From Candidatus Woesearchaeota archaeon (GTDB taxonomy: Archaea > Nanobdellota > Nanobdellia > CAZCWL01 > CAZQAZ01): a DNA stretch of 64,000 nucleotides. This document shows positions 1 to 64,000 of the stretch, one piece after another (positions within the stretch are counted from its first letter, which is position 1; the number at the start of each line of letters is the position of its first letter). The stretch covers positions 7,591 through 71,590 of the forward strand of contig CAZQAZ010000001.1 in NCBI GenBank assembly GCA_964591855.1, written 5' to 3'. The notes under the pieces were generated by a model, which was given only the letters and a program-made list of their open reading frames with translations, did no database searches and had not been told where the DNA came from. The translations under genes and the position numbers were made by a program.

Positions 1-633
1 AGTAAGGTAGGTCAGGAAGGAGTTATTGGCTATGAGATAAAATCGAATTCTGGTACAAATATATTTGTACCAAGAGAGGGTGGTTGGTGTAATGAGTATG
101 AGCTGAAGAAAAGAGATGGTAAAGGTGAGATAGCAAACATCCCACCAGGGGAAGTTTATATGGAGAAGGGGGAAGGTGGGAGAATGCAGAGAATAAATGC
201 AGAAGGCAAGATAGTCATGGACTTAACAGCGTCTAACACTTATGAGTACTTCCCAGACAAGGTGGCAAAGATAGAGCTTGAGCTAGAGAAAGGCTTTGTA
301 ACTTCAGCTGAAGCTTATAGAGGGAACAGACCTGCACCAGATATAATAAAGAAAGTTGAGTCCATGATTAAAGGAGAGTTTGATAGTGGAAGTGTATTCT
401 TACAAGAGTTAGGTGTTGGGCTTTTGAACTACAGGAACTTAGATAGGGAATTCTATGAGAAAGGAAAGGTTTTGGTCCTGGAAAAGCTTGGTATACACTT
501 TGGTCTAGGCCTGGAGAATACACATTGGGATGGAGTTTTAATACCAGAGAGAACGCAGATGTGCGTTGTCTATGAAGATGGGAAGAAAGAATTAGTTTAT
601 GATAAAGGAAAGTTACTTCTCGGTCAAAGCTGA
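1..633 (+). CDS. 5'-truncated CDS: metallo-aminopeptidase-like protein, M29/AmpS-like C-terminus (tentative).
   Basis: Frame 1 is open from nt 1 with no upstream stop, so the gene continues off the window. The C-terminal motifs IHFGLG and THWDG resemble the metal-binding motifs of thermophilic M29 aminopeptidases. Confidence 0.4.
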   Translation, partial: SKVGQEGVIGYEIKSNSGTNIFVPREGGWCNEYELKKRDGKGEIANIPPGEVYMEKGEGGRMQRINAEGKIVMDLTASNTYEYFPDKVAKIELELEKGFVTSAEAYRGNRPAPDIIKKVESMIKGEFDSGSVFLQELGVGLLNYRNLDREFYEKGKVLVLEKLGIHFGLGLENTHWDGVLIPERTQMCVVYEDGKKELVYDKGKLLLGQS

Positions 634-1905
634 TGGTGTTTCTCCACCATGCCATGTCATTCTTGGTTTTATTTGTATAGGGTAAATTCTTTCTTGGTTA
701 TCGTCTAAGACTATAGCAGAACCTGGCATCCTTGGTAGCATGTCCAAATACTTCTGTATTGTGAAGGTAAGGTAAGTTTGCATTATAGAGTTAAGAGCAT
801 CTATGTCAAGCTTTGCTGTAACTCTGTGTGAAATGATCAAGTCGGATTGTGTTAATACATCTGTATGAAGTTTTCCAGGCTGTTGTGTTGCAAGCACCAA
901 AGATATTCCAGGCTGTCTACCTTCCCTTATTATTTGTATAAGTGGACCTGTGGCAGGTGTAACATCATCCTTTGGTAAGAATTCGTGAGCTTCGTCTATG
1001 AATATCCACACTAAAGGAATCTTCTTCTTCCCAAGACCTGTCCAAGTACCTTGTATCTCTGCCATCTCCTCGATCTTTCTGGCAGTCATTCTCTGTTCAA
1101 GTATCATCTTCCCAACTAAGCCTATGACCAATGCTCTTAAAGAGAATGCTCCAACCAAATGCAAGTAAACAGAGATGTCAATAACTGCTACTTTACCAGG
1201 TTGCATGATCTCAAGAAGGTCCGTACCTTCTTTATCAAATAATCCCCAGTTCTTCACAGCTTCAAACCTGTTCTCTAAACCATACCTCACAATCTTTTCA
1301 ACCTTCTCATCTTTTGATATGGAATTTATTATGTCATCTATGTCATACTTCTTTCCACTTTCTTTTAGTTTGGCTATAGTTCTTTCTAGAGCAATGGCCA
1401 TAGCATCTGTTTGCTTGAACCCAAAAAGCATATTCCACTCATAAGCGGAAACACTTGACACAGGTATAGAGAAAGGTTTATCTGCAGGAATCCCACTGCT
1501 CTTATACTCCTCAAACTTCCCCTTTGGCACAAACACAACAACGTTGTCAAAACCCTTAGGTTTCATCCCCCACTTCTCAAGCAAAGCTCTGTCTCTGTAG
1601 TTTGCATTTTTCATAGTCCAATATATTCCCATTGTATCGAGTATAACAACCGTTAAGTTCTCTTTGACTTCTTTTGGCATGGTGGATATACCCTCTGCTA
1701 TAACACCCATAGTATAACTCTTACCAGATCCTCTTTTACCAGATATCATTATAAGGTGAGGTTTAGCCACGTCTAAGAAGATCTCATTTGATAGGGAAAC
1801 AACTTTCCCCATTTGAATGTATTGCTTCCCTATAGAAACAGCACCTTTATCTCCAAATCTTTGGCGGTCCTTTTCAGACCTCCCTATTATAATTTTATGA
1901 ACCAT
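613..1905 (-). CDS. HerA/FtsK-superfamily P-loop ATPase (DUF87/COG0433-like).
   Basis: 430-aa ORF with Walker A SGKRGSGKSYT and a Walker B-like VWIFIDEAHEF. The overall pattern resembles archaeal HerA-like DUF87 ATPases. No NurA, Mre11 or Rad50 partner is adjacent. Confidence 0.6.
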   Translation of the reverse strand: MVHKIIIGRSEKDRQRFGDKGAVSIGKQYIQMGKVVSLSNEIFLDVAKPHLIMISGKRGSGKSYTMGVIAEGISTMPKEVKENLTVVILDTMGIYWTMKNANYRDRALLEKWGMKPKGFDNVVVFVPKGKFEEYKSSGIPADKPFSIPVSSVSAYEWNMLFGFKQTDAMAIALERTIAKLKESGKKYDIDDIINSISKDEKVEKIVRYGLENRFEAVKNWGLFDKEGTDLLEIMQPGKVAVIDISVYLHLVGAFSLRALVIGLVGKMILEQRMTARKIEEMAEIQGTWTGLGKKKIPLVWIFIDEAHEFLPKDDVTPATGPLIQIIREGRQPGISLVLATQQPGKLHTDVLTQSDLIISHRVTAKLDIDALNSIMQTYLTFTIQKYLDMLPRMPGSAIVLDDNQERIYPIQIKPRMTWHGGETPSALTEK

Positions 1906-1944
1906 AGAATAATTTATAACTTCTACATTATTAAACTTTTATAT

Positions 1945-2028
1945 GCGGGGTTGGCGGAGTGGTTAACGCGGCTGGCTCGAGACCAGCTGTGCTTTATGCA
2001 CGCGCAGGTTCGAATCCTGCACCCCGCG
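1945..2028 (+). tRNA. tRNA-Ser(CGA), type II with long variable arm.
   Basis: Folded by hand. Acceptor stem gcggggt/accccgc (7 bp), 3-bp D stem, anticodon stem gctgg/ccagc with loop ctCGAga, long variable arm, T arm caggTTCGAATcctg, discriminator g. Confidence 0.85.
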
Positions 2029-2032
2029 TTCT

Positions 2033-2425
2033 ATGGACACGATAAGACTAAGTACGAGTAAGAAGGAAGAAATAATAGACATAACAGAGGAAGTTAGGTC
2101 TAGAGTAAAGGGAATTAAAGAAGGAATATGCTTAGTATACACTCCGCATGCCACAGCTGCTATCATAGTCAATGAGAACTATGACCCAAATGTTGGAAAA
2201 GATCTCCTTAATTTGTTGGATAAGCTCATCCCACAAGGGAAATGGTTACATGATAGGATAGATAACAATGGTGCAGCCCACCTCAAGTCAAGTATTCTTG
2301 GACCATCTGTTGCGATCCCTATCAAAAATGGGGATCTTGCCTTAGGAACGTGGCAGTCAATTATGTTTTGTGAGTTTGATGGTCCAAGAAAGGACAGAAA
2401 AATACATATATTGACCATAGAATAA
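2033..2425 (+). CDS. YjbQ/UPF0047-family protein.
   Basis: 130-aa ORF. The GICLVYTPHATAAI and GTWQSIMFCEFDGPR motifs are typical of the YjbQ family. Confidence 0.55.
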   Translation: MDTIRLSTSKKEEIIDITEEVRSRVKGIKEGICLVYTPHATAAIIVNENYDPNVGKDLLNLLDKLIPQGKWLHDRIDNNGAAHLKSSILGPSVAIPIKNGDLALGTWQSIMFCEFDGPRKDRKIHILTIE

Positions 2426-2487
2426 GGTTTATATTTGTTGACTCTTTATTTTAATTTAACTTGATAGGGTTGAAATTAAGGAAGGAG

Positions 2488-5400
2488 ATGGTCTTACTCT
2501 TATTAGTCTTGCTAATCTCAATTAGCTTTGCTGCTGAGATTATAGAGTTTGGAACGCCAAAAGTGTATTCTATTCACATAATGGATGCTAAAGGCCAGGC
2601 CCTCCAAGCAGATGTGGAGTTGAGGTCGGTAGCAGGAAGTTTAGTTACGCAATCAAGACTAAGACAAGGTACATATGACCTCTATGTTAAGCCAAAAGAC
2701 ATTCCTGTTAAGGAGATTGTCTTTAAGAAGGTTAACATTAATGGGGACTTAAGTCTTAAGCTCGACACTTTTGACAGTAAGAGATTTGTCCAAACGTATG
2801 CTATAGATCCTTCTCTTATTAACTTTGAGACAGCTGAAGTAAAAGTAACAGCAAAAGGAAAGGCATTGTACAAGTGTAAGGATTGGGATTTTGATGCAAA
2901 GGAGTGTAGAGGGATATGGGTTAAAATTAAAGACCTCACTCCTGGAGAGGAATATACCTTAACCCTCACGAAAGACGATCCTGGATTTGGGGAGGGAGAT
3001 GCTAAATCCTTGCCATCGTCTGCTTTGTACAATGGAGCGAACGTAACTACAAATGTTACAACCTCCGACAATGTATACGTTGATGTGAATGGAACACTTT
3101 ACATAAATTGGACAAATGATCTGCCGCCAACAAACATCCTCTCTTCAAATGTAACTTTTGAGATGTATAACAATCAGTCAGTGGATGTTTATTTGTTCAA
3201 CAGGAGCACATCATCTTGGGATCTCTTATCCACAATTCAAAGCAACATCACAGAAAGATATGTTAAAGTCTCACTTCCTCTTAAAACAAGCGATGATGCA
3301 AATTTAATACAGATAGCTGTCAACTCAACAAATGCTACAATTGACTATACCTTCCTAGAGATGGAGTATGAAAACATAGCACCGGAAGCAAAAGGTGCTA
3401 TATTCGTTGTTGACTCCTTACCAAGCGATCCAGATTCATGGACGGAATCAAATATAGATTCCTCAGATGATTCTATCTCTTGGAGTACAAAAGATAAGTC
3501 CCAAGACGCAATAATTGGTTTTTATTCAGCCCATGCTTCCTCTACTACTAAGGAGTTTTATTATCCAAAGTCCTTTGCAGCAAGTTGGAATCTTACTGAC
3601 TATGAGCAAGGTACAATAAACTTTTATGCTAAGGCATCCTCAAGCAAGACCTTGGATTTGGACTTGTTCGATTCTGATGGTGACGCTTTGGTGGCAACTT
3701 TAAATTTGACACAAGACTGGAAGTTTTTCTCAATAGAATTAGATAAGATGAGATATGACTGTACTATAGGGAATGGGAACTGTGATGGATTTAACTACGG
3801 TGATGTCTCAGGAGTATACATTTGGGATGGATCATCTGGATCTACTTTTGATGTTGATGTCTACATAGATGGGCTTCATTTTGATAAGGCTTTATTGTAT
3901 GGAAGGACTGTAACAGCCAAAACATATTACTACGATTATGATGGAGATCCAGAATCTGGTTCCCAATTAAATTGGTATAATAATTCTAACTACGTATCGA
4001 GTGATGAGACATATACGGTAACCTCCATAAAAGGTAACAACCTAACCCTAGAATACATTCCTAGTGATGGTACAGACTATGGACAAGGTTTTAACTACAC
4101 TAAAACGATAGATAACACACCTCCAATGGCATATGCACCAACAATCTCTCCTTCAGAAGTATACACAGACACAGACATTGCCTGTCAACCGGAAGGTGCA
4201 ACCGATGTAGATGGAGATGAGGTTTTAACGGCTATAAAATGGTACATAAACAACAGCGAAGTACTTCCAGCTGTTTTGGAGAGTTACGATAGCTTTGGAG
4301 ATCACTATGGTGTTTGTGCGAAGAATGCAACGGACTTTTATTTAACTTACTGGGTTGTTAAGACAGAAATTATCTTCGACCCACGTACTGGAAAGTCGTC
4401 GACGAAGACAACATATAACTCAAAGATTAGAGAATTTTCAAGCGTATCTGGTTCTAAGGATGTTGCTACAATAACTTCTTATGATTACTATCCTAAAGCA
4501 ATAGCATATGATGGCCATAATATTTGGTTTTATGGATCACAGAATGGCAAGATTTATAGGTTTAATATAACTTCAGGTTCTGTTGATGCTAACTTCTCTG
4601 TTGGATTCGGACCCGTGGACATGGCGTGGAATGGAACCTATCTTTATGTGTCAGATAGCTTGAATGTATATAGAGTTAATACAACTAAAGCAATACAATA
4701 CGGCAATCTTGAAAGTGGAGTAGATGCAGCAGTAGTTCTCCCTGTTAAACACAGCAGTCTGGCGATAAACTCATCTAAGTACATAGTAACAGACAGCGAT
4801 CTAATCTATGTAATTGATGAGAATTTAAGTGTTAAAGAAGTGTATCCATTTACTGATGTGAAAGAGTCGGGAGGAAATTCATTTGCAGCAAGAGGAATAA
4901 CATTTAACGAAGGTTTGTGGGCATTGTACTCAAGTAGTTCTGGTGGTTATCTAGACAAGATAAACTTAACACAACTTTATATACTCAATTCAACCTTCAC
5001 AAAACACTTTGATGTTGTAGCATGTGGTGTGCTTCCCTTCGACGGGGAAGATAAAGGTGAAGTTAATGCTTCTTCAATTAATGTGTTAAACACCCCTCCA
5101 AGCATAGATAACTGTTCCATAAATCCTTCACAAGCATACACAGATTCTAACTTAACAGCATCATCCATTGGTTATTACGATAAAGATGGGGATGTAGAAT
5201 CCAATTCCTTCTGTTCATGGTATGTGAATGACAATTTTATTGAGAACTCAACGCAGTTGAGTTACACAAACTTCAACAAACATGATGTTGTGAAGTGTAT
5301 ATACTATCCAAGCGATGGTTACGATTATGGTTCTCCTAAAGAATGTACTACAACAATCTTAAACTCGGAGCCCACCATTACCTCAACAAGCCCGGCTAAC

Positions 5401-8400
5401 GAGTCCATAGTTAACTCATTAGACTTTAGTATCACAGCTACTGACAAAGACTCAGACTCTTTGACATACTTCTTTTATGTAGATCAAACAGATGGAACAA
5501 CACTTGTGGGAACGAGTAGCGATGGTACATTCACATACACTGCTTCAGATGGAACATACTTCTGGAGAGTTAACGTCTCGGACGGAGAGGTTAACACCAC
5601 CTCTCAATTGTACAAAGTAACACTTGACACAGTTAAACCAAGCTCATCCCATATCTCTGTTAATGATACGCATGTAGGATCGTATGCAAAGTTCAGTGCA
5701 TTATGGAATGAGAATGTAGACCTTGATTATTTTATATTCTCTACAAATAACACAGGAGTGTGGGTTAATGATACAGCCGTAAGCATAAGCGGGACATCAA
5801 ACTACACAAATGTAACAAAGACCCTTAATTCAACAAGAGGTTTGGAGGTTGATTGGATAATATATGTTTGGGATAAAGCTGGGAACATGAACTCCACAGG
5901 CATACAGAAGTTGATAACAACCAATAATCCACCAGAAGCAAGGAATGTTGTGATTAAGCCAACTGACGATGTATACCCTTACACAAACCTTACTGGGGAA
6001 TATATGTACTATGATCAAGAAGGAGATCCAGAATCTGGATCTTTGTACAGATGGTACAAGAATGGAAAGCTTCTTTCAGGCGAGACGTCAACAACTCTTG
6101 AGGCTAACTTCACAGTTGGTGACAATATAACTTTTGAAGTCACACCTTACGATGGATTTGACTATGGGCAACCTGTCAATTACACGGTTACAGTAAAGTC
6201 AACATGTGAAGCCCCATCAGAAGGACAGTGGAGGATATACAATGAGTCTTGTTCCCTTACGAATGTTGATGTGGTTGTTGACGGATTGAAAGTGGATAAG
6301 GACTCCTCGCTGGAGATTAGAGACTCAAAATATACTTTGATAATCAATGGAAACTTAACTGTGGATGGAAACTTAACGATTAGTAACTCAACGGTTAAGT
6401 TTAACTGTACCTCGAGTGGTGCTTGTGGTGTGCTTGTCGAGTCCACAGGAAATCTTATCGTTGATAACGATTCTTACATTACATCTCTGAATAGCAACAC
6501 TTTCTTCTTCAAGGTTTATGGAAAGCTTCATGCGAACAACTCCACATTCGAGAAGCTTTACCTTGATGCTACCACAATACATGGAGGTATACAACTTTAT
6601 TCCAATTCAAATGTAGTAAAGAATTCTTTATTCAAGCAAAGTGATGGAGCAATGTATGCTTCTTGGGCAAATAGTACAATCTTTGAAGGGAATACTATAC
6701 TACAAAGTTATAATGCAACGAAGGGATACAACTTTGAAGCCGTTGGAATCTATGTAGAGAACTCAAAGAATTTGAGCATTAAGGGCAATGCTCTTAGCGG
6801 AACTCCTTGGGGAATAGCTTTATACAAAGTACAATCCTCGTACGTTGAAGACAATGTCATCGAAAACACAACCGGAGGAATCTACATTATAGAAACAAAG
6901 GATTTAACGGTGAAAAACAATACAATCTCAAAGATACAAGACGCAGCAGTCCAAACAGGGGATACAGACTCTAATGAGCTTTATGGTAATGCATTTACAA
7001 TGGAGAGCTCCGAGAACATTTCTCTAAGTGGGAATAATGTGAGTGATGGTGATAGAGATTCGGTTAGTGTTTATTCGCTTAGAAATAGTGGGTCGGACAT
7101 AAGCATATCTGAAGATAGGGCAGATGGTGTACGTTCTATTTTAGTTTTTGGTTATAGCCCTACAATTAGTAATCTCTCAATTAAGAGATGTACATTCACG
7201 AATGTTGGTGGGATAGATACAGGCACAGATTCTGTGCTATTAAATTACCTACTTGACTCAAACACTATATCCTTTAGCTCTGGTGGGATAGAAATACTTC
7301 ATGCAAACTCGTATGGTGTGATAAATAACAATACCTTGTCCACACCTTCTGACTTGGATTATTTAGTTTACATAAGAAAGGGAAACGTAACAAACAATGA
7401 TCTTCTGGCCAAGAAAGCTGTTCTTATTACAGAAAATATTACTTTAACAAATAATGTTATCCACTCCCAAGCAAGTGGAAGTAGAGGTATAGATTGTTCA
7501 AGTGGAGTTGGCACCATTGAAAACAATACAATCTACAATTACCAATATGGTGTGTATTATAGAGGTTGTTCATACAACCTAACTAATAATGAGATCTACA
7601 ACAATACTTATGGAGTATATCAGCCACCACAGAGTGTGAGATTAAAGGACAACCACATCTATGAGAACACATATGGAATATACACCTCCCAAGGCTTAGA
7701 TTCTGTAAACAACACATTCTGTAACAATACTATCACAGACTTGTACTCAAATTACAACAATAGTCTAGCAGCGTTCAACACATCAAATTATTTCTGCACA
7801 GGAAGCAAATCGGGTTATAGAGCGTACAATATCTTTAACAATTATAGGGTGTATGTTGTAGACCAAAACAATGAACCAGTTGGAGACGCTGTGGTTAGAA
7901 TTGAGAACTCAACTTCAGATCTTGTATCACAACTAACCACTTATTCATCCGGTTACACACCTTACACCAACATAAAGACGGATATACTCTACAACAATGG
8001 ACTACTTGTTGCAAGCAATCCACATACTCTTAAAGTAAGTAAGCCATATTACTACTCCAACACAACATCAACTAATATAACCTCAAACTCACAGACAGAC
8101 ACAGTCTCAATAACTTATGCTCCGTGTACCTACTTCGGTGGAGATTGGATTTTAATAGAGTCTTGTACTTTAAACAACGAAGACCTCACAATAAATGGCA
8201 ACATAGAAGTCCCCGAGAACATAACACTCACTCTTAACAGTACAACTTTGAGAATGAACTCTTCTTACGACGGAGAGCATAACATTACTGTATATGGTAA
8301 GCTGATAACTCTTAACAATTCGCACATAACAAATGTAACGAGCAGGTATGATCTCTTTGTTTATGGAAATACAAGCATAGACAATACGACCCTAGATAAT

Positions 8401-11400
8401 TACAGGGTCTTTGAGATATGGTCTATGAATAGCAACGTCACTAATTCCATACTGAAAGGTGGGGACGATGGTTTAAGGACGTACTCTTCGGATCTAAACC
8501 TTGAAAACGTAACAGTTACAAGCATAGGAACATCCATTTACGCTCACAACTCACAATTAAACTTAAACAGTCTAACTTTAACCAACAGTAGTGAAGGAAT
8601 ATTCTCATTCAATTCAGCCATTAATGCCACTGACTTGAAGGTTGACAACAACACCAAAGCTATAACCTTATCAAAATCAGACCTTGTGTTCACAGGTGGG
8701 AATGTCTCTTACAATGGTAGAGGAATTTATGCTGTAGATTCAAATGTATCTGTGCAATCCACAGCATTCTGTAACAACTCCCAGCAACATGTTTACGCTT
8801 TGAACACGACATTTAATACTAGCGCGTTTGGGACGTCAAACAGTTTCTGTTCAGGCGATGCAACAAAAGAGAGAGCGAGGAAAGAGTGGTACTATAGCGT
8901 TAAGGTTGTGGATTCCATAGGACAACCTATAGAAGGAGCAAAGGTGGAGTTATACAACTCAACTTCAGATTTGATTTTCACCAAGTATACAAACTCTCAG
9001 GGAACCTTTGATAAAGTTAATATAACTCAAGATTATATAAGCAGGGACGGGACTTATTATTCTTCTACACCACACACAGTAACTGCTTCTAAAGAGGCAT
9101 TCCAAACTAATACTTCAACGACTGACATAAATACCTCAAAGGTGGACACATTAACATTACAAGACACATGTTCTTATCCATCAGATGGAGATTGGATTAT
9201 AGATACGAACACATCCTGTGTTGGTAGAAACATAGTCATAAATGGAAACGTTACTGTTAACAATGGTGTGAAATTAATCTTGCGTAATTCCACATTATCT
9301 ATTAATGCTTCTGAGTACATCCCTGCAGTAACAGAGATTAAGATAGATGTTCCAGACTCTTTTACTGTAAGGGACGAAACAAGTAAGGTCAACTTAACAT
9401 GCGAGAGACCTGTTGATATATGGTGGGAGATTGTTGCTCCAGATGGAACTACTAAGAGATTCTCTGGTGGCGAAGGTATAGCTTACTCTTGGGGTGCTAT
9501 AGATCTTCTTACATCTCAGAACTTATACTATAACTTAACAAATAAAGTTGTGCAACAAGCAGTGTATTATGATAATACTTTTGGTGGATTGGGTATACTG
9601 TCTAACGGAACTTGGACATTAAGATTAACTAATTATAACACACCAAACAACTGTGTTATACATAGTTGGAACATAACTTTAAAAGACGAGAATGGAGTAG
9701 ATCATGTCTATAACAACACAACAGAAATAAAAGTCAAGCAGCCAAAACTCACTAATGTAATGAGTTATGGAGATTTGGAGCTTGTAGGTTCGAACATAAA
9801 GTCAAGTAATGACCATTATTTCATGTTTAAAGTGTATGGGCATATATACTCGGACAATACAAAGTTTGAAGACCTAGCAACTGTGAAGTATGGTGTTAAA
9901 TACATAGGTGGAGCAGCGTGGCCACTAGTGAACGGTGGAAATCTTGGTTCGTTAGGACCTGGTGGTCTTCAGATATACTCTGACAATAACACAATTAGAA
10001 ATTCTAACATCTCAAATACGCAAGAAAGAACTTTATGGTTAGAAGGGTCAAGCTTCAACTTGATAGAGAACAATTACTTCTACTCAAGAGGTTATGGTAT
10101 AGTCTTAGCATCGGCCTACAATGATAACCCTACAGCTAATAATACATTTAGAAACAATGTTATCATTGGAGGAAAGGGGAACGGTGGAAAGGATGCTTTA
10201 GACGAAAAGGTTTATGCTTACAACAACACATTCTATAATAACACATTTATTGGGTATTTGAACGATAGGGCAGTCCAGTCTTCTAATAACGCTTTCCTCA
10301 GACCTTACCCTAACTACTTCATGAGTAATATATTTAAAAATGGAGTGTACGACCAAATGGGTAAAGCAAGGTTCATAAACAACACATTCTATGGTGTAGG
10401 ATTTAAGATCCCGCCACTCGGTTACTCTTACACTTCTGAGTGTTACATAATTAATAACACATTTAACAACTCAAGGTTAGACATTGATCCATATAGAGGA
10501 GGATCATGGATAAAGATTGTTAATAATACATTTATTAGTCCTTCTACACTTCAAGTTGGGGGAGGCTACAGCTACTTGTCCAACATATTGTTTGCTAATA
10601 ACACAATTAACAACACCGAGAAAGTCTATTTCTTCAGAACAAGCTCGCTTAATGTGACTAACAATAAAGTAACTAACGCAAGAATGGTGATGACACTTAT
10701 ACGCAATGGACTTATAAGTGAAAATAAAATAATAAACGCCACAAAGCAAGATGGAGCACTAGAGGTTCTTAACTCCCATGCGAACATAACAAATAATACA
10801 ATACTTAATAGTCCAGCTAATGGGATATATGGCGCGTTGACTTCTTTCTCCTACACATCACACTTAAACATAACAGGAAATAGAATATGTAATAGTAGCG
10901 GTTATGGTATCTATCTTAAAGATGTAACATACGACCCAGCCGACTTATCTGCCAGTAATGACTTTGCATGTGAGTACAATCATAAAGGAAGGGTTTCTGT
11001 TGCATGGAGCATTAAAGCCCATACAATGGATCAAAATGGAAACGATCTTCCTGGAGCAGAGGTTACAGCAGTAAACAACACAAACGATAAGGTGTTCTCA
11101 TCGTATACAGAATACCTTGTAGATAACTGTAAAGACCAGTCTGAGTGGACGACTGTCAACATGACAATGGTGAAAGGAACGTCCTATGGTGGTTACTGGA
11201 TGATGAATGCTACGGGAGATAATGCTTTAGCACACAGATCACTTGATGGAGCGAGCGGTTATGATTACATAATGTATAGTTCTCACTGGCCAGGTTATGG
11301 TATTCCTTACTATGTAAACATCACTTACATGACAGGACCAATGGATGTGTACCTCATCAACGACACAAAAGGAACACGTTACCTTAAGATAGATAGGTAT

Positions 11401-14400
11401 AGGACTCTTGATAGGATATACTTCTACCAACCACAAGCGGGAAAGATAATGTATATAGGTTATATATACTTAGTAGGGAATACAACTGGCCAAGGAACTT
11501 CTGATTGGAAAGAAGTTGTTGAATACACGGTCAATAACTCTGGTTATAAGGTGGATACAACACCTATAGTCTTTACCGCTCATAGAAAGGGTTACAATGG
11601 AAACGTCGTGAGCTTATCTTCCTTCTCAGGACCAACCACAGTGAATATCACACTTTCTGAAAATCCTTGTGCTTACAATGGAGATGGTGACTGGAACATC
11701 AATACGACATGTGACATCCATGACATCGACGAGAATATATTTGGTAACTTAAACATTCAAACGGCAGGTAATGCTACATTCTCTAGATCCAAGTTGAGTA
11801 TTTACTCAGGAAGTGACGGGGTAAATGGCGTAAGTAATGTTGGAATACTACGTATGATAGACTCATGGGTAAAAAACATGGTAAGAGGTTATAGGATAAA
11901 GTTTGAGTCGTCTGGAGAGCTTTTGGAGTTGAACAACACAAACATAACACACTCGGCTGGTGTGAAACTCTTAGAGAATGGAAAGGCAATAATTCATGGA
12001 GGCAATATAACTGATAGTTCTTCACATGGATTGATGCTCTACAACTCAACAGATAACCTCGTCCAAGGAACATTATTCTCGTCTAGTAATGGTTATGGTA
12101 TATACGCCTTAAATTCATCCTTGAACAAAGACGTTGCAAACCTAAGCTCGTTTGTATCTAACAGCCTTGGGAGAGTTAAGGTAGATTGGTACCTAAAAGT
12201 ACGCACAGAGGATGAGACAGGTACTCCTATTGAATCTGCTGATGTGAAGGTTATAGATCAATACAACACTACAACATCTCTTTCAACGGATGCAAATGGT
12301 GAAACTCCTACAACTATCTTTACAGAATACATTGTGAATAACAGTGGTGGTATGGAGGAGTACTCCCCATACAAGATAAGCGCAAGCAAAACCAATCACA
12401 AGTCTAACTCTACGACTACGGATTTAAATGAGTCCAAAGTTGTATTGTTGATCCTCAATACGGACTATACTTCACCAAGTAAAGCCCCTGTTTTGACGGT
12501 TAAGTCTACAAACACATCTGATCCTACAGGGTGGTCTAGTGAGTATGTAAATCTAACTTGGACAGAAGCATTGGACGACAGGGGTATTTATTTCTATGAG
12601 GTTGTAAGAAATGAAGGAGCAAATAGTGTCTCCTTAGCAAATGTCTCAAACTCCACATTCAATTACGTAGACACAGCTGTACAATCTGACAAAGAGTACT
12701 CTTATTACATAGTTGCATACGACAGAGCTTACAATACTAACACTTCCAATGTTGAGAGTATTAAGGTAGATAAGAATGCACCAAATATTACTGTAACAGA
12801 TCCAGCTAATGGATCAACCGTATCATCTCCAGTGACCTTTAAGGTTAGTTATAGCGATTACTCTGAAACAAATTGTTACATAGCATTCGATTCGAACACC
12901 ACATACAACTTGATGTCAAACTCCGGATTAACAAGTGGTGTTGCAACCTACTCTGAAGACTTTACGGAGGGAACACACACTGCACATATAAAATGTGTGG
13001 ATTACTTAGGTCATGAAAATAGCACAAATGTAACCTTCTATAATATAGTACCACCAGGTGGCGTTTATGATGAAACCCCACCTACAACCTACTGTGATTC
13101 AGATGGACTGTACCACAATGAGACTTATACTGTTAACTTAACTTGTAACGACGAAGACTTTTCATACATGCAGTATTGTTACTCAACAGATACATGTGAA
13201 CCAACCACGTCAACAACTGACAACCCAGTTAGATTAACATTTGAGCCGGAGAATGCAAACTACACCATAAGATTTAGGTCCATAGACACAAATGGTAACG
13301 AAGAGAGTATTAAAGAATGTATTGTTAGGATGGTAAGCTGTACACCATTTGAGAGATTCGACCCAGAGAAAGGATGTGTGCCTTTGGAATTACCTGACTG
13401 TAGCTCACAGTGTGCAGCTTATGACGACTGGTACTTTAAGGACTTAAGTTGTCATTGTTACAATTATGAGACTCTTTATCCAGATGCAAGAGTGGAACCA
13501 ACGAATGGAACATCGAATGTGACATTTATGTATTATGTAGCCTCACAGGATAGGACAGTTGTAACAAGAATGTACATCAACGGAGAGTTAGTGGGTGGGA
13601 TAGAGCCACCACCATTACCTCCATTGCCACCACTTCCAAAGCCAGGTATACATCCTATAGCAGTGGAGAGCACACAAACCCTTCAAGCTAAAAGCACAAC
13701 AAATGCATATACGAGTAGAACATTTAGTCCTTCGTTCAATAACTTCACTGTATTCCAGGCTGGAAAGATAATTGATATGGATACAAAAGAAGATGGATTT
13801 GGGGAGTCATTTGCTGACGTCTCAGATTGGGACGCAATCAACGGAGAAATCTCAACAGATGGAGACGTGGCTACCTTATCCTGTAATAGTGGGACAGCAA
13901 CATTTGAGACAGACATACCTAAGTACTATTCTAACATTGAGATCAAAGGAGACTATGTTGACGTAGAACAATCAGATGGGAAGTTAAAGATAGTCCTACA
14001 GTGTCCAAAGACTGTCCACTTAGATGCAATAAGATTATACGACTCAATAACCGAGTATGATCCATGGACACAACCTTATGAGTACAGAATCCCTGTGAGG
14101 GTTGTATCTTCACCTACCATTAAGCATTACATTAGAGTACCATCTAACTCCATTGTAACAAATGAATATGGCAATCCAACGTCAATAACGTCTGAAGGGT
14201 TGTATTATATTTACTTTAACGCATCTTCATTCACTAACTTAGACCTTCCAGACGACTTAGTAGCCATACCTTCTGCAGTTCAGAAAATACAAATTGAAAA
14301 CTATCCAGTTGTGGACGACATACTCTTCAATGTGGAGAGTGTGAATTACTCTTCAATAATAATAAACTATAATGCTTCGTATGCTACAGGCGACGATAGA

Positions 14401-15552
14401 GATTTGGTTGTAGAATGTAGCTTTGGAAATGACACTTGTGTAGGATCAAATGGACAATGTGTCATTAGTCCAACACAGTGTGCTGACGAGGTTGTGTGTA
14501 GAGCATACGATCCAAAGTACTCTAATATATACTATCCAGGTTCAATTGTCATACCTGTGGATAGAAACAATCCAATCATATGTGGTCTTTGTGGTGGGGA
14601 GCTAGTTGGTAGCGTGTGTTGTGGAGATGAGAGTGGAGAATATCCAATATACAAGATCGTACAGAGTGGTACAACTACTACATCTGTTACAACAGATGAA
14701 GCATGTTGTGCTTCAAGTACAGCGTGTGTTAACTCACAAGTGTGTTACAGTTCTGGATCTTCAACAGTCTTTGGAAGTAAGGAATACACATGTAATAACA
14801 ATGTTTGGGTACCTGGAGCTCAACCTTCAAGTGGAGGTGGAGGAGGACCTGGAGGTGTGACTAGACCAACAGTTGGAGACATAAGACTTGTGTCAACAGA
14901 AGCTGTTGAGCCTAAGGCAAAACCAAAGCAAAATGTTACATTCGTATCTAAGTTATGTAATTATGGTAAAGGAGACATTCCTGGAGGGTTGAGTGTTGAA
15001 GTGTACGAGAGGGTAGGAGGCATAAAATCAAGAGGTAAAGTCAACTCTACTATACCAAAAGGTTACTGTGGTGACGTGGTATGGACTTCCATAGCACCAG
15101 AGGAAGGATATATATACACACCAATTCCAGAAGTTAAAATTAGCATAAATCAAAGGAGTTATACTGTACCTCCCGCGTATCCAATTTTACAACCAGAGCC
15201 TGAGAATGATATTGTTGGATTCAATGAGAAGGTTTATGCGAACATATCAGGAGTTGTATTCGTAAACAACACATATGTGAAAGCAAACCTTACCGATGCT
15301 GTATTGAAGGTTTACTCACCAGAAGGGAAGTTAGTGTACTCCAAACCAATAGGCTACTTGCCAGATAAAGGCATTGTTGTTGGCATAAACCCAACTGAGA
15401 TAAATGCAATAGGAGATAGATACTTAATCGTAGTTGAGGCATCTGCTGGATCGTATGTGGGCAGTGGTGGTTCATCCTTCTTGCAAGGAGGATTCATAGT
15501 ACCACAGGCTGGACAAGCACTTGATGACTACCTTAAAGAGCTAAACAAATAA
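2488..15552 (+). CDS. Giant secreted, probably heavily N-glycosylated cell-surface protein (about 4354 aa from ATG 2488; 4363 aa if TTG 2461 is used).
   Basis: One uninterrupted 13.1-kb ORF. N-terminal signal MVLLLLVLLISISFAAEI; ATG 2488 is preceded by GGAAGGAG. N-x-S/T sequons are extremely dense. One KCKDWDF module lies at about nt 2790-3000. Three roughly 70-aa repeats have the form [YF]YDxDGDxESGS..W[YF]xN..P-SDG-x-DYG. Long runs of NNT-rich right-handed beta-helix-like repeats occur at about nt 6200-7800, 8100-8900 and 9900-10900. Several transthyretin/CarbopepD-regulatory-like inserts are present (e.g. YRVYVVDQNNEPVGDAVVRIENST). An FN3-like segment lies at about nt 12480-12760. A PPPLPPLPPLPKP linker is at nt 13606-13644. 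The C-terminus is Cys-rich. There is no C-terminal TM. Confidence 0.8.
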   Translation: MVLLLLVLLISISFAAEIIEFGTPKVYSIHIMDAKGQALQADVELRSVAGSLVTQSRLRQGTYDLYVKPKDIPVKEIVFKKVNINGDLSLKLDTFDSKRFVQTYAIDPSLINFETAEVKVTAKGKALYKCKDWDFDAKECRGIWVKIKDLTPGEEYTLTLTKDDPGFGEGDAKSLPSSALYNGANVTTNVTTSDNVYVDVNGTLYINWTNDLPPTNILSSNVTFEMYNNQSVDVYLFNRSTSSWDLLSTIQSNITERYVKVSLPLKTSDDANLIQIAVNSTNATIDYTFLEMEYENIAPEAKGAIFVVDSLPSDPDSWTESNIDSSDDSISWSTKDKSQDAIIGFYSAHASSTTKEFYYPKSFAASWNLTDYEQGTINFYAKASSSKTLDLDLFDSDGDALVATLNLTQDWKFFSIELDKMRYDCTIGNGNCDGFNYGDVSGVYIWDGSSGSTFDVDVYIDGLHFDKALLYGRTVTAKTYYYDYDGDPESGSQLNWYNNSNYVSSDETYTVTSIKGNNLTLEYIPSDGTDYGQGFNYTKTIDNTPPMAYAPTISPSEVYTDTDIACQPEGATDVDGDEVLTAIKWYINNSEVLPAVLESYDSFGDHYGVCAKNATDFYLTYWVVKTEIIFDPRTGKSSTKTTYNSKIREFSSVSGSKDVATITSYDYYPKAIAYDGHNIWFYGSQNGKIYRFNITSGSVDANFSVGFGPVDMAWNGTYLYVSDSLNVYRVNTTKAIQYGNLESGVDAAVVLPVKHSSLAINSSKYIVTDSDLIYVIDENLSVKEVYPFTDVKESGGNSFAARGITFNEGLWALYSSSSGGYLDKINLTQLYILNSTFTKHFDVVACGVLPFDGEDKGEVNASSINVLNTPPSIDNCSINPSQAYTDSNLTASSIGYYDKDGDVESNSFCSWYVNDNFIENSTQLSYTNFNKHDVVKCIYYPSDGYDYGSPKECTTTILNSEPTITSTSPANESIVNSLDFSITATDKDSDSLTYFFYVDQTDGTTLVGTSSDGTFTYTASDGTYFWRVNVSDGEVNTTSQLYKVTLDTVKPSSSHISVNDTHVGSYAKFSALWNENVDLDYFIFSTNNTGVWVNDTAVSISGTSNYTNVTKTLNSTRGLEVDWIIYVWDKAGNMNSTGIQKLITTNNPPEARNVVIKPTDDVYPYTNLTGEYMYYDQEGDPESGSLYRWYKNGKLLSGETSTTLEANFTVGDNITFEVTPYDGFDYGQPVNYTVTVKSTCEAPSEGQWRIYNESCSLTNVDVVVDGLKVDKDSSLEIRDSKYTLIINGNLTVDGNLTISNSTVKFNCTSSGACGVLVESTGNLIVDNDSYITSLNSNTFFFKVYGKLHANNSTFEKLYLDATTIHGGIQLYSNSNVVKNSLFKQSDGAMYASWANSTIFEGNTILQSYNATKGYNFEAVGIYVENSKNLSIKGNALSGTPWGIALYKVQSSYVEDNVIENTTGGIYIIETKDLTVKNNTISKIQDAAVQTGDTDSNELYGNAFTMESSENISLSGNNVSDGDRDSVSVYSLRNSGSDISISEDRADGVRSILVFGYSPTISNLSIKRCTFTNVGGIDTGTDSVLLNYLLDSNTISFSSGGIEILHANSYGVINNNTLSTPSDLDYLVYIRKGNVTNNDLLAKKAVLITENITLTNNVIHSQASGSRGIDCSSGVGTIENNTIYNYQYGVYYRGCSYNLTNNEIYNNTYGVYQPPQSVRLKDNHIYENTYGIYTSQGLDSVNNTFCNNTITDLYSNYNNSLAAFNTSNYFCTGSKSGYRAYNIFNNYRVYVVDQNNEPVGDAVVRIENSTSDLVSQLTTYSSGYTPYTNIKTDILYNNGLLVASNPHTLKVSKPYYYSNTTSTNITSNSQTDTVSITYAPCTYFGGDWILIESCTLNNEDLTINGNIEVPENITLTLNSTTLRMNSSYDGEHNITVYGKLITLNNSHITNVTSRYDLFVYGNTSIDNTTLDNYRVFEIWSMNSNVTNSILKGGDDGLRTYSSDLNLENVTVTSIGTSIYAHNSQLNLNSLTLTNSSEGIFSFNSAINATDLKVDNNTKAITLSKSDLVFTGGNVSYNGRGIYAVDSNVSVQSTAFCNNSQQHVYALNTTFNTSAFGTSNSFCSGDATKERARKEWYYSVKVVDSIGQPIEGAKVELYNSTSDLIFTKYTNSQGTFDKVNITQDYISRDGTYYSSTPHTVTASKEAFQTNTSTTDINTSKVDTLTLQDTCSYPSDGDWIIDTNTSCVGRNIVINGNVTVNNGVKLILRNSTLSINASEYIPAVTEIKIDVPDSFTVRDETSKVNLTCERPVDIWWEIVAPDGTTKRFSGGEGIAYSWGAIDLLTSQNLYYNLTNKVVQQAVYYDNTFGGLGILSNGTWTLRLTNYNTPNNCVIHSWNITLKDENGVDHVYNNTTEIKVKQPKLTNVMSYGDLELVGSNIKSSNDHYFMFKVYGHIYSDNTKFEDLATVKYGVKYIGGAAWPLVNGGNLGSLGPGGLQIYSDNNTIRNSNISNTQERTLWLEGSSFNLIENNYFYSRGYGIVLASAYNDNPTANNTFRNNVIIGGKGNGGKDALDEKVYAYNNTFYNNTFIGYLNDRAVQSSNNAFLRPYPNYFMSNIFKNGVYDQMGKARFINNTFYGVGFKIPPLGYSYTSECYIINNTFNNSRLDIDPYRGGSWIKIVNNTFISPSTLQVGGGYSYLSNILFANNTINNTEKVYFFRTSSLNVTNNKVTNARMVMTLIRNGLISENKIINATKQDGALEVLNSHANITNNTILNSPANGIYGALTSFSYTSHLNITGNRICNSSGYGIYLKDVTYDPADLSASNDFACEYNHKGRVSVAWSIKAHTMDQNGNDLPGAEVTAVNNTNDKVFSSYTEYLVDNCKDQSEWTTVNMTMVKGTSYGGYWMMNATGDNALAHRSLDGASGYDYIMYSSHWPGYGIPYYVNITYMTGPMDVYLINDTKGTRYLKIDRYRTLDRIYFYQPQAGKIMYIGYIYLVGNTTGQGTSDWKEVVEYTVNNSGYKVDTTPIVFTAHRKGYNGNVVSLSSFSGPTTVNITLSENPCAYNGDGDWNINTTCDIHDIDENIFGNLNIQTAGNATFSRSKLSIYSGSDGVNGVSNVGILRMIDSWVKNMVRGYRIKFESSGELLELNNTNITHSAGVKLLENGKAIIHGGNITDSSSHGLMLYNSTDNLVQGTLFSSSNGYGIYALNSSLNKDVANLSSFVSNSLGRVKVDWYLKVRTEDETGTPIESADVKVIDQYNTTTSLSTDANGETPTTIFTEYIVNNSGGMEEYSPYKISASKTNHKSNSTTTDLNESKVVLLILNTDYTSPSKAPVLTVKSTNTSDPTGWSSEYVNLTWTEALDDRGIYFYEVVRNEGANSVSLANVSNSTFNYVDTAVQSDKEYSYYIVAYDRAYNTNTSNVESIKVDKNAPNITVTDPANGSTVSSPVTFKVSYSDYSETNCYIAFDSNTTYNLMSNSGLTSGVATYSEDFTEGTHTAHIKCVDYLGHENSTNVTFYNIVPPGGVYDETPPTTYCDSDGLYHNETYTVNLTCNDEDFSYMQYCYSTDTCEPTTSTTDNPVRLTFEPENANYTIRFRSIDTNGNEESIKECIVRMVSCTPFERFDPEKGCVPLELPDCSSQCAAYDDWYFKDLSCHCYNYETLYPDARVEPTNGTSNVTFMYYVASQDRTVVTRMYINGELVGGIEPPPLPPLPPLPKPGIHPIAVESTQTLQAKSTTNAYTSRTFSPSFNNFTVFQAGKIIDMDTKEDGFGESFADVSDWDAINGEISTDGDVATLSCNSGTATFETDIPKYYSNIEIKGDYVDVEQSDGKLKIVLQCPKTVHLDAIRLYDSITEYDPWTQPYEYRIPVRVVSSPTIKHYIRVPSNSIVTNEYGNPTSITSEGLYYIYFNASSFTNLDLPDDLVAIPSAVQKIQIENYPVVDDILFNVESVNYSSIIINYNASYATGDDRDLVVECSFGNDTCVGSNGQCVISPTQCADEVVCRAYDPKYSNIYYPGSIVIPVDRNNPIICGLCGGELVGSVCCGDESGEYPIYKIVQSGTTTTSVTTDEACCASSTACVNSQVCYSSGSSTVFGSKEYTCNNNVWVPGAQPSSGGGGGPGGVTRPTVGDIRLVSTEAVEPKAKPKQNVTFVSKLCNYGKGDIPGGLSVEVYERVGGIKSRGKVNSTIPKGYCGDVVWTSIAPEEGYIYTPIPEVKISINQRSYTVPPAYPILQPEPENDIVGFNEKVYANISGVVFVNNTYVKANLTDAVLKVYSPEGKLVYSKPIGYLPDKGIVVGINPTEINAIGDRYLIVVEASAGSYVGSGGSSFLQGGFIVPQAGQALDDYLKELNK

Positions 15553-15558
15553 ATACCA

Positions 15559-16224
15559 ATGGTTCTTAACTTTCATATGGATGAGCCTCTTAATTTTGAT
15601 GACGTGTACAATGAATGGGTTCAAATAGACAGACAAGTTTCAGACCCTATTGTAATTAACTTTGGAAAGTTTACTTTGATTTTCATTTTGATTAATGTGC
15701 TGGTTTATGTCTTAAGTGCATTTTTTCCTTTAGTTCAGCTATTTGCTATGAATAGAGTTTATATGTTCCAGCTTTGGAGGTGGATCACATCACTTTTCTT
15801 CCACTTTAGCATAACACATCTTCTATTCAATATGATTTCTTTGTTTATATTTGGGAACATAATAGAAAGGAGGTTGGGGTCAAGAAACTTTTTGCTCCTT
15901 TACTTTCTTTCTGGAATATTTGGTAATGTAGGATTTTTATTGTTTTCAGGTCCATACACTTTTGGAGCTGGAGCATCTGGTTCTATATTTGGTTTGATAG
16001 GTGCAGCAACCATCCTTTATCCAAACCTTGTACTTTACATAAACTTCATACCTCTTCCATTGAAGGTTGCAGGACCCCTTATGGCCTTAGGCGAGTTTAT
16101 ACTCCTACTTGGTGCAAGGGATGGGATAGCACATTCCGCACACGTCTTTGGATTTGTTGTTGGGATAGTGCTAGCATTTTACTTAAGGAGGAGAGAGCTT
16201 GGATACAGTAGATCTAGTTCTTAA
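15559..16224 (+). CDS. Rhomboid-family intramembrane serine protease.
   Basis: 221-aa polytopic membrane protein with GASGSIFG (catalytic Ser in GxSG) and downstream AHSAHVFGF (catalytic His). Starts 7 nt after the giant ORF stop. Confidence 0.7.
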   Translation: MVLNFHMDEPLNFDDVYNEWVQIDRQVSDPIVINFGKFTLIFILINVLVYVLSAFFPLVQLFAMNRVYMFQLWRWITSLFFHFSITHLLFNMISLFIFGNIIERRLGSRNFLLLYFLSGIFGNVGFLLFSGPYTFGAGASGSIFGLIGAATILYPNLVLYINFIPLPLKVAGPLMALGEFILLLGARDGIAHSAHVFGFVVGIVLAFYLRRRELGYSRSSS

Positions 16225-16957
16225 TGAGCTGAAGAGATCAAAGAAGTATAAGAGCTTACATGAGGATCTCTTAATCCCAATAATCCTTAAACATTTGCCT
16301 GAGACACAAGATACTAGAACTAAGGAATTCAAGGACAAGATTAAAAGCATTAAGAGAGAGCTTCACAAAGCATATGCAGCTTACATCCAAAACAAGAGAA
16401 GAATAGAGACCTTACTTAAGAAAGGTGCAAGTGAAGAGGAGATAATGGCTCTTCACTCTTCCACTAAGGAAAGACTTCCTTACTACAAGGAATTTTACTC
16501 ATCGATTTTTAAGATCACAGGGAAGCCAAAGAGAGTTGCGGACATAGGGTGTGGCTTAAATCCCCTTTCCTACAAGTATTTTGGATGTAAACCCTTCTAC
16601 TTTGCAATGGATGTAGACCCTTTCGTTATCAATGCGGTTAACACTTACTTCAATATGAAAGGCATAGATGGAAGAGCTGTGCTTGGTTCAGCACTTGAAC
16701 TTAAATACGATTTCAAAGATTATGACGTTGTTCTGATGTTGAAGTTACTCCCATTACTTGAATCCCAAAGGAAAGGAATCACAGAGCAGCTTTTGTCCCA
16801 AATAAAATCAAGGTACATTGTATTCTCCCTCCCAACGAGGTCTCTTTCGTCTAGAAAGCCACTTGACACTTCCTTTTTCAAGGAAAAGATACCTTACAAA
16901 AAGCTTATTAAGTTTCCTAACGAAGAGGTTTTAGTATACGAAAGCCCCGTCGTCTAG
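16199..16957 (+). CDS. Class I SAM-dependent methyltransferase, FmrO/Rmt(ArmA)-like signature.
   Basis: 252-aa ORF with motif I VADIGCGLNPLSY. GCG-x-NPL is the signature I associate with 16S rRNA m7G1405 methyltransferases. Overlaps the rhomboid stop (26 nt) and the tRNA-Gln 5' end (15 nt). Confidence 0.45.
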   Translation: MDTVDLVLNELKRSKKYKSLHEDLLIPIILKHLPETQDTRTKEFKDKIKSIKRELHKAYAAYIQNKRRIETLLKKGASEEEIMALHSSTKERLPYYKEFYSSIFKITGKPKRVADIGCGLNPLSYKYFGCKPFYFAMDVDPFVINAVNTYFNMKGIDGRAVLGSALELKYDFKDYDVVLMLKLLPLLESQRKGITEQLLSQIKSRYIVFSLPTRSLSSRKPLDTSFFKEKIPYKKLIKFPNEEVLVYESPVV

Positions 16958-17015
16958 TGGTCAAGGATGCGAGGTTCTGGCCCTCGTGACCCCGGTTCGA
17001 ATCCGGGCGGGGCTA
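16943..17015 (+). tRNA. tRNA-Gln(CTG).
   Basis: Acceptor stem agccccg/cggggct with A1-U72 (common for archaeal tRNA-Gln). Anticodon stem cgagg/cctcg with loop ttCTGgc. T arm ccggTTCGAATccgg. Discriminator a. Confidence 0.85.
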
Positions 17016-18268
17016 TGATACAATTTTTAAATACAGAGCTCTTTATTCTTTTGATGGCTAAGAGGTTGATAGATAGAATAAAGGAAATGAGTCCTGGAGA
17101 GAGAGGAAGATTTCTATTGGGTTTACCAAGAAGGAGGAGAGAAGAGGTGCTGAACTCTTTGAAAAATGAAGAGATTCTACAAGCTTTACACTACCTTGAT
17201 CCAGATGAAGTGGCAGATGTCTTACGGAGTGTAAGTAGCTTGAGAAGGAGATATCTCTTGTCAAAACTAGGTAAGGAGATGAAAGGAAAAGTAGAGTATC
17301 TACTAAGTTTCGATCCAAGAACGGCAGCAGGTCTTATGAGCCTTAATTATATAATAGTCAGTGATGATGCAACTTTAGGAGACGTGGCTAAAGATTTAAG
17401 AGTACACGAAAAGAGAACAGGCAAGACACCAGAAGTCTTAGTTGTGGATAAGAAAGGAAAGTTTCTTGGGGGGCTTCCAAGTTATGCCTTAGCTTTACAC
17501 AAAGGCAATGAGAAAGTGATTAAGCACGTTAAGAAACTACCTACTTTAAGATACGATGTTAAAGAAAGCGATGTTATTAAAGCCTTCAAGAAGCACAAGC
17601 ATGGAAAGCTTGTTGTTCTTGACGACGATGGAAGTGTAATGGGAGTAATATACTCCGATGACATCCTTAGGATCATCAGTAAGGCTATGTCTAAGAGTAT
17701 TTATAACTTTGCAGGTGTGAGCGAAGAAGAAGATGCTCTAGACCCTTTTACAACCAAAATAAGATACAGGTACAAGTGGCTTATAATAAACCTTCTTACA
17801 GCTTTCTTAGCAGCTTCTGTTGTAGCAGCTTTTAGAAACACAATATCTTCTCTTGTTTTGTTGGCAGTTTACATGCCAATAGTTGCAGGCGAAGGTGGAA
17901 ACGCTGCCACTCAAACCTTGGCTGTTATGGTTAGAGGTCTTGCTTTAGGAGAGATAAAACCAAATACAGCTAAAAGAGTGATACTTCACGAAGCCTTAGC
18001 AGGTGTGATAAATGGTATCATAACTGGTTCTATTGTGGCTGCGGTTGCACTTTTAGTCAATAGAAGCCCAATTATAGGTTTGGCCGTTGGACTAGCTATG
18101 ATCATAAATCTTTTTATAGCAGGAGTATTTGGAGCCATAATTCCTTTGATAATGAAGAAACTTGGCAAAGACCCAGCCACATCTGCTACAATATTTATAA
18201 CCACCGCTACAGATGTGTTTGGCTTCCTGTCTTTCTTAGGTATAGCAACACTCCTCCTTCGTCTATGA
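17015..18268 (+). CDS. mgtE: Mg2+ transporter MgtE.
   Basis: N-terminal cytosolic domain plus CBS-like region. C-terminal TM domain has PIVAGEGGNAATQTLAVMVRGLALGEI and ATDVFGFLSFLG, both typical of MgtE. The track start at 16967 overlaps tRNA-Gln. ATG 17015 or ATG 17054 (MAKRL...) is more likely. Confidence 0.65.
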   Translation: MIQFLNTELFILLMAKRLIDRIKEMSPGERGRFLLGLPRRRREEVLNSLKNEEILQALHYLDPDEVADVLRSVSSLRRRYLLSKLGKEMKGKVEYLLSFDPRTAAGLMSLNYIIVSDDATLGDVAKDLRVHEKRTGKTPEVLVVDKKGKFLGGLPSYALALHKGNEKVIKHVKKLPTLRYDVKESDVIKAFKKHKHGKLVVLDDDGSVMGVIYSDDILRIISKAMSKSIYNFAGVSEEEDALDPFTTKIRYRYKWLIINLLTAFLAASVVAAFRNTISSLVLLAVYMPIVAGEGGNAATQTLAVMVRGLALGEIKPNTAKRVILHEALAGVINGIITGSIVAAVALLVNRSPIIGLAVGLAMIINLFIAGVFGAIIPLIMKKLGKDPATSATIFITTATDVFGFLSFLGIATLLLRL

Positions 18269-18307
18269 GTAGTTTATTTTATATAGGTTAAGGTCTTTAG
18301 TAAGAGT

Positions 18308-19201
18308 ATGGATACGGTAAAGAAGATTCTCAACGACATTAAAACCCTAAAGATACAAGGAGCAACAAATGTTGCCAAGGCATCACTCGAAGTACTAAAC
18401 CTGGTCTCTAAGAAGTCCAAAGCAAAAACTTTCGATTCTTATTTCAAGGAATTAGAGTCAGTGAGAGATAAAATACTAAAGACAAGGCCAACAGAACCCA
18501 TGGCATACAACATAATAGGACTAATAATCAAAGACCTAAAAGAGTACCCCAACCTCGAGAAGGCTAAGAAAGACTTGCCAAGGCTAATAAAGTATTACGT
18601 CAACAGAATTAAAGAATCAAAGGAAGAAATAGGAAGAATTGGTTCAGGTTTAATAAGAAATGGCTACACCATTTTAACCCACTGTCATTCCTCTACTGTT
18701 ATGAGTATATTTAAGTCAGCAAAGGATAGTGGAAAGAAGTTTAAAGTGATCTGCACAGAGACAAGGCCTTTATACCAAGGTAGAATAACTGCGAAAGAGC
18801 TCCTAAAATATAAGATAGATACAACAATGATTGTGGATTCAGCTGTTTCCAATGTTATGAAGGATGTTGACGTGGCCTTCATAGGCTCGGACTTGATTAC
18901 AGCCACAGGAGACATTGTTAACAAAGTAGGAAGTATGAATGTGGCTTTGGCATGTAAGAGGACAGATACACCTTTGTATGTGGCCGCATCTATCTTAAAA
19001 CTTGATACATCAACCCTCTTTGGGAGGACACCCGTGATAGAGCAAAGAGACCCAAGAGAAGTGTGGCCAAACCCTCCAAGAGGTTTAAAGATCCTAAACC
19101 CTGCCTTTGAGATAGTCCCTAGTGACTTAATAAAAGCAATAATAACAGAAAAGGGAATAATAAGACCTGACTCTGTTTACGACGCATTTAGAACCCCATA
19201 G
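18308..19201 (+). CDS. eIF-2B alpha/beta/delta-family protein (aIF-2B subunit or ribose-1,5-bisphosphate/MTR-1-P isomerase-like).
   Basis: 297 aa. The TILTHCHSSTV, KVICTETRPLYQGR and SDLITATGDIVNKVGS motifs fit the eIF2B/MtnA fold family. Confidence 0.6.
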   Translation: MDTVKKILNDIKTLKIQGATNVAKASLEVLNLVSKKSKAKTFDSYFKELESVRDKILKTRPTEPMAYNIIGLIIKDLKEYPNLEKAKKDLPRLIKYYVNRIKESKEEIGRIGSGLIRNGYTILTHCHSSTVMSIFKSAKDSGKKFKVICTETRPLYQGRITAKELLKYKIDTTMIVDSAVSNVMKDVDVAFIGSDLITATGDIVNKVGSMNVALACKRTDTPLYVAASILKLDTSTLFGRTPVIEQRDPREVWPNPPRGLKILNPAFEIVPSDLIKAIITEKGIIRPDSVYDAFRTP

Positions 19202-19239
19202 CAAACTTAATAAGTTTTAAAAGGGCTTTATTAACTATA

Positions 19240-22200
19240 ATGGAGATACTGAAAGCAGCAATTTATATAGTCCTAGCTACGATTTTCATAATAGTTATAC
19301 CAGTCTATCTCATCACGGGTTATGCAACATGGGCTAAGGACTTTGTCTCTTACACAGAGGATTTAAACCTTTACTTCGATCACAATGCAACATTTGAATG
19401 GAGTCCATCGTACATTAAGAGTGATATGGGCTTGTATGCCATATATCTCTCCGCTGAGGTGTACGGAGATGGAAACGCAACAGTTTACCTTGAAACAGAT
19501 GGAGAACCAAAAGTCTTTGAATTCCCAAAAGAAGGAAGTTATTTAACAGGGAGATCTATCACGATACAAGGCAGATCTAGAGGAACAATATCTATAGAAC
19601 CTAAAAAACCTATTGTAAAAGAGCCTACCAAAGCCTCTCTATCAAAAGTTGTTCTCACAGATGAATGTCTAGACACTTGCGACCTTTCAAAGTATAACAT
19701 TTCGTACCCTCTCAAGTTTAAAGTCGTCTTGAACAACGCCACGGTAAGATTAACGAGTATAAAGTATGTGTGGTATAGGAAGTTAGATAAAGTTGAGTTT
19801 ACACTTCCAGTTGTTGGCAGTGACGGAACCTTCTATCCTTCAGAGGTTCTTATTAGGGATCCAGAGGGAAATGTTGTTTTCCAAACTGAAAATAAGAAGA
19901 CTTTATTTGGCAGTACGCCTTTTGTGGTAAAACCTGGTGATTACAATATAGAGTTAGCATTTGAGGGTACACCTCTAACCAAACTTGAGTTCAAGAATGT
20001 TAGTATTAGCGTAGCTTCCAATCCAAAAGTTAAGTTTGAGGATTACTCAACATCAGATTACGTAGCCTTCGCCGTTGACCCTAATTTAGACTTTGAGGAT
20101 GGCAAAGTACAGTTTGTATCCAATGGAGGAGAGATATACAAATGTAAGGATTGGGATTGGAGTAACAAGACATGTAACTCTGCATGGGTTTTCCTTCTTA
20201 ATACAACAAAAGGAGAGGTTGTAACTTTAGACATTAACGAATCTGATCCCGCTTTCGTGGAGCTTGTGAATGTATCAGGTGTTTCAACTCTTGCTGGGAA
20301 TAAGGGTTTTGTTCCACCAATACTTATTGATGGTAAGGTGATAGCAAGAGATAGATCTGGAAGGGAGATAGAGAAATACTCTGCAATTTACAAGTCAGGT
20401 AAGTTAGTAAAGTATAACAATGAGACATACAAGAAGATCTCTAAAGGCCTTTACAATGTAACATTGCTTATTAATAAGACACACGTGAAGAAAGTAGATG
20501 TAGAGAACGCTTTACTTGATAGAGATACACACGAAATTGTGGTGGATGAGCTTGAGCCGGATCCCAATTCTTCGTATAAGCTTGTGTACCACATTAACGC
20601 ATCCTCTCTACAGTTCAAAGCATTAAATGTTAATGTGGTTGCAAAAGGGAATATTGTGTATGAATGTAAAGACTGGGATTTCTCGGGGGGGAAATGTAAT
20701 GGAGACTTAGATCCTGTAAGAGTTGTAAGTCCTGGGAAAGCATACACTCTTTCCCTCAATGATGAAGAAGTAGTTCTAGTAGAGAAAGCAGAGCCAATAA
20801 ACTGTGTAGCTGAGGATCTAAGGCAGAAAGACGAGTTCATTGATGCATGCGATTCTCCTGATGGGACAAGTTTGGCAAAAGATGATGGTGTAATTGAGAG
20901 GCACTTCTATGGTAAATCAACATCGAAGAAGTATGGTGGTGTTTTAATTAACCTTTCATCTTCTAATTTAACAAACTGTACAAACATTGAGAAGGTTGAG
21001 TTGTGTTATGAATGGTGGAGAGGTCCCGTTAAGCCTAAGGATTGTGAGATAAGTGTAGACACAGGCGATGGAAATTGGAATAAAGTTGTGACTTCTTGTC
21101 CGAACAAAGCTGCAAATCCAGGAATTAGTTGTGTGGACATAACAAACTTGAAGTCATGGGCTTGTAGCGACTTCACAAGCGGCAAAATTAGGATAAAATC
21201 CCAACTTGGTGGTGCAGTGGGAAACAACGGAAATTCATATGCTGTATGGGACGCTCTTTACATAAATGTGTCTTATTCTACAAGTAGTACCTTCGTTAAG
21301 TTGATTGATCCCCCTAATGGTACAGAGGACTCAAATGGTCAAGTAAACTTTGTCTACGATCTTTCAGACTATAGTAAGTTCGACCAGTGTTCTTTAATAC
21401 TAGACAATAAAGTTGTAGCGACAGATTATGGGTTTTCCAGAAATAGGAACAGATTCCATGTGGTAGATTTGGACGAGGGCATACATAGCTGGAAAATTTC
21501 GTGCCTCTCTTCAAATGAATATTACAATACAACAGAAAGAATAATTTATGTAACTAGAGGAGGAGCTGGGGGGAGTGTAGAAATTCCTATTGTTATGAAA
21601 AATTCTAGGGAGGATGCAATACCATCTAAATTTATTTTCAAAGATTCAAGTAACGGTGAAGTTGAGCTCGAAACTAATTATGGGGGATTGATCTCAGCTA
21701 ACCTTAGTAAAGGTAAGTATGATATAGATATAATACCCAAAAATGGACGAATAAAAAAGATAGAAATTAAAGGTGCGATGATCGACAAGGACACAGCTGC
21801 TCTAATGTTTTTTGAGGACAACATAACAACCAATGGACCTGTGAATAGATTTGCAATAAATCCACTAATAGACTTTACAAGTGCAAACATAACAGTTACT
21901 GCAAGAGGGACAAGGTTGCTTAAGTGTAAAGATTGGAATTGGACATCACAGACATGTGATGGAAGGTGGACTTTTATTAAGGACATAACTCCAGGTACGA
22001 ATTACACAATCACACTTACCCCAGAGGATCCAGGTTATGCAGAGTCTGGTGCTATAATGTGTTATACTTCTCCTTGTGTGGCTGGCTCTGACCTACTTAT
22101 GTCAAGAGACAACCTTGATACTCCAGAGCCAAACTTCCCAAACACAATTGATACTTGTACGGATGGAACGTCAGGTTCTTATAAATCGGACGAGTCTATA

Positions 22201-25200
22201 GAGAACATCACCGTCACAGACTTAAACTCAACCTACTTTAGGGTAGGAGACACAGTGAAGGTTGAGATTTGGGCGTACTGTTATGGTTCTGGATCAAGTG
22301 ACAACATCAACTTTGTATACGCAAATAACACCTCAGAACCTGTTTGGAAGGTAGTTGATTATGTTGACCCATGTCCTGGCGGTGGCTTCCAGAAAGTGTC
22401 TACTACATTCCAGTTGGAGAACGTAACGGGAAATCATTCTGTTAGGGGTATAATCCAATACTCTGGTGATGTGACAAGTACATGTGGTACAGGTGATTAC
22501 GACGACAACGATGATGTCTCGTTTAAGGTTTATTCTAGTTCTACAGAGAGAATAGTTGTTCCTGACAAAAACTTGTATGTGGATTGTAGAGGTAATGATA
22601 ATATTGAAATACTTGGCTTAAATTGGAATTCGAACATAAATGTCACGTTAAATGTCACATACTTGGAGACAGGAGAAAATGTGTTGTACGAGAATGTGAC
22701 TACCAACTCAAGTGGTGAGTTCTTAAGGGTGCTTCCAATAGCTTGGATTTTAGGTAACGGGAAGTATAAAATATTTGCCTTTGAATGGAACAACACCTCA
22801 CTTAATGCCTCAAGTTCATTTGATGTGGACATCCCAAGGTGTGTAGTGGTAAGGCCTGTTGACAATCAGGAGATATATGAAGGATTTAAGGTGGTGTATT
22901 GGTCGGACTACGATAATGATACATTACATACCTTACGGTTAGATGATGGTTCACCGGAAGGTTATGTGGGGGGATCAACTTCAAACGTTCTTATAAGAGC
23001 TAACGAGTACAACATAAAACATTCTGATTACTGGGATGAGAATGTTACAGTTTGTGGTTACATGGGCTATGAGTACAATGAAAATGGTGATACTAACCCA
23101 CTTGTTAATGTTACAGTTGATACAACAGTTACACCTTATCAAATAGAGCTGACAAATTCTATATCATCCCCTCAATGGCATTGTATTAATGTATCGAAGT
23201 CGTACTTCTCAGATGGCTATCATAAGATAGGATTTAAATGTGAGAACTGTCAAAGTGGTGCGTCTACGAATCAGGAAGTATCTTGGTCCATAATGGCAGA
23301 CTCTAAGCAGAGGGAATCTTACTACTGGAATGGTACAGATTGGATTCATTACAAATATACATATTACATTAGAGTTAACTACACGGAACTTGGAGATGAC
23401 ACCTCAATACAAGCCCACCTTCCAAATGGAACTGTAGATACGATAGATACAATCTTGAAGACGGAGAAGGTAGATCGTGCAGTAACAACGTACAATAACA
23501 CACTTCTTGGGAACTACACATTCTGTGTATACTGGAAAGGTTGTACCTCAAATAGAACGGTAGAATCTGTGGACACTAGCCCTCCAAACATAACAGTGGA
23601 ATCCCCACTTAACCAAACATACTTACAAGATGTTTGGTTTAATGTAACAGCTGTGGACAATTATAAGGTGGGGTCTTGTAAATTCTCATTAGATGGACAA
23701 AGCAATACAACTATGAGCAACGACTCATATACTCACTTCTACTATCATAATAGCAGTATGACTATCGGACAACACAATGTAGTATTCTACTGCAATGACT
23801 CAGAAGGTAACCTTAATCAAACGGATACAATTTATTTCACAGTTGTTGGAAATGCTGCACTTTATGCTGTTAAGTATAATATATCGGACTTTCAGTTTGC
23901 TTCAGACACATACGTTGATAGTGTATTAATTTACTTCAATACATCAGCCTCGAGCACCAACTTTGCACTACTTTCAACGATGAATGTTAGGAAGGTGGAT
24001 GGAACTCTACCCAACGACGTCTACTGTTTAGTTAGAGTTGATGGGAAGAACATAAGAGAGGAGAAAGTGAGAACTGTCAATACGACAGACGATGAAGGAT
24101 CTACAGGGTTAGCACCAGTTAAGTTTTCAGTTGGGCCTGGAGAGCACAACTTAACAGTATCATTCAAGAGAAGTGGAGATGGGACAGTGAATGTGAGCGA
24201 CTTTGATCTTGTTTTACTTAAAGCAAGATCGAACCTTGACAATGAAGTTAGGCTCCAGATTACAAATGAGTCTTACACGCATTCTTCAAGCAGTTTTGAG
24301 CCAGCATTTAACTGGACTGTTGTAAGAGATAATCAAGCAAGCACATATATCTTCCTTAAGCAAACTACAACTTCAACTGCAGCTTCAGATGTAAGCTACT
24401 ACATAGAAAATCTAAACACAAGTTTGAAGTCACCTTACTGGTCTGGTAGGATAGAGTCGGCTTCAGATGTAAGCTCTCTTTTTGGTACACACATAGATTC
24501 AGAGTACGGTAATAGTACTTTCACAATCCAATCAAAGACTCAGACAGGCCAAGCAACAGTAAATGTCTCTATCTTGGATTTGGACCTTAAAGATAGTGGG
24601 GGAAATGTAATAGATCACTTCAACGTGACCAACTCGTCCTCTACGCTCACACAAAACTTGGTTCTATCGCAAGGCTTACATAAGGTAGCAAGTGCTACCA
24701 TAACTCCAAAGAGTGGGGATAGTTATGTAGTATCTGCAGTTTTATCCTTGAACTCAACGAGCTCAGGCACGTACACAGTGATAATTAATTCTACAGACAT
24801 AGGGGAAGATAATTGTAGCTCAAAAAAGGAAATCTATATCCCAGATGGCTCAGCTCGTATGGTTGGTATAGTAACAGAGTGTACAGGTATGAGTATTGGA
24901 AATAGTTATACAATTGACTTATGGGTGAAAGTTCCACAGGGTTCAACATTGAGTGTACTTGACGAGAATCTTGTAGGTCTAGAGGCAAAGGTGTTTGATA
25001 CCCAAACAGGAAATCTTCCTCCAGCACCAAATGATATAACGAATCCAACAGATGGAGCCCTCTTAAAAGGAAGTGTTAACATAACTTGGGACGAGTTCGT
25101 AGACCCAAACGGAGACAGTGTTACTTACAATATCTCCTTATTTAATCCAGATGGAACATTCAACAGCACTATTAATGGCAGTACAACCTTTACTTACCAG

Positions 25201-26352
25201 CTTTGGGACACAACTGGAAGTTACGATGGGAACTACACATTGGTTGTTGAAGCATGTGATCCAAGCAGTGCTTGTTCTAATAGCAGTGTTAACATTAGGG
25301 TGGACAACACTCCACCACAATGGTCAAATGTTGGTGAGAACGCAACCTCAGTAGATCAAGGAGAAAGTGTGAAACTATATGCTTACTGGGCAGACAACAC
25401 CAATTTATCATTTGCTATCCTTTCTACGAATGAGTCGGGAGTTTGGGAGAATAAGACTGAGTACGGTAGTCCACTTGCATTCTCAAGTAAGGAAGGGTGG
25501 TCTAACTTCACATGGTCAAATAACTCTGTGACTGGGACAGTTGCCTGGAAGATATGGGCAAACGACACAGCTGGAAATTGGAACGTTACTGACACACAAT
25601 ACTTCGACATCGTTGCCAATAATCTACCAACTATCTTAAACGTTACAAGTCCTGGCTCTGTTGACCCTGTTGAAGGAGGAGTGAAGTTAGTAGAGATAAG
25701 GTTCAACGCGTATGACTATGATGGGAACTCTGACCTTAACGATACGACTGCTAAAGCAATCATAGATCTACTAGGTACAACCTACCAGAACAATAGTTGT
25801 GTATCCTCAGTTGTCAACGCCACTGTTAAAGAGTACACATGTACTTTCACACTACATTACTACGACAATTATGGAGATTGGTCCATAAATGTCTCAGTAA
25901 GAGACAATTCAAATGCATTAGCCTACAACGACTCAGAGACATTTTACTACTCCAAACTTGCAGCCGCTACTCTTATAAATTCAACGGTAAACTTTGGAAG
26001 CGTCAGTTTAGGTTCTTCGAATGCTACGAACATCAACAACCCTATGATTGTGAATAACACAGGAAATATGGAGTTGAATATAAACATAACAGGAGCAGAC
26101 CTTGTTGGTGTAACAGATCCATCCTATGTGATTGGTGTAGGTAATGTCACTTTCAATGACGATGACAATTCCACAGGGGATGGCTCTGGGAACCCATTAA
26201 AGCATTTATCTACAGATCCCATCAATTATAACCCAAACGCAACACTTTTAAAGAAGAAGAGCTTTATGTATTTATACTGGTGGATAAATATTCCACAAGG
26301 CTTGATGGCCCAAGCATACAATGCAACTTGGACCATACTCGTATACGGGTAG
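19240..26352 (+). CDS. Giant N-terminally anchored, sequon-dense cell-surface protein (2370 aa).
   Basis: Single 7.1-kb ORF. N-terminal TM/signal-anchor ILKAAIYIVLATIFIIVIPVYLI. Three copies of the KCKDWD module are centred at nt about 20140, 20665 and 21925, each followed by a T(L)T(L)..EDPG-like segment. Many NxT/S sequons. FN3/PKD-like segments are present. The C-terminal roughly 270 aa is paralogous to the next gene. Confidence 0.8.
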   Translation: MEILKAAIYIVLATIFIIVIPVYLITGYATWAKDFVSYTEDLNLYFDHNATFEWSPSYIKSDMGLYAIYLSAEVYGDGNATVYLETDGEPKVFEFPKEGSYLTGRSITIQGRSRGTISIEPKKPIVKEPTKASLSKVVLTDECLDTCDLSKYNISYPLKFKVVLNNATVRLTSIKYVWYRKLDKVEFTLPVVGSDGTFYPSEVLIRDPEGNVVFQTENKKTLFGSTPFVVKPGDYNIELAFEGTPLTKLEFKNVSISVASNPKVKFEDYSTSDYVAFAVDPNLDFEDGKVQFVSNGGEIYKCKDWDWSNKTCNSAWVFLLNTTKGEVVTLDINESDPAFVELVNVSGVSTLAGNKGFVPPILIDGKVIARDRSGREIEKYSAIYKSGKLVKYNNETYKKISKGLYNVTLLINKTHVKKVDVENALLDRDTHEIVVDELEPDPNSSYKLVYHINASSLQFKALNVNVVAKGNIVYECKDWDFSGGKCNGDLDPVRVVSPGKAYTLSLNDEEVVLVEKAEPINCVAEDLRQKDEFIDACDSPDGTSLAKDDGVIERHFYGKSTSKKYGGVLINLSSSNLTNCTNIEKVELCYEWWRGPVKPKDCEISVDTGDGNWNKVVTSCPNKAANPGISCVDITNLKSWACSDFTSGKIRIKSQLGGAVGNNGNSYAVWDALYINVSYSTSSTFVKLIDPPNGTEDSNGQVNFVYDLSDYSKFDQCSLILDNKVVATDYGFSRNRNRFHVVDLDEGIHSWKISCLSSNEYYNTTERIIYVTRGGAGGSVEIPIVMKNSREDAIPSKFIFKDSSNGEVELETNYGGLISANLSKGKYDIDIIPKNGRIKKIEIKGAMIDKDTAALMFFEDNITTNGPVNRFAINPLIDFTSANITVTARGTRLLKCKDWNWTSQTCDGRWTFIKDITPGTNYTITLTPEDPGYAESGAIMCYTSPCVAGSDLLMSRDNLDTPEPNFPNTIDTCTDGTSGSYKSDESIENITVTDLNSTYFRVGDTVKVEIWAYCYGSGSSDNINFVYANNTSEPVWKVVDYVDPCPGGGFQKVSTTFQLENVTGNHSVRGIIQYSGDVTSTCGTGDYDDNDDVSFKVYSSSTERIVVPDKNLYVDCRGNDNIEILGLNWNSNINVTLNVTYLETGENVLYENVTTNSSGEFLRVLPIAWILGNGKYKIFAFEWNNTSLNASSSFDVDIPRCVVVRPVDNQEIYEGFKVVYWSDYDNDTLHTLRLDDGSPEGYVGGSTSNVLIRANEYNIKHSDYWDENVTVCGYMGYEYNENGDTNPLVNVTVDTTVTPYQIELTNSISSPQWHCINVSKSYFSDGYHKIGFKCENCQSGASTNQEVSWSIMADSKQRESYYWNGTDWIHYKYTYYIRVNYTELGDDTSIQAHLPNGTVDTIDTILKTEKVDRAVTTYNNTLLGNYTFCVYWKGCTSNRTVESVDTSPPNITVESPLNQTYLQDVWFNVTAVDNYKVGSCKFSLDGQSNTTMSNDSYTHFYYHNSSMTIGQHNVVFYCNDSEGNLNQTDTIYFTVVGNAALYAVKYNISDFQFASDTYVDSVLIYFNTSASSTNFALLSTMNVRKVDGTLPNDVYCLVRVDGKNIREEKVRTVNTTDDEGSTGLAPVKFSVGPGEHNLTVSFKRSGDGTVNVSDFDLVLLKARSNLDNEVRLQITNESYTHSSSSFEPAFNWTVVRDNQASTYIFLKQTTTSTAASDVSYYIENLNTSLKSPYWSGRIESASDVSSLFGTHIDSEYGNSTFTIQSKTQTGQATVNVSILDLDLKDSGGNVIDHFNVTNSSSTLTQNLVLSQGLHKVASATITPKSGDSYVVSAVLSLNSTSSGTYTVIINSTDIGEDNCSSKKEIYIPDGSARMVGIVTECTGMSIGNSYTIDLWVKVPQGSTLSVLDENLVGLEAKVFDTQTGNLPPAPNDITNPTDGALLKGSVNITWDEFVDPNGDSVTYNISLFNPDGTFNSTINGSTTFTYQLWDTTGSYDGNYTLVVEACDPSSACSNSSVNIRVDNTPPQWSNVGENATSVDQGESVKLYAYWADNTNLSFAILSTNESGVWENKTEYGSPLAFSSKEGWSNFTWSNNSVTGTVAWKIWANDTAGNWNVTDTQYFDIVANNLPTILNVTSPGSVDPVEGGVKLVEIRFNAYDYDGNSDLNDTTAKAIIDLLGTTYQNNSCVSSVVNATVKEYTCTFTLHYYDNYGDWSINVSVRDNSNALAYNDSETFYYSKLAAATLINSTVNFGSVSLGSSNATNINNPMIVNNTGNMELNINITGADLVGVTDPSYVIGVGNVTFNDDDNSTGDGSGNPLKHLSTDPINYNPNATLLKKKSFMYLYWWINIPQGLMAQAYNATWTILVYG
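25834..25964 (+). repeat. 131-nt perfect direct repeat (copy 1 of 2; copy 2 at 26694..26824).
   Basis: Read directly. tacacatgtactttcacactacattactacgacaattatggagattggtccataaatgtctcagtaagagacaattcaaatgcattagcctacaacgactcagagacattttactactccaaacttgcagc is identical at both sites. Flanking coding sequence has diverged. Confidence 0.85.
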
Positions 26353-26358
26353 GTAAAG

Positions 26359-27219
26359 ATGGAGTGGACAAAATACTTGTCATTAGTTTTTGTATCGTTG
26401 TTTATAGTAGGGACAGTATTAGCAGCAGATGTCACATCCGAAAGTGAACAAGTAAATGCAACACTTATCCTTACAAACTCTCCACCAACAATAGATTCTG
26501 TTACTCCAGGTTCTACGACATACGATCCTGTAGAGGCAGGTACAACACTAGTAACCATCTACTTTGTTGCTTCGGATTCAAATGGCGTTAGTGACATAGA
26601 TGACTCAACAGCACAAGCAGTCATAACAAATGGAGCTACAACCTATACTAACACATCTTGCGTTGGAACAGACTTAGATGCAGACTCTGTTAACTACACA
26701 TGTACTTTCACACTACATTACTACGACAATTATGGAGATTGGTCCATAAATGTCTCAGTAAGAGACAATTCAAATGCATTAGCCTACAACGACTCAGAGA
26801 CATTTTACTACTCCAAACTTGCAGCTCTTGAGTTAATAAACACACCAATAGACTTTGGTAGCTTAACTTTAGGAACCAACGATAATCCAAACCAGAATAA
26901 CCCATTAAAGATTAACAACACAGGTAACCTTGCACTTAACATAAACATAACAGGAGCAGACCTTGTTGGTGTAACAAACCCAGCATACAAGATAGGTGTG
27001 GGTAATGTAACAGTAGATGACGATGCAACATTAAATGAGGGAACAGAAACGGGTAACAACGAATTAACTTTAAGCACATCTGCACAGACCTACAATCCAA
27101 ATGGATCACCTGTAGCTAAACAAAGTACAGCAGACTTGTACTTCTGGATAGACTTACCATCAGTAGGATTGATAGCACAACAGTACAATGCAACTTGGAC
27201 CATAACAGGATTCGAGTGA
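26359..27219 (+). CDS. Secreted protein, stand-alone paralog of the C-terminal domain of the preceding giant protein.
   Basis: 286 aa with signal peptide MEWTKYLSLVFVSLFIVGTVLAA. Aligns along its length to the last roughly 270 aa of ORF 19240..26352, including an identical CTFTLHYYDNYGDWSINVSVRDNSNALAYNDSETFYYSKLAA segment. Starts 7 nt after the giant ORF stop. Confidence 0.7.
   Translation: MEWTKYLSLVFVSLFIVGTVLAADVTSESEQVNATLILTNSPPTIDSVTPGSTTYDPVEAGTTLVTIYFVASDSNGVSDIDDSTAQAVITNGATTYTNTSCVGTDLDADSVNYTCTFTLHYYDNYGDWSINVSVRDNSNALAYNDSETFYYSKLAALELINTPIDFGSLTLGTNDNPNQNNPLKINNTGNLALNINITGADLVGVTNPAYKIGVGNVTVDDDATLNEGTETGNNELTLSTSAQTYNPNGSPVAKQSTADLYFWIDLPSVGLIAQQYNATWTITGFE
26694..26824 (+). 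repeat. 131-nt perfect direct repeat (copy 2; copy 1 at 25834..25964). A second identical 36-nt block lies at 26080..26115 = 26941..26976.
   Basis: Same string as copy 1. The second block is ataaacataacaggagcagaccttgttggtgtaaca. Confidence 0.85.
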
Positions 27220-27226
27220 GTAGCTT

Positions 27227-28816
27227 ATGAGACTTAAATCCTTACTTTTACTTTACTTAGTTTTATCTTTAGCTGTAAGTTTTAGTTTCGCATGGGGTAT
27301 AACTTCTGATAAGCCTTACATTACTATGAATCCTGGGGAGACTAGAGAGTTTAGCATAAGGCTTCAAAATGCTGGGAATGAGGATAAGTATATAACCTAT
27401 ACTGTACTTGATGAGTATGGTGTTGTCAAGGGAGCTGATGTGAAACCTCCAATATTTCTCCCAGCTAACACAACCACACACCCCATAGAGATAAAATTTA
27501 CTCTCCACTTACCAAGGAATGCTAGTCTTCCTTACTACAATGTCACTTTCTTATTTTCGGAGAAGGCACAAAATGGACAGGGGGTAAGTCTTGGGATACA
27601 ACTTACAAGGAAGGTAGTTATAAGAAATTCATTCGTTGAAGAGCCTATCATCAAAGATTACTCTAAGCTAATCTTTGCTGGAGAGTTAGTCTTGTTAAGT
27701 GTTGTGATAGTGTGTGTAGGGATTTATGTTAGGAAGATCGTCGAAAGGAAGACAGAGGAGGCTAAGAAAAGAAAAAAGAAGCTTGAACACCTAAAGAAAA
27801 GTGTAGTTAAGCTTGTGTTTCTTATGCTTTTGTTATCCTTCGCAGCAAGCCTTACACTTGCAGACGAGACAGAAGCTACACTTAACCTAACAGAGAACAA
27901 CGCCACTCTTACCATAAATTCCCCTATAGAAATTAATGTTCAAGAGGACGCTGATTTCATAGCCAAGTACTATGTTGGAAACATGTCAATTCCTGATGCA
28001 ACGTGCACTCTTAGAATTGGAAACGACGTTTACTCTATGGATTATGTTTCTTCAAGGCAGCACTACGAGAGAATGGTTAGGTTTTATGTTCCAGGAGAGT
28101 ACACTTTTAATGTCTCATGCAAGGCGCCAGGTTATGAATATAAGTCAGAGCTTGGAACTGTTTATGTAAGAGCAGCGTCTAAGTCCACCAGCAAGGGCTT
28201 TTTATTCCAGAGAGAAAACTTACCAAACTTTGTGAAGGGAAACTTCTCAGATGTGCAAGTTTTCATTTACTTGAAGAAAGGTGTCAGCAATCCCAATATA
28301 ACTTTTGAGAGGTGTGAGAATCAAACTTTAGAAGGTTACTTACTTTATACTTGCTTTTACATTGATGTGAACTTCGACAAAGAGCTCATAAACAAAACAG
28401 TAATTATGTTCAACATCTCACATAGGTGGATACAAGACAATGATATTAATGTCTCAACAATAACTTTCATTAAAGATGGTGAGAGGATTGATGTTGAGCT
28501 AGTGGAGGAAAATGGATTTGGTTTAGTTTACAAGTATGAATCTGACTCACTTTCTTTGTTTTCCGTATTCGCTAAGAAAAATATTTATCCGACTATAGAT
28601 TACTGGACCATGCTAAAGATTGTTATGGACTACTACGATGGGAAAGTTCCATTCTCGAAAGTTGAGGACGCATTGAAAACTTACTATGGTAACTTCAGTG
28701 GTAAAGGTGTGGCATCAACGTATCCATTTAAGGAACCTTTGAATCAAGACATAGCTATACTGCTCTTAGTATTTATACTGTTCACTTTATTGAGCTTTAG
28801 GGGTGTGAAGAGATGA
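27227..28816 (+). CDS. Membrane protein with CARDB-like N-terminal domain; possibly two fused type-I membrane modules.
   Basis: 529 aa. Signal peptide, then a CARDB-like segment (ITMNPGETREFSIRLQNAGNEDKYITYTV), TM, basic stretch KKRKKK, a second signal-like hydrophobic segment (FLMLLLSFAASLTLA), a second ectodomain, and a C-terminal TM. Confidence 0.5.
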   Translation: MRLKSLLLLYLVLSLAVSFSFAWGITSDKPYITMNPGETREFSIRLQNAGNEDKYITYTVLDEYGVVKGADVKPPIFLPANTTTHPIEIKFTLHLPRNASLPYYNVTFLFSEKAQNGQGVSLGIQLTRKVVIRNSFVEEPIIKDYSKLIFAGELVLLSVVIVCVGIYVRKIVERKTEEAKKRKKKLEHLKKSVVKLVFLMLLLSFAASLTLADETEATLNLTENNATLTINSPIEINVQEDADFIAKYYVGNMSIPDATCTLRIGNDVYSMDYVSSRQHYERMVRFYVPGEYTFNVSCKAPGYEYKSELGTVYVRAASKSTSKGFLFQRENLPNFVKGNFSDVQVFIYLKKGVSNPNITFERCENQTLEGYLLYTCFYIDVNFDKELINKTVIMFNISHRWIQDNDINVSTITFIKDGERIDVELVEENGFGLVYKYESDSLSLFSVFAKKNIYPTIDYWTMLKIVMDYYDGKVPFSKVEDALKTYYGNFSGKGVASTYPFKEPLNQDIAILLLVFILFTLLSFRGVKR

Positions 28817-29277
28817 GAAGAACATTGTTGATCCTAGTTTTAACATTGATTTTGCCTACAGTCATTGCTGGCAATGTCTCTTTAGAGAGGGATTATAATA
28901 GTCAAATAACCACATCTAACACTTTAGTAATCAAGCTCAACATCAGCACAACGTCTCAAGCAGATGTTGCTGAGTTTATACCATTACAGTTTAAGTTACT
29001 CAACTGGACAGCAAGCTGCCCTGTGCAGTTCGATAAAAAGATGGTGGGTGATAGACTAGTTTTGCATTTCAAGACGAATTCAAGTTGCACAATAAGCTAC
29101 ACTCTTCTCCCAACCTCTAGTGGAGAATATGAATTCACCTCCATATTAACTTCTTTGGACAGCGTTAAAAAGGAAACATTTCCTGTTAAGGTTCTTCAAA
29201 CCTACAACTTTGACTTTGTGTACATACTTGTATTCTTGCTTCTATTGGGATTACTAATTAAGGTGACGTCCAAATGA
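28813..29277 (+). CDS. Small type-I membrane-anchored extracellular protein (hypothetical).
   Basis: 154 aa. N-terminal signal peptide, C-terminal TM (FVYILVFLLLLGLLI), sequons. Start overlaps the previous stop (ATGA). Confidence 0.5.
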   Translation: MRRTLLILVLTLILPTVIAGNVSLERDYNSQITTSNTLVIKLNISTTSQADVAEFIPLQFKLLNWTASCPVQFDKKMVGDRLVLHFKTNSSCTISYTLLPTSSGEYEFTSILTSLDSVKKETFPVKVLQTYNFDFVYILVFLLLLGLLIKVTSK

Positions 29278-29831
29278 AAAAGATGATTCCATTGCTTGCA
29301 GTTCTCATCCTCTCCACAAGTTTAGTTTATGGTATAAACATTAAAAGTGAGAGCGCTTCTTTCTTAGGTCAGGCTATAGACTTCTCCATAGAAGCCAAAC
29401 CAAGCGAATTAAACACATTTGTTTTAGTTCTTCCAGATGATGCGAATCTTGTAGATTGGAACTTCAACAAAGTAAAGTATGATTACTCATACGAAGCTAG
29501 AGGAGGGCAGATTATTCATACGTGGGATAATCTGTCTTATAGCAAATACTTAAGCTTCAACGCAAAGATCTCTTTTAATAAACCTGGTGAAAGGGAGTTT
29601 TTAATCTTCTATAAAGGTGCAAATGAGAGCATGGTAAGAAAAAAAGTCTATGTCTCAGATAAAAGTCTTTGTGGTAATGGACTTTGTGACAAGAATGAGG
29701 AATACACCTGTCCACAAGATTGCAAGAAGTTCGAGTTGCCAACCATTCCGAAGTGGGTATGGATTGTTCTCATAGTTGTTTTGATCTTAGTCTTGGTCTT
29801 AGCATATGTGAAGCTAAGATTTTGGTACTAA
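29274..29831 (+). CDS. Small type-I membrane-anchored extracellular protein (hypothetical).
   Basis: 185 aa. Signal peptide, a Cys-rich CGNGLCDKNEEYTCPQDC segment, C-terminal TM (WVWIVLIVVLILVLVLAYV). Start overlaps the previous stop. Confidence 0.5.
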   Translation: MKKMIPLLAVLILSTSLVYGINIKSESASFLGQAIDFSIEAKPSELNTFVLVLPDDANLVDWNFNKVKYDYSYEARGGQIIHTWDNLSYSKYLSFNAKISFNKPGEREFLIFYKGANESMVRKKVYVSDKSLCGNGLCDKNEEYTCPQDCKKFELPTIPKWVWIVLIVVLILVLVLAYVKLRFWY

Positions 29832-30404
29832 ACTAACAATATCCACTCTCCCCTCTTCATATAATAACATCTTGTCTTCAAATGCAGGTTTCCCTTTCAA
29901 AGTTAAAATTACTTCATTAGCACATAAGGCTCCAATTATACCACAGACAGAAGGTTCAACATGTCTGTGGCATTCCACGAACACATCTTTGTTCTTGATT
30001 ACAGAATAAAAGTCTGACTTGTACACGTGTGCAAATCTTCCTTGGTTTCTTATAGCTGCTGTATGAAATAGCCTCTTTCCCTTTAAGTGACATAACCTAG
30101 CCAAGAGCTTTCGAGTTTCCATATTATCTGAACAATCTATAATTATATCTTCCTCATCAATATAAGACTCAAATCCAACATCAAACCTTTCCTTTACGCC
30201 TTTAAACTTGCAAAAGCTTGAGAGTTTCTCTTCAGCAACTTCAACCTTATACTTACCCACATCTTTCGGCCCATAGAGTATTTGTCTATTAAGATCGCTT
30301 TCATTAACCTCATCGAAGTCAAAGGCTGTGATGTTAACCCCTCTTCTGGCTAGAAACATAGCCACAGAACTTCCAGTCCCGCCAAGTCCTATTATGAGCA
30401 CCAT
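29814..30404 (-). CDS. ThiF/MoeB/HesA-family E1-like adenylyltransferase (minimal form).
   Basis: 196 aa. N-terminal dinucleotide-binding motif LIIGLGGTGSSVAMFLARRGV and a DxxDNxxxR-like DCSDNMETR, typical of ThiF/MoeB. Lacks the long Cys-rich C-terminal extension. Confidence 0.6.
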   Translation of the reverse strand: MVLIIGLGGTGSSVAMFLARRGVNITAFDFDEVNESDLNRQILYGPKDVGKYKVEVAEEKLSSFCKFKGVKERFDVGFESYIDEEDIIIDCSDNMETRKLLARLCHLKGKRLFHTAAIRNQGRFAHVYKSDFYSVIKNKDVFVECHRHVEPSVCGIIGALCANEVILTLKGKPAFEDKMLLYEEGRVDIVSLVPKS

Positions 30405-30483
30405 ACTTAATTACTACCATCCACACATTAAATACTTTAATAACCTTTTTAAACGAAGAGATTTTTGTTATAGTGGTGAGAAC

Positions 30484-30906
30484 ATGGTAAATGTAGTTGG
30501 AAATCAGATAACAAAGTTAGAAGCTTCTAAGAAGGAAGTTAAAGAGAGAGTAACGGAACTTAACTTCAACATCAAAACCAAAGTGGATAAAGTAGAAGTT
30601 AAGAGAAAGCTCGAGAACGACGTTAGCTTAGTCTCAGCAAAATATAGCTTAGTTATAGATTACGTATTTAAAAAGAAAAGCATAGCAAACATAACCTTCG
30701 AAGGCGAGATGCTTTTTGCCTACTCTCAAGATGCTGCTGAGAAATTAGTTAAAGAGTGGAAGAAGTCAAAGAAGCTTGAGAGGGGAATGGCAGCAGCTGT
30801 AAATAAAATTGGATTTGAGCAGTGTTTAGTTGAGGCCATAAACGTTGCTAGAATGTTAAAGTTGCCAAATCCTATACCCATTGGTAATCTTTTTAGGAAA
30901 CAATAA
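30484..30906 (+). CDS. Hypothetical cytosolic protein, coiled-coil-like.
   Basis: 140 aa from ATG 30484 (MVNVVGNQ...). The track ORF begins at 30328 but that part overlaps thiF on the opposite strand. No recognisable motifs. Confidence 0.35.
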   Translation: MVNVVGNQITKLEASKKEVKERVTELNFNIKTKVDKVEVKRKLENDVSLVSAKYSLVIDYVFKKKSIANITFEGEMLFAYSQDAAEKLVKEWKKSKKLERGMAAAVNKIGFEQCLVEAINVARMLKLPNPIPIGNLFRKQ

Positions 30907-30938
30907 TCTTAATAAATAGTTATTCCCTTATTTTTCTT

Positions 30939-31643
30939 ATGTACAGAAAAACAAAGAAATTAGTCCTTAGTGCTGTTTTGTTACTTTTACTTGCAGCCGT
31001 TGCTTATAATTCCTTACATCTTACAGGTTTATTCTTAGCTACAAGTGATTGGCAAAAGTATTGGGAGAACAGAGAGGTTCTTGAGATAGATAACTCTAAG
31101 GAGTACATCACACACTTTATCAAGTTTGGGATGTACAAGCCGAAGGTGTGTAGTGAGGGGATATGGGTAACGGATGGTTTCAATGACATAGACTTCCAAA
31201 CCTTCAATGAAACTTACTCCAATGGGTACTGTGTAAGTACGAATATAAAGTTTAGGAATCCGATTTACACCGAAAGGAAGATAAGCATAAGGCCTGTAAC
31301 AGCGCCTGAAAGACCTTCAAGAAGGGTTCTAATAACAGCCAAGGCTATTATGAACTCTATGAAAGTTTACGTTTACTATGGACGTAAGCCAGTCATTCCA
31401 GAGTATAACAAACTGCAAGATGATCCTAACTTTGACGTTGTGATTCAAAATGAAACCTTGGTAAATGGAACCCTTATTGTTACATTCTATCATACATCCG
31501 AAACACCGAGAAACATATCCATCCTTGGAAATGTTAACTACACACTCTCCGAGAACGTATCAAATGGTTATGAAGTTGTAGAGCTTAAGATATATGGGTG
31601 GAATGAGTACGGGCAGAACTACTTCCAGCTTGTTGTGGAATAA
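30939..31643 (+). CDS. Secreted/N-terminally anchored hypothetical protein.
   Basis: 234 aa, N-terminal hydrophobic segment LVLSAVLLLLLAAVAY, sequons. Confidence 0.45.
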   Translation: MYRKTKKLVLSAVLLLLLAAVAYNSLHLTGLFLATSDWQKYWENREVLEIDNSKEYITHFIKFGMYKPKVCSEGIWVTDGFNDIDFQTFNETYSNGYCVSTNIKFRNPIYTERKISIRPVTAPERPSRRVLITAKAIMNSMKVYVYYGRKPVIPEYNKLQDDPNFDVVIQNETLVNGTLIVTFYHTSETPRNISILGNVNYTLSENVSNGYEVVELKIYGWNEYGQNYFQLVVE

Positions 31644-31677
31644 AAAGGATTATATTTGTTAGAGGTTTAATTATTGT

Positions 31678-32541
31678 ATGAAAGTGGAGCTTCTTGCCTT
31701 TGATTCAATGGGAGTTAGATCCATGGCAACCTTCATTAAGACAAAAGACGTGGCCATAACAATAGACCCAGGTGTTTCTCTTGGCCCTTTAAGATACGGA
31801 TTAGAGCCGCACCCTCTTGAGTATAAGGAAGAGATCAAGAGATGGAACCTCATTGAAAAGAAAGCAAGGGACTCTGACATACTTATTATATCTCATTATC
31901 ATTACGATCATTATAACCCAGATAAGCCTGACTTATACTCAAATAAGATTGTTTTCATAAAAGATCCTAAGAACAAGATAAATCAAAGTCAAAAGAGGAG
32001 AGCAAGTTCTTTCATACCGCAAATAGAGCCTCTTGTGAAATCTTTGGACATAGCGGATGGGAGAGATTTTAAATTTGGAAGTACAAAGATATCTTTCTCT
32101 CCACCAGTCTTCCATGGAAAGAATGCAAGACTTGGGTACGTGGTACAAACGTTAATTGACGATGGAAAGAAGAGAATAATCCATACTTCGGACATAGAGG
32201 GGCCATGTAATGAGATTCAAATAGATTTCATACTTAGGAACAAGCCAAATATTGTCATAATGGATGGGCCCCTTACTTATATGTTAGGATATAGAATGTC
32301 TTATGATGACTTAAACAAGGCAAAGAACTTGCTTAAGAAAGTCTTGGCTATGAAATCCTTAGAGGTTTTGGTATACGACCATCACTTCATGAGAGACCTT
32401 AAGTGGGAAGAAAGAATAGCTGACCTGTTCAAGTATGCTAAGGAACACAACTCTAAGATCATGCCTGCATCAAGGTTCATGGGCGAAAAGCTAAACATTC
32501 TTGAAGCAAGAAGAAAAGAACTTTGGGAGCAAGAGATCTAA
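31678..32541 (+). CDS. Metallo-beta-lactamase-fold hydrolase (UPF0282-like).
   Basis: 287 aa. The ISHYHYDHY motif (HxHxDH) and downstream His/Asp residues fit MBL-fold proteins of the archaeal UPF0282 type. Confidence 0.5.
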   Translation: MKVELLAFDSMGVRSMATFIKTKDVAITIDPGVSLGPLRYGLEPHPLEYKEEIKRWNLIEKKARDSDILIISHYHYDHYNPDKPDLYSNKIVFIKDPKNKINQSQKRRASSFIPQIEPLVKSLDIADGRDFKFGSTKISFSPPVFHGKNARLGYVVQTLIDDGKKRIIHTSDIEGPCNEIQIDFILRNKPNIVIMDGPLTYMLGYRMSYDDLNKAKNLLKKVLAMKSLEVLVYDHHFMRDLKWEERIADLFKYAKEHNSKIMPASRFMGEKLNILEARRKELWEQEI

Positions 32542-32555
32542 CCTCCAATTTTTGT

Positions 32556-33899
32556 CTACTTTCTCTTTGATTTGTAAAGCTCATACAAAGTTAGGATAAG
32601 GAGTGCAATTACAAGTAAGAGTACAAGCCAATCAAATGGCTTGTTTGGGGGGTACACGAACACAGTTCGGTTTACGTAAACTGTTTCTCTCTCTGGGAGG
32701 ACAGTTATGTTCAGCTCCTTAAAGTAAAGTGTAGAGTCTTTTTGTTTAACGATTAGACTTATCTTCTGAAGCCCAGTTTCATTGGCTTGGAAAGTTATTG
32801 TTTTAGTAGCCTTGTATTCACTCTCATTACTGTACTCTCCTAAGAGAATCAATCCACTTGAGTAATCCAACACATAACTTAGGTTAAGTTCTACATTGGA
32901 ACTTGTAGTCACTGAGACATTGAATACATCCCCCAATAATGCAAGATTTGGATATTCTAAGAATATATTGTAGCTAGGCTCTGATATGTACACAACACCT
33001 GTTGGACACGTTCCTCCAGATCCTCCACCTCCAGATGGACAGTAATATGTGATAAAGGTATCTTCTACCCAAGAAGAACAAGCCCCATACTTATCACATG
33101 TCCTTACCCTCCACGAATATTTCTCAAAATAAGATAAGTTTGACTCATACTGCGGAGAGATGGCAGGACTTATTACATTCCCGCCGTTGAACTGGTACTC
33201 ATCATAAACATCGTCTCCATCTGGATCCACACCTGATTCCCAAGACAAAGCTACACTTAGTTGTTGAGTATTGTCTTGGTCTGTGAGTGTTGGAGGTGAA
33301 GGAGGATGATTAATAACTGTGAAGGTGTCATAAACCCAATCTGAACATGAATAATCATTACATGTTCTTACTCCCCATTTATATGTTCCAGGGGGAAGGG
33401 AAACCCTATAGCTATTCCCAGTTGGGTAATACACAGTTCCATCAATAATAAGCTGGTCAGAGGTGTTTAGCCCATTTGGATCTGAACCAGAAGTCCAGTT
33501 TAAGATTACATCTCCAGTATGTGTATCGTTTACATCTTCTAATGTTGGATTTGTAGGTGGCGTGGACAAAGTTAAGTTTAAGTATCCAGCTTGGTATTGA
33601 TCTGCTTGTGTTTCACCTGAACCTTCGAGATCGTTGAAGCTTGCTTGAACTCTTATCGTCCCACCAGGCTCAACATTAAGATTAGCGATTACATAATAAC
33701 CATTAGAATCTGATAAGGTCTGTCCGGAGCATCCACTTCCACTACACCCAACAACTGTTGCATTGACGGTTGCTCCTTGAATCAGATTCCCGTTGAAATC
33801 TTTAATATAGCCCTCAACAGTCCCCAAGTATATCTGAGCATAACTTGCTCCAATTACAAAAAACGCAAGCATAAAGACAGCAAACTTCAGTCTGGTCAT
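32556..33899 (-). CDS. Type-I membrane-anchored surface protein with CarbopepD-like and two FN3-like domains.
   Basis: 447 aa. Signal peptide. Two FN3-like repeats of the form TNPTLEDVNDTHTGDVILNWTSG...YKWGVRTCNDYSCSDW and LTDQDNTQQLSVALSWESG...YSWRVRTCDKYGACSSW. A Gly-rich CPSGGGGSGGTCP segment. C-terminal TM plus KSKRK tail. Confidence 0.6.
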   Translation of the reverse strand: MTRLKFAVFMLAFFVIGASYAQIYLGTVEGYIKDFNGNLIQGATVNATVVGCSGSGCSGQTLSDSNGYYVIANLNVEPGGTIRVQASFNDLEGSGETQADQYQAGYLNLTLSTPPTNPTLEDVNDTHTGDVILNWTSGSDPNGLNTSDQLIIDGTVYYPTGNSYRVSLPPGTYKWGVRTCNDYSCSDWVYDTFTVINHPPSPPTLTDQDNTQQLSVALSWESGVDPDGDDVYDEYQFNGGNVISPAISPQYESNLSYFEKYSWRVRTCDKYGACSSWVEDTFITYYCPSGGGGSGGTCPTGVVYISEPSYNIFLEYPNLALLGDVFNVSVTTSSNVELNLSYVLDYSSGLILLGEYSNESEYKATKTITFQANETGLQKISLIVKQKDSTLYFKELNITVLPERETVYVNRTVFVYPPNKPFDWLVLLLVIALLILTLYELYKSKRK

Positions 33900-33926
33900 T
33901 GATTTAATTAAACGTTCTCAGTTTAT

Positions 33927-34577
33927 TTAGCTTTCTAAGTAAGATACATTATAATAAACAAAGCTCTTATCATAAGTTAAAAGGAAGAACCCTTCACCCA
34001 TCCTAATAACAGTAAACTCAGGAACAGCAGACCTTGGAGAATAAATCAAAAACCTTTGAGTTACATTGTCCCATTTAAGTGCATATCTATAGCTTGGCGT
34101 GTAACTCAATACTTTTTGTATGGTTGAGTTGAATTGATACGGGAATGGAAGTGCATTCCACCCCTTTGTTGTACTTATGTTCAAATCCCCAAATTCCACA
34201 TCTGATCCTAAGTACTCTTTCTCACTTCCAGTAAAGAGTATGAAGAAACTCTCATTGTAATCTAAGTACTCGAACTCAGGATTAGCAGCTCTTGGCGAGT
34301 AAACTAAGAACTTCTGTGATGGTTCATCCCATTTCAAAACATACCTATACTCACCTTCTATTTGTTTCATCAGCTCTTTAACGCTGTAGTTTGTTTCATT
34401 CCCACACAAAGAGACTTGATTCCATCCCGGCCTTAAGGTAAAATAACAATCCCCCAAAACAACAACCCTAGAGCTTACTAAAACGTTTCCAGTTATGCTT
34501 GTGTTTAAGTGTAGTAAGAAGATGTTAGCAAGTGATAAAACAATAGCAAGCATAAACAAGATGTGCTCTTTGTTCAT
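33927..34577 (-). CDS. Secreted protein with two tandem roughly 90-aa repeats (hypothetical).
   Basis: 216 aa, N-terminal signal/anchor. Repeat 1 is RYVLKWDEPSQKFLVYSPRAANPEF...FFILFTGSEKEY. Repeat 2 is RYALKWDNVTQRFLIYSPRSAVPEF...FFLLTYDKSF. Confidence 0.5.
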   Translation of the reverse strand: MNKEHILFMLAIVLSLANIFLLHLNTSITGNVLVSSRVVVLGDCYFTLRPGWNQVSLCGNETNYSVKELMKQIEGEYRYVLKWDEPSQKFLVYSPRAANPEFEYLDYNESFFILFTGSEKEYLGSDVEFGDLNISTTKGWNALPFPYQFNSTIQKVLSYTPSYRYALKWDNVTQRFLIYSPRSAVPEFTVIRMGEGFFLLTYDKSFVYYNVSYLES

Positions 34578-34677
34578 ACAAACTTAAAGACTTTTTAGTT
34601 TAAATTCTTTCACAACCTTTATAAATAGAGGAATAGATTCATAAAGAAGGGATGATGGATAGGCCTGAGCCTAAGGA

Positions 34678-35208
34678 GTGATGAGTATGGGTTTGTACAA
34701 ATACCTTACTAAGCTTTGGAGAAAGCCAACAGACGAAATAAAAGACGTAAGAAAGAAAAGATTAATTGAATGGAGAAAGCAGCCTTCTATAGTTAGAGTA
34801 GATAAACCAACAAGAATAGATAAGGCCAGGAGACTAGGATACAAAGCAAAGCAGGGATTTGTGATAGTAAGAGTTAAGGTTAAAAAGGGAGGAAGAGAAA
34901 AGCCAAGGCCAAGGAAAGGAAGAAGGCCAAAGAGAATGGGGGTTAAGAAATACACACCTGCTAAATCACATCAAAGAATAGCAGAGGAAAGAGCAGCAAG
35001 GAAGTACAGGAACTTAGAAGTCCTTAACTCATACTATGTTGGGGACGATTCGGTACATGAGTGGTATGAGGTAATTATGGTGGATCCATACCACCCAGCC
35101 ATAAGGAAAGATAAGGACATAAAGTGGATTGCAGAGAAGCAGCACAGAGGAAGAGCATTTAGAGGCTTAACTTCTGCAGGTAAGAAAGGAAGGGGATTAA
35201 GAGCATGA
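34678..35208 (+). CDS. rpl15e: 50S ribosomal protein L15e.
   Basis: 176 aa, strongly similar to archaeal L15e ([57 protein letters not shown]). Confidence 0.9.
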
Positions 35209-35534
35209 TACCTGGAATGAACCCAAATCAGCTTAAGAAAATAATGAAGATGTTAAATGCTAAAGAGCTAGACGTGTCTGAGGTAATCTTCCATATGAGC
35301 GATGGCAGCAAAAAGAAAGTAGAAAGTCCTGAAGTTACAGTAATGAATCTTATGGGAGAGAAGATTATACAAGTTAAAGGAGAATTGCAGGATGTGGAGG
35401 AAAAACCAAAAATAACAGACGATGACATTAAGTTAGTAGCAGAGAAAGCTCAAGTTTCTGAGGAGGAAGCAAGAAGAGCGTTAGAAGAGACGAATGGAGA
35501 CATAGCAGAAGCAATACTTAAGCTTACTTCTTGA
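35205..35534 (+). CDS. nac: Nascent polypeptide-associated complex protein (NAC alpha homolog).
   Basis: 109 aa with N-terminal [13 protein letters not shown] (NAC domain) and C-terminal UBA-like [23 protein letters not shown]. Start ATG overlaps the L15e stop (ATGA). Confidence 0.8.
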
Positions 35535-35850
35535 GCTCTTTAGACTTTTTTGGACTTATAGGTATTCTTTTCTTTTTGCCACATTCTTTGCATGTATATT
35601 CTATAACTTTCTTCTTAATCCTTTTCACAACATTATCCCCCACAACCCAAAAAGCTCCACAGTTTTTACAAAACTGTCTTTTATACTCAAGAGGCATTCT
35701 TAAATTAACTTTCATTGCTATTTTCCTTGCGATGTAAACGTATCTGTTAGCAAGATCTTTTCTACCCCTTTTATACTCTTCCTTTGCAAGTTTGAAAAGT
35801 ATCTTAATCCTTTCCAGCGCAAGCTTTTCTAGATCTCTTTGCTTTCGCAT
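35524..35850 (-). CDS. rnp4: RNase P protein component 4 (Rpp21/Rpr2).
   Basis: 108 aa. YVYIARKIAMKVNLRMP and CKNCG...CKECG zinc ribbon, typical of archaeal Rpp21. Convergent with NAC; the 3' ends overlap by 11 nt. Confidence 0.75.
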   Translation of the reverse strand: MRKQRDLEKLALERIKILFKLAKEEYKRGRKDLANRYVYIARKIAMKVNLRMPLEYKRQFCKNCGAFWVVGDNVVKRIKKKVIEYTCKECGKKKRIPISPKKSKELKK

Positions 35851-35874
35851 ACAAAAATTAGAAAGAGTATACTC

Positions 35875-36018
35875 TTAAATCTTGTTGTTGCATTCTTCAC
35901 ATACGTATACTTCCTTACCTTCTGTTTTAATTACATACTTTGCTTCATTCTTACAGTAATGACATTTTCTCCCCTTTTCTTTTAATTCTTCTCTGACTAA
36001 ACCTCCATTTATTTGCAT
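35875..36018 (-). CDS. Small zinc-ribbon protein (47 aa), not in the ORF track.
   Basis: Translated by hand as MQINGGLVREELKEKGRKCHYCKNEAKYVIKTEGKEVYVCEECNNKI. CxxC-x17-CxxC pattern. Lies immediately upstream of rnp4 on the same strand. Too short to identify (RpoP-like and other Zn ribbons are possible). Confidence 0.3.
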   Translation of the reverse strand: MQINGGLVREELKEKGRKCHYCKNEAKYVIKTEGKEVYVCEECNNKI

Positions 36019-36097
36019 GAGTTCTTCACCTCAAAACCAAATCAAATTTGAAGAAAGTGTTAGAGCATTGCCCTTTCCCTCGCTATGGGAAGTACTC

Positions 36098-36175
36098 GGG
36101 CAATCGTCTTGCGGCTTAACTTCCGTGGTCGAGACGAGAACGGGTGTTTCCCGCAAGACTATGGCCCTAACATTT
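36098..36175 (+). ncRNA. Candidate structured small RNA (hairpin followed by an ACA trinucleotide) in a roughly 200-nt gene-free gap.
   Basis: gggc(aatcg)tcttgcgg-[35 nt with internal ccgt/acgg pairing]-ccgcaaga(ctat)ggccc, then ta-ACA. This gives a 4-bp lower stem, a small internal loop, an 8-bp upper stem, and ACA 2 nt after the helix. It loosely resembles an H/ACA guide architecture. No C/D boxes and no SRP RNA motifs. Strand is uncertain. Confidence 0.15.
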
Positions 36176-36226
36176 CCTTTTACTCTAAAATCTTTTATAA
36201 AGATTTCTATCAATGCTTTATCTATG

Positions 36227-36910
36227 TTAGTTTTTATCTTCAAGTCTTGCTTTCTTGATCAAGAACATTCCTGCGGAGCCATCCCATACAGTTTCTGCTT
36301 CTTCTATTTTGATTCTCTTCTTGAATATAGGACCGTCTATAACAAGAGTTTCAAACTCCCCACCTTCTCCAGCAGTACATATATAGCAAGTGTTATGCAA
36401 ATCACAGAGTTGTTTAAATGCGAATAAGTCTATTTCCTTTCCAAGCCATTCTTTTTCTAGTCCACCAGCTGCCACACCTGTTATTATGATCTTAAATCCA
36501 GCCCCAAGAATGTCAAGCAAAAGTGTCTTCGGATCCTTATGCCACAATGGAGCTATAGACTCCAAACCCAACTCTTCACATATCTTATCTATTCTTGACT
36601 TTTGATATGTGGAAGCAATGGCCCCTGAAACAATACCTTCTATACCATACTTTTCTTTAGCTTCTTTTATTGCTTCTTTCAAATCTTCAAGCTCTTTTTC
36701 TTTCTCACCTTTTGTGGTTTTGAATATCTGAGGAATGCCTATTGCTTCTGCTTGTAACTTTGTAACCTCTATAGAAGGATAGTGAAACATGTAAGACTCA
36801 GGATTTAAAGGCTTAAGCGTTATTAAGACTACAACTTCATGCTCTTTCATGGCTTTGTACAAAGAATACACACTATCCTTTCCCCCTGAGAAAAGCACAC
36901 CAACTTTCAT
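36227..36910 (-). CDS. dph6: Diphthine-ammonia ligase (Dph6; MJ0570-family PP-loop ATPase).
   Basis: The PP-loop N-terminus MKVGVLFSGGKDS and the GIEGIVSGAIASTYQKSRIDKICEELGL and EGGEFETLVIDGP motifs are typical of the MJ0570/Dph6 family. Start ATG 36910 overlaps the stop of the upstream HAD gene (ATGA). The track extension to 36964 is unlikely. Confidence 0.7.
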   Translation of the reverse strand: MKVGVLFSGGKDSVYSLYKAMKEHEVVVLITLKPLNPESYMFHYPSIEVTKLQAEAIGIPQIFKTTKGEKEKELEDLKEAIKEAKEKYGIEGIVSGAIASTYQKSRIDKICEELGLESIAPLWHKDPKTLLLDILGAGFKIIITGVAAGGLEKEWLGKEIDLFAFKQLCDLHNTCYICTAGEGGEFETLVIDGPIFKKRIKIEEAETVWDGSAGMFLIKKARLEDKN

Positions 36911-37524
36911 ACTACACCCAACACCTTTCTTAAATCGTTTATTACATAATCTGCTTTTTTCCAATTTTTGATTCTGTGGTATTTGGTATACAATATAAAC
37001 ATTACTCTTGCTGCTTTGGCTGCTGATAAGTCATGTTCAGAGTCCCCAACGAATGCAACTTCTTCCCCTTTCAACTTAAACTTTCTTTTGATGAGATTAA
37101 GCCCTTCAGGATGAGGTTTGAAGTGTTTAACCTTACTTGAGTCAACAATGAAGTCATAAGCTTTAAACTTAAGGCACTTTGTAAGGGCTTTAAGTTCCGT
37201 GGGTGTTTCTTGTGTTAGAAGACATATCTTCTTCCCCTTCTCCTTAAGCTTTTTTAGAACGTAACTAGCATAAGGAGAAGGTTTTGCTATCTTGTAATAC
37301 CTTCTAGCCACAAGCTTTTGTTTATCCTTGATTACGTCTTTTATCTCTTTTGAACTCATGTTTGGAAAGTTCTTTTCTAGTAGTTCCTCATTGGACCATC
37401 CGTACACGAACTTTATCTTCTTGCGATAACCTCTTCTCTTTAAAATCTCTTCAAATGCTTTTAGGTGTAGTTCATCCGCATCTACTAAAGTCATATCAAC
37501 ATCAAACACTACACACTTGATCAT
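36907..37524 (-). CDS. HAD-superfamily hydrolase (phosphatase-like).
   Basis: 205 aa. HAD motif I VVFDVDMTLVD, motif III K, motif IV FVGDSEHD. Confidence 0.65.
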   Translation of the reverse strand: MIKCVVFDVDMTLVDADELHLKAFEEILKRRGYRKKIKFVYGWSNEELLEKNFPNMSSKEIKDVIKDKQKLVARRYYKIAKPSPYASYVLKKLKEKGKKICLLTQETPTELKALTKCLKFKAYDFIVDSSKVKHFKPHPEGLNLIKRKFKLKGEEVAFVGDSEHDLSAAKAARVMFILYTKYHRIKNWKKADYVINDLRKVLGVV

Positions 37525-37575
37525 ATCAACTCTATGCTCTAAAAGTTTATAATGCTTTATTTGCTTGTATTGTGT

Positions 37576-37953
37576 ATGAGAGCCGTGGCAGGTATACTAA
37601 ATAACAATGGAATGGTGCTGATAGTGAGGTATAAGAATCCTATCAGAGAAGAGTACCAGTGGTTTTTCCCAATGGTTAAGTTAGATGAGGGCGTATCTCC
37701 AAAAAAGGAGATAAAAGAATACTTCAAGGAGAAGTTTAATCTCGATGTGGATATTACTGGAGACGTAATAAAGTTTGAGCCAAGTTATGATCCTGAGACC
37801 ATAATCTACATTTATCCACTTAAGATAAGTGGAGGATTCCTAAAGTCTTCAGGCGACTTTGAGATAGTTAAGTGGATAAACCCTAAAGAAGTTCCAAAGT
37901 ACTTCTCTGCAAGATTGACTTACAATATAAGTAAGTTTCTAGATCTTGAGTGA
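37576..37953 (+). CDS. Small hypothetical protein, possibly a divergent Nudix-fold protein.
   Basis: ATG 37576 (MRAVAGILNNNGMVLIVRYK...). The N-terminus resembles a Nudix fold start, but the Nudix box is not convincingly intact. The stop overlaps the tRNA-Arg(CCT) 3' end on the opposite strand. Confidence 0.3.
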   Translation: MRAVAGILNNNGMVLIVRYKNPIREEYQWFFPMVKLDEGVSPKKEIKEYFKEKFNLDVDITGDVIKFEPSYDPETIIYIYPLKISGGFLKSSGDFEIVKWINPKEVPKYFSARLTYNISKFLDLE

Positions 37954-38024
37954 GCCTGGCGGGATTTGAACCCGCGACCTGCAGCTTAGGAGGCTGCCGC
38001 CCTTCCAGACTAGGCTACAGGCTC
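37951..38024 (-). tRNA. tRNA-Arg(CCT).
   Basis: Minus-strand read gagcctgtagcctagtctggaagggcggcagcctCCTaagctgcaggtcgcgggTTCAAATcccgccaggctc + a. 7-bp acceptor stem, anticodon loop ctCCTaa. Confidence 0.85.
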
Positions 38025-38057
38025 ATTTTAAAATAAAGAATTCTGATTTAAAAGCTT

Positions 38058-38942
38058 TTATTTGAATCTTAAATCAGAAGCTGCTCTTTCCGGGAAGATT
38101 CTGTTGATTGTTATGTTCCTGCTTTTCTGTAACCATGTTGGGTACAGCTCAATGTGAAAATGGAAGTCCTGCATCTTCTGAGCGACAGGACTTTCGTGGA
38201 ATGTAAAGTTGTAATCAAGATTAAGTTTGACAAGCTTCCTTGTCAGGTTTCTTAATATCTCAGCCAGTTCGTAAAGCTGGTTGTCATTTAGCATAGTGAA
38301 CCTTTGGATATGTTTCTTAGGTAGGATCCATGTTTCGTAAGGACTTAATGAAGCATAAGGAGCTAGAACAATAAACTCCTTACTCTCATACACCTTCCTT
38401 TCTTCCTTCTCTTGTTTTATTAAATTGCAGAACATGCACTCCTCTTTTCTTTTGTAGTATGCATTATACTCCATAAGCTCATCCTTAAGCTTGTCTGGAA
38501 CCTTTGGTAGGGTAAAAATTCTTGTAAATGAGTGATCAAAATACGCTTTCTCTACAACGACGCTTTCCACTTTGTCTCTAGTCTTTAACTCTTCTATCCT
38601 TTTCTTGTAGACATAAAAGCAAAGACTGATTTGGTTTGTGGTTAGTTCATGAAATGGCTTATGCTTTGGAGTTTCAATTACAATCTCTGAGTACCCGTGG
38701 GCTGGTGCTTTTGAGAAGAATGTACCAAGCCCTTCAATCTTAAATCTTGATGGGTGAGTTGGAGGATAAGGATCTTCTATTACCTTGACCTGCCATGGTT
38801 CTCTTTGCTTACCTCTTGAATTAACAAAGAAGATTGGCTTTGTTTCTTCACAAAGCATGCACTTCTCTTGCTTCGTACCTGTGATTGGAGAGTACAAAAC
38901 CCACTTATCAAGGAAGTAGTCTCTTCTTAACTCATTCTTCAT
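38058..38942 (-). CDS. GalT-family (HIT-like) hexose-1-phosphate nucleotidyltransferase.
   Basis: 294 aa. Two half-domains with CMLCEE and CMFCNL Cys pairs and an HFHIE (HxHxQ-like) active-site motif, as in galactose-1-phosphate uridylyltransferase class I. Confidence 0.6.
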   Translation of the reverse strand: MKNELRRDYFLDKWVLYSPITGTKQEKCMLCEETKPIFFVNSRGKQREPWQVKVIEDPYPPTHPSRFKIEGLGTFFSKAPAHGYSEIVIETPKHKPFHELTTNQISLCFYVYKKRIEELKTRDKVESVVVEKAYFDHSFTRIFTLPKVPDKLKDELMEYNAYYKRKEECMFCNLIKQEKEERKVYESKEFIVLAPYASLSPYETWILPKKHIQRFTMLNDNQLYELAEILRNLTRKLVKLNLDYNFTFHESPVAQKMQDFHFHIELYPTWLQKSRNITINRIFPERAASDLRFK

Positions 38943-38984
38943 GATTAAGAAAGTTTATAAAACTATTTTAACCTTTCTAAGTTT

Positions 38985-39407
38985 ATGAAGGTGGAAGAAG
39001 ACCCATTGTTCCAAAGCTATAATCAGATCTTAGAGATCTGGGAAAATAGAGATACGAATCCTCTAGCTCATCTTGCCTTGATCCCTGTGGAGGCTGGGTT
39101 AAATGTTGTAAAGAAAAGATATGGAATCATAGAGACCCGTGCTCTTAACATGGTTAATAGCAAAGATGAAGAGATAGCAGGGCTTGGTGAGTGTGTCTAT
39201 AATGGTGTAAGAGATAGAAAGTTAAGAGAGCCTTTTGATCAACGTGTTGGCATTGCGACAGAGATGATAGGTCTTATAGGTATGATGAAGGAATATCTTG
39301 GAAATAGAAGAGAAATGGAGCCAAGTGAAAAAGAAAAAATTGAGACAAATATAGAGTTTGAATTGGGTAAGGTTAAACATCTTTTGGATGTTCTTTCTGG
39401 GGTATAA
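38985..39407 (+). CDS. Hypothetical protein.
   Basis: 140-aa ORF between galT-like and tRNA-Arg, no recognisable motifs. Stop abuts the tRNA on the opposite strand. Confidence 0.4.
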   Translation: MKVEEDPLFQSYNQILEIWENRDTNPLAHLALIPVEAGLNVVKKRYGIIETRALNMVNSKDEEIAGLGECVYNGVRDRKLREPFDQRVGIATEMIGLIGMMKEYLGNRREMEPSEKEKIETNIEFELGKVKHLLDVLSGV

Positions 39408-39408
39408 G

Positions 39409-39481
39409 TGCTCCCGCCGGGATTTGAACCCGGGCCACACGGACCGCAACCGTGCGTTCTTCCAGACTATACTACGGGAGC
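39409..39481 (-). tRNA. tRNA-Arg(GCG).
   Basis: Minus-strand read gctcccgtagtatagtctggaagaacgcacggttGCGgtccgtgtggcccgggTTCAAATcccggcgggagc + a. 7-bp acceptor stem, anticodon loop ttGCGgt. The D stem has one A-A mismatch. Confidence 0.75.
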
Positions 39482-39708
39482 ATGAAGATATTAAAATTCA
39501 AGAGATTTAATTCTTTTGAAAGTATGGTTGTACTGGGTGAGAAGGATCAAGTAGGCTCTTATTCCTCCAGAATATGTAAGCTTCTAAGTCCATACCTTCC
39601 ACATCTATGTTTACACCAAAAAGTCTTTCCATCTCTGGCAGACCTTCATCATATGGTCCTATCCCCTCCATAGAACTCAATCCACACACATAAATATAAA
39701 TTTTCTGA

Positions 39709-41790
39709 TTAGAAGAGAGTAGTCTGCCCTTCAGGAACAAGAGGGCTCTCCCTTAAGAGAGACTCTATTTTATACTTGTTTGATTTGTCTTGAAGTGGAA
39801 GGATTGTGTCTAAAAGTAAACCCACTTTACCACTCTTAAGGCTTCTCTTTCCATTGCTTTCCCTTCCAAAGAGACTATCCAATATCTCTTTGTGTCTTTT
39901 TACAAGAGGTACAACTTCATTCTTTCTCCTCCCCTTGATCTGGTTAGCTATAGACTTTTGCCTCTCTTTAAATAGGGAAGAGTAAACAAAGTAATCCATA
40001 CCAAGAGTAAACTCTTTAATTCTAAGTTCTTCGGGGACTCTTTCCTCTTTTAGTTCTTCTTTTATAACTTCAAGATAAGGAATTAAACTTTCTAGGTCGT
40101 TGTTAAAAACCATATTTAATACGCTGCCAAGGACTTGCTTCTCATAAGGAACTATGTAACCATAGTTCTTCCAAAAGTTTGCACCTATGGAAAATATCCT
40201 GCCTTTAGATTGGAAGAACACCACTCCCTTAGAGCACGATAACAAAACATCTGCAACATCGTATACAAAATAAGAATCAGATGGAATAACATCCTTAGCA
40301 AATAAAAAGTCCTTTGAGACATTTAAAACAACACTATCTTTGAGATCTTCCTTAAGTTTTTTCTTGTAGCTGTCTAATCTCTTTCTAAACTCATCTGGAT
40401 GAATTAAGTGCCTCTTGTAAAATTCTATATGTCCAAGTTCCCCACCTTCACACATCTCTAAGTCAAAAAGTAAGTCTTTAAGGAAGGCGCTGGCAACCTC
40501 TGTTTGAAGCACACCTTCCCCAAGAACATCTTCTAACCCAAAGAAGATGTCTCCTAGAAAAGAAAAGTTTGGATAAAGAACGTAAACGTCCTCAAACCTT
40601 CCTCTTATTATCTCTCTATTAAAGCTTTTCCAGACTTCTCTCATGAACTTCTCTTTAGGGTCAAATTTCTCGAACTTCTTTCTGTCAATTTGGTGTTTTG
40701 GTCTTGAGTAACCTAAGGACCAGAAGTATCTCTCCTTGTACTTCTGGACGAGCCTCTCATATGATGTTGCTCCAAATGTCGAAGGATCTACTCCCAAAGC
40801 CATGGACAAAGATAATACGTCTTCAATTATGTCCATGCCTATGCCGTAACTTAACTGCACATCTTTCATGTTGTACTCAAGTATTGTTCTTTTCGCTTCG
40901 TCGTTGCCCTCTAAAGCTTTCTCAAGATGGCGTGCAAGCTCTTCATGTGAAAGAGCTTTAGTATCGTTTTTCAGATATTCGGCAAGTGTGCTTAGCTTAG
41001 CATTTGGAAAAATCTTGAAGAGAGAAGGGATGTATGTATCTATGAGTATTCTTCCATCGAGCACAAGCTTTGGAGGGAAGAACCTACCTAATTTTTTTGG
41101 AGGTTTTTTGTTCGGTCCTATATTAAATCCTCTTGGATGTTTCTCCATAAGCTTTGGAAGATCGAAGCCTCTTAAGTTTTGATTCATGATTATTAATGGA
41201 TCAACTTTCATAACAAACCTTCTAAACTTTTCAATCAAATCCATCTCATTATCTGCGACAATAACACTGTAACTTGTATCAACTTCAAATTCTGTGGTGG
41301 TGTATATTCTTTCATCCACTACATCCCCATCTTGGGCAGTAAGCACAGCTATAGAATACACTTCGTCTTTAAAAGGATACTTTGTTTCTATGTCGAAGCA
41401 TAAGAGCTTATCATTTAGCAGATCTTCCAAACTCGCCTTACCAAGAACATTAAGATCATCATCGACAATCGATAGTGGAAAGCCAAGTTTCCACCTAAGA
41501 ATCTCTAAATAACTTGGCTTCTCTTTAGGGAAGCCCCTTACGAACCTTTTTCTTAAATCGAAATACCTTTTTGGAAGATTGACCTCTAGAGAGCGATTTG
41601 TAACACCTAGCTTTCTTTGTTTCATGAAGGCCTTTAGATTTCCATATGATTCGTAAAGCTCTTCAATTTTGGACTTTGTGTTGGGATAAGAATAAAAGGT
41701 GTATGGGATTCTATGGGGTAAAACTTTTGATTTGCCATAGTCCCTCAGAATGACTTCTTTGTTTGTCACACCCGTTAGTAGGTATTCCAT
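39709..41790 (-). CDS. Compact family-B DNA polymerase-like protein (693 aa). Exonuclease motifs are intact and motif A is present, but motif C is degenerate.
   Basis: Collinear with archaeal PolB. N-terminal IPYTFYSY. Exo I LLCFDIETKYPF. Exo II IIMNQNLRGFDLPKL. GRILIDTY then Exo III EYNMKDVQLSYG. Motif A-like EDVYVLYPNFSF with Asp retained. Motif B-like SIGANFWKNYGY. No YxDTD motif C was found; the nearest is VFNNDLES. Confidence 0.6.
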   Translation of the reverse strand: MEYLLTGVTNKEVILRDYGKSKVLPHRIPYTFYSYPNTKSKIEELYESYGNLKAFMKQRKLGVTNRSLEVNLPKRYFDLRKRFVRGFPKEKPSYLEILRWKLGFPLSIVDDDLNVLGKASLEDLLNDKLLCFDIETKYPFKDEVYSIAVLTAQDGDVVDERIYTTTEFEVDTSYSVIVADNEMDLIEKFRRFVMKVDPLIIMNQNLRGFDLPKLMEKHPRGFNIGPNKKPPKKLGRFFPPKLVLDGRILIDTYIPSLFKIFPNAKLSTLAEYLKNDTKALSHEELARHLEKALEGNDEAKRTILEYNMKDVQLSYGIGMDIIEDVLSLSMALGVDPSTFGATSYERLVQKYKERYFWSLGYSRPKHQIDRKKFEKFDPKEKFMREVWKSFNREIIRGRFEDVYVLYPNFSFLGDIFFGLEDVLGEGVLQTEVASAFLKDLLFDLEMCEGGELGHIEFYKRHLIHPDEFRKRLDSYKKKLKEDLKDSVVLNVSKDFLFAKDVIPSDSYFVYDVADVLLSCSKGVVFFQSKGRIFSIGANFWKNYGYIVPYEKQVLGSVLNMVFNNDLESLIPYLEVIKEELKEERVPEELRIKEFTLGMDYFVYSSLFKERQKSIANQIKGRRKNEVVPLVKRHKEILDSLFGRESNGKRSLKSGKVGLLLDTILPLQDKSNKYKIESLLRESPLVPEGQTTLF

Positions 41791-41810
41791 ATTAATTGGT
41801 CTCGAAAAAA

Positions 41811-41822
41811 CTTTAAATTTAT
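41811..41822. promoter_or_regulatory. TATA-like element in the 36-nt divergent gap between the PolB-like gene and ORF 41827.
   Basis: ctttaaattta. On the minus strand this reads taaatttaaag about 22 nt upstream of the PolB-like ATG (41790), consistent with a leaderless or short-leader transcript. Confidence 0.3.
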
Positions 41823-41826
41823 TCCG

Positions 41827-42771
41827 ATGTGGAGTTTTATGTCCAGAGTCCCAAGAGCATGGAGATTCTCAGATCCAACTAAATGGGAAAGAATTACTCC
41901 AGTTGAACCTTGTGCTAAGTATCCTAGAAGTAAAATAGAATGGTACATGGAGGTCAACAACAACCATAAGTCAAGAACACCCAGGATTTATTCCATATAT
42001 GAGGACTTATTCGAGCAGAACTTAGGGAAGCTAGAAGAATACGAGGTTATTTTTATAACAGGTCTATCTCCAGACCTAACAGAGGTTCCAAACCCATTTG
42101 GCTTCTATCCCAAAACAAGGGGTTTAGACTTGTTCCAAGATCAGAATAGACTGTCGAATGAGATAATGAAAATACATGCAGAGCTTGGGCCAGAGAAGCT
42201 TGAACACATACTTTACTTCCCTATTGCTCCGATAAGTATGCCTGCAAGAATAAAAAAGAAAGGTGATCTTTTGATTTTAGAGCATCCACTAAGGGAAGTC
42301 GTGGACGAGGCCAATAGGAGAAATGGCAGGGGGTTTGGAAGGACGTATAAGATACTAGACCTAAAAAGTAAAAGGTTTGATCTCACACCACACCTTGGTA
42401 ATTATGAATTCTCAAGGTTTTATTATCAGAAGCCACAAAGTGGGCGAGATTTTTACGATGATAATGAACCACAAATATATGAGATATGCAGAAAGTACGA
42501 CATAACCAGAGATGAGCTGCCTTATCTTGTTGGGCTGGCAAGATACATTCACAGGAGAATGTTGGGTGAGAGATTAAAAAGATATGTAGACATTCTTGGA
42601 CTTGAAAACCCACCATTGTATGCCTTAAACACATCTTATGCTTTTGACGTGATGAAAGATGTAGCTTGTACTTCACTTAAGATTGGAAGAAACTTGGAAT
42701 TTCCACACTTAGGCGAGGCGGAGCCATCGGCTCTTAATGTGCTGAAAGGTTATTTGGAGGAGTTCATATGA
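41827..42771 (+). CDS. Hypothetical protein, first gene of an operon divergent from the PolB-like gene.
   Basis: 314 aa, no recognisable motifs. Stop overlaps the next ORF start (ATGA). Confidence 0.45.
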   Translation: MWSFMSRVPRAWRFSDPTKWERITPVEPCAKYPRSKIEWYMEVNNNHKSRTPRIYSIYEDLFEQNLGKLEEYEVIFITGLSPDLTEVPNPFGFYPKTRGLDLFQDQNRLSNEIMKIHAELGPEKLEHILYFPIAPISMPARIKKKGDLLILEHPLREVVDEANRRNGRGFGRTYKILDLKSKRFDLTPHLGNYEFSRFYYQKPQSGRDFYDDNEPQIYEICRKYDITRDELPYLVGLARYIHRRMLGERLKRYVDILGLENPPLYALNTSYAFDVMKDVACTSLKIGRNLEFPHLGEAEPSALNVLKGYLEEFI

Positions 42772-43838
42772 AAAAGTGTCCACACTTTCCATTTATGTGT
42801 GACAGGAATGTGTGTGTTAAGGACGATGATAGATATACATGTGGGTATGATCTACTCAGTCTTTTAGACGAAGAAGATGTTAAGCTATTTGAAGACGATG
42901 CAAAGAAGAATGGGTACCTTGCTTTTCCAATAGAGCTTGGCTTGGCGATGCTGAGATACACTAGTCCAGATGTTTTCTTAGAGGATGGAAAGTCTATCTC
43001 GCTTAGAAAAATATTGGAGGACTATCCCATCTATCCACATGAGATAACTTCTGGAGTAGAACATGAGAAGTATAATTTAACAGCCAGCGAGTTCAATACA
43101 CCTTGTGTGCTTTCAAGAATAATCCAAAAGACAAACTTGGATAGCAAGAATGTCTATGCAAGAATAGGAAGGGTAATACACTTCTTGATGAATGAGCAAT
43201 TGGACAAGCTAATACACAATGAAACACTTTTGAGGATGGGGGCTCCAGCTATGGACAGAAGGATGTATTGTGAAAGAACCTTGGAGTTTGTACACAAAGA
43301 CATCATTGTTCATGGCCATCCTGATGCAATGTTTGAAGTCAAAGACATGCTTGGAGTTTTTGACAACAAGAGATCTATGCATGTTAAGCATACTTACTTT
43401 ACACAGGAGACCATCTACGCCTTAGCCGAAGATCCAAATAGGGAGAGATACTTATTAGTAGTTGCTACTAGACCATATGGTGAGATAGAGTTTGCTGAGA
43501 GACTCCCTAACTTAGATGTAGCTTTGATAAGGAGAGGTGGAGAGGTTATAAGGAGAACACTTAAGGACATAGAAGAATCTTATATGAGACAAGCAGAACT
43601 TTTAAGATCAGATAACCCATTTAAACACGTAAACAAAAGGAACTGCGTAACAAGCTCTGGACCATGTTTTAACTATGAGATATGTAAAGAGCTGTACAAT
43701 CTATGGAGGATTGAGAGAACAGAGCTTATAGACTTGCTAAATGACAAATACACTGAGGAGGTTATGGTTGATAAAGGCTTCCTTGAGAGGGGAAAACACA
43801 TATTACCAAAGAAGCTGGCCCTTCCGCAAGATTTATAA
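42768..43838 (+). CDS. Cys-rich putative PD-(D/E)xK nuclease (Cas4/RecB-like) (tentative).
   Basis: 356 aa. N-terminal Cys cluster CPHFPFMCDRNVCVKDDDRYTCGY. Candidate nuclease motifs IIVHGHPDAMFEVKD / VFDNK (D...D/ExK) and QETIY (QxxxY). C-terminal C-x5-C-x5-C (NCVTSSGPCFNYEIC). The layout resembles Cas4/AddB-type Fe-S nucleases, but this rests on motifs only. Confidence 0.35.
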   Translation: MKKCPHFPFMCDRNVCVKDDDRYTCGYDLLSLLDEEDVKLFEDDAKKNGYLAFPIELGLAMLRYTSPDVFLEDGKSISLRKILEDYPIYPHEITSGVEHEKYNLTASEFNTPCVLSRIIQKTNLDSKNVYARIGRVIHFLMNEQLDKLIHNETLLRMGAPAMDRRMYCERTLEFVHKDIIVHGHPDAMFEVKDMLGVFDNKRSMHVKHTYFTQETIYALAEDPNRERYLLVVATRPYGEIEFAERLPNLDVALIRRGGEVIRRTLKDIEESYMRQAELLRSDNPFKHVNKRNCVTSSGPCFNYEICKELYNLWRIERTELIDLLNDKYTEEVMVDKGFLERGKHILPKKLALPQDL

Positions 43839-43846
43839 TTCTGCAC

Positions 43847-44131
43847 GTGAGACATTTCTTGATGGAGAAGGAAAATCTTGAGATGGAAGTCCTAAAGGAT
43901 AGTATAAGCGTTAGCGTAGAGGGCTTATTACTTCCAAGATACACTTTGGAATATCTCTTACGTGTTAAAGTGAATGGAAAAGATTACCTTGTGAAAGAGG
44001 AGAGGAAGGCATATACTTACTTAGGTATGAGGTGGTATATCGAGAAAAAGCTTTCCACCTATGGGGATGAAGTGTATAAAAAGGCGCTGAGGTTACTTAA
44101 TGAGGAATGGAAGAAGTGGAATAATTTTTAG
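43847..44131 (+). CDS. Small hypothetical protein.
   Basis: 94-aa ORF completing the 41827-44131 co-directional cluster. Confidence 0.35.
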   Translation: MRHFLMEKENLEMEVLKDSISVSVEGLLLPRYTLEYLLRVKVNGKDYLVKEERKAYTYLGMRWYIEKKLSTYGDEVYKKALRLLNEEWKKWNNF

Positions 44132-44138
44132 ATCCGAT

Positions 44139-45674
44139 TTACTCTTTAATTATTCTGCTCATTATGTCTGCGAATGCTGGTCTTGTTATAAACACACCTA
44201 TTGATATAGCTATTATTGTTGTGATTGCAAATCCTCTTAATATTCCTGCTCCAGCAAATGCAAGGGGTATCATTGCTGCTATTGATGAAACAAATGCAGC
44301 AACCACTATGAAGAAAGCTCTTTTAATTCTGTTCTTAATTGAAGTTTCTTCTTCCTTCGATCTTCCCCTTAAAAGCTCATCAACTATCACTATCTGATCG
44401 TCTAAACCTGTACCAACTGCTGCCAACAAACCTGCTATCGATGGAAGATCCATAGTCCAGTGTATTATGCAAGCTATGCCAAGCGTGGCGACTATTTCTA
44501 ATAAAGCTATAAGAACCATAGGTAGGAATATCTTTATACTTCTATACCTTATTAACATCACCACATCAACGAAAACTATAGCAAGTATGAACACCATGAA
44601 TACATTCTTAGCAAATTCTTTACCAAGTAAAGGAGATACTGTGTTCATCTTCTCAACTTCTAATGATACAGGTAAGGAACCTGACTGAAGAATGGCTTGC
44701 ATTCTTTTTAGTTCACTCTCAGCTTCAATTTGTGTAGCTCTAGTACCTGTGATAACAGCAGATGTAACTATCTTCCCCTTTAGATTAGAGACGATGTTAA
44801 GTGAACCTCCTTCTACAGGTTTGCCATCTATATAAAAATCAAGTGTTTCGTTAAGGTAGCATTGTTGTCCTCTGCAGACTTCAGATAATCCAGCCGTTAC
44901 ATTAGCGAATCTCTCGGCAGCCTTCTGAGATATGTCAATCTGTAGTGAATATTGCCATAACTCTTGCCCAGAGCTGGTTACTATTCTATTTATAGTTCTT
45001 GTACACTGTGGAGGACCGCTTAAACAGATACCAACTATGTCTGTACCACTAAAGACTGTTGTATTCCCAATCTTAGCTTCAAACTTTCCTTGCTGGCTTA
45101 GTAACCTCTCAACTTCTTCTCTTGACACACCCGCAAACTCAATTCTTATGTACTGCTTTCCATCCAACCCTTTGATTGGGGTAACTGGTATTTCTTTGAG
45201 ACCATAAACATTAAGTCTCTGCCTTAAGATGCTAAGAAGACTTTCCATTTCCTTGTCGTTAAGTGGTCTCTCAGGCCTTAACAGAACTTCAGTACCACCC
45301 ACAATCTCCAACCCAAATTCTACATTGGTCCTTTTAACATCTGATACGGTCAAGCCAAGAGTGTCATTTATTTTGAATGGGTAAGCTTCCACAGTTTTGT
45401 AGACGTAAGGGAACTTCTTAACTTTGTATTTCACATAGACTATAGAGTTGTTAAGAGATCTTTCAATGGAATAATAATCAGTCACATCTTTTACTTCCAT
45501 ACCATTTATCTCAGTTATAATTGCACCTATTGGAATGTACTTTGATCCAGGCATAACAGCTTGCTTCACAACGACACCGCTTGGGTGTAGTTTAGGCTCT
45601 ATGGCTAATACTGAGAACACTGCAAGTAGTATAACAAGTATTATCTTCCAGTCTCTTAGTATTTTAATCCCCAT
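44139..45674 (-). CDS. secD: Protein-export membrane protein SecD.
   Basis: 511 aa. N-terminal TM, large periplasmic domain, C-terminal 6-TM region with GLDDQIVIVDELL and FFIVVAAFVSSIAAMIPLAFAGAGILRGFAITTII, as in archaeal SecD. Confidence 0.8.
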   Translation of the reverse strand: MGIKILRDWKIILVILLAVFSVLAIEPKLHPSGVVVKQAVMPGSKYIPIGAIITEINGMEVKDVTDYYSIERSLNNSIVYVKYKVKKFPYVYKTVEAYPFKINDTLGLTVSDVKRTNVEFGLEIVGGTEVLLRPERPLNDKEMESLLSILRQRLNVYGLKEIPVTPIKGLDGKQYIRIEFAGVSREEVERLLSQQGKFEAKIGNTTVFSGTDIVGICLSGPPQCTRTINRIVTSSGQELWQYSLQIDISQKAAERFANVTAGLSEVCRGQQCYLNETLDFYIDGKPVEGGSLNIVSNLKGKIVTSAVITGTRATQIEAESELKRMQAILQSGSLPVSLEVEKMNTVSPLLGKEFAKNVFMVFILAIVFVDVVMLIRYRSIKIFLPMVLIALLEIVATLGIACIIHWTMDLPSIAGLLAAVGTGLDDQIVIVDELLRGRSKEEETSIKNRIKRAFFIVVAAFVSSIAAMIPLAFAGAGILRGFAITTIIAISIGVFITRPAFADIMSRIIKE

Positions 45675-46563
45675 GTTTCTCTACCCACAACCTCTGTAGT
45701 CCATTGTTCCATATAAGAGTGAAGATCTCATCAAAGAATATACCCATTATAAGAATTGTTGCAATGTGTTGAATTATAGCTACGTTACTTAAGGCAAGCA
45801 TTGTGAAGTATACTGTGTATGAGGATAGGTCTTGTGTTAATTCTGTTTTAAGAGCCTTTCTTATTCTGTAGCTCAAACTTCCTTCCCTTCTTTTTAAGAT
45901 GTTTGTTGATAGGAGTATGTTGGAGTCTGTTGAGTAACCGACTATCATAAGCAAAGCACCTATTGTTGCTGTGGTGAACTTAATCCCCAATAAATTCATT
46001 AGACCAAGTATACATATTATGTCTCCCACGACACTTATTATAATAGCAAATGTGGCGAAGATATTTCTAAAGTAGTAATATGAAACAAGTGAGACTAAAA
46101 GGAAGGAGAACATAAGTATGTACACTATTTCATGGAAGAAAGTCTTTGCTAAACTTGGACCTTGATATCCTATACTAACATCCTCCTCTGGTAGGGGATG
46201 AAATATTGAACTTAGTTTGTTCATTATCATTGTTTTGTTTTCATTTATGTCAAGCTGCATTGAATACCCAACCACTCTGTTACTAAAAGGTTCTGTGAGA
46301 ACTCTAACAGTCACATCATCTGTGCCAAAGACTTGCTTTAACTTAGATTCGAGCAAGTGTGGGTCCATGCTCTCATTTGTGGTTACGGTTATAGTTGTTC
46401 CTCCTTTGAGTGAGACGTCTTTATCTATGAATTCACCTGTTTTTATTTTGTTATTAAGAAGGACTGCTCCAAAGACTATGACAAGAATTAAAGGAATGAT
46501 CATAAGTTTCTTGTAATTGGCCATGTAATAGGACCAAAACTTTTCAAAGCCCTTGCGTATCAT
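45664..46563 (-). CDS. secF: Protein-export membrane protein SecF.
   Basis: 299 aa. N-terminal TM, small periplasmic domain, C-terminal TM bundle (GLMNLLGIKFTTATIGALLMIVGYSTD). Immediately upstream of secD and overlapping it by 11 nt, as in archaeal secF-secD pairs. Confidence 0.8.
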   Translation of the reverse strand: MIRKGFEKFWSYYMANYKKLMIIPLILVIVFGAVLLNNKIKTGEFIDKDVSLKGGTTITVTTNESMDPHLLESKLKQVFGTDDVTVRVLTEPFSNRVVGYSMQLDINENKTMIMNKLSSIFHPLPEEDVSIGYQGPSLAKTFFHEIVYILMFSFLLVSLVSYYYFRNIFATFAIIISVVGDIICILGLMNLLGIKFTTATIGALLMIVGYSTDSNILLSTNILKRREGSLSYRIRKALKTELTQDLSSYTVYFTMLALSNVAIIQHIATILIMGIFFDEIFTLIWNNGLQRLWVEKHGD

Positions 46564-46586
46564 CGTATCTTCTAAATGTTTTCTTA

Positions 46587-46606
46587 CTTATAAATATTTA
46601 TAAAGG
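46587..46606. promoter_or_regulatory. Palindromic A/T TATA-like element in the divergent secF / envelope-operon intergenic region (possible bidirectional promoter).
   Basis: cttataaatatttataaagg; the core ttataaat|atttataa is a perfect 16-nt palindrome. It sits about 25 nt upstream of secF ATG (minus strand) and about 22 nt upstream of ATG 46627 (plus strand). Confidence 0.4.
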
Positions 46607-46626
46607 TGGAGCTTCTTGTAAGAAAT

Positions 46627-47838
46627 ATGAGAAAAGCGTACAAAGCTGCTCCTCTGATCGTTATAGCCATGGCGGGCATGATAATATTCTACCTTATTAT
46701 GATATACCCAACAGAAAGAGCAGAGTTATTGGGTTATTTACATAACAACACATCAATTGGACAGCAGTATATACACACGCGTTCTGTTACTCCCGGGGCA
46801 ATAGTTGATACTTACTCTAGTATAGGGTATGTTGGGCAGGCAATGGGTCAAGAGTTAGATAAGATAGTGATATCCAAAGTAGATTTGGAGTACCCTTTAG
46901 TCAAAACTCAAAAAAAAACTGTTTCTTCTTTTGTTTTGACTTCAAACATACTAAGAGCAACGCCCTATGAGACTTATGTAGACATAGAACCCTCAGCAAG
47001 CAGTGCTGAGGTTGAGATAGATATTGGAGACGTTTCTGGAACCCCAAAGCTTATAGTGGAATTCAATGGCAATACAATATTTTATTCATCTGTTCAATCT
47101 GGTGAGAAGCTTAAGATAAAAGTTCCAAAGTCCATGCTATCAGCAGTTAACACTCTGACTTTGCGTTCAAAGTTTGTTGGCGTGAACATATTCTCAACGC
47201 AGACAATTACAGTGCAAGAAGTGAGAGTTTACTCCATAATGTATGATCCTTTAAGAGCAAAGGATAGTTATTACAGAGACTTAAGTGTGGATCCAAAGGG
47301 TTTTGGCTCAATGGTTTTATCCTTTGGCACCACTTCTCTTGGGGAGGCAGCTAAGGTAAAGATCACACTCAACGGAAAGACCATCTTTAATAAAGTTCCA
47401 AATGAATTAGAATCCATGAGGAGTGGCCTTGTTGGAATACCCTTACGTAAAACAAATAACTTAATAACATTCGAAACAGAGAAGGGAGGAGTTTACACTT
47501 TAGACAATGTTAAGTTCTCATTCTATGCTGAAAAGACAGGTAGGGCTCAGCAAAAAATAGTATTTGATGTCCCAGCGGATGTTTTTGCTTACGATAAAAA
47601 TGTTACAATAACTGCTTACATCGGTGAGGTTTTAATACCAGGTACTTTGGAGTTCAACTTAGAGTACCCAGGTGTTTCTTACATAGCTGACATAAGCTCA
47701 AAACCTGGACCTGTTACAGTACAAATAGAAGATCCACAAACAGAGTTAAGACCTTATGGTAACTTGTTAATCTTAGATTCTCCAGATGGAAGGTTTAGAG
47801 TCGATAAGATTGAGATAAAAGTAGAAGATGTTGAGTGA
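46627..47838 (+). CDS. N-terminally anchored extracellular protein (hypothetical), first gene of a 6.5-kb envelope-protein operon.
   Basis: ATG 46627 (MRKAYKAAPLIVIAMAGMIIFYLIMIY, TM). The track start GTG 46606 lies only about 5 nt from the palindromic TATA, so ATG 46627 is preferred. The large ectodomain has sequons. Confidence 0.5.
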   Translation: MRKAYKAAPLIVIAMAGMIIFYLIMIYPTERAELLGYLHNNTSIGQQYIHTRSVTPGAIVDTYSSIGYVGQAMGQELDKIVISKVDLEYPLVKTQKKTVSSFVLTSNILRATPYETYVDIEPSASSAEVEIDIGDVSGTPKLIVEFNGNTIFYSSVQSGEKLKIKVPKSMLSAVNTLTLRSKFVGVNIFSTQTITVQEVRVYSIMYDPLRAKDSYYRDLSVDPKGFGSMVLSFGTTSLGEAAKVKITLNGKTIFNKVPNELESMRSGLVGIPLRKTNNLITFETEKGGVYTLDNVKFSFYAEKTGRAQQKIVFDVPADVFAYDKNVTITAYIGEVLIPGTLEFNLEYPGVSYIADISSKPGPVTVQIEDPQTELRPYGNLLILDSPDGRFRVDKIEIKVEDVE

Positions 47839-49904
47839 GTATGGCTAAGAAAGGTATCAAGGACATAATAAAGGAACATCCTGAAGACATAATAGGGATG
47901 GCTGCAGCTCCAGAAGCTGCAGCACCTAAGCTTGTGAAGGATGTACTTGAGACTCAGAAGGAGACTGCTGAGGCTGAGAAGAAAGCAGCCAAAGCTAAGG
48001 AGGCTGCCGCGAAAAGTCAACCCTCTGGAGGTGGAGGAGGTTCTTCTGGTGGTGGATTTGGCGGTGTAGGTGGGGGAAGATTTAATAGAGTAGGCATTTG
48101 GGCAGGTTTAGGTATAGTTTTTATATTTATCATAATTATACTTATAGGAGCGATGGTCCCAACTGCAAGACATATGCTCTCCACACAAGGGAGCTTTAGC
48201 TTTGGGCTAGGAGAACTCATAAAACAAATAGCAGGTATTTCTGTAGTTGGACCCGTTGAGACGGAAAAGGAAGTTAAATCCGGACCAACACTAGCTACAA
48301 CACCCTTCTATTCATTTAGGATAGATTCTGTAGAAGTATCTCCAATGAAAGGGCAGATGTTCTTCCCAGGTGGTTCTGTAACAGCTAAGAACTTTGACAT
48401 AGAAAAAGGAAGCACATACGAAGTTAGGAAGGCAGGAGAGACAATACTAACCAAAACTGCAAGTGAGAGTATCACAGCCCAAGCTGCCTGTGACTCTGCT
48501 GTTAATGAGCTAAATGGTGATGATAACCCAGACAACGATGTCACACCAGATGATATAGTCGTAGTTTATAGTGGTATGTACTATCCTTGTGGCGATGATC
48601 ATGAAATAAAGTATATAAGCTCGGAAGGTGCAGGCCAAACTTTTTCCATCAGAGTTCTTGTTAGGAATACAGGAGACAAAGAGGCTGACAATATGACTTT
48701 AGTTATACTCCCAAAGCCAAAGGATTCGTGGTGTAACATTGGCGGGGAGGATAAAATGTTATATAAGCTTGGTTCTGGAGAGTCAACAGAGTTCTGTGAC
48801 ACAGTATACCTAGATGAGAGTGGAGGTTATACTAACTTCGACGCGTGTGCTAAAAGCTTTACATTGGAGAAAGCAGGTACATACTTCTCATCTTGTAAAG
48901 TTAAGTTTGGATGCGTGAATAACTTTGTAGGGAAAGTCTCGGGGATATTTGAGAATACAGGTTGTGAATGTGACCCTTCGGCTGAAGAAGGATGTGGGTG
49001 GTTAAATAATGTTTACACTCCAAATGTTTATGCAAGACTTGTTGGACCATACGTCTCTACAACAAGACTTGATATACAGTTCATGGATGGAGATTATTAT
49101 GACATCCTCACGAATCAAAACTTGTTTTATCCGTTTGTAAGAACTGCTACTAATTCTTGGGGTGCAGTAACTCTTTATCTTGATACAGCAAGTGAAAAAC
49201 AGCCAATCTTATCCTTTAAGAGCGCTCCTATGGATACGTTCACTTTAAGAGTAAAATACGATGTCCCTCAAAAGAAAAGTGGAAGAATATTAGAGCCATT
49301 TACTGAGAACATACCAGGAACCAAGTCAGCAACGTATGGAGACATACAAAAGATCTTGAATAGAAAGAACAGTGATGTATGGCCATGGGAAGGTGATGCA
49401 ACCACAACTTTCAACAAGTACTACAAAGAAAGACTATACATGTTGATACCATCTACACTTTTGTTCATTGGGACTCCTTATGAGAATCAGTTTAAACACA
49501 AAGGAGGTGAATTTAAGAATAGCATAGTGATTAACAATTTGGTATGTGGAGACTATGTGTATGATAAACTTTGTGATCAAAATTCAGACGAATATAAAAA
49601 CTTCATAAGTAGAAACCTTGAGTTTAAGAAGGTAGCAGACAGTTACTGTAGAGAAACTGCTAAGTCAAATGATGGGGAATATAAAGGTATAGGTTACCTC
49701 GTTTGTGAGGTTTATGATGGCAAGATAGGAAACATTGACTACGAGTTAAAGGAAGGTGAGGAATATCAGTTCCCACTTCATGTACCTAACTTGAATGGAG
49801 AATCTGTTAACAGAGTGACATACTTAATAAGGGCTGATTTATTATACTACTTTGTATATGAAAAGGACCAACAAAATCCAATTGTTATATACAGCAAAAT
49901 TTAG
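47835..49904 (+). CDS. Membrane protein with A/E/K-rich and Gly-rich cytosolic N-terminus, single TM and large Cys-containing ectodomain (hypothetical).
   Basis: 689 aa. GTG 47835 overlaps the previous stop; ATG 47841 is an alternative start. SGGGGGSSGGGFGGVGGGRF, then TM IWAGLGIVFIFIIIILIGAMV, then a roughly 580-aa ectodomain. Confidence 0.5.
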   Translation: MSMAKKGIKDIIKEHPEDIIGMAAAPEAAAPKLVKDVLETQKETAEAEKKAAKAKEAAAKSQPSGGGGGSSGGGFGGVGGGRFNRVGIWAGLGIVFIFIIIILIGAMVPTARHMLSTQGSFSFGLGELIKQIAGISVVGPVETEKEVKSGPTLATTPFYSFRIDSVEVSPMKGQMFFPGGSVTAKNFDIEKGSTYEVRKAGETILTKTASESITAQAACDSAVNELNGDDNPDNDVTPDDIVVVYSGMYYPCGDDHEIKYISSEGAGQTFSIRVLVRNTGDKEADNMTLVILPKPKDSWCNIGGEDKMLYKLGSGESTEFCDTVYLDESGGYTNFDACAKSFTLEKAGTYFSSCKVKFGCVNNFVGKVSGIFENTGCECDPSAEEGCGWLNNVYTPNVYARLVGPYVSTTRLDIQFMDGDYYDILTNQNLFYPFVRTATNSWGAVTLYLDTASEKQPILSFKSAPMDTFTLRVKYDVPQKKSGRILEPFTENIPGTKSATYGDIQKILNRKNSDVWPWEGDATTTFNKYYKERLYMLIPSTLLFIGTPYENQFKHKGGEFKNSIVINNLVCGDYVYDKLCDQNSDEYKNFISRNLEFKKVADSYCRETAKSNDGEYKGIGYLVCEVYDGKIGNIDYELKEGEEYQFPLHVPNLNGESVNRVTYLIRADLLYYFVYEKDQQNPIVIYSKI

Positions 49905-49932
49905 GTGATGCGAAATCAAGAAAGAACTCTTT

Positions 49933-51024
49933 GTGTTTGGAGTGGTTTTGGTAGCCATGCTTGTAATGGGCTGTATAGGTGTTGGTCCGACTGAAGAAAA
50001 GGAAACAGTCCTTAGACCAAATCAAGGTGTTGGCGTCGTACCTGGTGGAGTTTATGTTTTAGACTCCAAGGTAAAGCCTGGTGCTATAACATCCGTAGTT
50101 GTAAAAGTAAGAAATAATTTAGAAGGACAGCCGGCTAATAACATAGTAGTTACTTTAGATAATGTAGCCCCCCTAAGAATACTTTGTAGGGGTGGAAGTG
50201 GTGCGGTGGAAGAGTTCTTTGATAACTTCCCAAATTATAAAGAGGGATACGAAGCTTGTGGAAGAGATTACTCTCTAGACTTAGATTCCAATTTAAAACT
50301 TAATCAGCATGGTGTGGTTAAACTTGATCCTGGAGAGGAGGTTGAGTTTATCTGGCCAATACGCACGCCGGACAGAGCAGTTCTCGCAGGAATGAAATAT
50401 GAGCACACTCTTTACTACACAATAGATTATGACTACAAGCTTAAAGCACAGGAAAGTATTGTTTACCTATCAAACCAAGAGTACTTGAGATTGAAGCAGG
50501 AGAACAAAACCTTAAATTATCCATCAACATTTAGACAGACAGCAGGTGAGTTCAAGCTCTACCCACAAACTGTTAATCCATTCCTTTACTATCCATCGCA
50601 AGGTATAGCCCAAGTTGCATCCATTAACTACAACATAGAAAACAACGGAGACGGATTCATACCTCCAGATTCAAAGCTTGTTATAGTTCTTCAGTATCCT
50701 AAAGAGATGGAACCTGACGAAACTTACTCTGAAAAGAGATGGATAAAGGGAACAGACTTAGATAATGAGAGAATCAAATCCATATTGAAGCACTTCCCAG
50801 ACATAAACTTAAATAGAATACTTTACAAAGAACTTGATCCTTCCTTCTTAAGGAAGGGCTTTAGGTATCCAATCTCTGCACCTTTAACTCTAACTCAAGA
50901 CGAGCTTAACTCCCTTATAGAAAATAGCATCCCTAGTAAAACTTATAATATTCAAGTTTATGTATTTTATAAGTACAGGTTTGAAAAATCAAGCAAAATA
51001 ACGATCTATCCTGTAGAAATATAA
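49933..51024 (+). CDS. Putative lipoprotein with CARDB-like N-terminal domain.
   Basis: 363 aa. Signal peptide with lipobox-like LVMGC. GGVYVLDSKVKPGAITSVVVKVRNNLEGQPANNIVVTLDN resembles a CARDB fold signature. Confidence 0.5.
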   Translation: MFGVVLVAMLVMGCIGVGPTEEKETVLRPNQGVGVVPGGVYVLDSKVKPGAITSVVVKVRNNLEGQPANNIVVTLDNVAPLRILCRGGSGAVEEFFDNFPNYKEGYEACGRDYSLDLDSNLKLNQHGVVKLDPGEEVEFIWPIRTPDRAVLAGMKYEHTLYYTIDYDYKLKAQESIVYLSNQEYLRLKQENKTLNYPSTFRQTAGEFKLYPQTVNPFLYYPSQGIAQVASINYNIENNGDGFIPPDSKLVIVLQYPKEMEPDETYSEKRWIKGTDLDNERIKSILKHFPDINLNRILYKELDPSFLRKGFRYPISAPLTLTQDELNSLIENSIPSKTYNIQVYVFYKYRFEKSSKITIYPVEI

Positions 51025-51037
51025 GGAGGAAAAAAGA

Positions 51038-51994
51038 ATGAGAAATGAAATAATTGTTTTTGTGGCAGCCATACTAGTGCTTTCAGTAATGTACGGTTGT
51101 GTAGACGTTAAATCTTTTATACCTGGCGGAGAGAAGGAACAACAGCAGCAACCAACAGGCGGTAGAGTAGAGTACTCTAAGGCTGTTTTTGGGGAGTCAA
51201 TGGATGTGACAGAACTTTATCCCGGACAAGCAACAACTCTCTTAGTAACAATTAATAACACATGGGAAAACCCTATCAAAAATGTAAAGATTCAGTTGAA
51301 GGGAGCAAGCTTTGTAGTCAGCAGTAGTGTTTTGGACACGATGGTAAGCGTTGACAAGAAAGAAGCAACAGTAAACAATGTAAACCCTGGAGCTTATTCC
51401 CAAAGATCTTTTGTGATAAGAGTTCCAAGAAAGTTAGTTGAGCGAGTAAATGTTTACCCAAGAATCTGCTTCGACTACAATCAAACAATAGCTAAGGACA
51501 TCGTCCTTGTCCCAGACTCAGCAACACAAGTTACCACACCCTCACATTACACAAATGAACCCCTAAGTGTTAGGATTCCAACAAATAAAATACTAGCAAC
51601 AGAGTCTATTGTTGGTGAAGGAGGAACAGAGTCATACTTAAGTTACACAGTTGGTGCACAAAGCGTTGATAGCATTGAGAAGCTTTACAACTTCACATTT
51701 GATATAAGTACAGACGATTACTTGGGAGGCATTAACAGCATATCTCTTGCAGAACTTTCTTCGGACAATGGAGACTTTGCTTGTGAGGAGTACACGTTCA
51801 CAGATGATCAGAAAAGAGAAAGGTGTTACCTTACTAAAGAATACGAACCACAGATAAAAACATTATCAGGAAGTGTAGCAGTAAGCATTGATAATCCAGT
51901 AGAGTCTGAAACATATGAAAACGTAGAGATTGTAGCAGAAGGAAGGTACTGTGTCAACCTTCCAACTATAACAATAAATGTGAAGAAAGTATGA
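51038..51994 (+). CDS. Putative lipoprotein with CARDB-like domain; paralog of the next gene.
   Basis: 318 aa. Signal with SVMYGC. LYPGQATTLLVTINNTWENPIKNVKIQLKG. Shares the (P/A)RICFDY motif with ORF 51991. Confidence 0.5.
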   Translation: MRNEIIVFVAAILVLSVMYGCVDVKSFIPGGEKEQQQQPTGGRVEYSKAVFGESMDVTELYPGQATTLLVTINNTWENPIKNVKIQLKGASFVVSSSVLDTMVSVDKKEATVNNVNPGAYSQRSFVIRVPRKLVERVNVYPRICFDYNQTIAKDIVLVPDSATQVTTPSHYTNEPLSVRIPTNKILATESIVGEGGTESYLSYTVGAQSVDSIEKLYNFTFDISTDDYLGGINSISLAELSSDNGDFACEEYTFTDDQKRERCYLTKEYEPQIKTLSGSVAVSIDNPVESETYENVEIVAEGRYCVNLPTITINVKKV

Positions 51995-53142
51995 GCCAGA
52001 AAAACCTTTTATTTTTTATTATTTTAATTTCAGTAGTGGTTATTCTATCAGGTTGTGTTAACCCTCCAAAGACCGAAGAGAAAGAAGGACCAAGTTATAT
52101 TCCTTCTGTCTTCTCAGCTAATTTAACATTCAGTAAACCTTTAAGTGGGGGAAGACTTGTCTTAGCACCTGGAGAGCAAGTCACTGCATATCTTACATTC
52201 GCCAACAAGGGTAACGCTCCAGCAAGAAATGTTAAGGCTATTCTTTATGGATGCAACTTAGATATCAGTTCGAACACAGGTGAAGAGGTATATACTTTAG
52301 ATAGTGTTAATCCAGACGATACGAAGACACTAACGTGGCAGATTGTAGTCCCTGAGGACTATACTGGCAAATGTTCACTCACTGCAAGAATTTGTTTCGA
52401 CTACACAACAGAAGGATATAAAGAGATTGAGATAGGAAAACAAGGAGAGGTGTCTTCAAGTAGGAGTGTGGAGTACACAAGCCCAGGCCCTATAAACTTA
52501 TCTTTCAACTTTGCAGATAGATATGTGGTATACAAAGATTACTCTCCCATAACCTTTAAGATCAAATACAAGAATGTTGGTGGAGGAAGAATACAATACG
52601 TTGGAGAGCCAGATAAGACAGATCATGTTGACTACATAGAAATGACTGTAAGAGACGGTGCAGCTTTCTTAGGCGGCGACTTCAGTGAATGGACGCATGT
52701 TGAAATCCCAAAGTACTACTCCAGTTTACAAGACGCATTCTATAAGGAAGAATTTGTACCAGCAGGACTATCTGGAGAATACAACTTCGAGCAGGTATTC
52801 AATAGAGAAGTATATGACATGTACATAAAAGATAAATACACTACACCAGAAGATATTCTCGAGCAGGAAGAAGTTGACTTTGGATTCTACACAATGAACT
52901 ACACACTCAGTGAAGATAGTCCAGCATGGAACTTGAGCATGTGGTATGATGAGGACCACGAAGGTAAAGGTTGGGCGGATAGGAACGAGCTTAAGTTTGT
53001 GGGTAATACCTTAGAAAAGAGAGCTACTTTTTATATTAATAAGTCAGCTGTAGAAGGATCTGAAACATTCAATGTTGGTACCAAAATAAAGTATTCTTAC
53101 TGTATTACAACAGGGACAACAAGTGTTGTTGTAGAAGAATGA
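51991..53142 (+). CDS. Putative lipoprotein with CARDB-like domain; paralog of the previous gene.
   Basis: 383 aa. Signal with ILSGC. LAPGEQVTAYLTFANKGNAPARNVKAILYG, ARICFDY. Start overlaps the previous stop (ATGA). Confidence 0.5.
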   Translation: MSQKNLLFFIILISVVVILSGCVNPPKTEEKEGPSYIPSVFSANLTFSKPLSGGRLVLAPGEQVTAYLTFANKGNAPARNVKAILYGCNLDISSNTGEEVYTLDSVNPDDTKTLTWQIVVPEDYTGKCSLTARICFDYTTEGYKEIEIGKQGEVSSSRSVEYTSPGPINLSFNFADRYVVYKDYSPITFKIKYKNVGGGRIQYVGEPDKTDHVDYIEMTVRDGAAFLGGDFSEWTHVEIPKYYSSLQDAFYKEEFVPAGLSGEYNFEQVFNREVYDMYIKDKYTTPEDILEQEEVDFGFYTMNYTLSEDSPAWNLSMWYDEDHEGKGWADRNELKFVGNTLEKRATFYINKSAVEGSETFNVGTKIKYSYCITTGTTSVVVEE

Positions 53143-53144
53143 GC

Positions 53145-53915
53145 TTAACCAATGTATCTTAACCCTTCTTTATCCGTTCTCTTCATAGCCTTTGCTATCT
53201 CCTTTCTGGCCATCTTCTCTTTCTTGATTCTTGTTTCTAAGGCTTTCACTTCCTTTTCTATAGAAGCAAGGCTTACTTTCATATTTAGGTACTTAACAAG
53301 CTTTTTAAGTACCTCATGAGCCGTTTTAATACCAAAGTGAGCAGGATGATTGTATGTTTCACCCAAGAAGGACACAGCTTTTATTCCTTCTAACTGAGCT
53401 AAGCCAAGAAGTAGTCCTGAAACCCCAACTATAAACCCAACAGTCTTATTCCCATCAAGTATAACAAGGTTCTTTAGGTCTTTGAGATACTTCTTATTTG
53501 AGGCTACACCGTGGACTTTTGGCTTCGAAGGCTCCTTGCTTAAGCCTATACCACCAATTGTTATTATCTCTTTAACATTCTCTTTCTTGGCAACGCTCAT
53601 TAAAACTTTAGATAGAGCATATGATTTCTCTTCGTCCAAAGGTTGCATATCCCCTGTTAATAACAATAGTTCTTTTCTTCCTTTTTTGACGTACCAAAGG
53701 GAAACACTTGGCAATCTAATTGTGGAGTCACCTTCCACAAACACAGAGTTTGGAAACGCAGTGGAAAAGATCTCTATATGCTTCTTTGCCTTCAAACTTG
53801 TTATTAAGTAATCAACTACAATCCTCCCAACATTTCCAGTGCCTGGTAGGCCTGCTATGAGTATTGCCTTCTTTGGCTTTGTTCTTCCAAATTTCTTAAC
53901 TATGAATTCACTCAT
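53145..53915 (-). CDS. PAC2-family protein (archaeal proteasome-assembly-chaperone-like, COG1938).
   Basis: 256 aa with N-terminal AILIAGLPGTGNVGRIVVDYL typical of PAC2/COG1938. In archaea this gene is the conserved neighbour of nop10 and aIF-2alpha. Start overlaps the nop10 stop. Confidence 0.6.
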   Translation of the reverse strand: MSEFIVKKFGRTKPKKAILIAGLPGTGNVGRIVVDYLITSLKAKKHIEIFSTAFPNSVFVEGDSTIRLPSVSLWYVKKGRKELLLLTGDMQPLDEEKSYALSKVLMSVAKKENVKEIITIGGIGLSKEPSKPKVHGVASNKKYLKDLKNLVILDGNKTVGFIVGVSGLLLGLAQLEGIKAVSFLGETYNHPAHFGIKTAHEVLKKLVKYLNMKVSLASIEKEVKALETRIKKEKMARKEIAKAMKRTDKEGLRYIG

Positions 53916-54063
53916 TTTTTAACATCCTCCTATACTTTGAGTACTTTACATCTATGGCTCTAAATCTTGCAGGGATGTTTAGTATGGTTTCTCCACCACA
54001 CCTAGGACATTTTTCTTTAAGAGTATATTCCTTGCACTTTTTACAATATCTTATCCTTCTCAC
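53908..54063 (-). CDS. nop10: H/ACA ribonucleoprotein subunit Nop10, not in the ORF track.
   Basis: Hand translation from GTG 54063: MRRIRYCKKCKEYTLKEKCPRCGGETILNIPARFRAIDVKYSKYRRMLKNE (51 aa). The Zn ribbon CxxC...CxxC plus PARF and KYSKYRR are typical of Nop10. The GTG start overlaps the aIF-2alpha stop (GTGA). Confidence 0.7.
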   Translation of the reverse strand: MRRIRYCKKCKEYTLKEKCPRCGGETILNIPARFRAIDVKYSKYRRMLKNE

Positions 54064-54800
54064 TCTTCAAGCACCTTGAACTCCAAACCTTCTTTTTTTG
54101 CATTTGTCTCCAAGCATTTGATTATGTCTTGCATCATTTTTTCTCCTTCCTTATAGCTCTTTGCCGTCACTTCTATATTGTACTTTGGAGACGCAACAAC
54201 TGTGGCCTTGGCTTTACCGAGGCATGCTTTGAACATGGACTTAAGCTTCTCCACACCATCTCCTGCAAGAGTTGTAAGCTCAACGAGTCTTCTTACTATT
54301 ACTTCTTTCTCTTTAAGCTGATCTTTTATGAAAGCATAAAGTTTTTTCTTGTGCTTTGTTTTAAGCTCATCGAGTACCTCGTCCCCAAACTCTTTTATTG
54401 AGTCGTAGAAGTTACTATACGAGCCAAATGTGGTTAGAATTTCATTCTTTATGCTTTCGACTTCTTTCTTCTCTATCTTGTTCTCCTTAGCAAACACATC
54501 TATTAGTTTGTCTATCTTTTTATTGAGTTTCCTCTCCTGAAGCTTTCTCTTTCTCTCACCAGAGCTTACCCTCTTAAGCGAGGCAATGACTTGATTCCCT
54601 TTTACATCAACAACTTTTAGTACTACGATTTGACCTTCTCTTACAAAGCTTTTAATGTTCTTTACCCACGACGATGAGATCTCAGATATGTGTACAATAG
54701 CTGTAGAGTCGTAATTCTCTAAATCAGCAAAGAAACTATGTGGTGTGATTTTCTTTACAACACCTATTACTACATCTCCTCTCCTTGGAAGTTTTGCCAT
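54060..54800 (-). CDS. eif2a: Translation initiation factor 2 alpha subunit (aIF-2alpha).
   Basis: 246 aa. N-terminal S1 domain (GDVVIGVVKKITPHSFFADLENYDSTAIVHISEISSSWVKNIKSFVREGQIVVLKVVDV), then helical and alpha/beta C-terminal domains. Conserved eif2a-nop10-PAC2 order. Confidence 0.75.
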   Translation of the reverse strand: MAKLPRRGDVVIGVVKKITPHSFFADLENYDSTAIVHISEISSSWVKNIKSFVREGQIVVLKVVDVKGNQVIASLKRVSSGERKRKLQERKLNKKIDKLIDVFAKENKIEKKEVESIKNEILTTFGSYSNFYDSIKEFGDEVLDELKTKHKKKLYAFIKDQLKEKEVIVRRLVELTTLAGDGVEKLKSMFKACLGKAKATVVASPKYNIEVTAKSYKEGEKMMQDIIKCLETNAKKEGLEFKVLEE

Positions 54801-54882
54801 ACCTATTGTACGATAACAGGGAATATAAATCTTACTAAATTTTCCGGTAATATTTATATAGCAGAATTGTTCTATATCACTA

Positions 54883-57800
54883 TGGACTTATATAAAAACA
54901 TCTTTTCCTTGGTTGCTTTTCTCATTTTACTAGGAGCAATATTTGCAACTTCGGATGTGGATAGTATATCTTTTGTACCTACTTATTCTTCTGGACATTG
55001 CGGGGATACTTTAGTTTCTGGAGATGTCATAACAGAAGTCGTGAACATATCTGTAGCTCATTCAGGAGATTCTATTTACAATGCAACTATTAAATTACTC
55101 AATACGACACAGAGTGATTTTATAATTAATCAAGTTTTATCGAATCCTGAGAACTTGACATGTACAAAGCAAAGTGATTATGTGATAGAGTGTGTAAATA
55201 GTACAGATTCAGGACTGGTTTCGGCTGTCCCATTAAATATCTCTTTGAATATGAGTATTAATAGGAGCAGCTTGTGTTCTCTTGATAAGGTTTTCACGTA
55301 CACATTTGAAATAAATTTAACGAACAAAACAAGTATTATTAATGGGTCAAGTGATGTGCTTCAATTAGATGCACAAAAGCCTTATTTCGCTGGGCAGATA
55401 AACATTCTGACACAATACCCGAATGTGTCTTATTATAATGGTTCCGTTTATTACATAAAAGGTGGCTACAATGCAAGTATAGCTTCAGATGATGCATTTT
55501 CTGGTATAGCAAGTTGTAATTATACGATTAATGCATCGGGGCAACCTGTTGTTTGGGCACTTTCTACATATAATGGAACACATTGTGTAGTTTCTGATAT
55601 CTCATTTGGCTCGGAGACAGAGCACTTATTAAGCTTTAGGGTTAGGGACAAAGCATTTAACTTTAATGAGAGCTCTGCTGTTACATTAGTGGAAGACGTC
55701 TCACCACCCACTATAGATTTTGTAAGTCCGGTATTAACGTATGTTGGTTCCGGCAAACTCTTAAAGGTAAACGTAACTTTTGTGGATAAAGGATCTGGTG
55801 TAAATACAAGTTCTGTACTCATAACAAATAATGAATCCCTACCGTTTGTAGGAAGTACACAGTGTACTTCTGGTGCAGGCGTTGTTTATTGTAATAATTC
55901 TATTGATACATCCGGTTTTGCAGGTATGTTGAATATAAGTGCATCGATTAAGGATAATGTCCAGAATGCAAACCTATCAAGTGTGGTTGTAAAGGTATTG
56001 CATGTTAGGGTAGACAATATTACAGACCAGGATAATAATGTGCAGAGCTTAGTTGGTCTTGCAACAAATTGGGTAAAGCTAAAGGTGAACGCTACGAATA
56101 ATACGCAGATTGGTGTTAATATCACTCATAAGGGGATATGTTTAGGTCAAGATAATGTGCCTATGCAGTATAATGACACCACTGGTTTATGGGAATATAA
56201 TTGTAGTTTAAATCACTCGGCTATGGTATCTGGGGAACAAAATGTTTCTGTGTTTGTATACCCTCTTGTAGACGAGAATGCAATAAATGATACAAGAAAC
56301 TTCACAATAAACTATGATGACCAGAGACCTGTTGTTGTATTTGACTGGTGGGACACTGAAGATATAGATGGTAGTAGTGTTAGAATACCTTCTCCTTTAT
56401 CTATACTCAGTAATCCAGACTTCTTTTTCTCACCGAATGATAATGAGATATGGTTTGCTGTCAATGTTACAGACAATATTGGGATTGATAGAGTGGTAGT
56501 TAACTTAAGTTCGATAAATATGTCCAATCCTGGAAATACATGCTATGGTTTGCTGGATCTTACGTACAATAGCACTACATCGTTGTGGGAAGGAAATTGT
56601 TCACTAGGTGTATTCAACGAGAGTGATTTGAACAGGAATGATCCATATGGTGGGCCATTACAATCATCAGATATAATCATATCTGTGTACGACACTGCTG
56701 GTAATGAGAACTGGTTTTATAATTCAAGCGGTACTGAAACGAGCTCCATACAAAGCGTTTGTCCGTATGGGATTAACCCACAAGACTACCCTGAATGTTT
56801 GCAGCCATTTATACCAGTAATAATACATGACTTAGGTACTCCAAATAGTTTAGACCCATGTATGCATTTTGGTCCCGAAACTACAAACTTTAATAATGTT
56901 CTCAATTTCTCAAGTGTTAACTTAGTACTTGAAATACAATTGAACATGTCTTGCTTTGATCCATCCCTACCAAGTGACTTTATAACTATGAATAAATTTG
57001 AATTCCAGTCATTGGACTTCTTTGACCAACAGACAGTAGCAAAGATGAGCTTGCTTCCTTCGGCTTTACAGGTGAATATTACGCCCCCAGGAATGTTCGG
57101 AGACTCAAGAATTTATATAAATTCAACTTTATTCTCGGAACTCAATACGAATTCAACTATAACTTTGTACCACCTTCCATTTATTTCCATGCCTACCATA
57201 GTTGCAGACCCCGGAGCTAGGGGTTATAATCAAACTAGCATTAGTTGGGTTTCAGGCTATGATCCAATATTTGGAGTTTGGACCGGAAATCTAACATTTA
57301 AGGTATATGGATTCTCAGGATATAATATAACAGATAATACACCCCCAACTATAGAATTTAATTATCCATTGAATAATACGAAGTACATGCCACCCGTTAA
57401 CAATGTTAATGTAACTATTAATGGTACGGGTACTCCATTAAGCTTTGTGAATATAACTCTCGATACAGCAAGTTATATTTACAATGCTACAAGTGATGTA
57501 AATACCGCTAATTGTACCTCTGCTAACAATGAGACATTTTATTGTAACCTAACAGACTTAGGAATAGAGTCTGGAACGCATACGGTCAGGGTTGTGGCCT
57601 ATGACTATGGTGGAGAATATCCAGGAAATAATAATTCATCTGAAATAAGTTTTTCCATAGACTCGATACCTCCAACAATATCTAACATAAGTGTTTCCAA
57701 CATAACTAATTCTTCTACTGCAATAATCTTTAGTACGAATGAGTTATCAACTTGTTTTGTTAAGTTTGGGGAGTCCAGTAGTCTTGGAGAGCTAACACCT

Positions 57801-59147
57801 TCTATACAGAATACTACATTTAGTATAAATTTAGTCGGTTTAAACTCATCAGTTCTATATTACTATTCGGTAAACTGTACGGATCTCGCAGGCAACTCTG
57901 TGGAGTCATCTATTTCAAACTTTACGACAGCTGAGAGTGTGTACGAAACCCTTGATAATTCCTCTACGAATTATGTAACTATAAATGTTACACAAAATGG
58001 AGTAGTATACAAGTTGGTGGAGTTTGAATTGAATGTTAAGGAAAGCACTTCTGCAAGTATAAATGTCACGAAATACAGCAGTAATCCTGAGTCTGTGGGT
58101 TTGGGTGTTAACTCTCTTAATAAGTATATCTCTATAGACTCAAATTTAAATTCGAGTAAGATAGACTATGTCATTATTAAAGTTTACTACACAGATTCGG
58201 AGGTACCAGAGGGTGTAGACGAATCTTCACTGAGATTATACTGGTTTAATGAGTCAAGTAACGAGTGGGAAAGAGTTCCTGGTGGGGTGGATACTGTAAA
58301 TAATTATGTTTGGGGGAACACTACACACTTTAGTACTTATGGTATAGGAGGTTTGCTAGCAAATGGTCAAAGTTGTTCCTCAAATTCAGAATGCGCTTCA
58401 GGTATCTGTTGTGAGGGTTTATGTTCGTCTACATGTGGAGCCGAAGCAGAAACAGGAGGAGCGGGAGCTGGGGTAGATTTAGATAGCTATTTCTGGTTCT
58501 TTAAGAGTAATGTGCAGGCAGGAGAGACTGTGGATATAGATGTAAATAAACCTGAAAATCCTATTGGTAGCATAAAAATTAGGTTTGGCACAAGTGTAGA
58601 CAATATAAGGATTAATATCCTTAAACTACACTACAAGCCAATGGGGCTTCCTGACTTGTTGGATGTTTATTCTTATATAAGTATCTTACACTCAGGCCTA
58701 GAAGAACAGAATATCGAGAAAGCAGAGATAAACTTTAAGGTGGACAAGAGATGGCTTTTAGATAGAGGTTATGATAAGTTGGGTATTGTTCTTGCAAGAT
58801 ATGAGAAGGGAGAGTGGACGGATCTAAGTACGGACTTTGTTAAGGAGGATAGCGATTACTATTACTACAAAGCGGAGACTCCTGGATTTTCGTATTTCGC
58901 AATAAGGTATGAAGAGCCGGAGGGCGTGGAGGAGCAACCACGACCTACCGTTGTTGAGCCAACAGGGCCAACAAAGGAAGAGGAAGAGTCAGCCAAGCAG
59001 CCGGTAAAGAATGTAACAGAGCAGGTGGTAAGTGAGGAAAAGAAGCATAATTATGTTTATACAGTAATACTCATATTACTTATTGTGTTAATCTCAGCCT
59101 TTCTCTTTGCGATAAAGGGAAGGTTCTTAGCGAAGGGTAGACGCTAA
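54883..59147 (+). CDS. Giant type-I membrane-anchored, sequon-dense cell-surface protein (1421 aa; S-layer/adhesin-like).
   Basis: Start ATG 54883 (MDLYKNIFSLVAFLILLGAIFATS, signal peptide). The track start 54738 would overlap eif2a. Very dense NxT/S sequons. Cys-rich EGF-like GQSCSSNSECASGICCEGLCSSTCG. An E/K/P/T-rich stalk. C-terminal TM VYTVILILLIVLISAFLFAI plus basic tail KGRFLAKGRR. Confidence 0.75.
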
Positions 59148-59157
59148 TTCTATAGAT

Positions 59158-59349
59158 TCATTTTAGAACATAGCCACAATGTGGACACACCCACTTATAT
59201 TTGAAGTATATCATTTTCTTTCCACACCTAGGACACTTAACAACAGGCTCTTCTTCATCTTCTATTTGATTGTAGACAAGTGTAGCAACTATTGATAGGA
59301 ACACTACAAGTACGAAGAAAGCCACAGCGTAGACGAACTCTAATATCAT
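59158..59349 (-). CDS. Small membrane protein with C-terminal zinc ribbon (hypothetical).
   Basis: 63 aa. N-terminal TM (AVAFFVLVVFLSIVATLVY), then CPRCG...CPHCG. Confidence 0.4.
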   Translation of the reverse strand: MILEFVYAVAFFVLVVFLSIVATLVYNQIEDEEEPVVKCPRCGKKMIYFKYKWVCPHCGYVLK

Positions 59350-59442
59350 AAATCTAAGTAAAGCTCATATAATTTAAGTCTTTCTCTATTAGATGCACTT
59401 TACTACACAAAATCTTAAAAAGCTACACTTGGGTTTAGAAGT

Positions 59443-60711
59443 ATGAATCTCTCAGACGTAATAAAGTACTACACAAACAAAGAGGTACGTAAAGAGATAG
59501 CAAGAGTATCAAAGAATAGGGAAGTTGTTGGGAGATTCTTGACAGGAGAATTCATGTCAAGACCAAGTACCATAAGTTATGAGCAAGAAGTACTAGACTT
59601 AGTAAGGAAAGGAGTATCTTCTTTTCACATGTCAGAGGAAAGATGGTCAAATCCCCTTCAGTTAAGAAGTGACATGTCTAGAAAGGAGTTGGATGAGCTA
59701 AGAATAGGTTGGGACCTTGTACTAGACATTGACTCAAAACATATAGAGTTTGGTAAGCTATGCGCTTTTTATGTTGAAGAGCTCTTAGAGTTTCATGGGG
59801 TTACCCATTACTCCATCAAGTTTTCTGGTGGGAAGGGGTTCCATATAGCTATTCCATACGAGTCTTTCCCAGAGAAAGTGGGAGGTAAGAATGTTAAGGA
59901 CTTGTTCCCAGAGGCTTCGAGAATAATAGCCACATACATTCAAGAGCAAATAAATCCATTACTAACAGAAGCTATACTTGATAAGTATAGCCTCAAAGAC
60001 ATCGAGACCATGTCTGGTGTTAAGTTCGAATCCGAAGACAAGTTTGATGTCACGAAGATCGTTAGCTTGGATCCGGTTGCCATATCCTCAAGACACATGA
60101 TAAGAATGCCTTACTCTTTGAATGAGAAAACATGGTTGGTTTCGATCCCTATTAAAAAGGGATCCGCCTTGAAGTTTAAGTTAGAGGAGGCAGATCCTAA
60201 AAAAGTGGTAGTTAAGTATAGGTTCTTAGACACTTACAAGGAAGGAGAGGCTGAGAACCTATTCATAGAGGCTTTTGATTTCAAGCCTAAGACTGCAGAA
60301 ACAAGTAACGTTTCCCAATCCAAACCAGAGTTTAAGTTCATATTCCCTAAAGAAAAGATTACGGACAAGAACATCTTCCCACCTTGCATAAGAAACATTC
60401 TTAAGGGTATGGAGGATGGGAGGAAAAGGTCTTTATTCATACTTATAAATTACTTTAAGCTTTTGGGTTGGGACTGGGACACTATAACAAATGAGATCTT
60501 AGAATGGAACAAGAGAAATAAAGAACCTTTAAGCATGAGATACATAAAATCTCAACTCTCATACTACAAAAGAAGAAAAGATTACATGATACCAAACTGT
60601 TCCTCAGAAAACTTTTACAAAGATTTAAATATATGCACACCTGATAATACTTGTAAGCGCATTAAGAACCCAATTAACTATTCTTATAAAAAAGTGAGGT
60701 ATAGACGATGA
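59443..60711 (+). CDS. priS: DNA primase small (catalytic) subunit PriS.
   Basis: 422 aa. Catalytic motifs DLVLDIDSKH and FSGGKGFHIAIPY (the SGGRGYH-type motif) are typical of archaeo-eukaryotic primase p41, with a Cys-containing C-terminal extension. Confidence 0.75.
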   Translation: MNLSDVIKYYTNKEVRKEIARVSKNREVVGRFLTGEFMSRPSTISYEQEVLDLVRKGVSSFHMSEERWSNPLQLRSDMSRKELDELRIGWDLVLDIDSKHIEFGKLCAFYVEELLEFHGVTHYSIKFSGGKGFHIAIPYESFPEKVGGKNVKDLFPEASRIIATYIQEQINPLLTEAILDKYSLKDIETMSGVKFESEDKFDVTKIVSLDPVAISSRHMIRMPYSLNEKTWLVSIPIKKGSALKFKLEEADPKKVVVKYRFLDTYKEGEAENLFIEAFDFKPKTAETSNVSQSKPEFKFIFPKEKITDKNIFPPCIRNILKGMEDGRKRSLFILINYFKLLGWDWDTITNEILEWNKRNKEPLSMRYIKSQLSYYKRRKDYMIPNCSSENFYKDLNICTPDNTCKRIKNPINYSYKKVRYRR

Positions 60712-61253
60712 AAGACATACTTACATATCAGGAGATAAGAGAAGTCCATGCAAAGGAGGATAAAACCTCCTCCTTGCAGAAACTAGATGAAGACTTCTTT
60801 AAGAGAGTTAATATGTATCTCAAGCAGAAGTATCAGATGCTATCAAAAATTGAGGAGAAGAAAGATAATGTTTTCTCCCAAACTTCTAAGCGTAAGATAG
60901 AGAAAGAAATAAGCAACGTATTAAATGTGTTTAAAAACATAATCCAACTAAGGGAGAAGAAGATAGCCATGAGAGCCTTGCTTGACGCAAGGCTTGGCAC
61001 AGAATCCACAACAAACATGACTCCATTGGAGGTAAAGCTCTATAAGAGTTTGTTGAGTTTGTTTAAAGACTTTGAGAAAGAGTTTGAAGCCAAGTCTAAA
61101 TCAGACCTTGTTAAGGTCAGATTCTTAAAAGACACCCCAAAGTTTAAATGGAGAGGTAAGGTATACGGCCCATATGAGAAAGGCAAAGAGTATGAGCTAT
61201 CCATGGTCTTAGCGGACATGTTAATCAAAGGAAAGAAAGCCGAAAAAGTTTAA
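60708..61253 (+). CDS. gins51: GINS subunit Gins51 (Gins15).
   Basis: 181 aa. MTPLEVKLYKSLLSLF and GKVYGPYEKGKEYELSMVLADMLI align with archaeal Gins51 A/B-domain motifs. The gene sits in the conserved position directly downstream of priS; start overlaps the priS stop. Confidence 0.55.
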   Translation: MKDILTYQEIREVHAKEDKTSSLQKLDEDFFKRVNMYLKQKYQMLSKIEEKKDNVFSQTSKRKIEKEISNVLNVFKNIIQLREKKIAMRALLDARLGTESTTNMTPLEVKLYKSLLSLFKDFEKEFEAKSKSDLVKVRFLKDTPKFKWRGKVYGPYEKGKEYELSMVLADMLIKGKKAEKV

Positions 61254-61261
61254 AACCCCAA

Positions 61262-61274
61262 AAAGTTTATAAAT
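61262..61274 (+). promoter_or_regulatory. BRE/TATA-like promoter element upstream of rpl44e-rps27e.
   Basis: aaagTTTATAAAt about 24 nt upstream of the L44e ATG. Purine-rich BRE-like aaag followed by a TATA box consensus. Confidence 0.4.
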
Positions 61275-61297
61275 CCACTAATTAATAGGGAGATAGC

Positions 61298-61591
61298 ATG
61301 AAAATCCCAAAGAAAGTCAATAGGTATTGCCCCTACTGTAAGAAGAAGACAGAACACAAAGTTACAAATGAGAAAAGTGGGGGAAGGAGAGGAGTTTTAG
61401 GTAAGGGTAGAAGGAAGAAGTATAAAATGGAGCATGGATATGGAGGATTTCCTTATCCGAACCCCCAAAAGTCTACAAGATGGGGAATAAAACAGTCTAA
61501 GAAGACCAATTTAAGGTACAAGTGTACAGTTTGTGGCAAGATTAGTGTTCAAAAATCAGGTGTTAGAGCTAAGAAGGTGGAGTTAGTATGA
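61298..61591 (+). CDS. rpl44e: 50S ribosomal protein L44e.
   Basis: 97 aa. [13 protein letters not shown]...KCTVCGK zinc ribbon and basic composition typical of L44e. Confidence 0.85.
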
Positions 61592-61770
61592 AGGACAGAG
61601 AATGTAGATCAAGGTTCCTAAGGGTAAGATGTCCTAAGTGTAAGAATGAACAAATAATATTTGGTAAGGCTTCATCTGAGGTTAAATGTTTAGTTTGTGG
61701 TAATGTACTTGGTATCCCAACAGGTGGAAAAACCAAACTTAAAGCAAGAGTTCTCGAGGTCTTAAACTAA
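61588..61770 (+). CDS. rps27e: 30S ribosomal protein S27e.
   Basis: 60 aa. [32 protein letters not shown] is the C4 zinc finger of S27e. Start overlaps the L44e stop (ATGA). Confidence 0.85.
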
Positions 61771-61814
61771 AATCCTACTAAAAGTTTATAAGTAATACTT
61801 TCCTTTCTTTTATT

Positions 61815-62645
61815 ATGAAAAGGATATTATTTCTCCTAATACCCGTGCTCTTAATGGGTACAGTATTTGCATTCAACATAGATGTAGGAATAGACCTTAA
61901 ACCTCCAATAGTAGGTAAAGATGGAGCACAAATGCCTGGTCAAAGTGAAGAAACAACTCCAGTTGTAGCGAACATGACTAACTGTATAGACTCGGACGGA
62001 AAAGACAACTTCAACACAACAGGAGTCGTAACTGCAGAATATGACAACGGCGCAGTAAGAGTGTTTCAAGACAAATGTGCTTTCATAGACGGCAAGTGGG
62101 TAGCAGTAGACTTTTACTGTGGTGATGAAGGTCCAAACTACACAGTAAAGGAGTGTCCTTGTTTCGCAGGAAGGTGCTTAAACAAGCCACTTTTGGGAGT
62201 AAAAGGAAAAATACTTAATGTAACAGAAAAAGTGCAGAATGTTAGCAACAAAGTTCAGATGAGAGTAGAAGCAGAAATACAAAAGAGTAAAGTTAACATC
62301 ACAATAACGGAAGAGAACGGAACTTACACAAAGATTATAGAGACCCCAGCAGTAAAGATCATAACAACCAAAGAAGTAGACGTTGAGAATGGAACCTTGA
62401 GAATAAATAAAGTGGTCATTAATCCAGACAGGATAGTAAACATCACAAAGACTATAAATGTAAACATAACAGAATTACAGGTCGAAGAGGAAGGGAACAA
62501 AACAGTCCTTGTTGGACACGCAGTAGAGAAAAGGAAATTATTTGGATTCATACCGGTAAGAATGAGAACTACAGTTAAGATAGACCCAATAACAGATTCC
62601 ATAATAGAACATAAGAAGCCATGGTGGGCATTCTTAGCAGTATAA
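61815..62645 (+). CDS. Secreted hypothetical protein.
   Basis: 276 aa. Signal peptide ILFLLIPVLLMGTVFA, several Cys, sequons, hydrophobic C-terminus WWAFLAV. Confidence 0.45.
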   Translation: MKRILFLLIPVLLMGTVFAFNIDVGIDLKPPIVGKDGAQMPGQSEETTPVVANMTNCIDSDGKDNFNTTGVVTAEYDNGAVRVFQDKCAFIDGKWVAVDFYCGDEGPNYTVKECPCFAGRCLNKPLLGVKGKILNVTEKVQNVSNKVQMRVEAEIQKSKVNITITEENGTYTKIIETPAVKIITTKEVDVENGTLRINKVVINPDRIVNITKTINVNITELQVEEEGNKTVLVGHAVEKRKLFGFIPVRMRTTVKIDPITDSIIEHKKPWWAFLAV

Positions 62646-62679
62646 AAACTTTTAAAAGCTTATTTCTTATTTTTTCTTT

Positions 62680-64000
62680 ATGGATTTCGAGCCCATAGAG
62701 AAAAAGTGGCAAGAAAGATGGGAGAAGGAAGGCGTATACAAAACTTCTATAGACAAGTCTAAGCCGAAATTCTTTATGATCTTTGCATATCCAGGTGTAT
62801 CTGGATTTCTACACGTAGGACACATGCGTGGCTACACTTACACAGACGTGATCACAAGATACAAGAGAATGAGAGGTTACAATGTTCTCTTCCCAGTAGG
62901 AGTTCATGCTTCAGGAAATATAGCAATAGCTTTCTATCAGAAAGTCAAAAACAAAGATCCAAAATGGATTGAATACCTCAAAGAAAATGGGGCCACAGAT
63001 GAAGACCTTAACAAGATGACGTCCCCAGAGGCTGTTGTGGATTACTTTGTTAATGTGTACGTTAATGAATACTGGAAGAAGTTTGGTTTTCTAGCAGATT
63101 GGGAGAGATTCACATGCACAATTTACCCTGAATACAATAAATTCATCCAATGGCAGTTTAGGAAGCTAAAGGAAAAGGGCCTAATAGTCCAAAAGCCATA
63201 TTATGCTACTTTCTGTCCAAAATGTGGTCCAGTAGCTGTGGATCCTTCACAAACAGACATAAGCAAAGGAGGTAATGCTGAGAAACAAGAGTTTACCCTT
63301 CTTAAGTTTAAGATGGGTGATGTGTACTTAATTGCTGCAACCTTAAGACCAGAAACAGTCTATGGCCAAACAAATATGTGGGTAAGACCTGACATAACCT
63401 ATGTTAAGATAAAGGTTGGAGACGAAATATGGGTTGTGTCAAGAGAAGCTGCAGAGAAGTTAAAGTACCAAAAGGAAGGAATAGAGATCGTAGGCGAAGT
63501 AAAAGGAGAGGAGCTTATTGGAAAGAAAGCTTTAGCTCCAGGTGTTAACAGAGAAATAATAATTCTTCCATCAAGTTTCGTTGATCCAAACTTTGGTACA
63601 GGAATAGTAACATCTGTCCCATCGGATGCTCCATATGATTATATTGCACTTGAAGACTTAAAGAAGGATGAAGAGACATTAAGAAAGTATGGCATTGATC
63701 CAGAGGAAGTAAGGTCCATTCAACTCATACCAATAATAGAAACCCCCGGATGGGGAAAATTCCCAGCTAAAGAGATTGTTGAGAAGATGGGGATTAAAAA
63801 CCAGAATGATCCTAAACTAAAAGAAGCAACGCAGGTCATATACAAAGAAGGATTTCACAAGGGTAAGATGATTGGAGACACACCTTACTCTGGAATGAGT
63901 GTTGAAGAGGCTAAAGAGAAAGTTAAGCAAGATCTTATCAATCAAGGATTGGCAGACATAATGTACGAGCTTTCAGAGGAAGTTATATGTAGATGTGGGG
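62680..64000 (+). CDS. leuS: Leucyl-tRNA synthetase, 3'-truncated at the window edge. Not in the ORF track.
   Basis: Open frame from ATG 62680 to the window end: MDFEPIEKKWQERWEKEGVYK...FMIFAYPGVSGFLHVGHMRGYTYTDVITRYKRMRGYNVLFPVGVHASG. Class I HIGH-type (HVGH) motif with archaeal LeuRS-like context. Confidence 0.8.
   Translation, partial: MDFEPIEKKWQERWEKEGVYKTSIDKSKPKFFMIFAYPGVSGFLHVGHMRGYTYTDVITRYKRMRGYNVLFPVGVHASGNIAIAFYQKVKNKDPKWIEYLKENGATDEDLNKMTSPEAVVDYFVNVYVNEYWKKFGFLADWERFTCTIYPEYNKFIQWQFRKLKEKGLIVQKPYYATFCPKCGPVAVDPSQTDISKGGNAEKQEFTLLKFKMGDVYLIAATLRPETVYGQTNMWVRPDITYVKIKVGDEIWVVSREAAEKLKYQKEGIEIVGEVKGEELIGKKALAPGVNREIIILPSSFVDPNFGTGIVTSVPSDAPYDYIALEDLKKDEETLRKYGIDPEEVRSIQLIPIIETPGWGKFPAKEIVEKMGIKNQNDPKLKEATQVIYKEGFHKGKMIGDTPYSGMSVEEAKEKVKQDLINQGLADIMYELSEEVICRCG

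Follow-up and report, generated by a model that had tools for sequence, protein, structure and literature searches.

The closest described counterparts of the proteins reported here are surface proteins of other archaea. The adhesin-like proteins (ALPs) of methanogens combine a membrane anchor with a right-handed β-helix and archaeal Big domains (PMC11532034). For the giant surface proteins of nanohaloarchaea, host binding has been proposed (PMC10266531), and the SPEARE proteins of Nanohaloarchaeota measure 8880-9409 aa (PMC10266531; Hamm et al. 2019 as cited there). Furthermore, the surface proteins described for Nanobdella include glycosylated Ig-rich and pectin-lyase-like ones, and the S-layer candidates of DPANN archaea are Ig-rich glycoproteins without homology to known S-layer families (bioRxiv 10.1101/2023.10.27.564410). 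How DPANN archaea recognize and attach to partner cells is poorly understood, and the majority of their lineages have yet to be cultivated.

Here, we analyzed a 64-kb stretch of archaeal DNA (the window), which encodes three giant proteins. The window carries archaeal housekeeping genes and a fused PriS-PriL primase, and a deposited fragment of a Candidatus Aenigmarchaeota archaeon is 97% identical to ORF2. Judging from sequence, the DNA comes from a DPANN archaeon that bears the label Aenigmarchaeota.

Three giant reading frames are genuine genes

The three frames take up 24,444 nt, or 38.2%, of the window:

2488..15552, plus strand: ORF1, from ATG; 4354 aa, 480 kDa, pI 4.6
19240..26352, plus strand: ORF2; 2370 aa, 262 kDa
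54882..59147, plus strand: ORF3; 1421 aa, 156 kDa, with a signal peptide and a sequon-dense ectodomain

All three proteins are acidic, with a pI of 4.4-4.6. The first-pass annotation of this DNA had described three giant, uninterrupted frames covering about 38% of the window, which our analysis bears out. Its coordinates hold for ORF1 and ORF2, but the ORF3 start that it gave, 54883, is one nucleotide too high and falls outside the frame; it should read 54882. The ORF1 frame opens at TTG 2461, and in-frame TTG starts at 2461 or 2470 would add the basic n-region MIGLKLRKE or MKLRKE, respectively, to the signal peptide.

Modular giant frames in a metagenome-assembled genome might be assembly artefacts, i.e., chimeras of repeats or of mixed strains, and an exact-sequence look-up returned no match for ORF1 and ORF2, nor for the rhomboid, aIF-2B and P0012, an ORF2 homolog from another assembly. 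An exact 39-mer and aIF-2B peptides likewise detected no close relative among the GTDB species-representative contigs. Against an artefact, the ORF3 protein has identical copies in two other assemblies (ENA and JGI), P0012 is identical to ORF2 at 2367/2370 residues (99.9%) and of equal length, and P0158 (4342 aa) from the sister strain GCA_053993735.1 is a full-length, 88% identical ortholog of ORF1 in a conserved gene order. ORF1 and P0158 are collinear across 4341 residues without stops (dN/dS 0.17), and every block is under purifying selection. The ORF2 ortholog of the sister strain is truncated by a contig end. Neither tandem repeats nor long near-identical repeats were found within the three ORFs, and their internal modules are only 25-44% identical to one another, so a repeat-chimera origin was dropped. 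No frameshifts or stops were seen in the other assemblies, which carry the same frames independently. Because the same frames occur in independent assemblies, ORF1 has an ortholog and dN/dS is 0.10-0.18 throughout, the three ORFs are real genes, and we regard an assembly artefact as extremely improbable.

Hydrophobic segments at the termini differ between the ORFs

Hydropathy analysis located hydrophobic segments in all three ORFs where they had been placed before:

2488..2532, plus strand: signal-peptide-like hydrophobic N-terminus of ORF1, MVLLLLVLLISISFA/AE; the region upstream is conserved in the sister strain
59058..59144, plus strand: C-terminal TM and basic tail of ORF3 (TM at aa 1393-1411, then KGRFLAKGRR; no PGF at the helix)

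ORF1 has its N-terminal segment and no further TM, and no retention signal was recognizable in its sequence. In ORF2, the only hydrophobic segment spans aa 7-25, where a 20-residue h-region is followed by TGYATWA/KD; this stretch is compatible with an uncleaved signal-anchor as well as with a long signal peptide that is cleaved off. ORF3 combines an N-terminal segment with the C-terminal TM and basic tail, just as first annotated. Of the earlier claim of three different anchoring modes, hydropathy supports distinct hydrophobic patterns; the modes themselves are putative, as it accommodates either type for ORF2. Among 144 relatives from the module family described below, hydrophobic segments are confined to the N-terminus in 77 and present at both termini in 12, and 17 have a C-terminal TM with a basic tail. 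Since the same three patterns are found across this wider family, the mix of anchors at the locus is ordinary.

Sequon statistics point to N-glycosylation

ORF1, ORF2 and ORF3 contain 166, 99 and 73 N-x-S/T sequons (3.8, 4.2 and 5.1 per 100 aa), about twice the 80, 38 and 26 expected from composition shuffles (z = 10-12), whereas cytoplasmic neighbour genes have 0-1 per 100 aa. The 166 sequons of ORF1 compare with 84 for the reverse motif, 110 for the +1 register and 69 for the +3 register. The excess is thus confined to the +2 register, with the same pattern in ORF2 and ORF3, and Thr is preferred at this position in ORF1 (118 T vs 48 S). Within the variable cassettes (see below), Asn is retained in 77/89 sequons versus 94/135 other Asn (Fisher p=0.004). 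The sequon density had been called extraordinary; it is about twice the composition expectation, with z>10 and register specificity. Both these statistics and the retention of sequons suggest that the three proteins are N-glycosylated. An STT3/AglB oligosaccharyltransferase gene was not found in the 64-kb window. Taken together, N-terminal hydrophobic signals, acidic pI and sequon excess agree with the initial description of giant surface proteins that are secreted and dense in sequons.

ORF1 is a mosaic of β-rich modules

The architecture of ORF1 comprises the following parts:

2545..3012, plus strand: N-terminal YKCKDWDF module of ~150 aa with two invariant Cys, all-β (alignment; AF2 pLDDT 86)
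6184..12480, plus strand: 4-5 right-handed β-helix blocks, each followed by a transthyretin-like (CarboxypepD_reg) domain (Pfam Beta_helix, NosD; NCBIfam para_beta_helix)
12985..14877, plus strand: region with two Cys-rich clusters (aa 3500-3700 and 3900-4130)
13609..13638, plus strand: PPLPPLPPLP linker (aa 3708-3717)

Beta_helix/NosD models matched five stretches of ORF1 (E 3e-28), and CarboxypepD_reg scored 32.4 bits against a cut-off of 32.3; the repeats within this region are 25-35% identical. Ig-like matches (Big_13, Big_9 and Big_7) were sub-threshold. About 40% of ORF1 and most of ORF2 and ORF3 lie outside any curated family of Pfam or NCBIfam, and PDB sequence searches yielded nothing useful. 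The mosaic described in the first-pass annotation was recovered as regards the β-helix, the transthyretin-like domains, the Pro linker and the Cys-rich stretches. Its statement that ORF1 ends Cys-rich applies to the two clusters but not to the last ~220 aa, which are not Cys-rich, and the FN3 domain that it listed was not found, as the domain search returned only weak Ig-like (Big_*) matches. The matches to Beta_helix/NosD, CarboxypepD_reg and Big_*, together with the tandem-Ig unit of ORF2 described below, leave an envelope or adhesion role, as proposed at the outset, as the best reading.

ORF2 belongs to a widespread family of giant proteins

ORF2 shares the YKCKDWDF module with ORF1 and is followed by a series of smaller genes:

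19843..22050, plus strand: three YKCKDWDF modules of ORF2 (aa 202-342, 369-515 and 781-937; jackhmmer, blastp vs ORF1)
25600..26340, plus strand: C-terminal tandem Ig-like unit of ORF2 (aa 2121-2367; AF2 pLDDT 86.5)
25834..25964, plus strand: conversion tract in ORF2, 131 nt identical to 26695-26825 in the paralog, with flanks ~50-60% identical
26359..27219, plus strand: free-standing secreted paralog of the ORF2 C-terminal unit (286 aa, 61% identical)
27227..29831, plus strand: three small sequon-bearing membrane/secreted ORFs (529, 154 and 185 aa) directly downstream of the paralog

The YKCKDWDF module has no match in Pfam, and a PDB fold search with its AF2 model gave nothing below E 0.05. 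At E<=1e-3, sequence searches recovered 1286 cluster representatives, and at E<=1e-10 they recovered 904. Proteins bearing the module are mostly giant and sequon-rich: the top 144 relatives have a median length of 2110 aa (21 at >=4000 aa) and a median of 4.3 sequons per 100 aa. Named members come from Nanoarchaeota, Micrarchaeia and Aenigmarchaeota, and at metagenome loci, two or three giant ORFs of this type stand one after another.

The C-terminal tandem-Ig unit recurs in at least 10 other family members, where it ends 2-6 residues from the C-terminus. Foldseek matched it to generic tandem β-sandwiches (RbmA, CfaE) at a TM of about 0.3, which is no evidence of a common function. The 131-nt identical tract is a gene-conversion signature linking ORF2 and the paralog. 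Each of the three small downstream ORFs has a signal-like N-terminus and a C-terminal TM, and the 529-aa ORF gave a sub-threshold PGF-pre-PGF-like match.

ORF3 carries a PGF-pre-PGF domain

A PGF-pre-PGF domain usually precedes a PGF-CTERM signal. ORF3 contains this domain, preceded by a Cys cluster:

58503..58904, plus strand: PGF-pre-PGF domain (TIGR04213) of ORF3 (aa 1208-1341; 98.2 bits, cut-off 28)

The tail of ORF3, ...KKHNYVYTVILILLIVLISAFLFAIKGRFLAKGRR, lacks the PGF tripeptide before its C-terminal helix, and the PGF-CTERM model TIGR04126 did not match ORF3 even at E<=10. Thus, we rejected ORF3 as a PGF-CTERM protein; its anchor looks like a plain type I anchor. No member of the exosortase/archaeosortase family was found among window ORFs of >=150 aa.

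Strain comparison reveals divergent cassettes and a variable slot

Our strain comparison covers one sister strain, GCA_053993735.1. Genes flanking the giant ORFs are 97-99.8% identical between the two strains, and the variable parts are these:

3964..5205, plus strand: ORF1 variable cassette 1 (aa ~493-906), Ig-like repeats plus an unassigned β-rich region; 74% nt identity vs ~95% in the flanks
8284..12033, plus strand: ORF1 variable cassette 2 (aa ~1933-3182), β-helix blocks 2-4; 71-83% nt identity
20266..21855, plus strand: ORF2 variable cassette (aa ~343-872); 66-73% nt identity
54802..59173, no strand: strain-variable slot holding ORF3; ~330 bp instead in the sister strain

Background dS between the strains is 0.05-0.20, compared with 0.9-1.7 in the cassettes. 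In ORF1, cassette 1 has a dS of 0.93 and a dN/dS of 0.18 (computed on the wider aa 451-900 block) and cassette 2 a dS of 1.47 and a dN/dS of 0.11, with a conserved island at 8731-8958; the ORF2 cassette has a dS of 1.69 and a dN/dS of 0.10 (computed on the aa 301-900 block). Positive selection was rejected as the cause of this divergence. Because cassette dS is raised ten-fold at a dN/dS of 0.10-0.18, the data point to imported old divergent alleles under purifying selection. The N-terminal half of MgtE, which is cytoplasmic, likewise shows 75% identity between the strains. Since the mosaic of divergence reaches this half and not just surface genes, recombination may be regional rather than targeted at surface genes.

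At the ORF3 slot, the ~330-bp replacement holds a ~100-aa secreted Cys-rich ORF on the opposite strand. ORF3 is therefore absent from the locus in the sister strain, while ORF1 and ORF2 are kept.

The giant genes are separate units

The first-pass annotation had proposed a single envelope or adhesion apparatus. The giant genes form separate units with housekeeping genes between them, and ORF3 is missing in a strain whose flanks are 98% identical; a reading of the three proteins as one coordinated apparatus is not supported. Two neighbours of ORF1 were considered as partners. A rhomboid gene starts 7 nt after ORF1 but was dropped as a dedicated ORF1 protease: it is of a generic type, below the rhombosortase cut-off, ORF1 offers no TM to cut, and no rhomboid homolog occurs at the other metagenome loci. 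Upstream of ORF1 lies a DUF87/HerA ATPase gene, dropped as a SPEARE-like secretion partner since it has no homolog at related metagenome loci. Beside SecDF, at 46606-53142, we observed a conserved five-gene cluster of secreted/lipobox-type proteins that are 95.6-99.8% identical between the strains.

Discussion

We consider it probable that the three proteins are lineage-specific, giant, adhesin-like contact glycoproteins of a DPANN archaeon that have been diversified by recombination. Their putative adhesin function is read from fold analogy, and host association is an assumption based on the phylum. Each protein would be exported by the Sec pathway via its predicted N-terminal hydrophobic signal, and an archaeal oligosaccharyltransferase may then glycosylate it at many of its N-x-S/T sites. 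ORF3 would be displayed as a type I membrane protein through its C-terminal helix and basic tail; ORF2 might be held by an uncleaved N-terminal anchor or via its conserved C-terminal tandem-Ig unit, and ORF1, having no anchor of its own, might be retained non-covalently or released. The predicted ectodomains are strings of β-rich modules (right-handed β-helices, transthyretin-like domains, Ig-like sandwiches and the YKCKDWDF module), which may bind glycans or proteins of other cells, as is established for such folds elsewhere. As seen against the sister strain, homologous recombination replaces cassettes inside ORF1 and ORF2 with divergent alleles of old origin, adds or removes whole genes such as ORF3, and converts sequence between ORF2 and its small neighbour. 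The outcome is probably variable binding to or by the cell, e.g. of a host partner or of viruses.

Could one or more of the proteins, ORF3 above all, instead be a lattice-forming structural S-layer glycoprotein held by a C-terminal helix rather than an adhesin? ORF3 would suit this role with its 1421 aa, the top sequon density of the three, a signal peptide, a PGF-pre-PGF domain and an end made of a Pro/Glu-rich stalk, TM helix and basic tail, and it can be compared with the Ig-rich S-layer candidates of DPANN archaea (bioRxiv 10.1101/2023.10.27.564410). However, absence from the locus in a sister strain with 98% identical flanks would be odd for a main wall protein, no S-layer model of Pfam or NCBIfam was matched (halo_surf_glyco hit the ORF3 tail at E 0.24 only), and with 2370 and 4354 aa the other two proteins lie far above known lattice subunit sizes. 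The SecDF-adjacent cluster is, moreover, at least as good an envelope candidate. Neither of the findings that the first-pass annotation would have taken as a refutation, frameshifts in other assemblies or a match to a named S-layer family, turned up. We judge the S-layer explanation unlikely.

The right-handed β-helix fold also houses pectate lyases, polygalacturonases and phage tailspike depolymerases. ORF1 might thus be mainly an extracellular polysaccharide-degrading array, whose repeated right-handed β-helix blocks would supply the cell with nutrients or break down a host wall as lyases or hydrolases. For Nanobdella, surface proteins of a pectin-lyase-like kind have been put forward (bioRxiv 10.1101/2023.10.27.564410). 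Yet only the generic repeat models Beta_helix, NosD and para_beta_helix matched, searches of 500-aa tiles returned no pectate lyase, glycoside hydrolase or other catalytic family at E 0.05, the PDB sequence search gave no relative except NosD (E 0.006), and ORF2 and ORF3 have no β-helix at all. An enzymatic array therefore seems quite unlikely. We are just as doubtful of a bolder proposal, in which the YKCKDWDF module and the C-terminal tandem-Ig unit mark an undescribed DPANN-wide surface system, with giants docking via the shared C-terminal unit onto a scaffold of small paralogs and recombining cassettes setting host or virus specificity. If the docking and scaffold proposal held true, these genes would be specificity determinants of DPANN symbiosis.

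As adhesin-like contact proteins, the products of this locus are concrete candidates for partner recognition, with putative binding parts that differ between strains otherwise about 98% identical. The YKCKDWDF family adds about a thousand clusters outside the curated libraries. Should the cassettes prove to follow host or virus range, metagenome studies could use them as markers to link DPANN strains to their partners.

Comparison with known systems

The likeness to ALPs is one of description. It extends to a terminal hydrophobic helix, a β-helix and Ig-like domains, although here the Ig matches are sub-threshold and hydropathy leaves the cleavage of the N-terminal segments undecided; it further includes occasional carboxypeptidase-regulatory-like domains, poor Pfam coverage and a proposed binding of other microbes. 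The β-helix is met by ORF1 only, ORF2 and ORF3 having none. The present proteins, which belong to a DPANN archaeon, exceed ALPs in size, at up to 4354 aa. They also feature the YKCKDWDF module and the C-terminal tandem-Ig unit. With SPEARE proteins they share giant size, acidity, Sec export, a predicted richness in Ig-like domains, small DPANN genomes, strain-specific presence and a proposed role in host contact. In SPEARE proteins, however, the C-terminal TM segments are accompanied by a VirB4/TraG-like ATPase domain, and a VirB4-like ATPase is encoded next to them, whereas ORF1, ORF2 and ORF3 all lack an ATPase domain. Compared by description, the predicted surface proteins of Nanobdella aerobiophila are alike in their many sequons, Ig-like folds, β-helix and, in some, a C-terminal TM, and lectin-like extracellular proteins are reported in both sets; in contrast, its proteins are about 1000 aa long. 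ORF3 resembles PGF-CTERM/archaeosortase A (ArtA) substrates, e.g. the haloarchaeal S-layer glycoprotein, in its order of PGF-pre-PGF domain, linker, TM helix and basic tail, but differs from them in having neither the PGF tripeptide at the helix nor a TIGR04126 match, and in a window with no archaeosortase gene. On present evidence, the locus is thus one more case of something already known, giant adhesin-like surface proteins of archaea, rather than a new mechanism.

Three giant frames encode sequon-dense secreted proteins

The window (G+C 38%) contains three long open frames on the forward strand, as the first-pass annotation had described. Its start for ORF3 (54883) was one base off and thus out of frame.

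ORF1, 2488-15552 (+), 4354 aa, predicted mass 480 kDa; the frame opens at TTG 2461, and TTG 2470 is a further candidate start
ORF2, 19240-26352 (+), 2370 aa, predicted mass 262 kDa
ORF3, 54882-59147 (+), 1421 aa, predicted mass 156 kDa

Together they span 24,444 nt, or 38.2% of the window, with predicted pI values of 4.4-4.6. We considered whether frames of this size could be assembly artefacts, i.e., products of frameshifts or chimeric repeats, the grounds on which the first-pass annotation would have withdrawn them. A search for tandem or long near-identical repeats found none, and the internal modules of ORF1 share only 25-44% identity. The exact ORF3 protein is also encoded on one ENA and one JGI contig, and an ORF2 counterpart of equal length in another assembly is identical at 2367 of 2370 residues. 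In the sister strain (GCA_053993735.1), the ORF1 ortholog P0158 (4342 aa) aligns to ORF1 residues 14-4354 in one piece at 88% identity, within the gene order DUF87, ORF1, rhomboid, FmrO, MgtE, aIF-2B, ORF2. Relative to this strain, dN/dS is 0.15-0.17 for whole genes and 0.10-0.18 for each block. Since repeats are missing, other assemblies carry the frames and dN/dS is low, an artefact is essentially excluded.

Sequons (N-x-S/T, x not P) number 166, 99 and 73 in ORF1, ORF2 and ORF3, compared with 80, 38 and 26 in composition shuffles (z 10-12); cytoplasmic neighbour proteins contain 0-1 per 100 aa. Counts for the reverse motif and for the +1 and +3 registers are lower by factors of 1.5 to 3, so that the reported sequon density reflects a real excess specific to the +2 register, where ORF1 carries Thr 118 times and Ser 48 times. 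The proteins are thus presumably glycosylated.

A Kyte-Doolittle scan placed the hydrophobic segments where they had been annotated. ORF1 has only its N-terminal signal and ORF2 only residues 7-25, while ORF3 combines an N-terminal signal with a C-terminal helix (aa 1393-1411) followed by the tail KGRFLAKGRR. Three different anchoring modes, as proposed earlier, are plausible and, within this family of giant proteins, ordinary; the ORF2 segment could be a signal-anchor or, equally, a long signal peptide with a putative cleavage site after TWA. Retention at the surface is presumptive, most of all for ORF1.

Domain architecture of ORF1 and ORF3

In ORF1, Pfam detected right-handed beta-helix/NosD repeats (E 3e-28, five stretches), a transthyretin-like domain (CarboxypepD_reg) that barely reaches its threshold and low-scoring Ig-like matches, and nothing beyond these. 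Self-comparison resolved four to five diverged beta-helix blocks between residues ~1233 and 3331, each followed by a transthyretin-like domain, and three Ig-like repeats of ~100 aa upstream of them. The PPLPPLPPLP linker noted earlier lies at aa 3708-3717. Cysteines cluster at aa 3500-3700 and 3900-4130; the supposed Cys-rich end holds to this extent, the last ~220 residues not being Cys-rich. ORF2 and ORF3 gave almost no matches to Pfam and PDB sequences. A PGF-pre-PGF domain (TIGR04213) is clearly recognised in ORF3 at 98 bits. The ORF3 tail has neither a PGF motif nor a PGF-CTERM match even at E 10, so that ORF3 does not qualify as a PGF-CTERM protein. Judged from its sequence, the ORF3 C-terminus is a plain C-terminal anchor.

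A two-cysteine module marks an uncurated family of mostly giant proteins

A module of ~150 aa with the signature YKCKDWDF...C.G.W and two invariant cysteines is found in ORF1 (aa 20-175) and, in three copies, in ORF2. Its AlphaFold model, of high confidence (pLDDT 86), is all-beta; the module has no Pfam match and the model no significant PDB neighbour. Searched exhaustively with a profile, 1.84 billion cluster representatives yielded 1286 proteins with the module at E<=1e-3, 904 of them at E<=1e-10. The best 144 relatives have a median length of 2110 aa (21 exceed 4000 aa), a median sequon density of 4.3 per 100 aa and up to seven copies per protein. Named carriers belong to Nanoarchaeota, Micrarchaeia and Aenigmarchaeota, and related metagenome loci contain two or three giant module-bearing ORFs side by side. 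The last ~80 aa of a 234-aa signal-bearing protein of the window (30939-31643, +) match, at 35-42% identity, a domain found in many giants; in several of these giants the domain lies directly N-terminal of the module (aa 599-673 and 684-847, respectively, in the giant relative P0014).

A tandem Ig-like unit (model pLDDT 86.5) makes up the final ~245 residues of ORF2. It recurs in at least 10 other family members, ending 2-6 residues from the C-terminus. It also has a free-standing relative:

26359-27219, secreted paralog of the ORF2 C-terminal unit, directly downstream of ORF2, 61% identity

A 131-nt tract in the 3' part of ORF2 (25834-25964) is perfectly identical to 26695-26825 in the paralog, the surrounding DNA being ~50-60% identical. 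This signature suggests a recent gene conversion.

Cassettes and whole genes vary between near-identical strains

In a comparison of the locus with the one sister strain, housekeeping genes and the rest of the flanking genes showed 97-99.8% identity (dS 0.05-0.20). ORF1 and ORF2 are mosaics, in which both ends of each gene are conserved and long stretches at ~95-97% nucleotide identity alternate with diverged cassettes:

ORF1 cassette 1, nt 3964-5205, Ig-repeat and unassigned region
ORF1 cassette 2, nt 8284-12033, beta-helix blocks 2-4
ORF2 cassette, nt 20266-21855, module copies 2-3

The cassettes show 66-75% identity, dS of 0.9-1.7 and dN/dS of 0.10-0.18. With synonymous divergence raised ten-fold and purifying selection still acting, the cassettes look like imported old alleles and not like the product of rapid adaptive point change. 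Within the cassettes, sequon asparagines are retained more often (77/89) than other asparagines (94/135; p=0.004). The cytoplasmic N-terminal half of MgtE (aa 38-175; 17078-17491, +) is also a divergent block (~75% nucleotide identity; membrane half 94%; whole-gene dS 0.44 versus 0.05-0.15 in neighbours), and recombination is therefore not confined to surface genes.

ORF3 is missing from the sister strain, where ~330 bp replace 54802-59173 between flanks of 98% identity. This slot encodes, on the opposite strand, a Cys-rich ORF of ~100 aa (sister-strain sequence L027, 9435-9752, -; …CTSDEDCVVSGCNGEVCSN…) with a signal-like N-terminus. The slot appears to hold alternative secreted proteins. The variation in cassettes and genes presumably has a selective reason.

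Genomic context

The gene neighbourhood is archaeal, with L15e, diphthamide synthase, aIF-2B, aIF-2 alpha, PAC2, SecD/SecF and a fused PriS-PriL primase. The primase is a single 422-aa ORF (59443-60711, +) matching the small and large DNA primase subunits, a fusion described in Nanoarchaeum. Scans of species-representative genomes yielded no close relative; a 382-aa fragment deposited as Candidatus Aenigmarchaeota archaeon is 97% identical to ORF2. Further features of the window are:

613-1905 (-), DUF87/HerA-type ATPase divergent from ORF1, with tRNA-Ser at 1944-2029 (+) between; gene calling in the sister strain adds a 130-aa YjbQ-family ORF in this interval
16943-17015 (+), tRNA-Gln(CTG) (ARAGORN and Rfam, 58 bits) across the stop of an FmrO-like methyltransferase (16957) and the annotated MgtE ATG (16967); the sister strain has the same gene calls, and either the true MgtE start is farther 3' or tRNA and coding sequence overlap
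27227-28816 (+), 529-aa multi-TM protein downstream of ORF2; NCBIfam models for choice-of-anchor T (E 1e-5) and PGF-pre-PGF (25 bits, cut-off 28) match below threshold, and the protein closes with a TM helix, reminiscent of the ORF3 C-terminal region
32556-33899 (-), 33927-34577 (-) and 61815-62645 (+), small secreted or anchored proteins with sequon excess (z 3.5-6.5); the first has CarboxypepD_reg, two PKD/Ig-like repeats also present in ORF1 and ORF2, a C-terminal TM and the tail KSKRK
36057-36172 (-), lone 5S rRNA gene; 16S and 23S rRNA genes were not found within the 64 kb
46606-53142 (+), five consecutive ORFs (403-410, 687-689, 363, 318 and 383 aa) without a Pfam family, adjoining divergently transcribed SecF/SecD and 95.6-99.8% identical in the sister strain; the first two have one TM each, the last three lipobox-like N-termini (…VMGC, …MYGC, …LSGC)

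The last group possibly forms a conserved envelope module; it is an alternative S-layer/envelope candidate. The rhomboid following ORF1, considered as a functional partner, and the upstream ATPase are probably incidental, as the rhomboid is generic and the other related metagenome loci hold homologs of neither.

Relation to known archaeal surface proteins

The best-supported reading is that ORF1-3 are Sec-exported, heavily N-glycosylated, adhesin-like DPANN surface proteins, whose presumed binding regions are varied between strains by recombination. The first-pass annotation arrived at secreted, sequon-dense, adhesin-like surface proteins as well; its single apparatus is not supported, because housekeeping genes divide the locus into separate units and ORF3 is dispensable at its locus. 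Of secondary interest are the uncurated YKCKDWDF module family, the tandem Ig-like unit that closes ORF2 together with its free-standing paralog, and the variation of cassettes and genes between near-identical strains.

None of the three proteins matches an S-layer model, and ORF3 lacks the C-terminal signal of PGF-CTERM proteins. DPANN archaea are known to have giant surface proteins (PMC10266531), and methanogens beta-helix/Ig adhesin-like proteins (PMC11532034). The nanohaloarchaeal SPEARE proteins (8880-9409 aa), proposed to bind hosts, carry a VirB4-like ATPase (PMC10266531); ORF1, ORF2 and ORF3 do not, and none therefore qualifies as a SPEARE protein. In its arrangement, the ATPase gene beside ORF1 resembles the ATPases that neighbour giant genes in nanohaloarchaea; no homolog of it occurs at the related metagenome loci. 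Surface proteins of Nanobdella are glycosylated, Ig-rich and pectin-lyase-like (bioRxiv 10.1101/2023.10.27.564410), and adhesin-like proteins of Methanobrevibacter and Methanosphaera join a right-handed beta-helix and archaeal Big domains to a membrane anchor, with poor coverage in Pfam (PMC11532034). By analogy, ORF1-3 would bind host or other cells and work like these proteins, a likeness of type rather than demonstrated homology to any named family. Taken together, ORF1-3 belong to a known general type, the giant or adhesin-like archaeal surface proteins.

Follow-up and report, generated by a model that had tools for sequence, protein, structure and literature searches.

Two giant genes and their module copies

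The stretch of DNA analyzed here (the window; 64,000 nucleotides, G+C content of about 38%) carries a gene set of archaeal appearance, with genes for an IF-2B family protein, HerA, a family B DNA polymerase, SecD/SecF, a rhomboid protein, and MgtE, along with an isolated 5S rRNA and four tRNAs. Two of its genes are of giant size (Table 1). Judged from the sequence, the start of ORF1 is more likely ATG 2488 (4,354 aa) than TTG 2461; a GGAGG motif lies upstream of ATG 2488, and the start of P0058, a relative of ORF1 with 88% identity, aligns with it. ORF1 begins with an N-terminal hydrophobic signal or anchor, continues with the module considered here, and then runs into beta-helix/NosD, CarboxypepD_reg, and Big_13 regions; Pfam covers only a small share of its length (beta-helix/NosD, one CarboxypepD_reg, and Big_13). 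ORF2, in which Pfam detected nothing beyond a weak Big_9 match, is identical to P0152 and shares 97% identity with a partial protein named Candidatus Aenigmarchaeota archaeon, which assigns the window to a DPANN archaeon. Both proteins are very rich in N-x-S/T sequons (4.1 per 100 aa in ORF2), and a transmembrane segment past the N-terminal hydrophobic signal or anchor was looked for and found in neither of them. The signal or anchor, together with the sequons, indicates export.

Table 1. Positions of the two giant genes and of the module copies in the window
Feature	Position (nt)	Strand	Description
Giant ORF1	2461..15552	+	4,363 aa if counted from TTG 2461
ORF1 copy, full module	2548..3006	+	ORF1 aa 30-182, numbered from TTG 2461; profile match E 8e-56
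ORF1 copy, lobes			N lobe, ~aa 30-108; C lobe, ~aa 109-179 (alignment A1)
ORF1 copy, conserved C lobe	2791..3000	+	aa 111-180; YAIDPS ... LYKCKDWDFDAKEC ... PGEEYTLTLTKDDPGFGE
ORF1 copy, C-x2-W-x6-C loop	2875..2907	+	CKDWDFDAKEC, ORF1 aa 139-149
Giant ORF2	19240..26352	+	2,370 aa; N-terminal transmembrane anchor and three modules
ORF2 copy 1	19789..20274	+	aa 184-345
ORF2 copy 1, loop	20143-20175	+	CKDWDWSNKTC, ORF2 aa 302-312
ORF2 copy 2	20314..20799	+	aa 359-520; ~14 aa past copy 1
ORF2 copy 2, loop	20665-20697	+	ORF2 aa 476-486
ORF2 copy 3	21574..22059	+	aa 779-940
ORF2 copy 3, loop	21925-21957	+	ORF2 aa 896-906

The original prediction had placed one copy of a KCKDWD-containing module in ORF1 and three in ORF2, and all four were recovered at these places, with BLASTP E values of 2e-29, 1e-20, and 4e-14 for the ORF1 copy against the three ORF2 copies; the module is indeed common to both giant proteins. 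The sequence pattern proposed for it holds except in ORF2 copy 2, the most divergent of the four, in which the motif reads YECKDWD and DPG is missing. Within one protein, the copies share 22 to 39% identity (alignment A1). A fifth copy was sought with a four-copy profile in the six-frame translation of the window, and none was found (next best match, E 0.9). An antisense ORF (2682-3071, minus strand) overlaps the segment from 2791 to 3000, in which the conservation lies in the plus-strand frame.

The similarity among the four copies reaches about 75 residues upstream of the proposed pattern, and hence the repeating unit in the window is about 150 to 165 aa long. In homologues, the full module has a median length of 169 aa, and its shortest tandem period is 130 aa. 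With separate profiles for the two halves, 185 of the 190 detectable N halves were followed by a C half, which, given the minimum period of 130 aa, means that the halves do not occur independently. The module of about 80 aa that had been proposed is therefore too short: that stretch covers the conserved C lobe alone, whereas the whole unit measures 130 aa or more, and its halves are never apart. The KCKDWD segment is best read as the C-terminal, conserved one of two lobes that together make up an extracellular all-beta module of about 130 to 180 aa.

Conservation, predicted structure, and comparison with known families

An exhaustive HMMER search over 1.84 billion cluster representatives (cut-off E ≤ 1e-3) returned 921 representatives, 757 of them at E ≤ 1e-10 and 131 at E ≤ 1e-30, and the module is thus by no means confined to the two giant ORFs. 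A word-indexed homology search gave no matches with the four-copy alignment as the query and only eight proteins with the bacterial member P0039; the lack of matches reflects a limitation of the index and not the absence of a family. Among the best 150 of the 921 representatives, most have a length of 1,000 to 6,900 aa (longest family protein, 6,856 aa); these 150 hold 353 instances of the module, with one to seven per protein. In the conserved half, the consensus reads YAIDPT..NFT.ATVTVTA.G..LYKC(K/x)(D/E/N)W(N/D)F..Q.C.G.W.....PG..YTF.LTP.DPGF.E. Two Cys, a Trp, and the final Glu do not vary across the 50 sequences of alignment A2, and K, F, G, and W in or around the loop hardly do; the Trp and the Glu are shared by archaeal and bacterial members. 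The emphasis originally placed on the conserved cysteines was well founded, as nothing in the module is better conserved among the hundreds of homologues than the Cys pair and the Trp. The pair is retained in 96 to 97% of 359 instances, and its spacing, which had been singled out as a point to check in homologues, is constant, with nine residues between the two Cys (C-x2-W-x6-C) in 286 of 286 pattern matches. Most of the other conserved positions are of the kind that maintains a fold, namely Gly, Pro, aromatic residues, and alternating T-x-T strands, to which the Cys pair itself may be added.

The two lobes differ in their conservation. Mean pairwise identity is 49.5% in the C lobe (72 to 80 aa) versus 22% in the N lobe (79 to 117 aa). 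AlphaFold2 models are all-beta for both copies modeled, with 11 strands in the ORF1 copy (pLDDT 95, pTM 0.87) and 13 strands in ORF2 copy 3 (pLDDT 87, pTM 0.82). In the latter, a low-confidence hinge marks the junction between a seven-strand N lobe and a six-strand C lobe. The N lobe has five to seven strands and differs between copies in sequence as well as in length; six strands make up the C lobe. According to the models, the N lobe would be a transthyretin/CnaB-like (prealbumin-type) sandwich. DSSP analysis of the ORF1-copy model revealed a mini hairpin within the Cys-Cys loop, in which W113-D114 pair with E119-C120. The C-x2-W-x6-C loop is presumed from the sequence to be closed by a disulfide (Cys139-Cys149 in ORF1), and two invariant Cys at a fixed spacing fit a disulfide better than a thioester. 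The invariant Trp of the loop presumably packs on the sheet, and the geometry of the module termini is inferred to be end to end.

The original prediction could not place the module in any described family, and this assessment holds in Pfam-A, NCBIfam, and the PDB sequences. For the four window copies, Pfam-A (2025 copy) gave nothing better than E 0.04, and for 50 diverse members it gave scattered subthreshold chance matches, the commonest being Ig_ILCR1 (5 of 50; best E, 3.6e-4). No more than two of 50 members matched any one NCBIfam family (release 20, 2026; best E, 0.0013). Searches of the PDB sequences with profiles A1 and A2 retrieved chance matches only, among them an 18-residue antibody VH "YYC..W"-like stretch (E 0.008) and a ribosomal protein (E 0.48). 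Likewise, Foldseek comparison of the whole-module model with the PDB gave no significant match (best E, 0.35), and the top structural matches of the ORF2 copy 3 model were weak and generic, covering 73 to 109 of its 163 residues. Judged by its sequence, the module is thus a new family, without a match in any of these three collections, and as a beta-sandwich repeat of surface proteins this new family belongs to an ordinary type of domain. Literature searches yielded no description of this domain.

The nearest likeness is to transthyretin-like/CarboxypepD_reg and CnaB domains. The N lobe opens with their typical "v.D..G.pi..A.V.l" pattern, and, like CnaB domains and B repeats, the module is used in tandem within anchored surface proteins. 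However, only about 75 to 100 of the roughly 160 module residues superpose on transthyretin-like/CnaB folds, and these folds have no counterpart of the conserved C lobe with its Cys-Trp-Cys loop. Membership in CarboxypepD_reg (PF13620) was rejected, since hhalign of A2 against the CarboxypepD_reg domains of the window itself (the repeats of ORF1 and a domain of a neighboring gene) gave a probability of 8.3% over 29 columns. The beta-sandwich accessory domains of fervidolysin (1r6v) and of the SleC pre-pro form (9h68) align over 78 to 96 residues with 7 to 18% identity, and with a best Foldseek E of 0.35 there is no evidence of homology or of a shared function.

Another point of comparison is the SPEARE proteins of Nanohaloarchaeota, proteins of giant size that lie mostly outside the cytoplasm, carry several adhesion domains, and are thought to mediate interaction with the host; similar sequences have been reported in Woesearchaeota, Aenigmarchaeota, and Micrarchaeota (PMC6642349). 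A SPEARE protein has a transmembrane segment close to its C terminus and combines adhesion domains with serine protease and type III restriction-endonuclease domains (PMC6642349). In contrast, the sole hydrophobic anchor of ORF1 and ORF2 is N-terminal, and Pfam shows neither a protease nor a restriction-enzyme domain in them, so that they do not qualify as SPEARE proteins. Two other giant proteins with the module, P0005 and P0011, do have a late transmembrane segment, but both lack a restriction-enzyme domain. The text of PMC6642349, as searched, does not mention the KCKDWD module.

Distribution and sequons

In a taxonomic scan with one genome per GTDB species, 195 loci with the module were found. 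Among the 80 of these 195 loci that were listed, nearly all have titles naming Woese-, Pace-, Nano-, Aenigm-, or Micrarchaeota; for some the label is generic or doubtful, and Peribacteria is named in one case. Viral contigs contributed a single locus, which rules out a virus-associated domain. As a proxy for the origin of a protein we used its sequon density, with fewer than 1.5 N-x-S/T sequons per 100 aa taken as bacterial-like and at least 2.5 as archaeal-like; by this proxy, about 12 of the best 150 representatives are bacterial-like and 128 archaeal-like. Several family members are bacterial. P0039 consists of four modules and a C-terminal PG_binding_1 domain, with little else, and its gene neighbors are mraZ, mraW, a PBP transpeptidase gene, and a Mur ligase gene; P0034 adjoins the gene for ribosomal protein bL27; and P0004 has six modules and adjoins ruvA. 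Cluster mates of the bacterial members are named Candidatus Paceibacterota and Candidatus Nomurabacteria. The module proteins with a peptidoglycan-binding domain form a coherent orthologous group, in which the modules correspond position for position, and the modules of P0004 are closest to those of archaeal-like proteins as classed by sequon density (44 to 47% identity). The family appears to be restricted to episymbiotic lineages, the DPANN archaea and CPR bacteria being known episymbionts. That ultra-small lineages of archaea and of bacteria have this building block in common implies that envelope components have been transferred between the domains.

Sequon density is 3 to 6 per 100 aa in the archaeal members versus 0.4 to 1.4 in the bacterial-like ones. 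In archaeal modules, sequons recur at three positions, one of which is an Asn inside the Cys-Cys loop (48% of the archaeal copies); the bacterial modules are without these recurrent sequons. As far as the sequons tell, the archaeal module is probably N-glycosylated.

Possible functions: stalk, binding domain, or assembly unit

What might be the function of such a module? The original prediction suggested a binding or assembly domain, whereas the architecture of the proteins favors a spacer or scaffold. Of 150 family proteins, 107 have a hydrophobic segment at the N terminus, and in 34 of these 107 the first module follows within 30 aa, as it does in ORF1. Consecutive modules are separated by 15 aa or less in 84 of 203 pairs. 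A CBM96 domain comes directly after the module in 35 cases, and the giant members also carry Laminin_G_3, fn3, Big_13, and Big_7 domains. Several unannotated domain types follow the module directly as well: Cys-rich domains after ORF2 copies 2 and 3, a propeller-like repeat, and a Gly-rich/Cys-rich/transmembrane tail. The proximity to the anchor, the abutting tandem copies, the neighboring "payload" domains, the sequons, the fold-type conservation, and the confident beta models all speak for a rigid, glycosylated, disulfide-stapled stalk or spacer of adhesin-like surface proteins, and we give this reading about an even chance of being correct. In this model, the module would be a building block of adhesin-like proteins whose location at the cell surface is inferred, namely, of giant proteins that start with a hydrophobic anchor or signal in DPANN archaea and of cell-wall-bound proteins in some CPR bacteria. 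Copies arranged head to tail, or placed ahead of payload domains such as CBM96, laminin-G-like, beta-helix, or Ig-like domains, may form a mechanically robust stalk that projects and orients the payload past the envelope, toward a host or a substrate.

B repeats and BIg extender domains of bacterial adhesins are analogous spacers. The bacterial extenders (BIg/Big_13, SdrD B repeats, and the extender repeats of RTX adhesins) follow the same logic of tandem beta-sandwiches between an anchor and ligand-binding domains; however, the module is a larger, two-lobed unit with a conserved, presumably disulfide-closed loop and belongs to a different sequence family. Furthermore, those extenders are known from classical pathogens, whereas the module is found in DPANN archaea and CPR bacteria.

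Two observations sit less easily with a spacer. The C lobe, with a mean identity of about 50% and an invariant Trp and Glu, is unusually conserved for such a role and would fit a conserved interaction surface, and the apparent restriction to episymbiotic lineages hints at host contact rather than generic scaffolding. It is therefore imaginable, although we consider it the less probable explanation, that the module is lectin-like or host-binding and that the aromatic-rich loop (Y-K-C-x-D-W-N/D-F ... C-x-G-x-W) binds a surface glycan or an envelope polymer, with tandem arrays providing multivalent avidity to a host cell or to the cell's own wall or S-layer. The most conserved residues do cluster in and around this one loop, across archaeal and bacterial members alike, the lineages concerned are those of known episymbionts, and the frequent neighbors include the carbohydrate-binding CBM96 and a peptidoglycan-binding domain. 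However, the sequon at the loop Asn is present in about half of the archaeal copies, and a glycan, if the site is used, would cover the putative binding site, which argues weakly against the loop as a ligand pocket. Copies beside the N-terminal anchor are cell-proximal, whereas the binding tips of known adhesins are usually distal, and the module as a whole has no match in sequence or fold to any CBM or lectin family.

Unlikely, in our opinion, is a role in self-association, in which copies on the same or on neighboring giant proteins would bind each other and give rise to fibres or a surface lattice. The position of the first copy right behind the N-terminal hydrophobic segment (the 34 of 107 proteins mentioned above), the presence of the module in two different giant proteins of one genome, and the combination of a conserved C lobe with a variable N lobe are consistent with assembly, but the identity of copies within one protein, just 22 to 39%, is typical of tandem structural domains rather than of homotypic interfaces. 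Very improbable is a self-modifying covalent domain, be it by a CnaB/SpyCatcher-like isopeptide, a thioester, or Asp-Pro autocleavage before the last strand: although the module offers candidate residues (a conserved Lys, Asp, and Glu, and Cys plus Gln; conservation is 90% or more for K109, D144, and P145 and complete for E149), ORF2 copy 2 has Glu in place of the conserved C-lobe Lys, the CnaB-resembling N lobe lacks the invariant Lys/Asn/Glu triad (only one Ile exceeds about 65% conservation), the loop Gln of a thioester domain (TED/TIE) is missing from three of the four window copies, and the matches to ZU5-type autoproteolytic sandwiches (ZU5/FIIND/GAIN/Nup98) in a first run were not reproduced with a second model. 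D-P-G is also a common tight turn.

In sum, we propose that the KCKDWD segment is part of a stalk module of giant surface proteins. Such proteins, which over most of their length lack annotation, are among the few genomic clues to host attachment in DPANN archaea and CPR bacteria. The module explains a recurring stretch of 130 to 180 aa, in up to seven copies per protein, in at least 921 protein clusters, and it yields a clean annotation profile and a confident structural model for these proteins. It would make a sound new entry in Pfam/InterPro and is tractable for expression and biophysics. Its noteworthy feature is the distribution in both archaea and bacteria, in the DPANN and CPR lineages. 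Current concepts stay unchanged unless a specific host-binding role is demonstrated. It is conceivable, if rather doubtful, that the module is a dedicated host-recognition or attachment domain that DPANN archaea and CPR bacteria have passed to each other by horizontal transfer and whose Cys-Trp-Cys loop binds a widespread envelope component. If this were true, the episymbiotic lifestyle would have in the module a molecular signature common to both prokaryotic domains.

The start of ORF1 and the genes that follow it

The listed start of the giant surface-protein gene ORF1 is TTG 2461 (window 2461-2490), and an ATG at 2488 is preceded by AAGGAAGGAG. The ATG start agrees with P0058, a family protein 88% identical to ORF1; initiation at the TTG would give the protein a Lys/Arg-rich n-region, as is typical of signal peptides. 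A gene for a rhomboid-family intramembrane protease comes next, and its product could process the giant proteins at their N-terminal anchors. The tRNA-Gln(CTG) gene overlaps the last codons of an FmrO-like methyltransferase ORF (16199-16957) and contains the predicted ATG (16967) of an MgtE ORF; the true start of at least the MgtE ORF probably lies downstream of this codon.

Features discussed in this part (window coordinates, except for P0039)
Feature	Position	Strand	Remark
Rhomboid-family protease gene	15559-16224	+	begins 7 nt past ORF1 stop
tRNA-Gln(CTG)	16943-17015	+	
Cys-rich domain after ORF2 copy 2	about 20800-21280		ORF2 aa 520-680
Cys-rich domain after ORF2 copy 3	about 22060-22540		ORF2 aa 940-1100
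286-aa ORF	26359-27219	+	immediately 3' of ORF2; own signal peptide
ORFs of 529, 154, 185, 234 aa	27227-29831 and 30939-31643	+	downstream of ORF2
Third large ORF, 1,469 aa	54738-59147	+	
P0039, CPR-bacterial family member	L081 6001-8631		four modules + PG_binding_1

Cys-rich domains of ORF2 and its downstream ORFs

Behind the second and third KCKDWD modules of ORF2, the second giant gene, lie Cys-rich domains, neither of which was matched by Pfam. Both fall into one heterogeneous single-linkage cluster of 109 segments, together with the post-module segments of many family proteins, and these segments may represent a second undescribed domain family that partners the KCKDWD module. The 286-aa ORF is a stand-alone paralogue of the ~280-aa C-terminal region of ORF2 (compared over 25834-26352), with 81% identity between the DNA repeats 25834-26133 and 26695-26994 and a 43-aa protein stretch without any difference (TFTLHYYDNYGDWSINVSVRDNSNALAYNDSETFYYSKLAA). 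Each of the four ORFs further downstream encodes a signal peptide, a C-terminal transmembrane segment or both, and none is matched by Pfam; they may be additional envelope components that share a transcript with ORF2. The third large ORF has neither a Pfam match nor a KCKDWD module.

Giants with SPEARE-like topology and CPR-bacterial members

In a subfamily of giants (P0003, P0005, P0006, P0010, P0011, P0014, and others), one module closes the extracellular part and is followed by 'SFSAFSIKE', poly-Gly, a Cys-rich segment of ~100 aa, a transmembrane helix, and another 300 to 1,200 residues in which Pfam found nothing. This topology resembles that of SPEARE, the giant multi-adhesion-domain proteins of Nanohaloarchaeota (PMC6642349), but the restriction-enzyme domain is missing. 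Among CPR bacteria, the module was present at L081, L084, and L082. P0039 adjoins an mraZ-mraW-PBP-Mur ligase cluster, and a six-module family protein (P0004) adjoins ruvA. These CPR-bacterial members and their gene neighbourhoods indicate that the module is shared across domains, by DPANN and CPR.

Follow-up and report, generated by a model that had tools for sequence, protein, structure and literature searches.

DPANN archaea are believed to make contact with their hosts through surface proteins. In what is evidently the metagenome-assembled genome of one such archaeon, probably a member of the Aenigmarchaeota, we analysed a stretch of 64,000 nucleotides (hereafter "the window"), where the C-terminal end of a giant protein, ORF2, is present a second time as a small gene of its own immediately downstream. 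Patches of these two copies are identical to the last nucleotide inside an otherwise diverged sequence, which raises the question of how two genes can be so unlike along most of their length and exactly alike in places, and whether this likeness has a role at the cell surface. The features involved are listed in Table 1.

Table 1. Features of the ORF2 locus, in window coordinates.
Feature	Position	Strand	Basis or remark
ORF2, giant surface protein, 2370 aa	19240..26352	+	ORF list
ORF2 C-terminal module, aa 2124-2370, two beta-sandwich domains	25609..26349	+	BLASTP, family HMM, AlphaFold2 (AF2)
Block 1 in ORF2, 131 nt, encodes YTCTFTLHYYDNYGDWSINVSVRDNSNALAYNDSETFYYSKLAA	25834..25964	+	exact match to free-gene copy
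Concerted dinucleotide, AC in both window copies	25851..25852 (also 26712-26713)	+	strain comparison
Block 2 in ORF2, 36 identical nt, coding for NINITGADLVGV	26080..26115	+	exact match
Free-standing module gene, 286 aa	26359..27219	+	ORF list, BLASTP, AF2
Predicted signal peptide, aa 1-22, MEWTKYLSLVFVSLFIVGTVLA, then AD	26359..26424	+	hydrophobicity scan; cleavage site inferred
Block 1 in the free gene, 131 nt, 100% identical	26695..26825	+	residues 113-156
Block 2 in the free gene, 36 identical nt	26941..26976	+	residues 195-206, domain 2
529-aa membrane protein	27227..28816	+	hydrophobicity scan; weak choice-of-anchor T and PGF-pre-PGF matches
154-aa protein, signal peptide + ectodomain + C-terminal TM anchor	28813..29277	+	overlaps previous gene by 4 nt
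185-aa protein, signal peptide + ectodomain + C-terminal TM anchor	29274..29831	+	ends the tightly packed run

A giant protein and its free-standing module

ORF2 contains 97 N-X-S/T sequons and, in a hydrophobicity scan, a single N-terminal hydrophobic segment and no C-terminal anchor. Its C-terminal module is recognized by the family HMM (E 3e-82), and BLASTP aligns residues 37-282 of the free protein with residues 2124-2366 of ORF2 at 61% identity (247 aa, E = 4e-87). Outside the identical blocks the two copies still share 50% of their amino acids and 55% of their nucleotides, and by these alignments they are true paralogs at the protein level. The duplication that gave rise to them is old: outside the blocks the copies agree in only 40% of their third codon positions, besides the 50% of amino acids already given. 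No third copy of the module or of a block was found within the window.

A preliminary description of this DNA had already stated that the C-terminal domain of ORF2 is duplicated as a 286-aa ORF with exact blocks of 131 and 36 nt, and we verified both blocks. The positions that it gave for the shorter block are exact, while the second copy of the longer one had been placed at 26694-26824, one base too early. Its figure of 45-50% identity applies outside the blocks alone, the overall value being higher. The ORF had also been credited with a signal peptide of its own; we see a lone hydrophobic segment at the N-terminus, with VLA/AD behind it and nothing else that could span a membrane, which fits a cleavable signal peptide, and this hydrophobic region is conserved among free-standing members of the family.

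The free gene starts 6 nt past the ORF2 stop codon and both ORFs lie in one reading frame. Stop-codon read-through from ORF2 into the free gene was considered for this common frame and short spacer, and was set aside because the corresponding pair in another genome (L002) is out of frame and because a fusion would put the signal peptide in the middle of a protein.

Structure prediction of both copies gave two beta-sandwich domains with high confidence (AF2 pLDDT 90 for the free protein, 92-98 for the ORF2 module). The module is not an annotated one. Searches of Pfam and NCBIfam returned no family match for the module and zero matches for the free protein, and neither the free protein nor ORF2 scored over a family threshold in Pfam-A or NCBIfam, the only Pfam match on ORF2 being a weak Big_9 (19.2 bits, below the 23.6-bit cut-off). 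PDB sequences gave no match to the module either. The best Foldseek matches were RbmA, integrins and Ig domains of adhesins, and pilins were not among the top ones. RbmA of Vibrio cholerae, the best PDB match (E = 2e-6), shares with the module the secreted arrangement of two tandem beta-sandwich domains that is also known from other tandem FnIII/Ig-like matrix and adhesin proteins. On the predicted models this match is a generic resemblance of fold and not membership, because the TM-score is only 0.27-0.34 and the identity 10%.

Origin of the identical blocks

The identity of the blocks exceeds chance. In 20,000 shuffles of codon columns the longest exact run was at most 48 nt, as against 131 nt observed (0/20000). 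Where both copies encode the same residue outside the blocks, the codons are identical in 44% of cases; against this background (0.44), block 1 has 42/42 degenerate same-residue codons identical (p ~7e-16) and block 2 has 12/12 (p ~5e-5). Third-position identity is 100% in the blocks vs 40% in the flanks. The two copies of block 1 are offset by 861 nt, in frame, and in the free protein the block takes in the three final strands of domain 1 together with the linker between the domains. There is also an additional exact run of 21 nt (26317-26337 = 27184-27204).

A sister strain, here called strain S, was assembled independently (GCA_053993735.1, contig L001). Over an 11.3-kb match it is 97.7% identical to the window, and it shows both blocks with unchanged boundaries. 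Its two copies of block 1 match at 128/131 positions, the three copy-specific differences being C/T, G/A and C/T. The paralogs diverge by 39-51% in the flanks and by 0/131 (window) or 3/131 (strain S) in block 1. In three further assemblies (L033, L034 and L035) block 1 of the free gene is alike as well; across five assemblies, seven copies have been sequenced and differ at 0-4 sites out of 131, and block 2 is invariant across all copies seen. This mosaic makes it very unlikely that repeat collapse, bubble popping or a chimeric metagenome join has concealed real differences between the copies. The genome is evidently metagenome-assembled, and the MEGAHIT contigs of two sister strains begin at or inside block 2 (L034 at 26080, L033 at 26095), so the place does cause assemblers difficulty. 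However, strain S was assembled independently and was not collapsed, since it retained three copy-specific differences, the same block of the free gene recurs in the three further assemblies, and both ORFs are intact and in frame.

The strains also tell how the blocks evolve. Within block 1 the window has AC in both copies at one dinucleotide where strain S has TT in both, and TT is also found in the free copies of L033, L034 and L035. Between the window and strain S, the flanks hold 238 sites of the orthology type and one concerted site, and block 1 holds no orthology-type site and two concerted ones, namely those of AC/TT. This gives modest support, through one dinucleotide, for a tract that would group by genome inside flanks that group by gene. 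Block 1 itself is under no special nucleotide constraint among orthologs, because its divergence between the window and strain S (2.3-3.1%) matches that over the whole 11.3-kb match (2.3%). Measured against the outgroup ortholog P0002, it changes much as the remainder of the gene does: the block is 69% identical in nucleotides vs 62% for the rest, and same-residue codon identity is 0.57 vs 0.51. Outside the block, P0002 is nearer to the free copy than to ORF2 (59% vs 47% aa). An exact 23-nt piece of block 1 had no match among JGI metagenome contigs. A genome-contig collection scanned with the single protein yielded no relative, so the species is not represented there. When the ORF2 C-terminus was used as the query, no close module-bearing ortholog came up beyond ORF2's own cluster.

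Could the mosaic have arisen with no conversion at all, from a recent duplication of the whole gene whose flanks then evolved fast under positive selection while purifying selection or codon bias held the blocks? In family columns, conservation is slightly higher for the blocks (0.48 and 0.54) than for the remaining module (0.44), as such a history would have it, but it fails on the synonymous sites, where third-position identity rises from flanks to blocks as given above, and NNTGN, the motif that the family conserves best, differs in its nucleotides between the two paralogs. Moreover, the flanks differ by merely 2-4% between the window strain and strain S, so their divergence must be ancient, and in the flanks the free copy is orthologous to P0002. 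We give this explanation hardly any credence. Both ORF2 and the free gene are, judging from their codon changes, under purifying selection: between the window and strain S the free gene shows 15 synonymous and one non-synonymous changes (2.0% nt), and ORF2 evolves faster, with 4.1% nt and 13 non-synonymous changes.

Another way to keep a stretch of nucleotides identical would be a functional nucleic-acid element present twice. It could be a structured RNA, a site at which programmed rearrangement takes place, or the template/variable repeat pair that belongs to a diversity-generating retroelement. Diversity-generating retroelements have DPANN archaea among their hosts. Block 1 contains an imperfect 44-nt palindrome, and the antisense strand of the block folds with z = -2.6; because the 861-nt offset is in frame, recombination between the blocks would give an in-frame chimera of ORF2 and the free gene. 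Yet the sense strand folds with z = -0.95 only, no Rfam family matches at the locus, and no reverse transcriptase domain turned up in the 27 window ORFs that were scanned against Pfam. The copy differences of strain S are those given above and not adenine-specific, mismatches in the window are zero, and the block has neither extra conservation among strains or species nor a third copy. An element of this kind is therefore quite improbable.

The identical patches are best explained by interlocus gene conversion that has recurred between the two paralogs, and we regard this as likely. By this mechanism, non-reciprocal homologous recombination between two direct repeats that lie 861 bp apart on one chromosome would have copied short patches out of one gene into the other, with at least one event later than the split of the two sequenced strains. 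Once identical, the patches would favour renewed exchange and so persist, while in the flanks, with ~45% divergence, heteroduplex extension would be blocked or selection would keep the copies distinct. Two points weigh against this reading: the event after the split is documented by one adjacent dinucleotide, for which we estimate a chance of ~0.03 of parallel change if it was a single mutation, and assembly may have slightly exaggerated the 131/131 match in the window. The suggestion of ongoing conversion in the preliminary description is supported by the concerted AC/TT site and the synonymous identity, but its alternative of a recent duplication is not, the flanks being anciently diverged. 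Gene conversion is a textbook process, and because of this the value of the case, which concerns a protein family without annotation, is descriptive and not conceptual: strain by strain, it cleanly illustrates interlocus gene conversion in an archaeon that is uncultured and belongs to the DPANN, among which recombination has scarcely been examined.

A recurring cassette and comparable systems

The module family comprises 3251 sequence clusters, mostly free-standing, and members otherwise end giant proteins or are fused to C-terminal extensions with TM and HTH domains, to which the downstream proteins of the window showed no match by BLAST. A cluster member bearing the name 'Candidatus Aenigmarchaeota archaeon' gives the hint to the probable taxon of the window, whereas a scan with L15e gave only matches of 50-68%, spread across many archaeal phyla. 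Our literature search found no description of the family or of these assemblies. The order of a giant protein with a terminal module, a free module and a small membrane-anchored protein forms a conserved three-gene cassette that occurs in four other lineages, in three of which the two modules group by genome. Identities within module pairs are 60, 64, 45 and 71%, vs 30-40% between genomes, and the pair in L037 contains ~330 nt at ~90% identity vs 50-70% upstream (permutation p = 0.009). Since the cassette recurs in distant genomes, the two modules are mutually closest in four lineages and one of these pairs carries an independent, older tract, the comparison points to long-term concerted evolution of the giant-protein and free modules. 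That said, pairing by genome could also stem from duplications that each lineage underwent separately, no significant tract is present in the pairs of L031 and L032, the L002 modules (whose reading frames differ) are only 23-28% identical, and in L038 the giant protein bears the module but the adjacent free copy is missing.

Gene conversion on surface-protein genes is well known from bacteria. In Helicobacter pylori, conversion between the paralogous adhesin genes babA/babB and sabA/sabB switches binding specificity or expression. As in our case, these are pairs of full-length surface-protein paralogs on one chromosome that swap internal segments by RecA-family recombination, leaving a mosaic of identity. 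The adhesin loci lie far apart, whereas here the copies are adjacent, one of them is a domain of the giant protein, the tract is short and homogenising, and the host is a DPANN archaeon. Within Archaea, recurrent gene conversion has reportedly acted among the paralogous subunits of the chaperonin (thermosome), likewise grouping the paralogs by lineage. The proteins are unrelated to ours, and the thermosome subunits are proven to work jointly in one assembly, while here co-assembly would be read from gene order alone.

Neisseria pilE/pilS and Borrelia vlsE are the classical cases of diversification, in which many silent, promoterless donor cassettes feed variable regions of a surface-protein gene in one direction. 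The preliminary description had suggested something similar, namely that surface epitopes may be exchanged between the large protein and the free subunit. In such a scheme the free gene would be a donor that varies an exposed tip of ORF2, or vice versa. Both products are indeed glycosylated surface proteins and ORF2 changes faster than the free gene between strains, as such an exchange would lead one to expect, but other evidence goes the other way. Only one possible donor exists; the two expressed-type ORFs are complete and under purifying selection, with no silent cassettes in the window; and there is one tract, which lies in core beta strands of the AF2 model and not in a variable region. 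Hypervariability of the converted segment was not seen among the seven copies from five assemblies, and the outcome is two proteins made alike rather than new variants. We regard diversifying exchange as improbable, and conversion that homogenises the two copies remains our preferred reading.

Possible role at the cell surface

From the free module onwards, neighbouring genes are separated by 7 nt or share 4 nt. A C-terminal TM helix ends each of the 529-, 154- and 185-aa products but is missing from ORF2 and the free module. The 529-aa protein looks like two fused units, both predicted to run from a signal peptide through an ectodomain to a C-terminal TM helix. In other genomes a small anchored protein comes after the free module, and the N-terminal unit of the 529-aa protein is its homolog. 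N-glycosylated Ig-like surface proteins have been described in DPANN archaea (bioRxiv 10.1101/2023.10.27.564410), and our locus resembles these and the SlaA/SlaB proteins of Sulfolobales in having a large, unanchored, heavily N-glycosylated beta-sandwich protein beside smaller proteins with a C-terminal TM helix. The gene layout of the SlaA/SlaB type, with an unanchored large glycoprotein and a C-terminally anchored partner in the same operon, is present at the ORF2 locus, but searches of Pfam, NCBIfam and PDB sequences found no similarity to SlaA, SlaB or annotated S-layer families at the locus.

The preliminary description had also suggested that the free copy could be a cap or partner subunit co-assembling with the C-terminal domain of ORF2. 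The conserved gene order and the grouping of modules by genome fit a functional coupling of ORF2 and the free module, which is less than co-assembly would require. We tentatively infer that both unanchored modules act on the surface of the DPANN cell and, at low certainty, that they probably contact a common partner or each other, the downstream C-terminally anchored proteins being examples of such partners; homogenisation of core strands would then be tolerated or favoured. Telling the stretches that stay identical from those that may diverge offers testable candidates for the interaction surfaces.

One may go further and imagine the giant protein and the free module as a split surface device, widespread in DPANN archaea, in which the free module docks onto the C-terminal module of the giant protein or onto the same small anchor, and conversion keeps the interacting surfaces matched. 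This is a speculative idea and rather doubtful; if it were true, co-evolution by conversion would explain the pairing by genome in four independent lineages. The docking might use a conserved orphan N-terminal beta strand. In donor-strand-complemented fibres (chaperone-usher pili and archaeal threads) such an extension completes the fold of a neighbour; PDB sequences and the top Foldseek matches gave the module no likeness to known pilins or thread subunits. In 124 free members of the family the signal peptide is succeeded by a strand with a conserved, alternating-hydrophobic V-x-L-x-I pattern. It is unpaired and of low pLDDT in the monomer model of the free protein, and in the model of ORF2 the homologous segment forms the final strand of the domain before it.

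The identical blocks of the two module copies

The C-terminal part of the giant surface protein ORF2, here called the module, has a paralog encoded as a free protein by the next gene, and the preliminary description had reported patches of perfect nucleotide identity between the two. Direct string comparison confirmed the patches with small corrections: the coordinates of block 2 hold, and the second interval of block 1, placed at 26694-26824, is one base off. The repeat finder returned a direct repeat of 300 nt at an offset of 861 nt, and the module occurs in just two copies within the 64 kb, as does each block. By BLASTP, residues 37-282 of the free protein and 2124-2366 of ORF2 are 61% identical over 247 aa (E = 4e-87), and a codon alignment outside the two blocks gives an identity of 50% for residues, 55% for bases and 40% for third codon positions, so that the identity of 45-50% first described fits the flanks and not the entire alignment.

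Features of the window, with coordinates, strand where given, and remarks
Feature	Coordinates	Strand	Remarks
Second giant ORF	2461-15552		4363 aa; TTG start as listed; 164 N-X-S/T sequons
Rhomboid intramembrane protease gene	15559-16224		directly after second giant ORF
FmrO/Rmt-type 16S rRNA (G1405) N7-methyltransferase homolog	16199-16957		Pfam E = 1e-30
tRNA-Gln(CTG)	16943-17015		overlaps 3′ end of ORF 16199-16957 and listed MgtE ATG (16967)
ORF2	19240-26352	+	2370 aa
Free module gene	26359-27219	+	286 aa; next ORF after ORF2
Block 1	25834-25964 = 26695-26825	+	131 nt; exact identity by direct string comparison
Block 2	26080-26115 = 26941-26976	+	36 nt; exact identity by direct string comparison
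Third exact run	26317-26337 = 27184-27204		21 nt; direct string comparison
5S rRNA gene	36057-36172	-	alone among protein-coding genes; within listed ORF 36017-36427

In the flanks, 44% of the codons that encode the same residue in both copies are identical. Given this rate, identity at 42 of 42 such codons in block 1 (p about 7e-16) and at 12 of 12 in block 2 (p about 5e-5) is far from expectation, and the longest exact run in 20000 codon-column shuffles was 48 nt vs the 131 nt observed. A recent duplication with fast-diverging flanks is contradicted both by the saturation of silent sites in these flanks and by the orthology of the free copy to P0002, a free ortholog from a more distant relative (contig L039) that was used as outgroup. 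Outside the block, amino acid identity to P0002 is 59% for the free copy vs 47% for ORF2; this closer relationship of the free copy places the duplication before the species split from the P0002 lineage and the block identity after it. Nucleotide identity to P0002 is 69% in block 1 vs 62% in the remainder of the gene, and the identity of same-residue codons 0.57 vs 0.51.

Strain comparison and probable gene conversion

The free protein is also encoded on an 11.3-kb contig (JBMYBQ010000022.1, assembly GCA_053993735.1) that is 97.7% identical to window positions 24873-36211 and therefore belongs to a different, independently assembled strain, termed S. The mosaic and its boundaries are as in the window, and the block 1 copies of S agree at 128 of 131 positions. 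Because this independent strain keeps copy-specific differences, it contradicts an assembly artefact as the source of the identical blocks, although in two further assemblies contigs break at block 2, which shows that the region is hard to assemble and makes the exact 131/131 match provisional. One of these sister-strain contigs (L034, MEGAHIT) starts exactly at the first base of block 2 (26080) and the other (L033, an independent MEGAHIT assembly) 15 nt inside it. At k=141, a repeat of 36 nt would not be expected to break the assembly graph; strain heterogeneity immediately upstream, within ORF2, may be the reason for the breaks.

Site patterns were scored over four sequences, the two copies each from the window and S. 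The three diverged regions hold 238 sites at which each gene agrees with its ortholog against its paralog, and 1 site with the reverse pattern, and block 1 holds 0 sites of the orthology kind and 2 of the concerted kind. At 25851-25852 and 26712-26713, both window copies read AC and both S copies TT, and TT is also found in the free copy on three short contigs of about 98.2-98.4% identity (L033, L034, L035). This one dinucleotide argues that the copies were homogenised at least once after these strains had split; if it arose as a single mutation, we estimate the chance of parallel change at about 0.03. Block 1 differs between window and S by 3.1% in ORF2 and 2.3% in the free gene, in line with the 2.3% difference across the whole 11.3-kb match, so that the block is under no unusual nucleotide constraint. 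With 44 synonymous and 13 non-synonymous changes in the last 493 ORF2 codons, and 15 and 1 in the free gene, purifying selection acts on both genes between strains.

A diversity-generating retroelement or RNA element was rejected, since no reverse transcriptase was found among the 27 window ORFs scanned and the blocks show no adenine bias, no Rfam match and, for the sense strand, a fold z-score of -0.95. Block 1 contains an imperfect palindrome of 44 nt (25857-25900) that forms a hairpin in the predicted fold; the antisense strand of this region folds with z = -2.6. Gene conversion between old tandem paralogs, conversion being one of the two readings in the preliminary description, is a well-supported explanation of the identity islands, given their identity at silent sites, the concerted change between strains and the lack of nucleotide-level constraint. 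RadA-type homologous recombination would copy short patches non-reciprocally between the direct repeats, which lie 861 bp apart, and the island would persist since identity favours further exchange, while the roughly 45% diverged flanks would either stop heteroduplex extension or stay distinct by selection. The tract boundaries are identical in the window and S, and this fits either cause. As the 861-nt offset equals 287 whole codons, crossing-over between the blocks would remove the free gene and leave a chimera of ORF2 and the free protein in frame.

In the window lineage and in three other genomes (contigs L031, L032 and L037), the module of the giant protein has its closest relative in the free module next to it, and vice versa, with pair identities of 60, 64, 45 and 71%, respectively, vs 30-40% between genomes, and a neighbour-joining tree pairs the modules by genome. 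Independent duplications could also produce this pairing; given the shared order of the three genes, it is simpler to assume that one ancestral pair was converted repeatedly. The 3′ end of the L037 pair carries about 330 nt at roughly 90% nucleotide identity vs 50-70% upstream (permutation p = 0.009), an independent, older tract that is differently placed. No significant tract was found in the L031 and L032 pairs, and the pair on a further contig, L002, is merely 23-28% identical. The process is a known one, and the new example lies in a widespread, unannotated archaeal surface module.

Structure, spread and neighbourhood of the module

The free protein has no Pfam-A or NCBIfam match, ORF2 has a Big_9 match only, below threshold, and no PDB sequence matched; Foldseek returned only generic tandem Ig/FnIII proteins (RbmA, integrin legs, adhesin stalks) at TM-scores of 0.2-0.35. 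AlphaFold2, run with 24 family sequences, models the free protein (pLDDT 90, pTM 0.75) as two beta-sandwich domains, residues about 41-152 and 156-286, and the ORF2 C-terminus with the same strand order (pLDDT 92-98 across the module). In the model, block 1 codes for residues 113-156, the last three strands of domain 1 and the linker, and block 2 for residues 195-206, two strands of domain 2. An exchange of surface epitopes between ORF2 and the free protein, as first suggested, is not supported, since there is just one possible donor and the tract, which is invariant, spans modelled core strands; the role of a cap, suggested there too for the free copy, is hypothetical. Family conservation is slightly higher in the blocks (0.48 and 0.54) than in the rest (0.44), and the most conserved motif, NNTGN, lies outside both. 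Directly after the signal peptide, free-standing members (n = 124) carry a conserved strand of strictly alternating hydrophobic residues, V-x-L-x-I-x-N-x-x-P (26455-26478, free protein residues 33-40). It is unpaired and of low confidence in the monomer model, and in the ORF2 model its counterpart (residues about 2114-2125) completes the preceding domain as the last strand; the strand is a candidate for pairing in trans.

A profile search found 3251 cluster representatives, 870 with E below 1e-30. Among the 172 family sequences retrieved, 123 matches lie in free-standing proteins of <=360 aa, 13, like the ORF2 module, at the very C-terminal end of large proteins, and 37 ahead of an additional C-terminal extension, which is absent from the window proteins. 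In nearly all 37 the extension consists of a short hydrophobic stretch, a run rich in lysine and arginine, and 1-4 cytoplasmic Sigma70_r4_2-like HTH repeats (Pfam E = 3e-15). In these members (P0061, P0078, P0099 and P0119 among them, all outside the window), a giant ectodomain would be tethered to a putative DNA-binding tail. We found no published description of such module-HTH proteins. On L031 the HTH part forms separate small genes flanking the giant gene (3487-4014, 11325-11831). The 90% cluster of ORF2 has a member named 'Candidatus Aenigmarchaeota archaeon' in GenBank, and the window's housekeeping genes, L15e, NAC, Rpr2, a family B DNA polymerase domain and 5S rRNA among them, are archaeal, which makes a DPANN archaeon the probable host.

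ORF2 and the free module gene form a tight run with the genes for 529-, 154- and 185-aa proteins, neighbours lying 6-7 nt apart or overlapping by 4 nt. The first two products have an N-terminal hydrophobic segment only, and the other three each end in a C-terminal TM helix. Two unanchored, N-glycosylation-rich modules encoded with anchored partners would resemble the way in which an unanchored and an anchored surface-layer protein share the work in Sulfolobales, an arrangement also proposed for DPANN archaea (bioRxiv 10.1101/2023.10.27.564410). The 529-aa protein (27227-28816) has four hydrophobic segments forming two units, each a signal peptide, ectodomain and TM helix, joined by a lysine/arginine-rich loop, which suggests that two anchored surface proteins, encoded separately in other genomes, have been fused here. 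L002, L031, L032 and L037 share the order module-ending giant, free module and small protein, the last with signal peptide, beta-sandwich and C-terminal TM helix; L006 has the cassette without the giant, and L038 a giant with the module and no free copy. On L002 (JGI 3300021468, Ga0190360_1000088; 1-20885) the cassette sits among many small ORFs and Cas4-like, DUF5131 and HTH_7 genes. This setting resembles a virus or an integrated element, and mobile elements may therefore be a further vehicle of the cassette.

Other features of the window

The second giant ORF is without the module. The FmrO/Rmt family is known from aminoglycoside resistance, and the window homolog also has an NCBIfam Rmt match (E = 1e-48), under the curated cut-off. 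The true mgtE start is probably further downstream than the listed ATG. The ORF listed around the 5S rRNA gene is, given this overlap, probably spurious.

Follow-up and report, generated by a model that had tools for sequence, protein, structure and literature searches.

A divergent PolB paralogue of DPANN archaea with an invariant exonuclease site and lost polymerase motifs, encoded beside a putative nuclease operon

Analysis of a 64,000-nt stretch of a Candidatus Woesearchaeota genome (the window) revealed an intact gene with an ATG start (positions 39709–41790, minus strand, 693 aa) whose product keeps the full fold of family-B DNA polymerases (PolB), appears exonuclease-competent by its motifs and has lost the polymerase motifs. 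We consider it probable that the protein is a repurposed PolB paralogue, that is, a clamp-tethered 3'-5' exonuclease on a dead polymerase scaffold, which acts in DNA repair or end processing together with the products of two divergently transcribed genes, here called X and Y.

The relationship of the window protein to PolB is far above chance. The Pfam model DNA_pol_B_exo1 matched it with 31 bits (cut-off 23), phmmer search against the PDB returned Pfu and KOD PolB (E = 3e-10), and hhalign comparison of the family with canonical PolBs gave a probability of 99.9% (E = 4e-34, 555 columns), with the alignment reaching through the polymerase domain. The AF2 model had a pLDDT of 89.7 and a pTM of 0.86 when a 37-sequence alignment was used as input (a 3-sequence alignment was insufficient, pLDDT 35), and Foldseek matched KOD, 9°N, Tgo and Pab PolB over the full length (E = 5e-27, about 750 aligned columns). 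All parts of the family-B polymerase superfamily are present, namely the N-terminal domain, the DnaQ-like exonuclease and the palm, fingers and thumb. The N-terminal domain (approximately residues 1–125, positions 41416–41790, minus strand) is modelled as strands and helices; phmmer alignments to Pfu PolB start within it at residue 18 or 33, and its P29-Y30 is aligned to Pfu P36-Y37. It is followed by a DEDDy-type 3'-5' exonuclease domain (approximately residues 126–360, positions 40711–41415, minus strand; Pfam PF03104, NCBIfam Pol II model at residues 128–316) and by a degenerate palm-fingers-thumb domain defined by hhalign (approximately residues 361–686, positions 39733–40710, minus strand), in which the fold is kept and the catalytic motifs are lost. 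Against the curated Pol II equivalog of NCBIfam, the protein scores far under the threshold (41 vs 570 bits). A first-pass annotation of the window had aligned the protein along its length with archaeal PolBs, and the very strong profile and fold matches over the whole protein (hhalign, Foldseek) agree with that alignment. The strings which it had cited, PYTFYSY (residues 29–35), FDIET (132–136), NQNLRGFDLPKL (203–214) and YNMKD (306–310), were all found in the sequence, and its estimate of 80–100 aa missing relative to replicative PolB comes to about 80 aa when the 774–775-aa Thermococcales PolBs are taken as reference.

The protein is one of a divergent family that counts 85 or more non-redundant, full-length members, and every named member is from DPANN (Aenigmarchaeota, Woesearchaeota). 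Word-indexed homology searches retrieved very close relatives only, and the family was recovered solely by exhaustive HMMER search. None of the top 57 matches of that search carries motif A, B or C, and canonical PolBs enter the list only below E ~ 1e-10. Scans of genomes and metagenomes for loci seeded with A1 found no locus, and the locus scan seeded with A7 found one, from an 'uncultured archaeon'. Current annotation of family members reads 'hypothetical protein' or '3'-5' exonuclease' only (the latter is the NCBI product name of P0003). The spread of the family across DPANN had escaped the first-pass annotation, as had the conservation of the neighbouring nuclease operon as its partner, including X-Y fusion in two genomes, and the fact that the motif A aspartate is not truly kept. 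Gene decay, or the mis-annotation of a piece of an ordinary PolB, would account for the missing polymerase motifs and for a length below that of canonical PolBs. This explanation is effectively refuted and deserves next to no credence, because the frame is intact, dN/dS is 0.19, an orthologue with 43% identity (P0002) aligns end to end with the window protein, the full-length relatives show the same pattern and AF2 predicts the fold confidently.

The exonuclease site is complete by sequence, with the DxE of Exo I, the Nx3(F/Y)D of Exo II, the Yx3D of Exo III and the auxiliary lysine that characterize the DEDDy type. In Exo I (FDIET, residues 132–136, positions 41383–41397, minus strand), D133 and E135 are invariant both in the alignment of 37 members (37/37) and in that of 85 (85/85). 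In Exo II (NQNLRGFDLPKL, residues 203–214, positions 41149–41184, minus strand), D210 is present in 85/85 and N205, which is the functional asparagine rather than N203, in 78/85. Y306 and D310 of Exo III (YNMKD, residues 306–310, positions 40861–40875, minus strand) are invariant in 85/85, as is the exo-domain lysine K278 (positions 40957–40959, minus strand), which hhalign puts in one column with K293, an invariant residue of the canonical alignment. Thus D133, E135, D210, Y306, D310 and K278 are all unchanged among 85 sequences that share only about 20% identity, and the 37-member alignment likewise shows the exonuclease site as invariant (37/37). The first-pass annotation had considered the exonuclease domain retained, and the invariance of all DEDDy residues and the auxiliary lysine at such divergence strengthens this claim. 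It had also set the protein apart from described inactivated PolB families, which is supported by the decay of the exonuclease in PolB2 and Pol epsilon-C and its invariance here.

These residues also bear on the possibility that the protein is a purely structural, non-catalytic replisome scaffold like Pol epsilon-C, with exonuclease motifs kept for folding only. Such a role would suit the conserved dead polymerase domain, the clamp-binding-like tail described below, the core housekeeping neighbourhoods of three loci (L008, L011 and L012, with ribosomal-protein, EF-1alpha and aIF5B genes) and the occurrence of replication genes (fused primase, GINS) in the same window. However, the five DEDDy residues and the lysine, invariant in 85 sequences, have the signature of a working site, the exonuclease motifs of Pol epsilon-C and PolB2 have decayed (PMC2669801, PMC7544198), and the constant partner Y would be a nuclease rather than a replisome component, which together make a mere scaffold quite improbable.

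In the polymerase-like domain the opposite pattern was observed. The remnant of motif A (G397-RFEDVYVLYPN-408, positions 40567–40602, minus strand; DVYVLYPN are residues 401–408) has its catalytic aspartate segment deleted or replaced. The first-pass annotation had read the motif A aspartate as retained, but this was a coincidence of spacing: D401 sits at the canonical asparagine, because hhalign places G397-R-F-E-D401-V on canonical G-L-Y-x-N-V with the Asp-bearing FDFKS segment deleted, while an ungapped reading puts Y406 in place of that segment. Position 401 is asparagine in P0002, and over the 85 members it is N in 17, D in 13, E in 8, G in 7 and a gap in 30. Motif C (YxDTDS, canonically YGDTDS) is replaced by a hairpin three residues shorter (V488-LNVSKDFLFA-498, positions 40297–40329, minus strand; AF2 strands 487–491 and 496–499), which reads L-N-V-S-K-D-F in the window protein (family motif, I-N-Y-S-x-x-F) and has no conserved acid, as position 493 is K, D, N or G and position 494 is N, D, R or K. 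The C-terminal half of the window protein contains no DTD string. Motif B (KxxxNSxYG) aligns to a short non-conserved segment, its K/N/Y-G pattern was not found in any of the top 57 HMMER matches, and the KxY motif is absent from the protein in the alignment to canonical PolBs. No residue of the polymerase-like domain is invariant, and motifs A and C are both without a conserved carboxylate. Motif C had been called absent or degenerate in the first-pass annotation, with a PolB profile alignment proposed as the check; the careful alignment returned a strong PolB match and no intact motif C. Together with the invariant exonuclease set, the missing DTD favours, on sequence grounds, its view of a polymerase-impaired but exonuclease-competent PolB paralogue.

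Comparison with an orthologue of 97% identity gave a dN/dS of about 0.19 for each half of the protein (0.195 for the polymerase-like domain), so that both halves, the dead polymerase domain included, are under purifying selection. This selection, together with the preserved palm-fingers-thumb fold, could also be expected of a divergent but still active DNA polymerase (e.g., for translesion synthesis or gap filling) that uses non-canonical catalytic residues. Several residues of this half are conserved in a family-specific manner (N490 in 70/85, E550 in 69/85, G536 in 72/85, and D443 as D in 43 and E in 15), and MAFFT can place D401 of the window protein on the motif A aspartate and D494 on the second aspartate of motif C, the two metal-ligand positions; therefore residual activity in the window orthologue is possible on sequence alone. 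There are precedents as well, since piPolB lacks the first motif C aspartate yet is catalytic, and PolB2, once predicted to be dead from its motif loss, was subsequently shown to be a translesion polymerase of weak activity (PMC7544198, PMC8764526). However, no acidic residue is invariant in the C-terminal half, positions 401, 493 and 494 vary freely, and the closest orthologue has asparagine at 401. The K/N/Y of motif B that would bind dNTP and the KxY motif are missing, motifs A and C both carry deletions relative to canonical PolBs, and the invariant set consists of exactly the exonuclease residues, the reverse of the PolB2 pattern. An active polymerase is thus an unlikely reading.

The window protein ends in ...PEGQTTLF and has no Cys-rich domain. 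Its last residues, Q689-T-T-L-F693-COOH (positions 39712–39726, minus strand), form a putative clamp (PCNA)-binding-like motif, and hhalign aligns this QxxLF with the C-terminal QxxL of canonical PolBs, the PIP position. At this position Q is found in 25/37 and L in 29/37 sequences of alignment A2, and the QxxLF terminus itself occurs in the query and in approximately 22–31 of 88 members (about a quarter to a third).

Upstream of the gene lies a divergent spacer (positions 41791–41838) with a central TATA-like element, TTTAAATTTA (positions 41812–41821), about 23–26 nt from both start codons, which is a putative bidirectional promoter; TATA-centred spacers of 46–55 bp were also found in L003, L004, L006, L008, L011 and L012. 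Gene X (positions 41827–42771, plus strand, 314 aa; 310 aa in the database version, which starts at 41839) is a conserved partner without a detectable family, as searches of Pfam, NCBIfam, PADLOC, PHROGs and PDB profiles gave no match. The start of gene Y (positions 42768–43838, plus strand, 356 aa) shares 4 nt with the stop of X. The divergent pairing with a putative nuclease operon, already described by the first-pass annotation, is thereby corroborated. By its motifs, Y is a candidate Cas4/RecB-like PD-(D/E)xK nuclease: its core H184-P-D186 ... D199-N-K201 ... Q213-xxx-Y217 (positions 43317–43418, plus strand) is present in 8/9 Y copies, with D186 invariant. An N-terminal cluster of four cysteines (C4, C11, C16 and C25, positions 42777–42842, plus strand) has its spacing conserved in 8/9 copies, and three C-terminal cysteines (C293, C300 and C306, positions 43644–43685, plus strand) make up, with C113, a 1+3 arrangement of the Cas4 type, which may provide metal or Fe-S ligands. 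The core D ... (D/E)xK ... QxxxY with four cysteines in 1+3 order that defines the Cas4/RecB family is thus found in Y. Profile searches gave weak matches to Cas4, PDDEXK_1, AddA/RecB nuclease models and an Argonaute-associated Cas4-like nuclease model, those to Cas4 proper being sub-threshold (TIGR00372, 26.5 vs 65 bits; PF01930, 17.4 vs 22.7), and PDB profile search with Y returned nothing significant. No cas genes were found near Y, which has no CRISPR-adaptation context.

Homologues of X and Y are adjacent to the PolB-like gene, in divergent orientation across a TATA-centred spacer of roughly 50 bp, in 10 of the 12 distinct loci (Aenigmarchaeota, Woesearchaeota and 'DPANN group' MAGs), and X and Y are fused into one protein in two genomes (L007, with hhalign E of 3e-28 and 2e-34, and L011). 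The exceptions are L005 and L010, in which X-Y is not beside the PolB-like gene; the upstream genes of L005 were compared with X and Y and rejected as either. Repair genes (AP endonuclease, HhH-GPD, Ogg, UDG, PolX, LigD_N) lie a few genes away in 5/12 loci, a small sample, and in L004 an AP endonuclease gene of the same strand follows after 32 nt. Two tRNA-Arg genes adjoin the PolB-like gene of the window, in line with the first-pass annotation (positions 39408–39481, minus strand, 227 nt away, and positions 37950–38024, minus strand). The tRNA adjacency was not seen as a conserved feature at other loci, and it was rejected as the mark of an integration site, as there is neither an integrase nor a compositional break.

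The same neighbourhoods speak to the idea that the three genes are a defence against viruses or plasmids or the remnant of a mobile element, with the exonuclease and the Cas4-like nuclease degrading foreign DNA. The proteins are very divergent, the window gene lies close to a tRNA gene, Y weakly matches Cas4 and the Argonaute-associated model in PADLOC, and a role in defence or repair has been suggested for solo-Cas4 in DPANN (PMC5704561). However, the PolB-like protein and X have no PADLOC match, so that a known defence system was rejected. A casposon, piPolB or other mobile-element PolB was rejected too, since no integrase, Cas1 or compositional anomaly surrounds the locus (GC is uniform) and the contexts are housekeeping ones. 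Viral PolBs are structurally farther than the archaeal B3 enzymes. Besides, the genes nearby serve housekeeping and repair and do not resemble defence islands, and the module occurs in several DPANN lineages with conserved promoter architecture and so looks vertically inherited. We therefore have little expectation of a defence or mobile-element origin.

Comparison with known systems places the family beside archaeal B3-type PolBs (Pfu, KOD, 9°N, Tgo and Pab), with which it shares the five-domain fold, Exo I/II/III, the auxiliary lysine, the N-terminal P-Y and the position of the C-terminal QxxL. Unlike them, it lacks the motif A aspartate, the KxxxNSxYG of motif B, the YxDTDS of motif C and KxY, has deletions at A and C, falls about 80 aa short of their length and has X-Y as its constant companion. 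PolB2/Dpo2 (B2/G2) is likewise a PolB paralogue with a degenerate polymerase site, two partner genes and a proposed repair role, and it coexists with other polymerases, as the DPANN family may also do. In PolB2, however, the exonuclease has decayed, as Exo III is absent and Exo I is no longer conserved (PMC7544198), whereas both are invariant in the DPANN family; PolB2 still has one motif C aspartate, a conserved histidine and a D(K/R) motif specific to its group, and it polymerises (PMC7544198, PMC4104785, PMC11791011), whereas the hairpin of the DPANN family has no conserved Asp or His. The partners differ as well, being PPB2 (arCOG07300, about 90 aa, helical) and an inactivated RadA for PolB2 (PMC7544198, PMC4104785, PMC11791011), and X (about 300 aa) and the Cas4-like Y here; no neighbour in the examined loci matched RadA/Rad51. 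Membership in PolB2, judged against the published description of B2, was rejected on the opposite exonuclease pattern and these other partners. Pol epsilon-C resembles the family in keeping a PolB fold after the loss of polymerase catalysis, but its exonuclease and polymerase motifs are both disrupted and it has a Zn-finger, Cys-rich C-terminal domain (PMC2669801, PMC7544198), so that this type was rejected for a protein with an intact exonuclease and a short QxxLF terminus. The same evolutionary logic is seen in non-canonical prokaryotic PolX, which lost the polymerase and kept a PHP 3'-5' exonuclease, with a repair context proposed (PMC12926913), although the folds are unrelated (Pol beta-like plus PHP vs PolB plus DnaQ-like DEDDy). 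Y shares the (H/R)xD ... hDxK ... QxxxY core and the 1+3 cysteines with Cas4, RecB, AddB and Dna2 nucleases, but it remains below every curated cut-off and has an extra four-Cys cluster at the N-terminus as well as a linker of some 100 residues; it has no CRISPR association and always occurs coupled with, or fused to, X. A non-exhaustive literature search did not turn up any account of a PolB family with an active exonuclease and a dead polymerase, and the family is apparently undescribed so far. A published PolB survey removed sequences without a recognisable polymerase domain, which may be why the family is missing from the B1–B10 scheme.

The evidence suggests that a PolB paralogue was repurposed: its architecture, from the N-terminal domain through exonuclease, palm and fingers to the thumb, was retained, and every catalytic motif of the polymerase was lost. 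Because the full DEDDy site with its lysine is kept and the polymerase motifs are gone, the protein is most likely a DNA 3'-end exonuclease. Its dead polymerase domain would serve as a scaffold binding primer-template or duplex, and the C-terminal QxxLF peptide would tether many members to the sliding clamp. The compact, putative bidirectional promoter that they share points to co-regulation with X and Y, which may act as one unit, X as an adaptor and Y as a metal-cluster nuclease of the Cas4/RecB-like kind, with 5' ends or flaps as its expected substrates. The three proteins could form a physical complex and probably constitute a housekeeping set of nucleases for DNA repair or end processing, in which 3' ends that are damaged, mismatched or blocked would be trimmed while Y processes the 5' strand, probably linked to base-excision repair.

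More tentatively, and with somewhat less than even expectation, the locus may encode a vertically inherited three-component DNA-processing machine of DPANN, in which an ancient PolB paralogue, turned into a stand-alone 3'-5' exonuclease tethered to the clamp and with the dead domain as a sensor of DNA junctions, works with X and Y and covers repair or proofreading that reduced genomes lack. If true, the machine might provide trans-proofreading for exonuclease-less polymerases, clean 3'-blocked ends in base-excision repair or perform two-nuclease end resection. The known inactivated PolBs lost or degraded the exonuclease, whereas this DPANN family did the reverse, keeping the exonuclease perfect and discarding polymerisation with the fold preserved, which suggests an unexplored use of the PolB scaffold, namely as a platform that binds DNA junctions for a nuclease. 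Because the family matches the PolB exonuclease domain, genome reconstructions could wrongly count it as a replicative polymerase. DNA repair in DPANN is poorly understood, and the constant coupling with X-Y is a candidate new repair module in these archaea. The phylogenomics of Cas4 left the solo-Cas4-like nucleases of DPANN without an assigned function, and the locus would offer a first functional context for one class of them and for the orphan family X.

The gene at window 39709-41790 on the reverse strand is an intact open reading frame of 693 aa, as the first-pass annotation had described it, and all the motif strings listed there were recovered (PYTFYSY at residues 29-35, FDIET at 132-136, NQNLRGFDLPKL at 203-214, YNMKD at 306-310 and DVYVLYPN at 401-408). 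The curated libraries (Pfam and NCBIfam) recognised the exonuclease part alone: Pfam DNA_pol_B_exo1 matched residues 128-217 with 31 bits, and the NCBIfam Pol II model scored 41 bits over 128-316, far under its cut-off of 570 bits. A phmmer search against PDB sequences returned Thermococcales PolBs (E 3e-10 to 1e-7), with alignments that start at the N-terminus and extend to about residue 375-487. When 1.84 billion representative proteins were searched exhaustively with HMMER, 203 matched at E<1e-3, and a 37-sequence alignment of such matches was the input for AlphaFold2, which returned a confident model (pLDDT 89.7, pTM 0.86). By Foldseek this model aligned end-to-end with the KOD, 9°N, Tgo and Pab PolBs (E down to 5e-27, about 750 columns, TM about 0.6), while viral PolBs were farther away (best E 4e-22). 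Assignment to PolB was borne out by hhalign: compared as profiles, the family alignment and 19 canonical PolBs matched over 555 columns, polymerase half included, at 99.9% probability and E 4e-34. Because these columns cover palm, fingers and thumb as far as the C-terminus, the C-terminal half is a diverged polymerase domain and not unrelated sequence.

Conservation was counted among 85 non-redundant full-length family members, with about 20% identity to the query. D133 and E135 of Exo I, D210 of Exo II, Y306 and D310 of Exo III and K278 of the exonuclease domain are present in all 85, and the Exo II asparagine N205 in 78. K278 pairs in the alignment with an invariant lysine of canonical PolBs, and probably corresponds to the Kx2h-motif lysine, an auxiliary residue of the exonuclease site. 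In the polymerase half, no residue is invariant among the 85 members. The earlier proposal of an exonuclease-competent protein is strengthened by the invariance of the DEDDy residues and K278. The perfect conservation of the exonuclease site contradicts a purely structural role of the Pol epsilon C-terminal type. The Pol epsilon module itself carries a Zn-finger domain, and its exonuclease and polymerase sites have both been disrupted (PMC2669801, PMC7544198); identity with a module of that type was rejected, the exonuclease site of the query family being intact.

None of the best 57 HMMER matches (E<1e-10) has a recognisable motif A, B or C, and canonical PolBs with DxxSLYP, KxxxNSxYG and YxDTD rank below them. 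When the retrieved proteins were scored by the family HMM against a canonical HMM, they split 103 to 51. Judged by its motifs, the query's group is a distinct family with a predicted live exonuclease and a predicted dead polymerase. The C-terminal half of the query contains no DTD, in agreement with the reported absence of motif C. Opposite canonical V-I-Y-G-D-T-D-S-V-F the query has L-N-V-S-K-D-F-L-F and the family I-N-Y-S-x-x-F, with a hairpin three residues shorter than the canonical strand-turn-strand; N490 is kept in 70 of 85 members and F495 is conserved, and positions 493 (K20/D17/N15/G13) and 494 (N14/D12/R11/K11) vary. No counterpart of motif B or of the KxY motif was found in the family-canonical alignments. 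At motif A, G397-R-F-E-D-V-Y-V is placed by hhalign opposite canonical G-L-Y-x-N-V-x-V, and the Asp-bearing F-D-F-K-S falls in a gap; in an alternative ungapped reading, Y406 falls on the Asp position. Under both readings D401, the residue taken by the first-pass annotation as the retained motif A Asp, occupies the canonical Asn position; it is Asn in the orthologue P0002 (43% identity) and varies across the 85 members (gap30/N17/D13/E8). With this one correction the earlier interpretation is supported, and the loss of motifs A, B and C from a full-length PolB fold points to a polymerase-impaired paralogue.

The most serious rival explanation is a cryptically active polymerase, since PolB2 was itself wrongly called dead (PMC7544198 section 15; PMC8764526) and D401 and D494 of the query can be forced onto both metal-ligand positions. 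However, positions 401 and 494 are not conserved even in the nearest orthologue, the palm has no invariant acidic residue, and the dNTP-binding motif is missing. In PolB2 (group B2) the exonuclease has decayed, with Exo I not conserved and Exo III absent (PMC7544198), and one motif C Asp is accompanied by a His and a D(K/R) motif, the partners being PPB2 and an inactivated RadA (PMC7544198, PMC4104785, PMC11791011). The published description of B2 sets the query family, with its invariant exonuclease site, apart from that decayed group, and identity with PolB2 was rejected; the query is a PolB-family paralogue whose inactivation is the inverse of that in PolB2. The nearest analogy in logic is a PolX subgroup that has lost polymerase activity and kept a PHP 3'-5' exonuclease (PMC12926913). 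The family is absent from the published groups B1-B10, perhaps because the PolB survey dropped sequences without a recognisable polymerase domain. A literature search of incomplete coverage found no description of a polymerase-dead, exonuclease-keeping PolB family.

Against P0001, an orthologue with 97% identity (GCA_053993735.1), dN/dS was 0.19 overall, 0.186 for the N-terminal and exonuclease half and 0.195 for the polymerase-like half, the counts of differences behind these values being small (28 synonymous, 21 non-synonymous). Selection acts on both halves. P0002 aligns with the query over its full length, with conserved C-terminal blocks including GxIVPYEK, SGKVG and PEGQT; together with the low dN/dS this excludes a pseudogene. 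The query ends in PEGQTTLF, and Q-x-x-L-F stands at the extreme C-terminus of many relatives (e.g. HQLKLF, KQLNLF, EQLSLF, AQLKLF). This type of tail was counted in about 22-31 of 88 members, mostly the closer relatives, and is paired by hhalign with the canonical PolB C-terminal QxxLxxF. The tail is clamp-binding-like and may bind the clamp.

Two genes, X (window 41827/41839-42771, forward) and Y (42768-43838, forward), form an operon that lies upstream of the PolB-like gene in opposite orientation, as previously noted. The genomic contexts of 11 further family members were collected, the window and its close relative L002 being counted as one among 12 distinct loci. HMMs of X and Y detected homologues directly divergent from the PolB-like gene in ten of the 12 (the window with L002, L001, L003, L004, L006, L007, L008, L009, L011 and L012; X is truncated by the contig end in L001), and none beside it in L005 and L010. 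X and Y are fused in L007 (758 aa, 3597-5873, reverse; hhalign E 3e-28 for X and 2e-34 for Y) and in L011, from a Woesearchaeota MAG (828 aa, 7459-9945, reverse), where the N-terminal four-Cys cluster of Y is missing. The two fusions belong to different subfamilies of the PolB-like family and, by the Rosetta-stone argument, indicate joint action of X and Y. With X and Y the PolB-like gene makes up a conserved module of three genes.

In seven loci the divergent start codons are separated by 46-55 bp with a central AT-rich TATA-like element (window 41791-41838; L003 7949-8000; L004 7955-8000; L006 5951-6000; L008 5950-6000; L011 9946-10000; L012 9951-10000). The window's copy of the element, TTTAAATTTA (41812-41821), stands about 23-26 nt away from two start codons, that of the PolB-like gene and ATG 41839, the X start in the database version; GATAG just upstream of the element is common to L003, L004 and L008. 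The spacer fits a single bidirectional archaeal promoter, which would give leaderless transcripts both ways.

Y carries H184-P-D186, D199-N-K201 and Q213-x-x-x-Y217, the PD-(D/E)xK plus QxxxY signature of RecB/Cas4-type nucleases, present in eight of nine copies. It shares with Cas4 a Cys upstream of the core and three C-terminal Cys, and differs in its extra N-terminal four-Cys cluster. Several members gave repeated weak matches to Cas4, PDDEXK_1 and AddA/RecB nuclease models. Because the core signature is present but all these matches fall under the curated cut-offs, Y is classed, from its motifs, as a RecB/Cas4-type superfamily member and not Cas4 proper. The L008 copy (3747-4898, reverse) matched the Y HMM in permuted order (1-101, 198-317, 97-197) and lacks a contiguous nuclease core motif, which reflects a rearranged gene, an assembly problem or poor placement in the Y alignment. 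X had zero matches in curated family libraries and PDB sequence profiles; D101 is its sole invariant acidic residue, which suggests an adaptor rather than an enzyme. Directly 3' of Y is a 94-aa ORF (43847-44131, forward), kept in the 97% relative (88 aa, L002); it has no family match, and none was seen after Y in other loci.

All family members with an organism name are DPANN: a Candidatus Aenigmarchaeota member is named "3'-5' exonuclease", and two Candidatus Woesearchaeota members and one "DPANN group archaeon" member are each a "hypothetical protein". The window is archaeal chromosome, with genes for aIF2-alpha, an IF-2B family protein, ribosomal protein L15e, 5S rRNA, SecDF and diphthamide synthase. 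A single 422-aa ORF (59443-60711) matching DNA_primase_S and DNA_primase_lrg encodes PriS and PriL fused in one primase, an arrangement typical of nanoarchaeal and DPANN lineages, and is followed with a 4-nt overlap by a GINS/Sld5-like gene (60708-61253). The two tRNA genes reported nearby, tRNA-Arg at 39408-39481 and another at 37950-38024 (both reverse), lie downstream of the PolB-like gene, and other family loci adjoin ribosomal-protein operons, EF-1alpha or aIF5B. The surroundings of the window locus showed no integrase, no Cas1 and no anomaly of composition, and PADLOC recognised neither the PolB-like protein nor X. A role in defence or in a mobile element is disfavoured by this context and by the distribution.

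The 5S rRNA gene (36057-36172, reverse; Rfam 66.7 bits) lies beneath two mechanical ORFs (36017-36427, forward; 36031-36243, reverse), which are spurious because the gene occupies the site. A HerA-like ATPase (DUF87 and HerA_C) is encoded at 613-1905 (reverse); NurA, Mre11 and Rad50 were not recognised among the window ORFs scanned. There are three giant ORFs: 2461-15552 (4363 aa) probably encodes a surface protein, to judge by its domains (Beta_helix, NosD and Ig-like), and 19240-26352 (2370 aa) and 54738-59147 (1469 aa) had zero Pfam matches. Five co-directional genes beside SecDF (46606-53142, forward; 410, 689, 363, 318 and 383 aa) have essentially no family matches and are kept in the close relative (L002 1-5164).

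Genes for base-excision and end repair are close by in five of the 12 loci (L003 12585-13145; L004 10018-10794; L005 12292-14130; L006 1-722, 1202-2917 and 8124-8723; L009 1-222 and 9027-9845), which looks like enrichment for genomes so small. An AP endonuclease lies 32 nt downstream of the PolB-like gene on the same strand in L004, and others, AP endonuclease 2 among the set, near the module in L006 and L009. HhH-GPD glycosylases occur in L005 and L006, Ogg in L009, UDG in L003, PolX with a PHP domain in L006, and LigD_N with another RNase-H-fold exonuclease in L005.

From the fold, motif pattern, conservation, selection, synteny and fusions, the best-supported reading is that a PolB scaffold has been repurposed as a 3'-5' exonuclease. 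The invariant DEDDy(+K) site would supply this activity, and the palm, fingers and thumb, conserved but stripped of their catalytic motifs, would grip duplex or primer-template DNA in the way that canonical PolBs do in editing mode. The QxxLF tail would bring the protein to PCNA-loaded 3' ends. Its cooperation with the X-Y unit would rest on the shared promoter and, probably, also on physical association, the Cas4/RecB-like nuclease of Y handling the 5' strand or flaps. The neighbourhood is compatible with a role in housekeeping repair, either in the trimming of 3' ends that are mismatched or blocked (base-excision repair being one possible setting) or in two-strand end processing. Beyond the first-pass annotation, these results describe a DPANN-wide family with an invariant exonuclease site, a clamp-binding-like tail and a conserved X-Y partner module, which together would define a candidate for a repair module, open to testing, in archaea that are still poorly understood.
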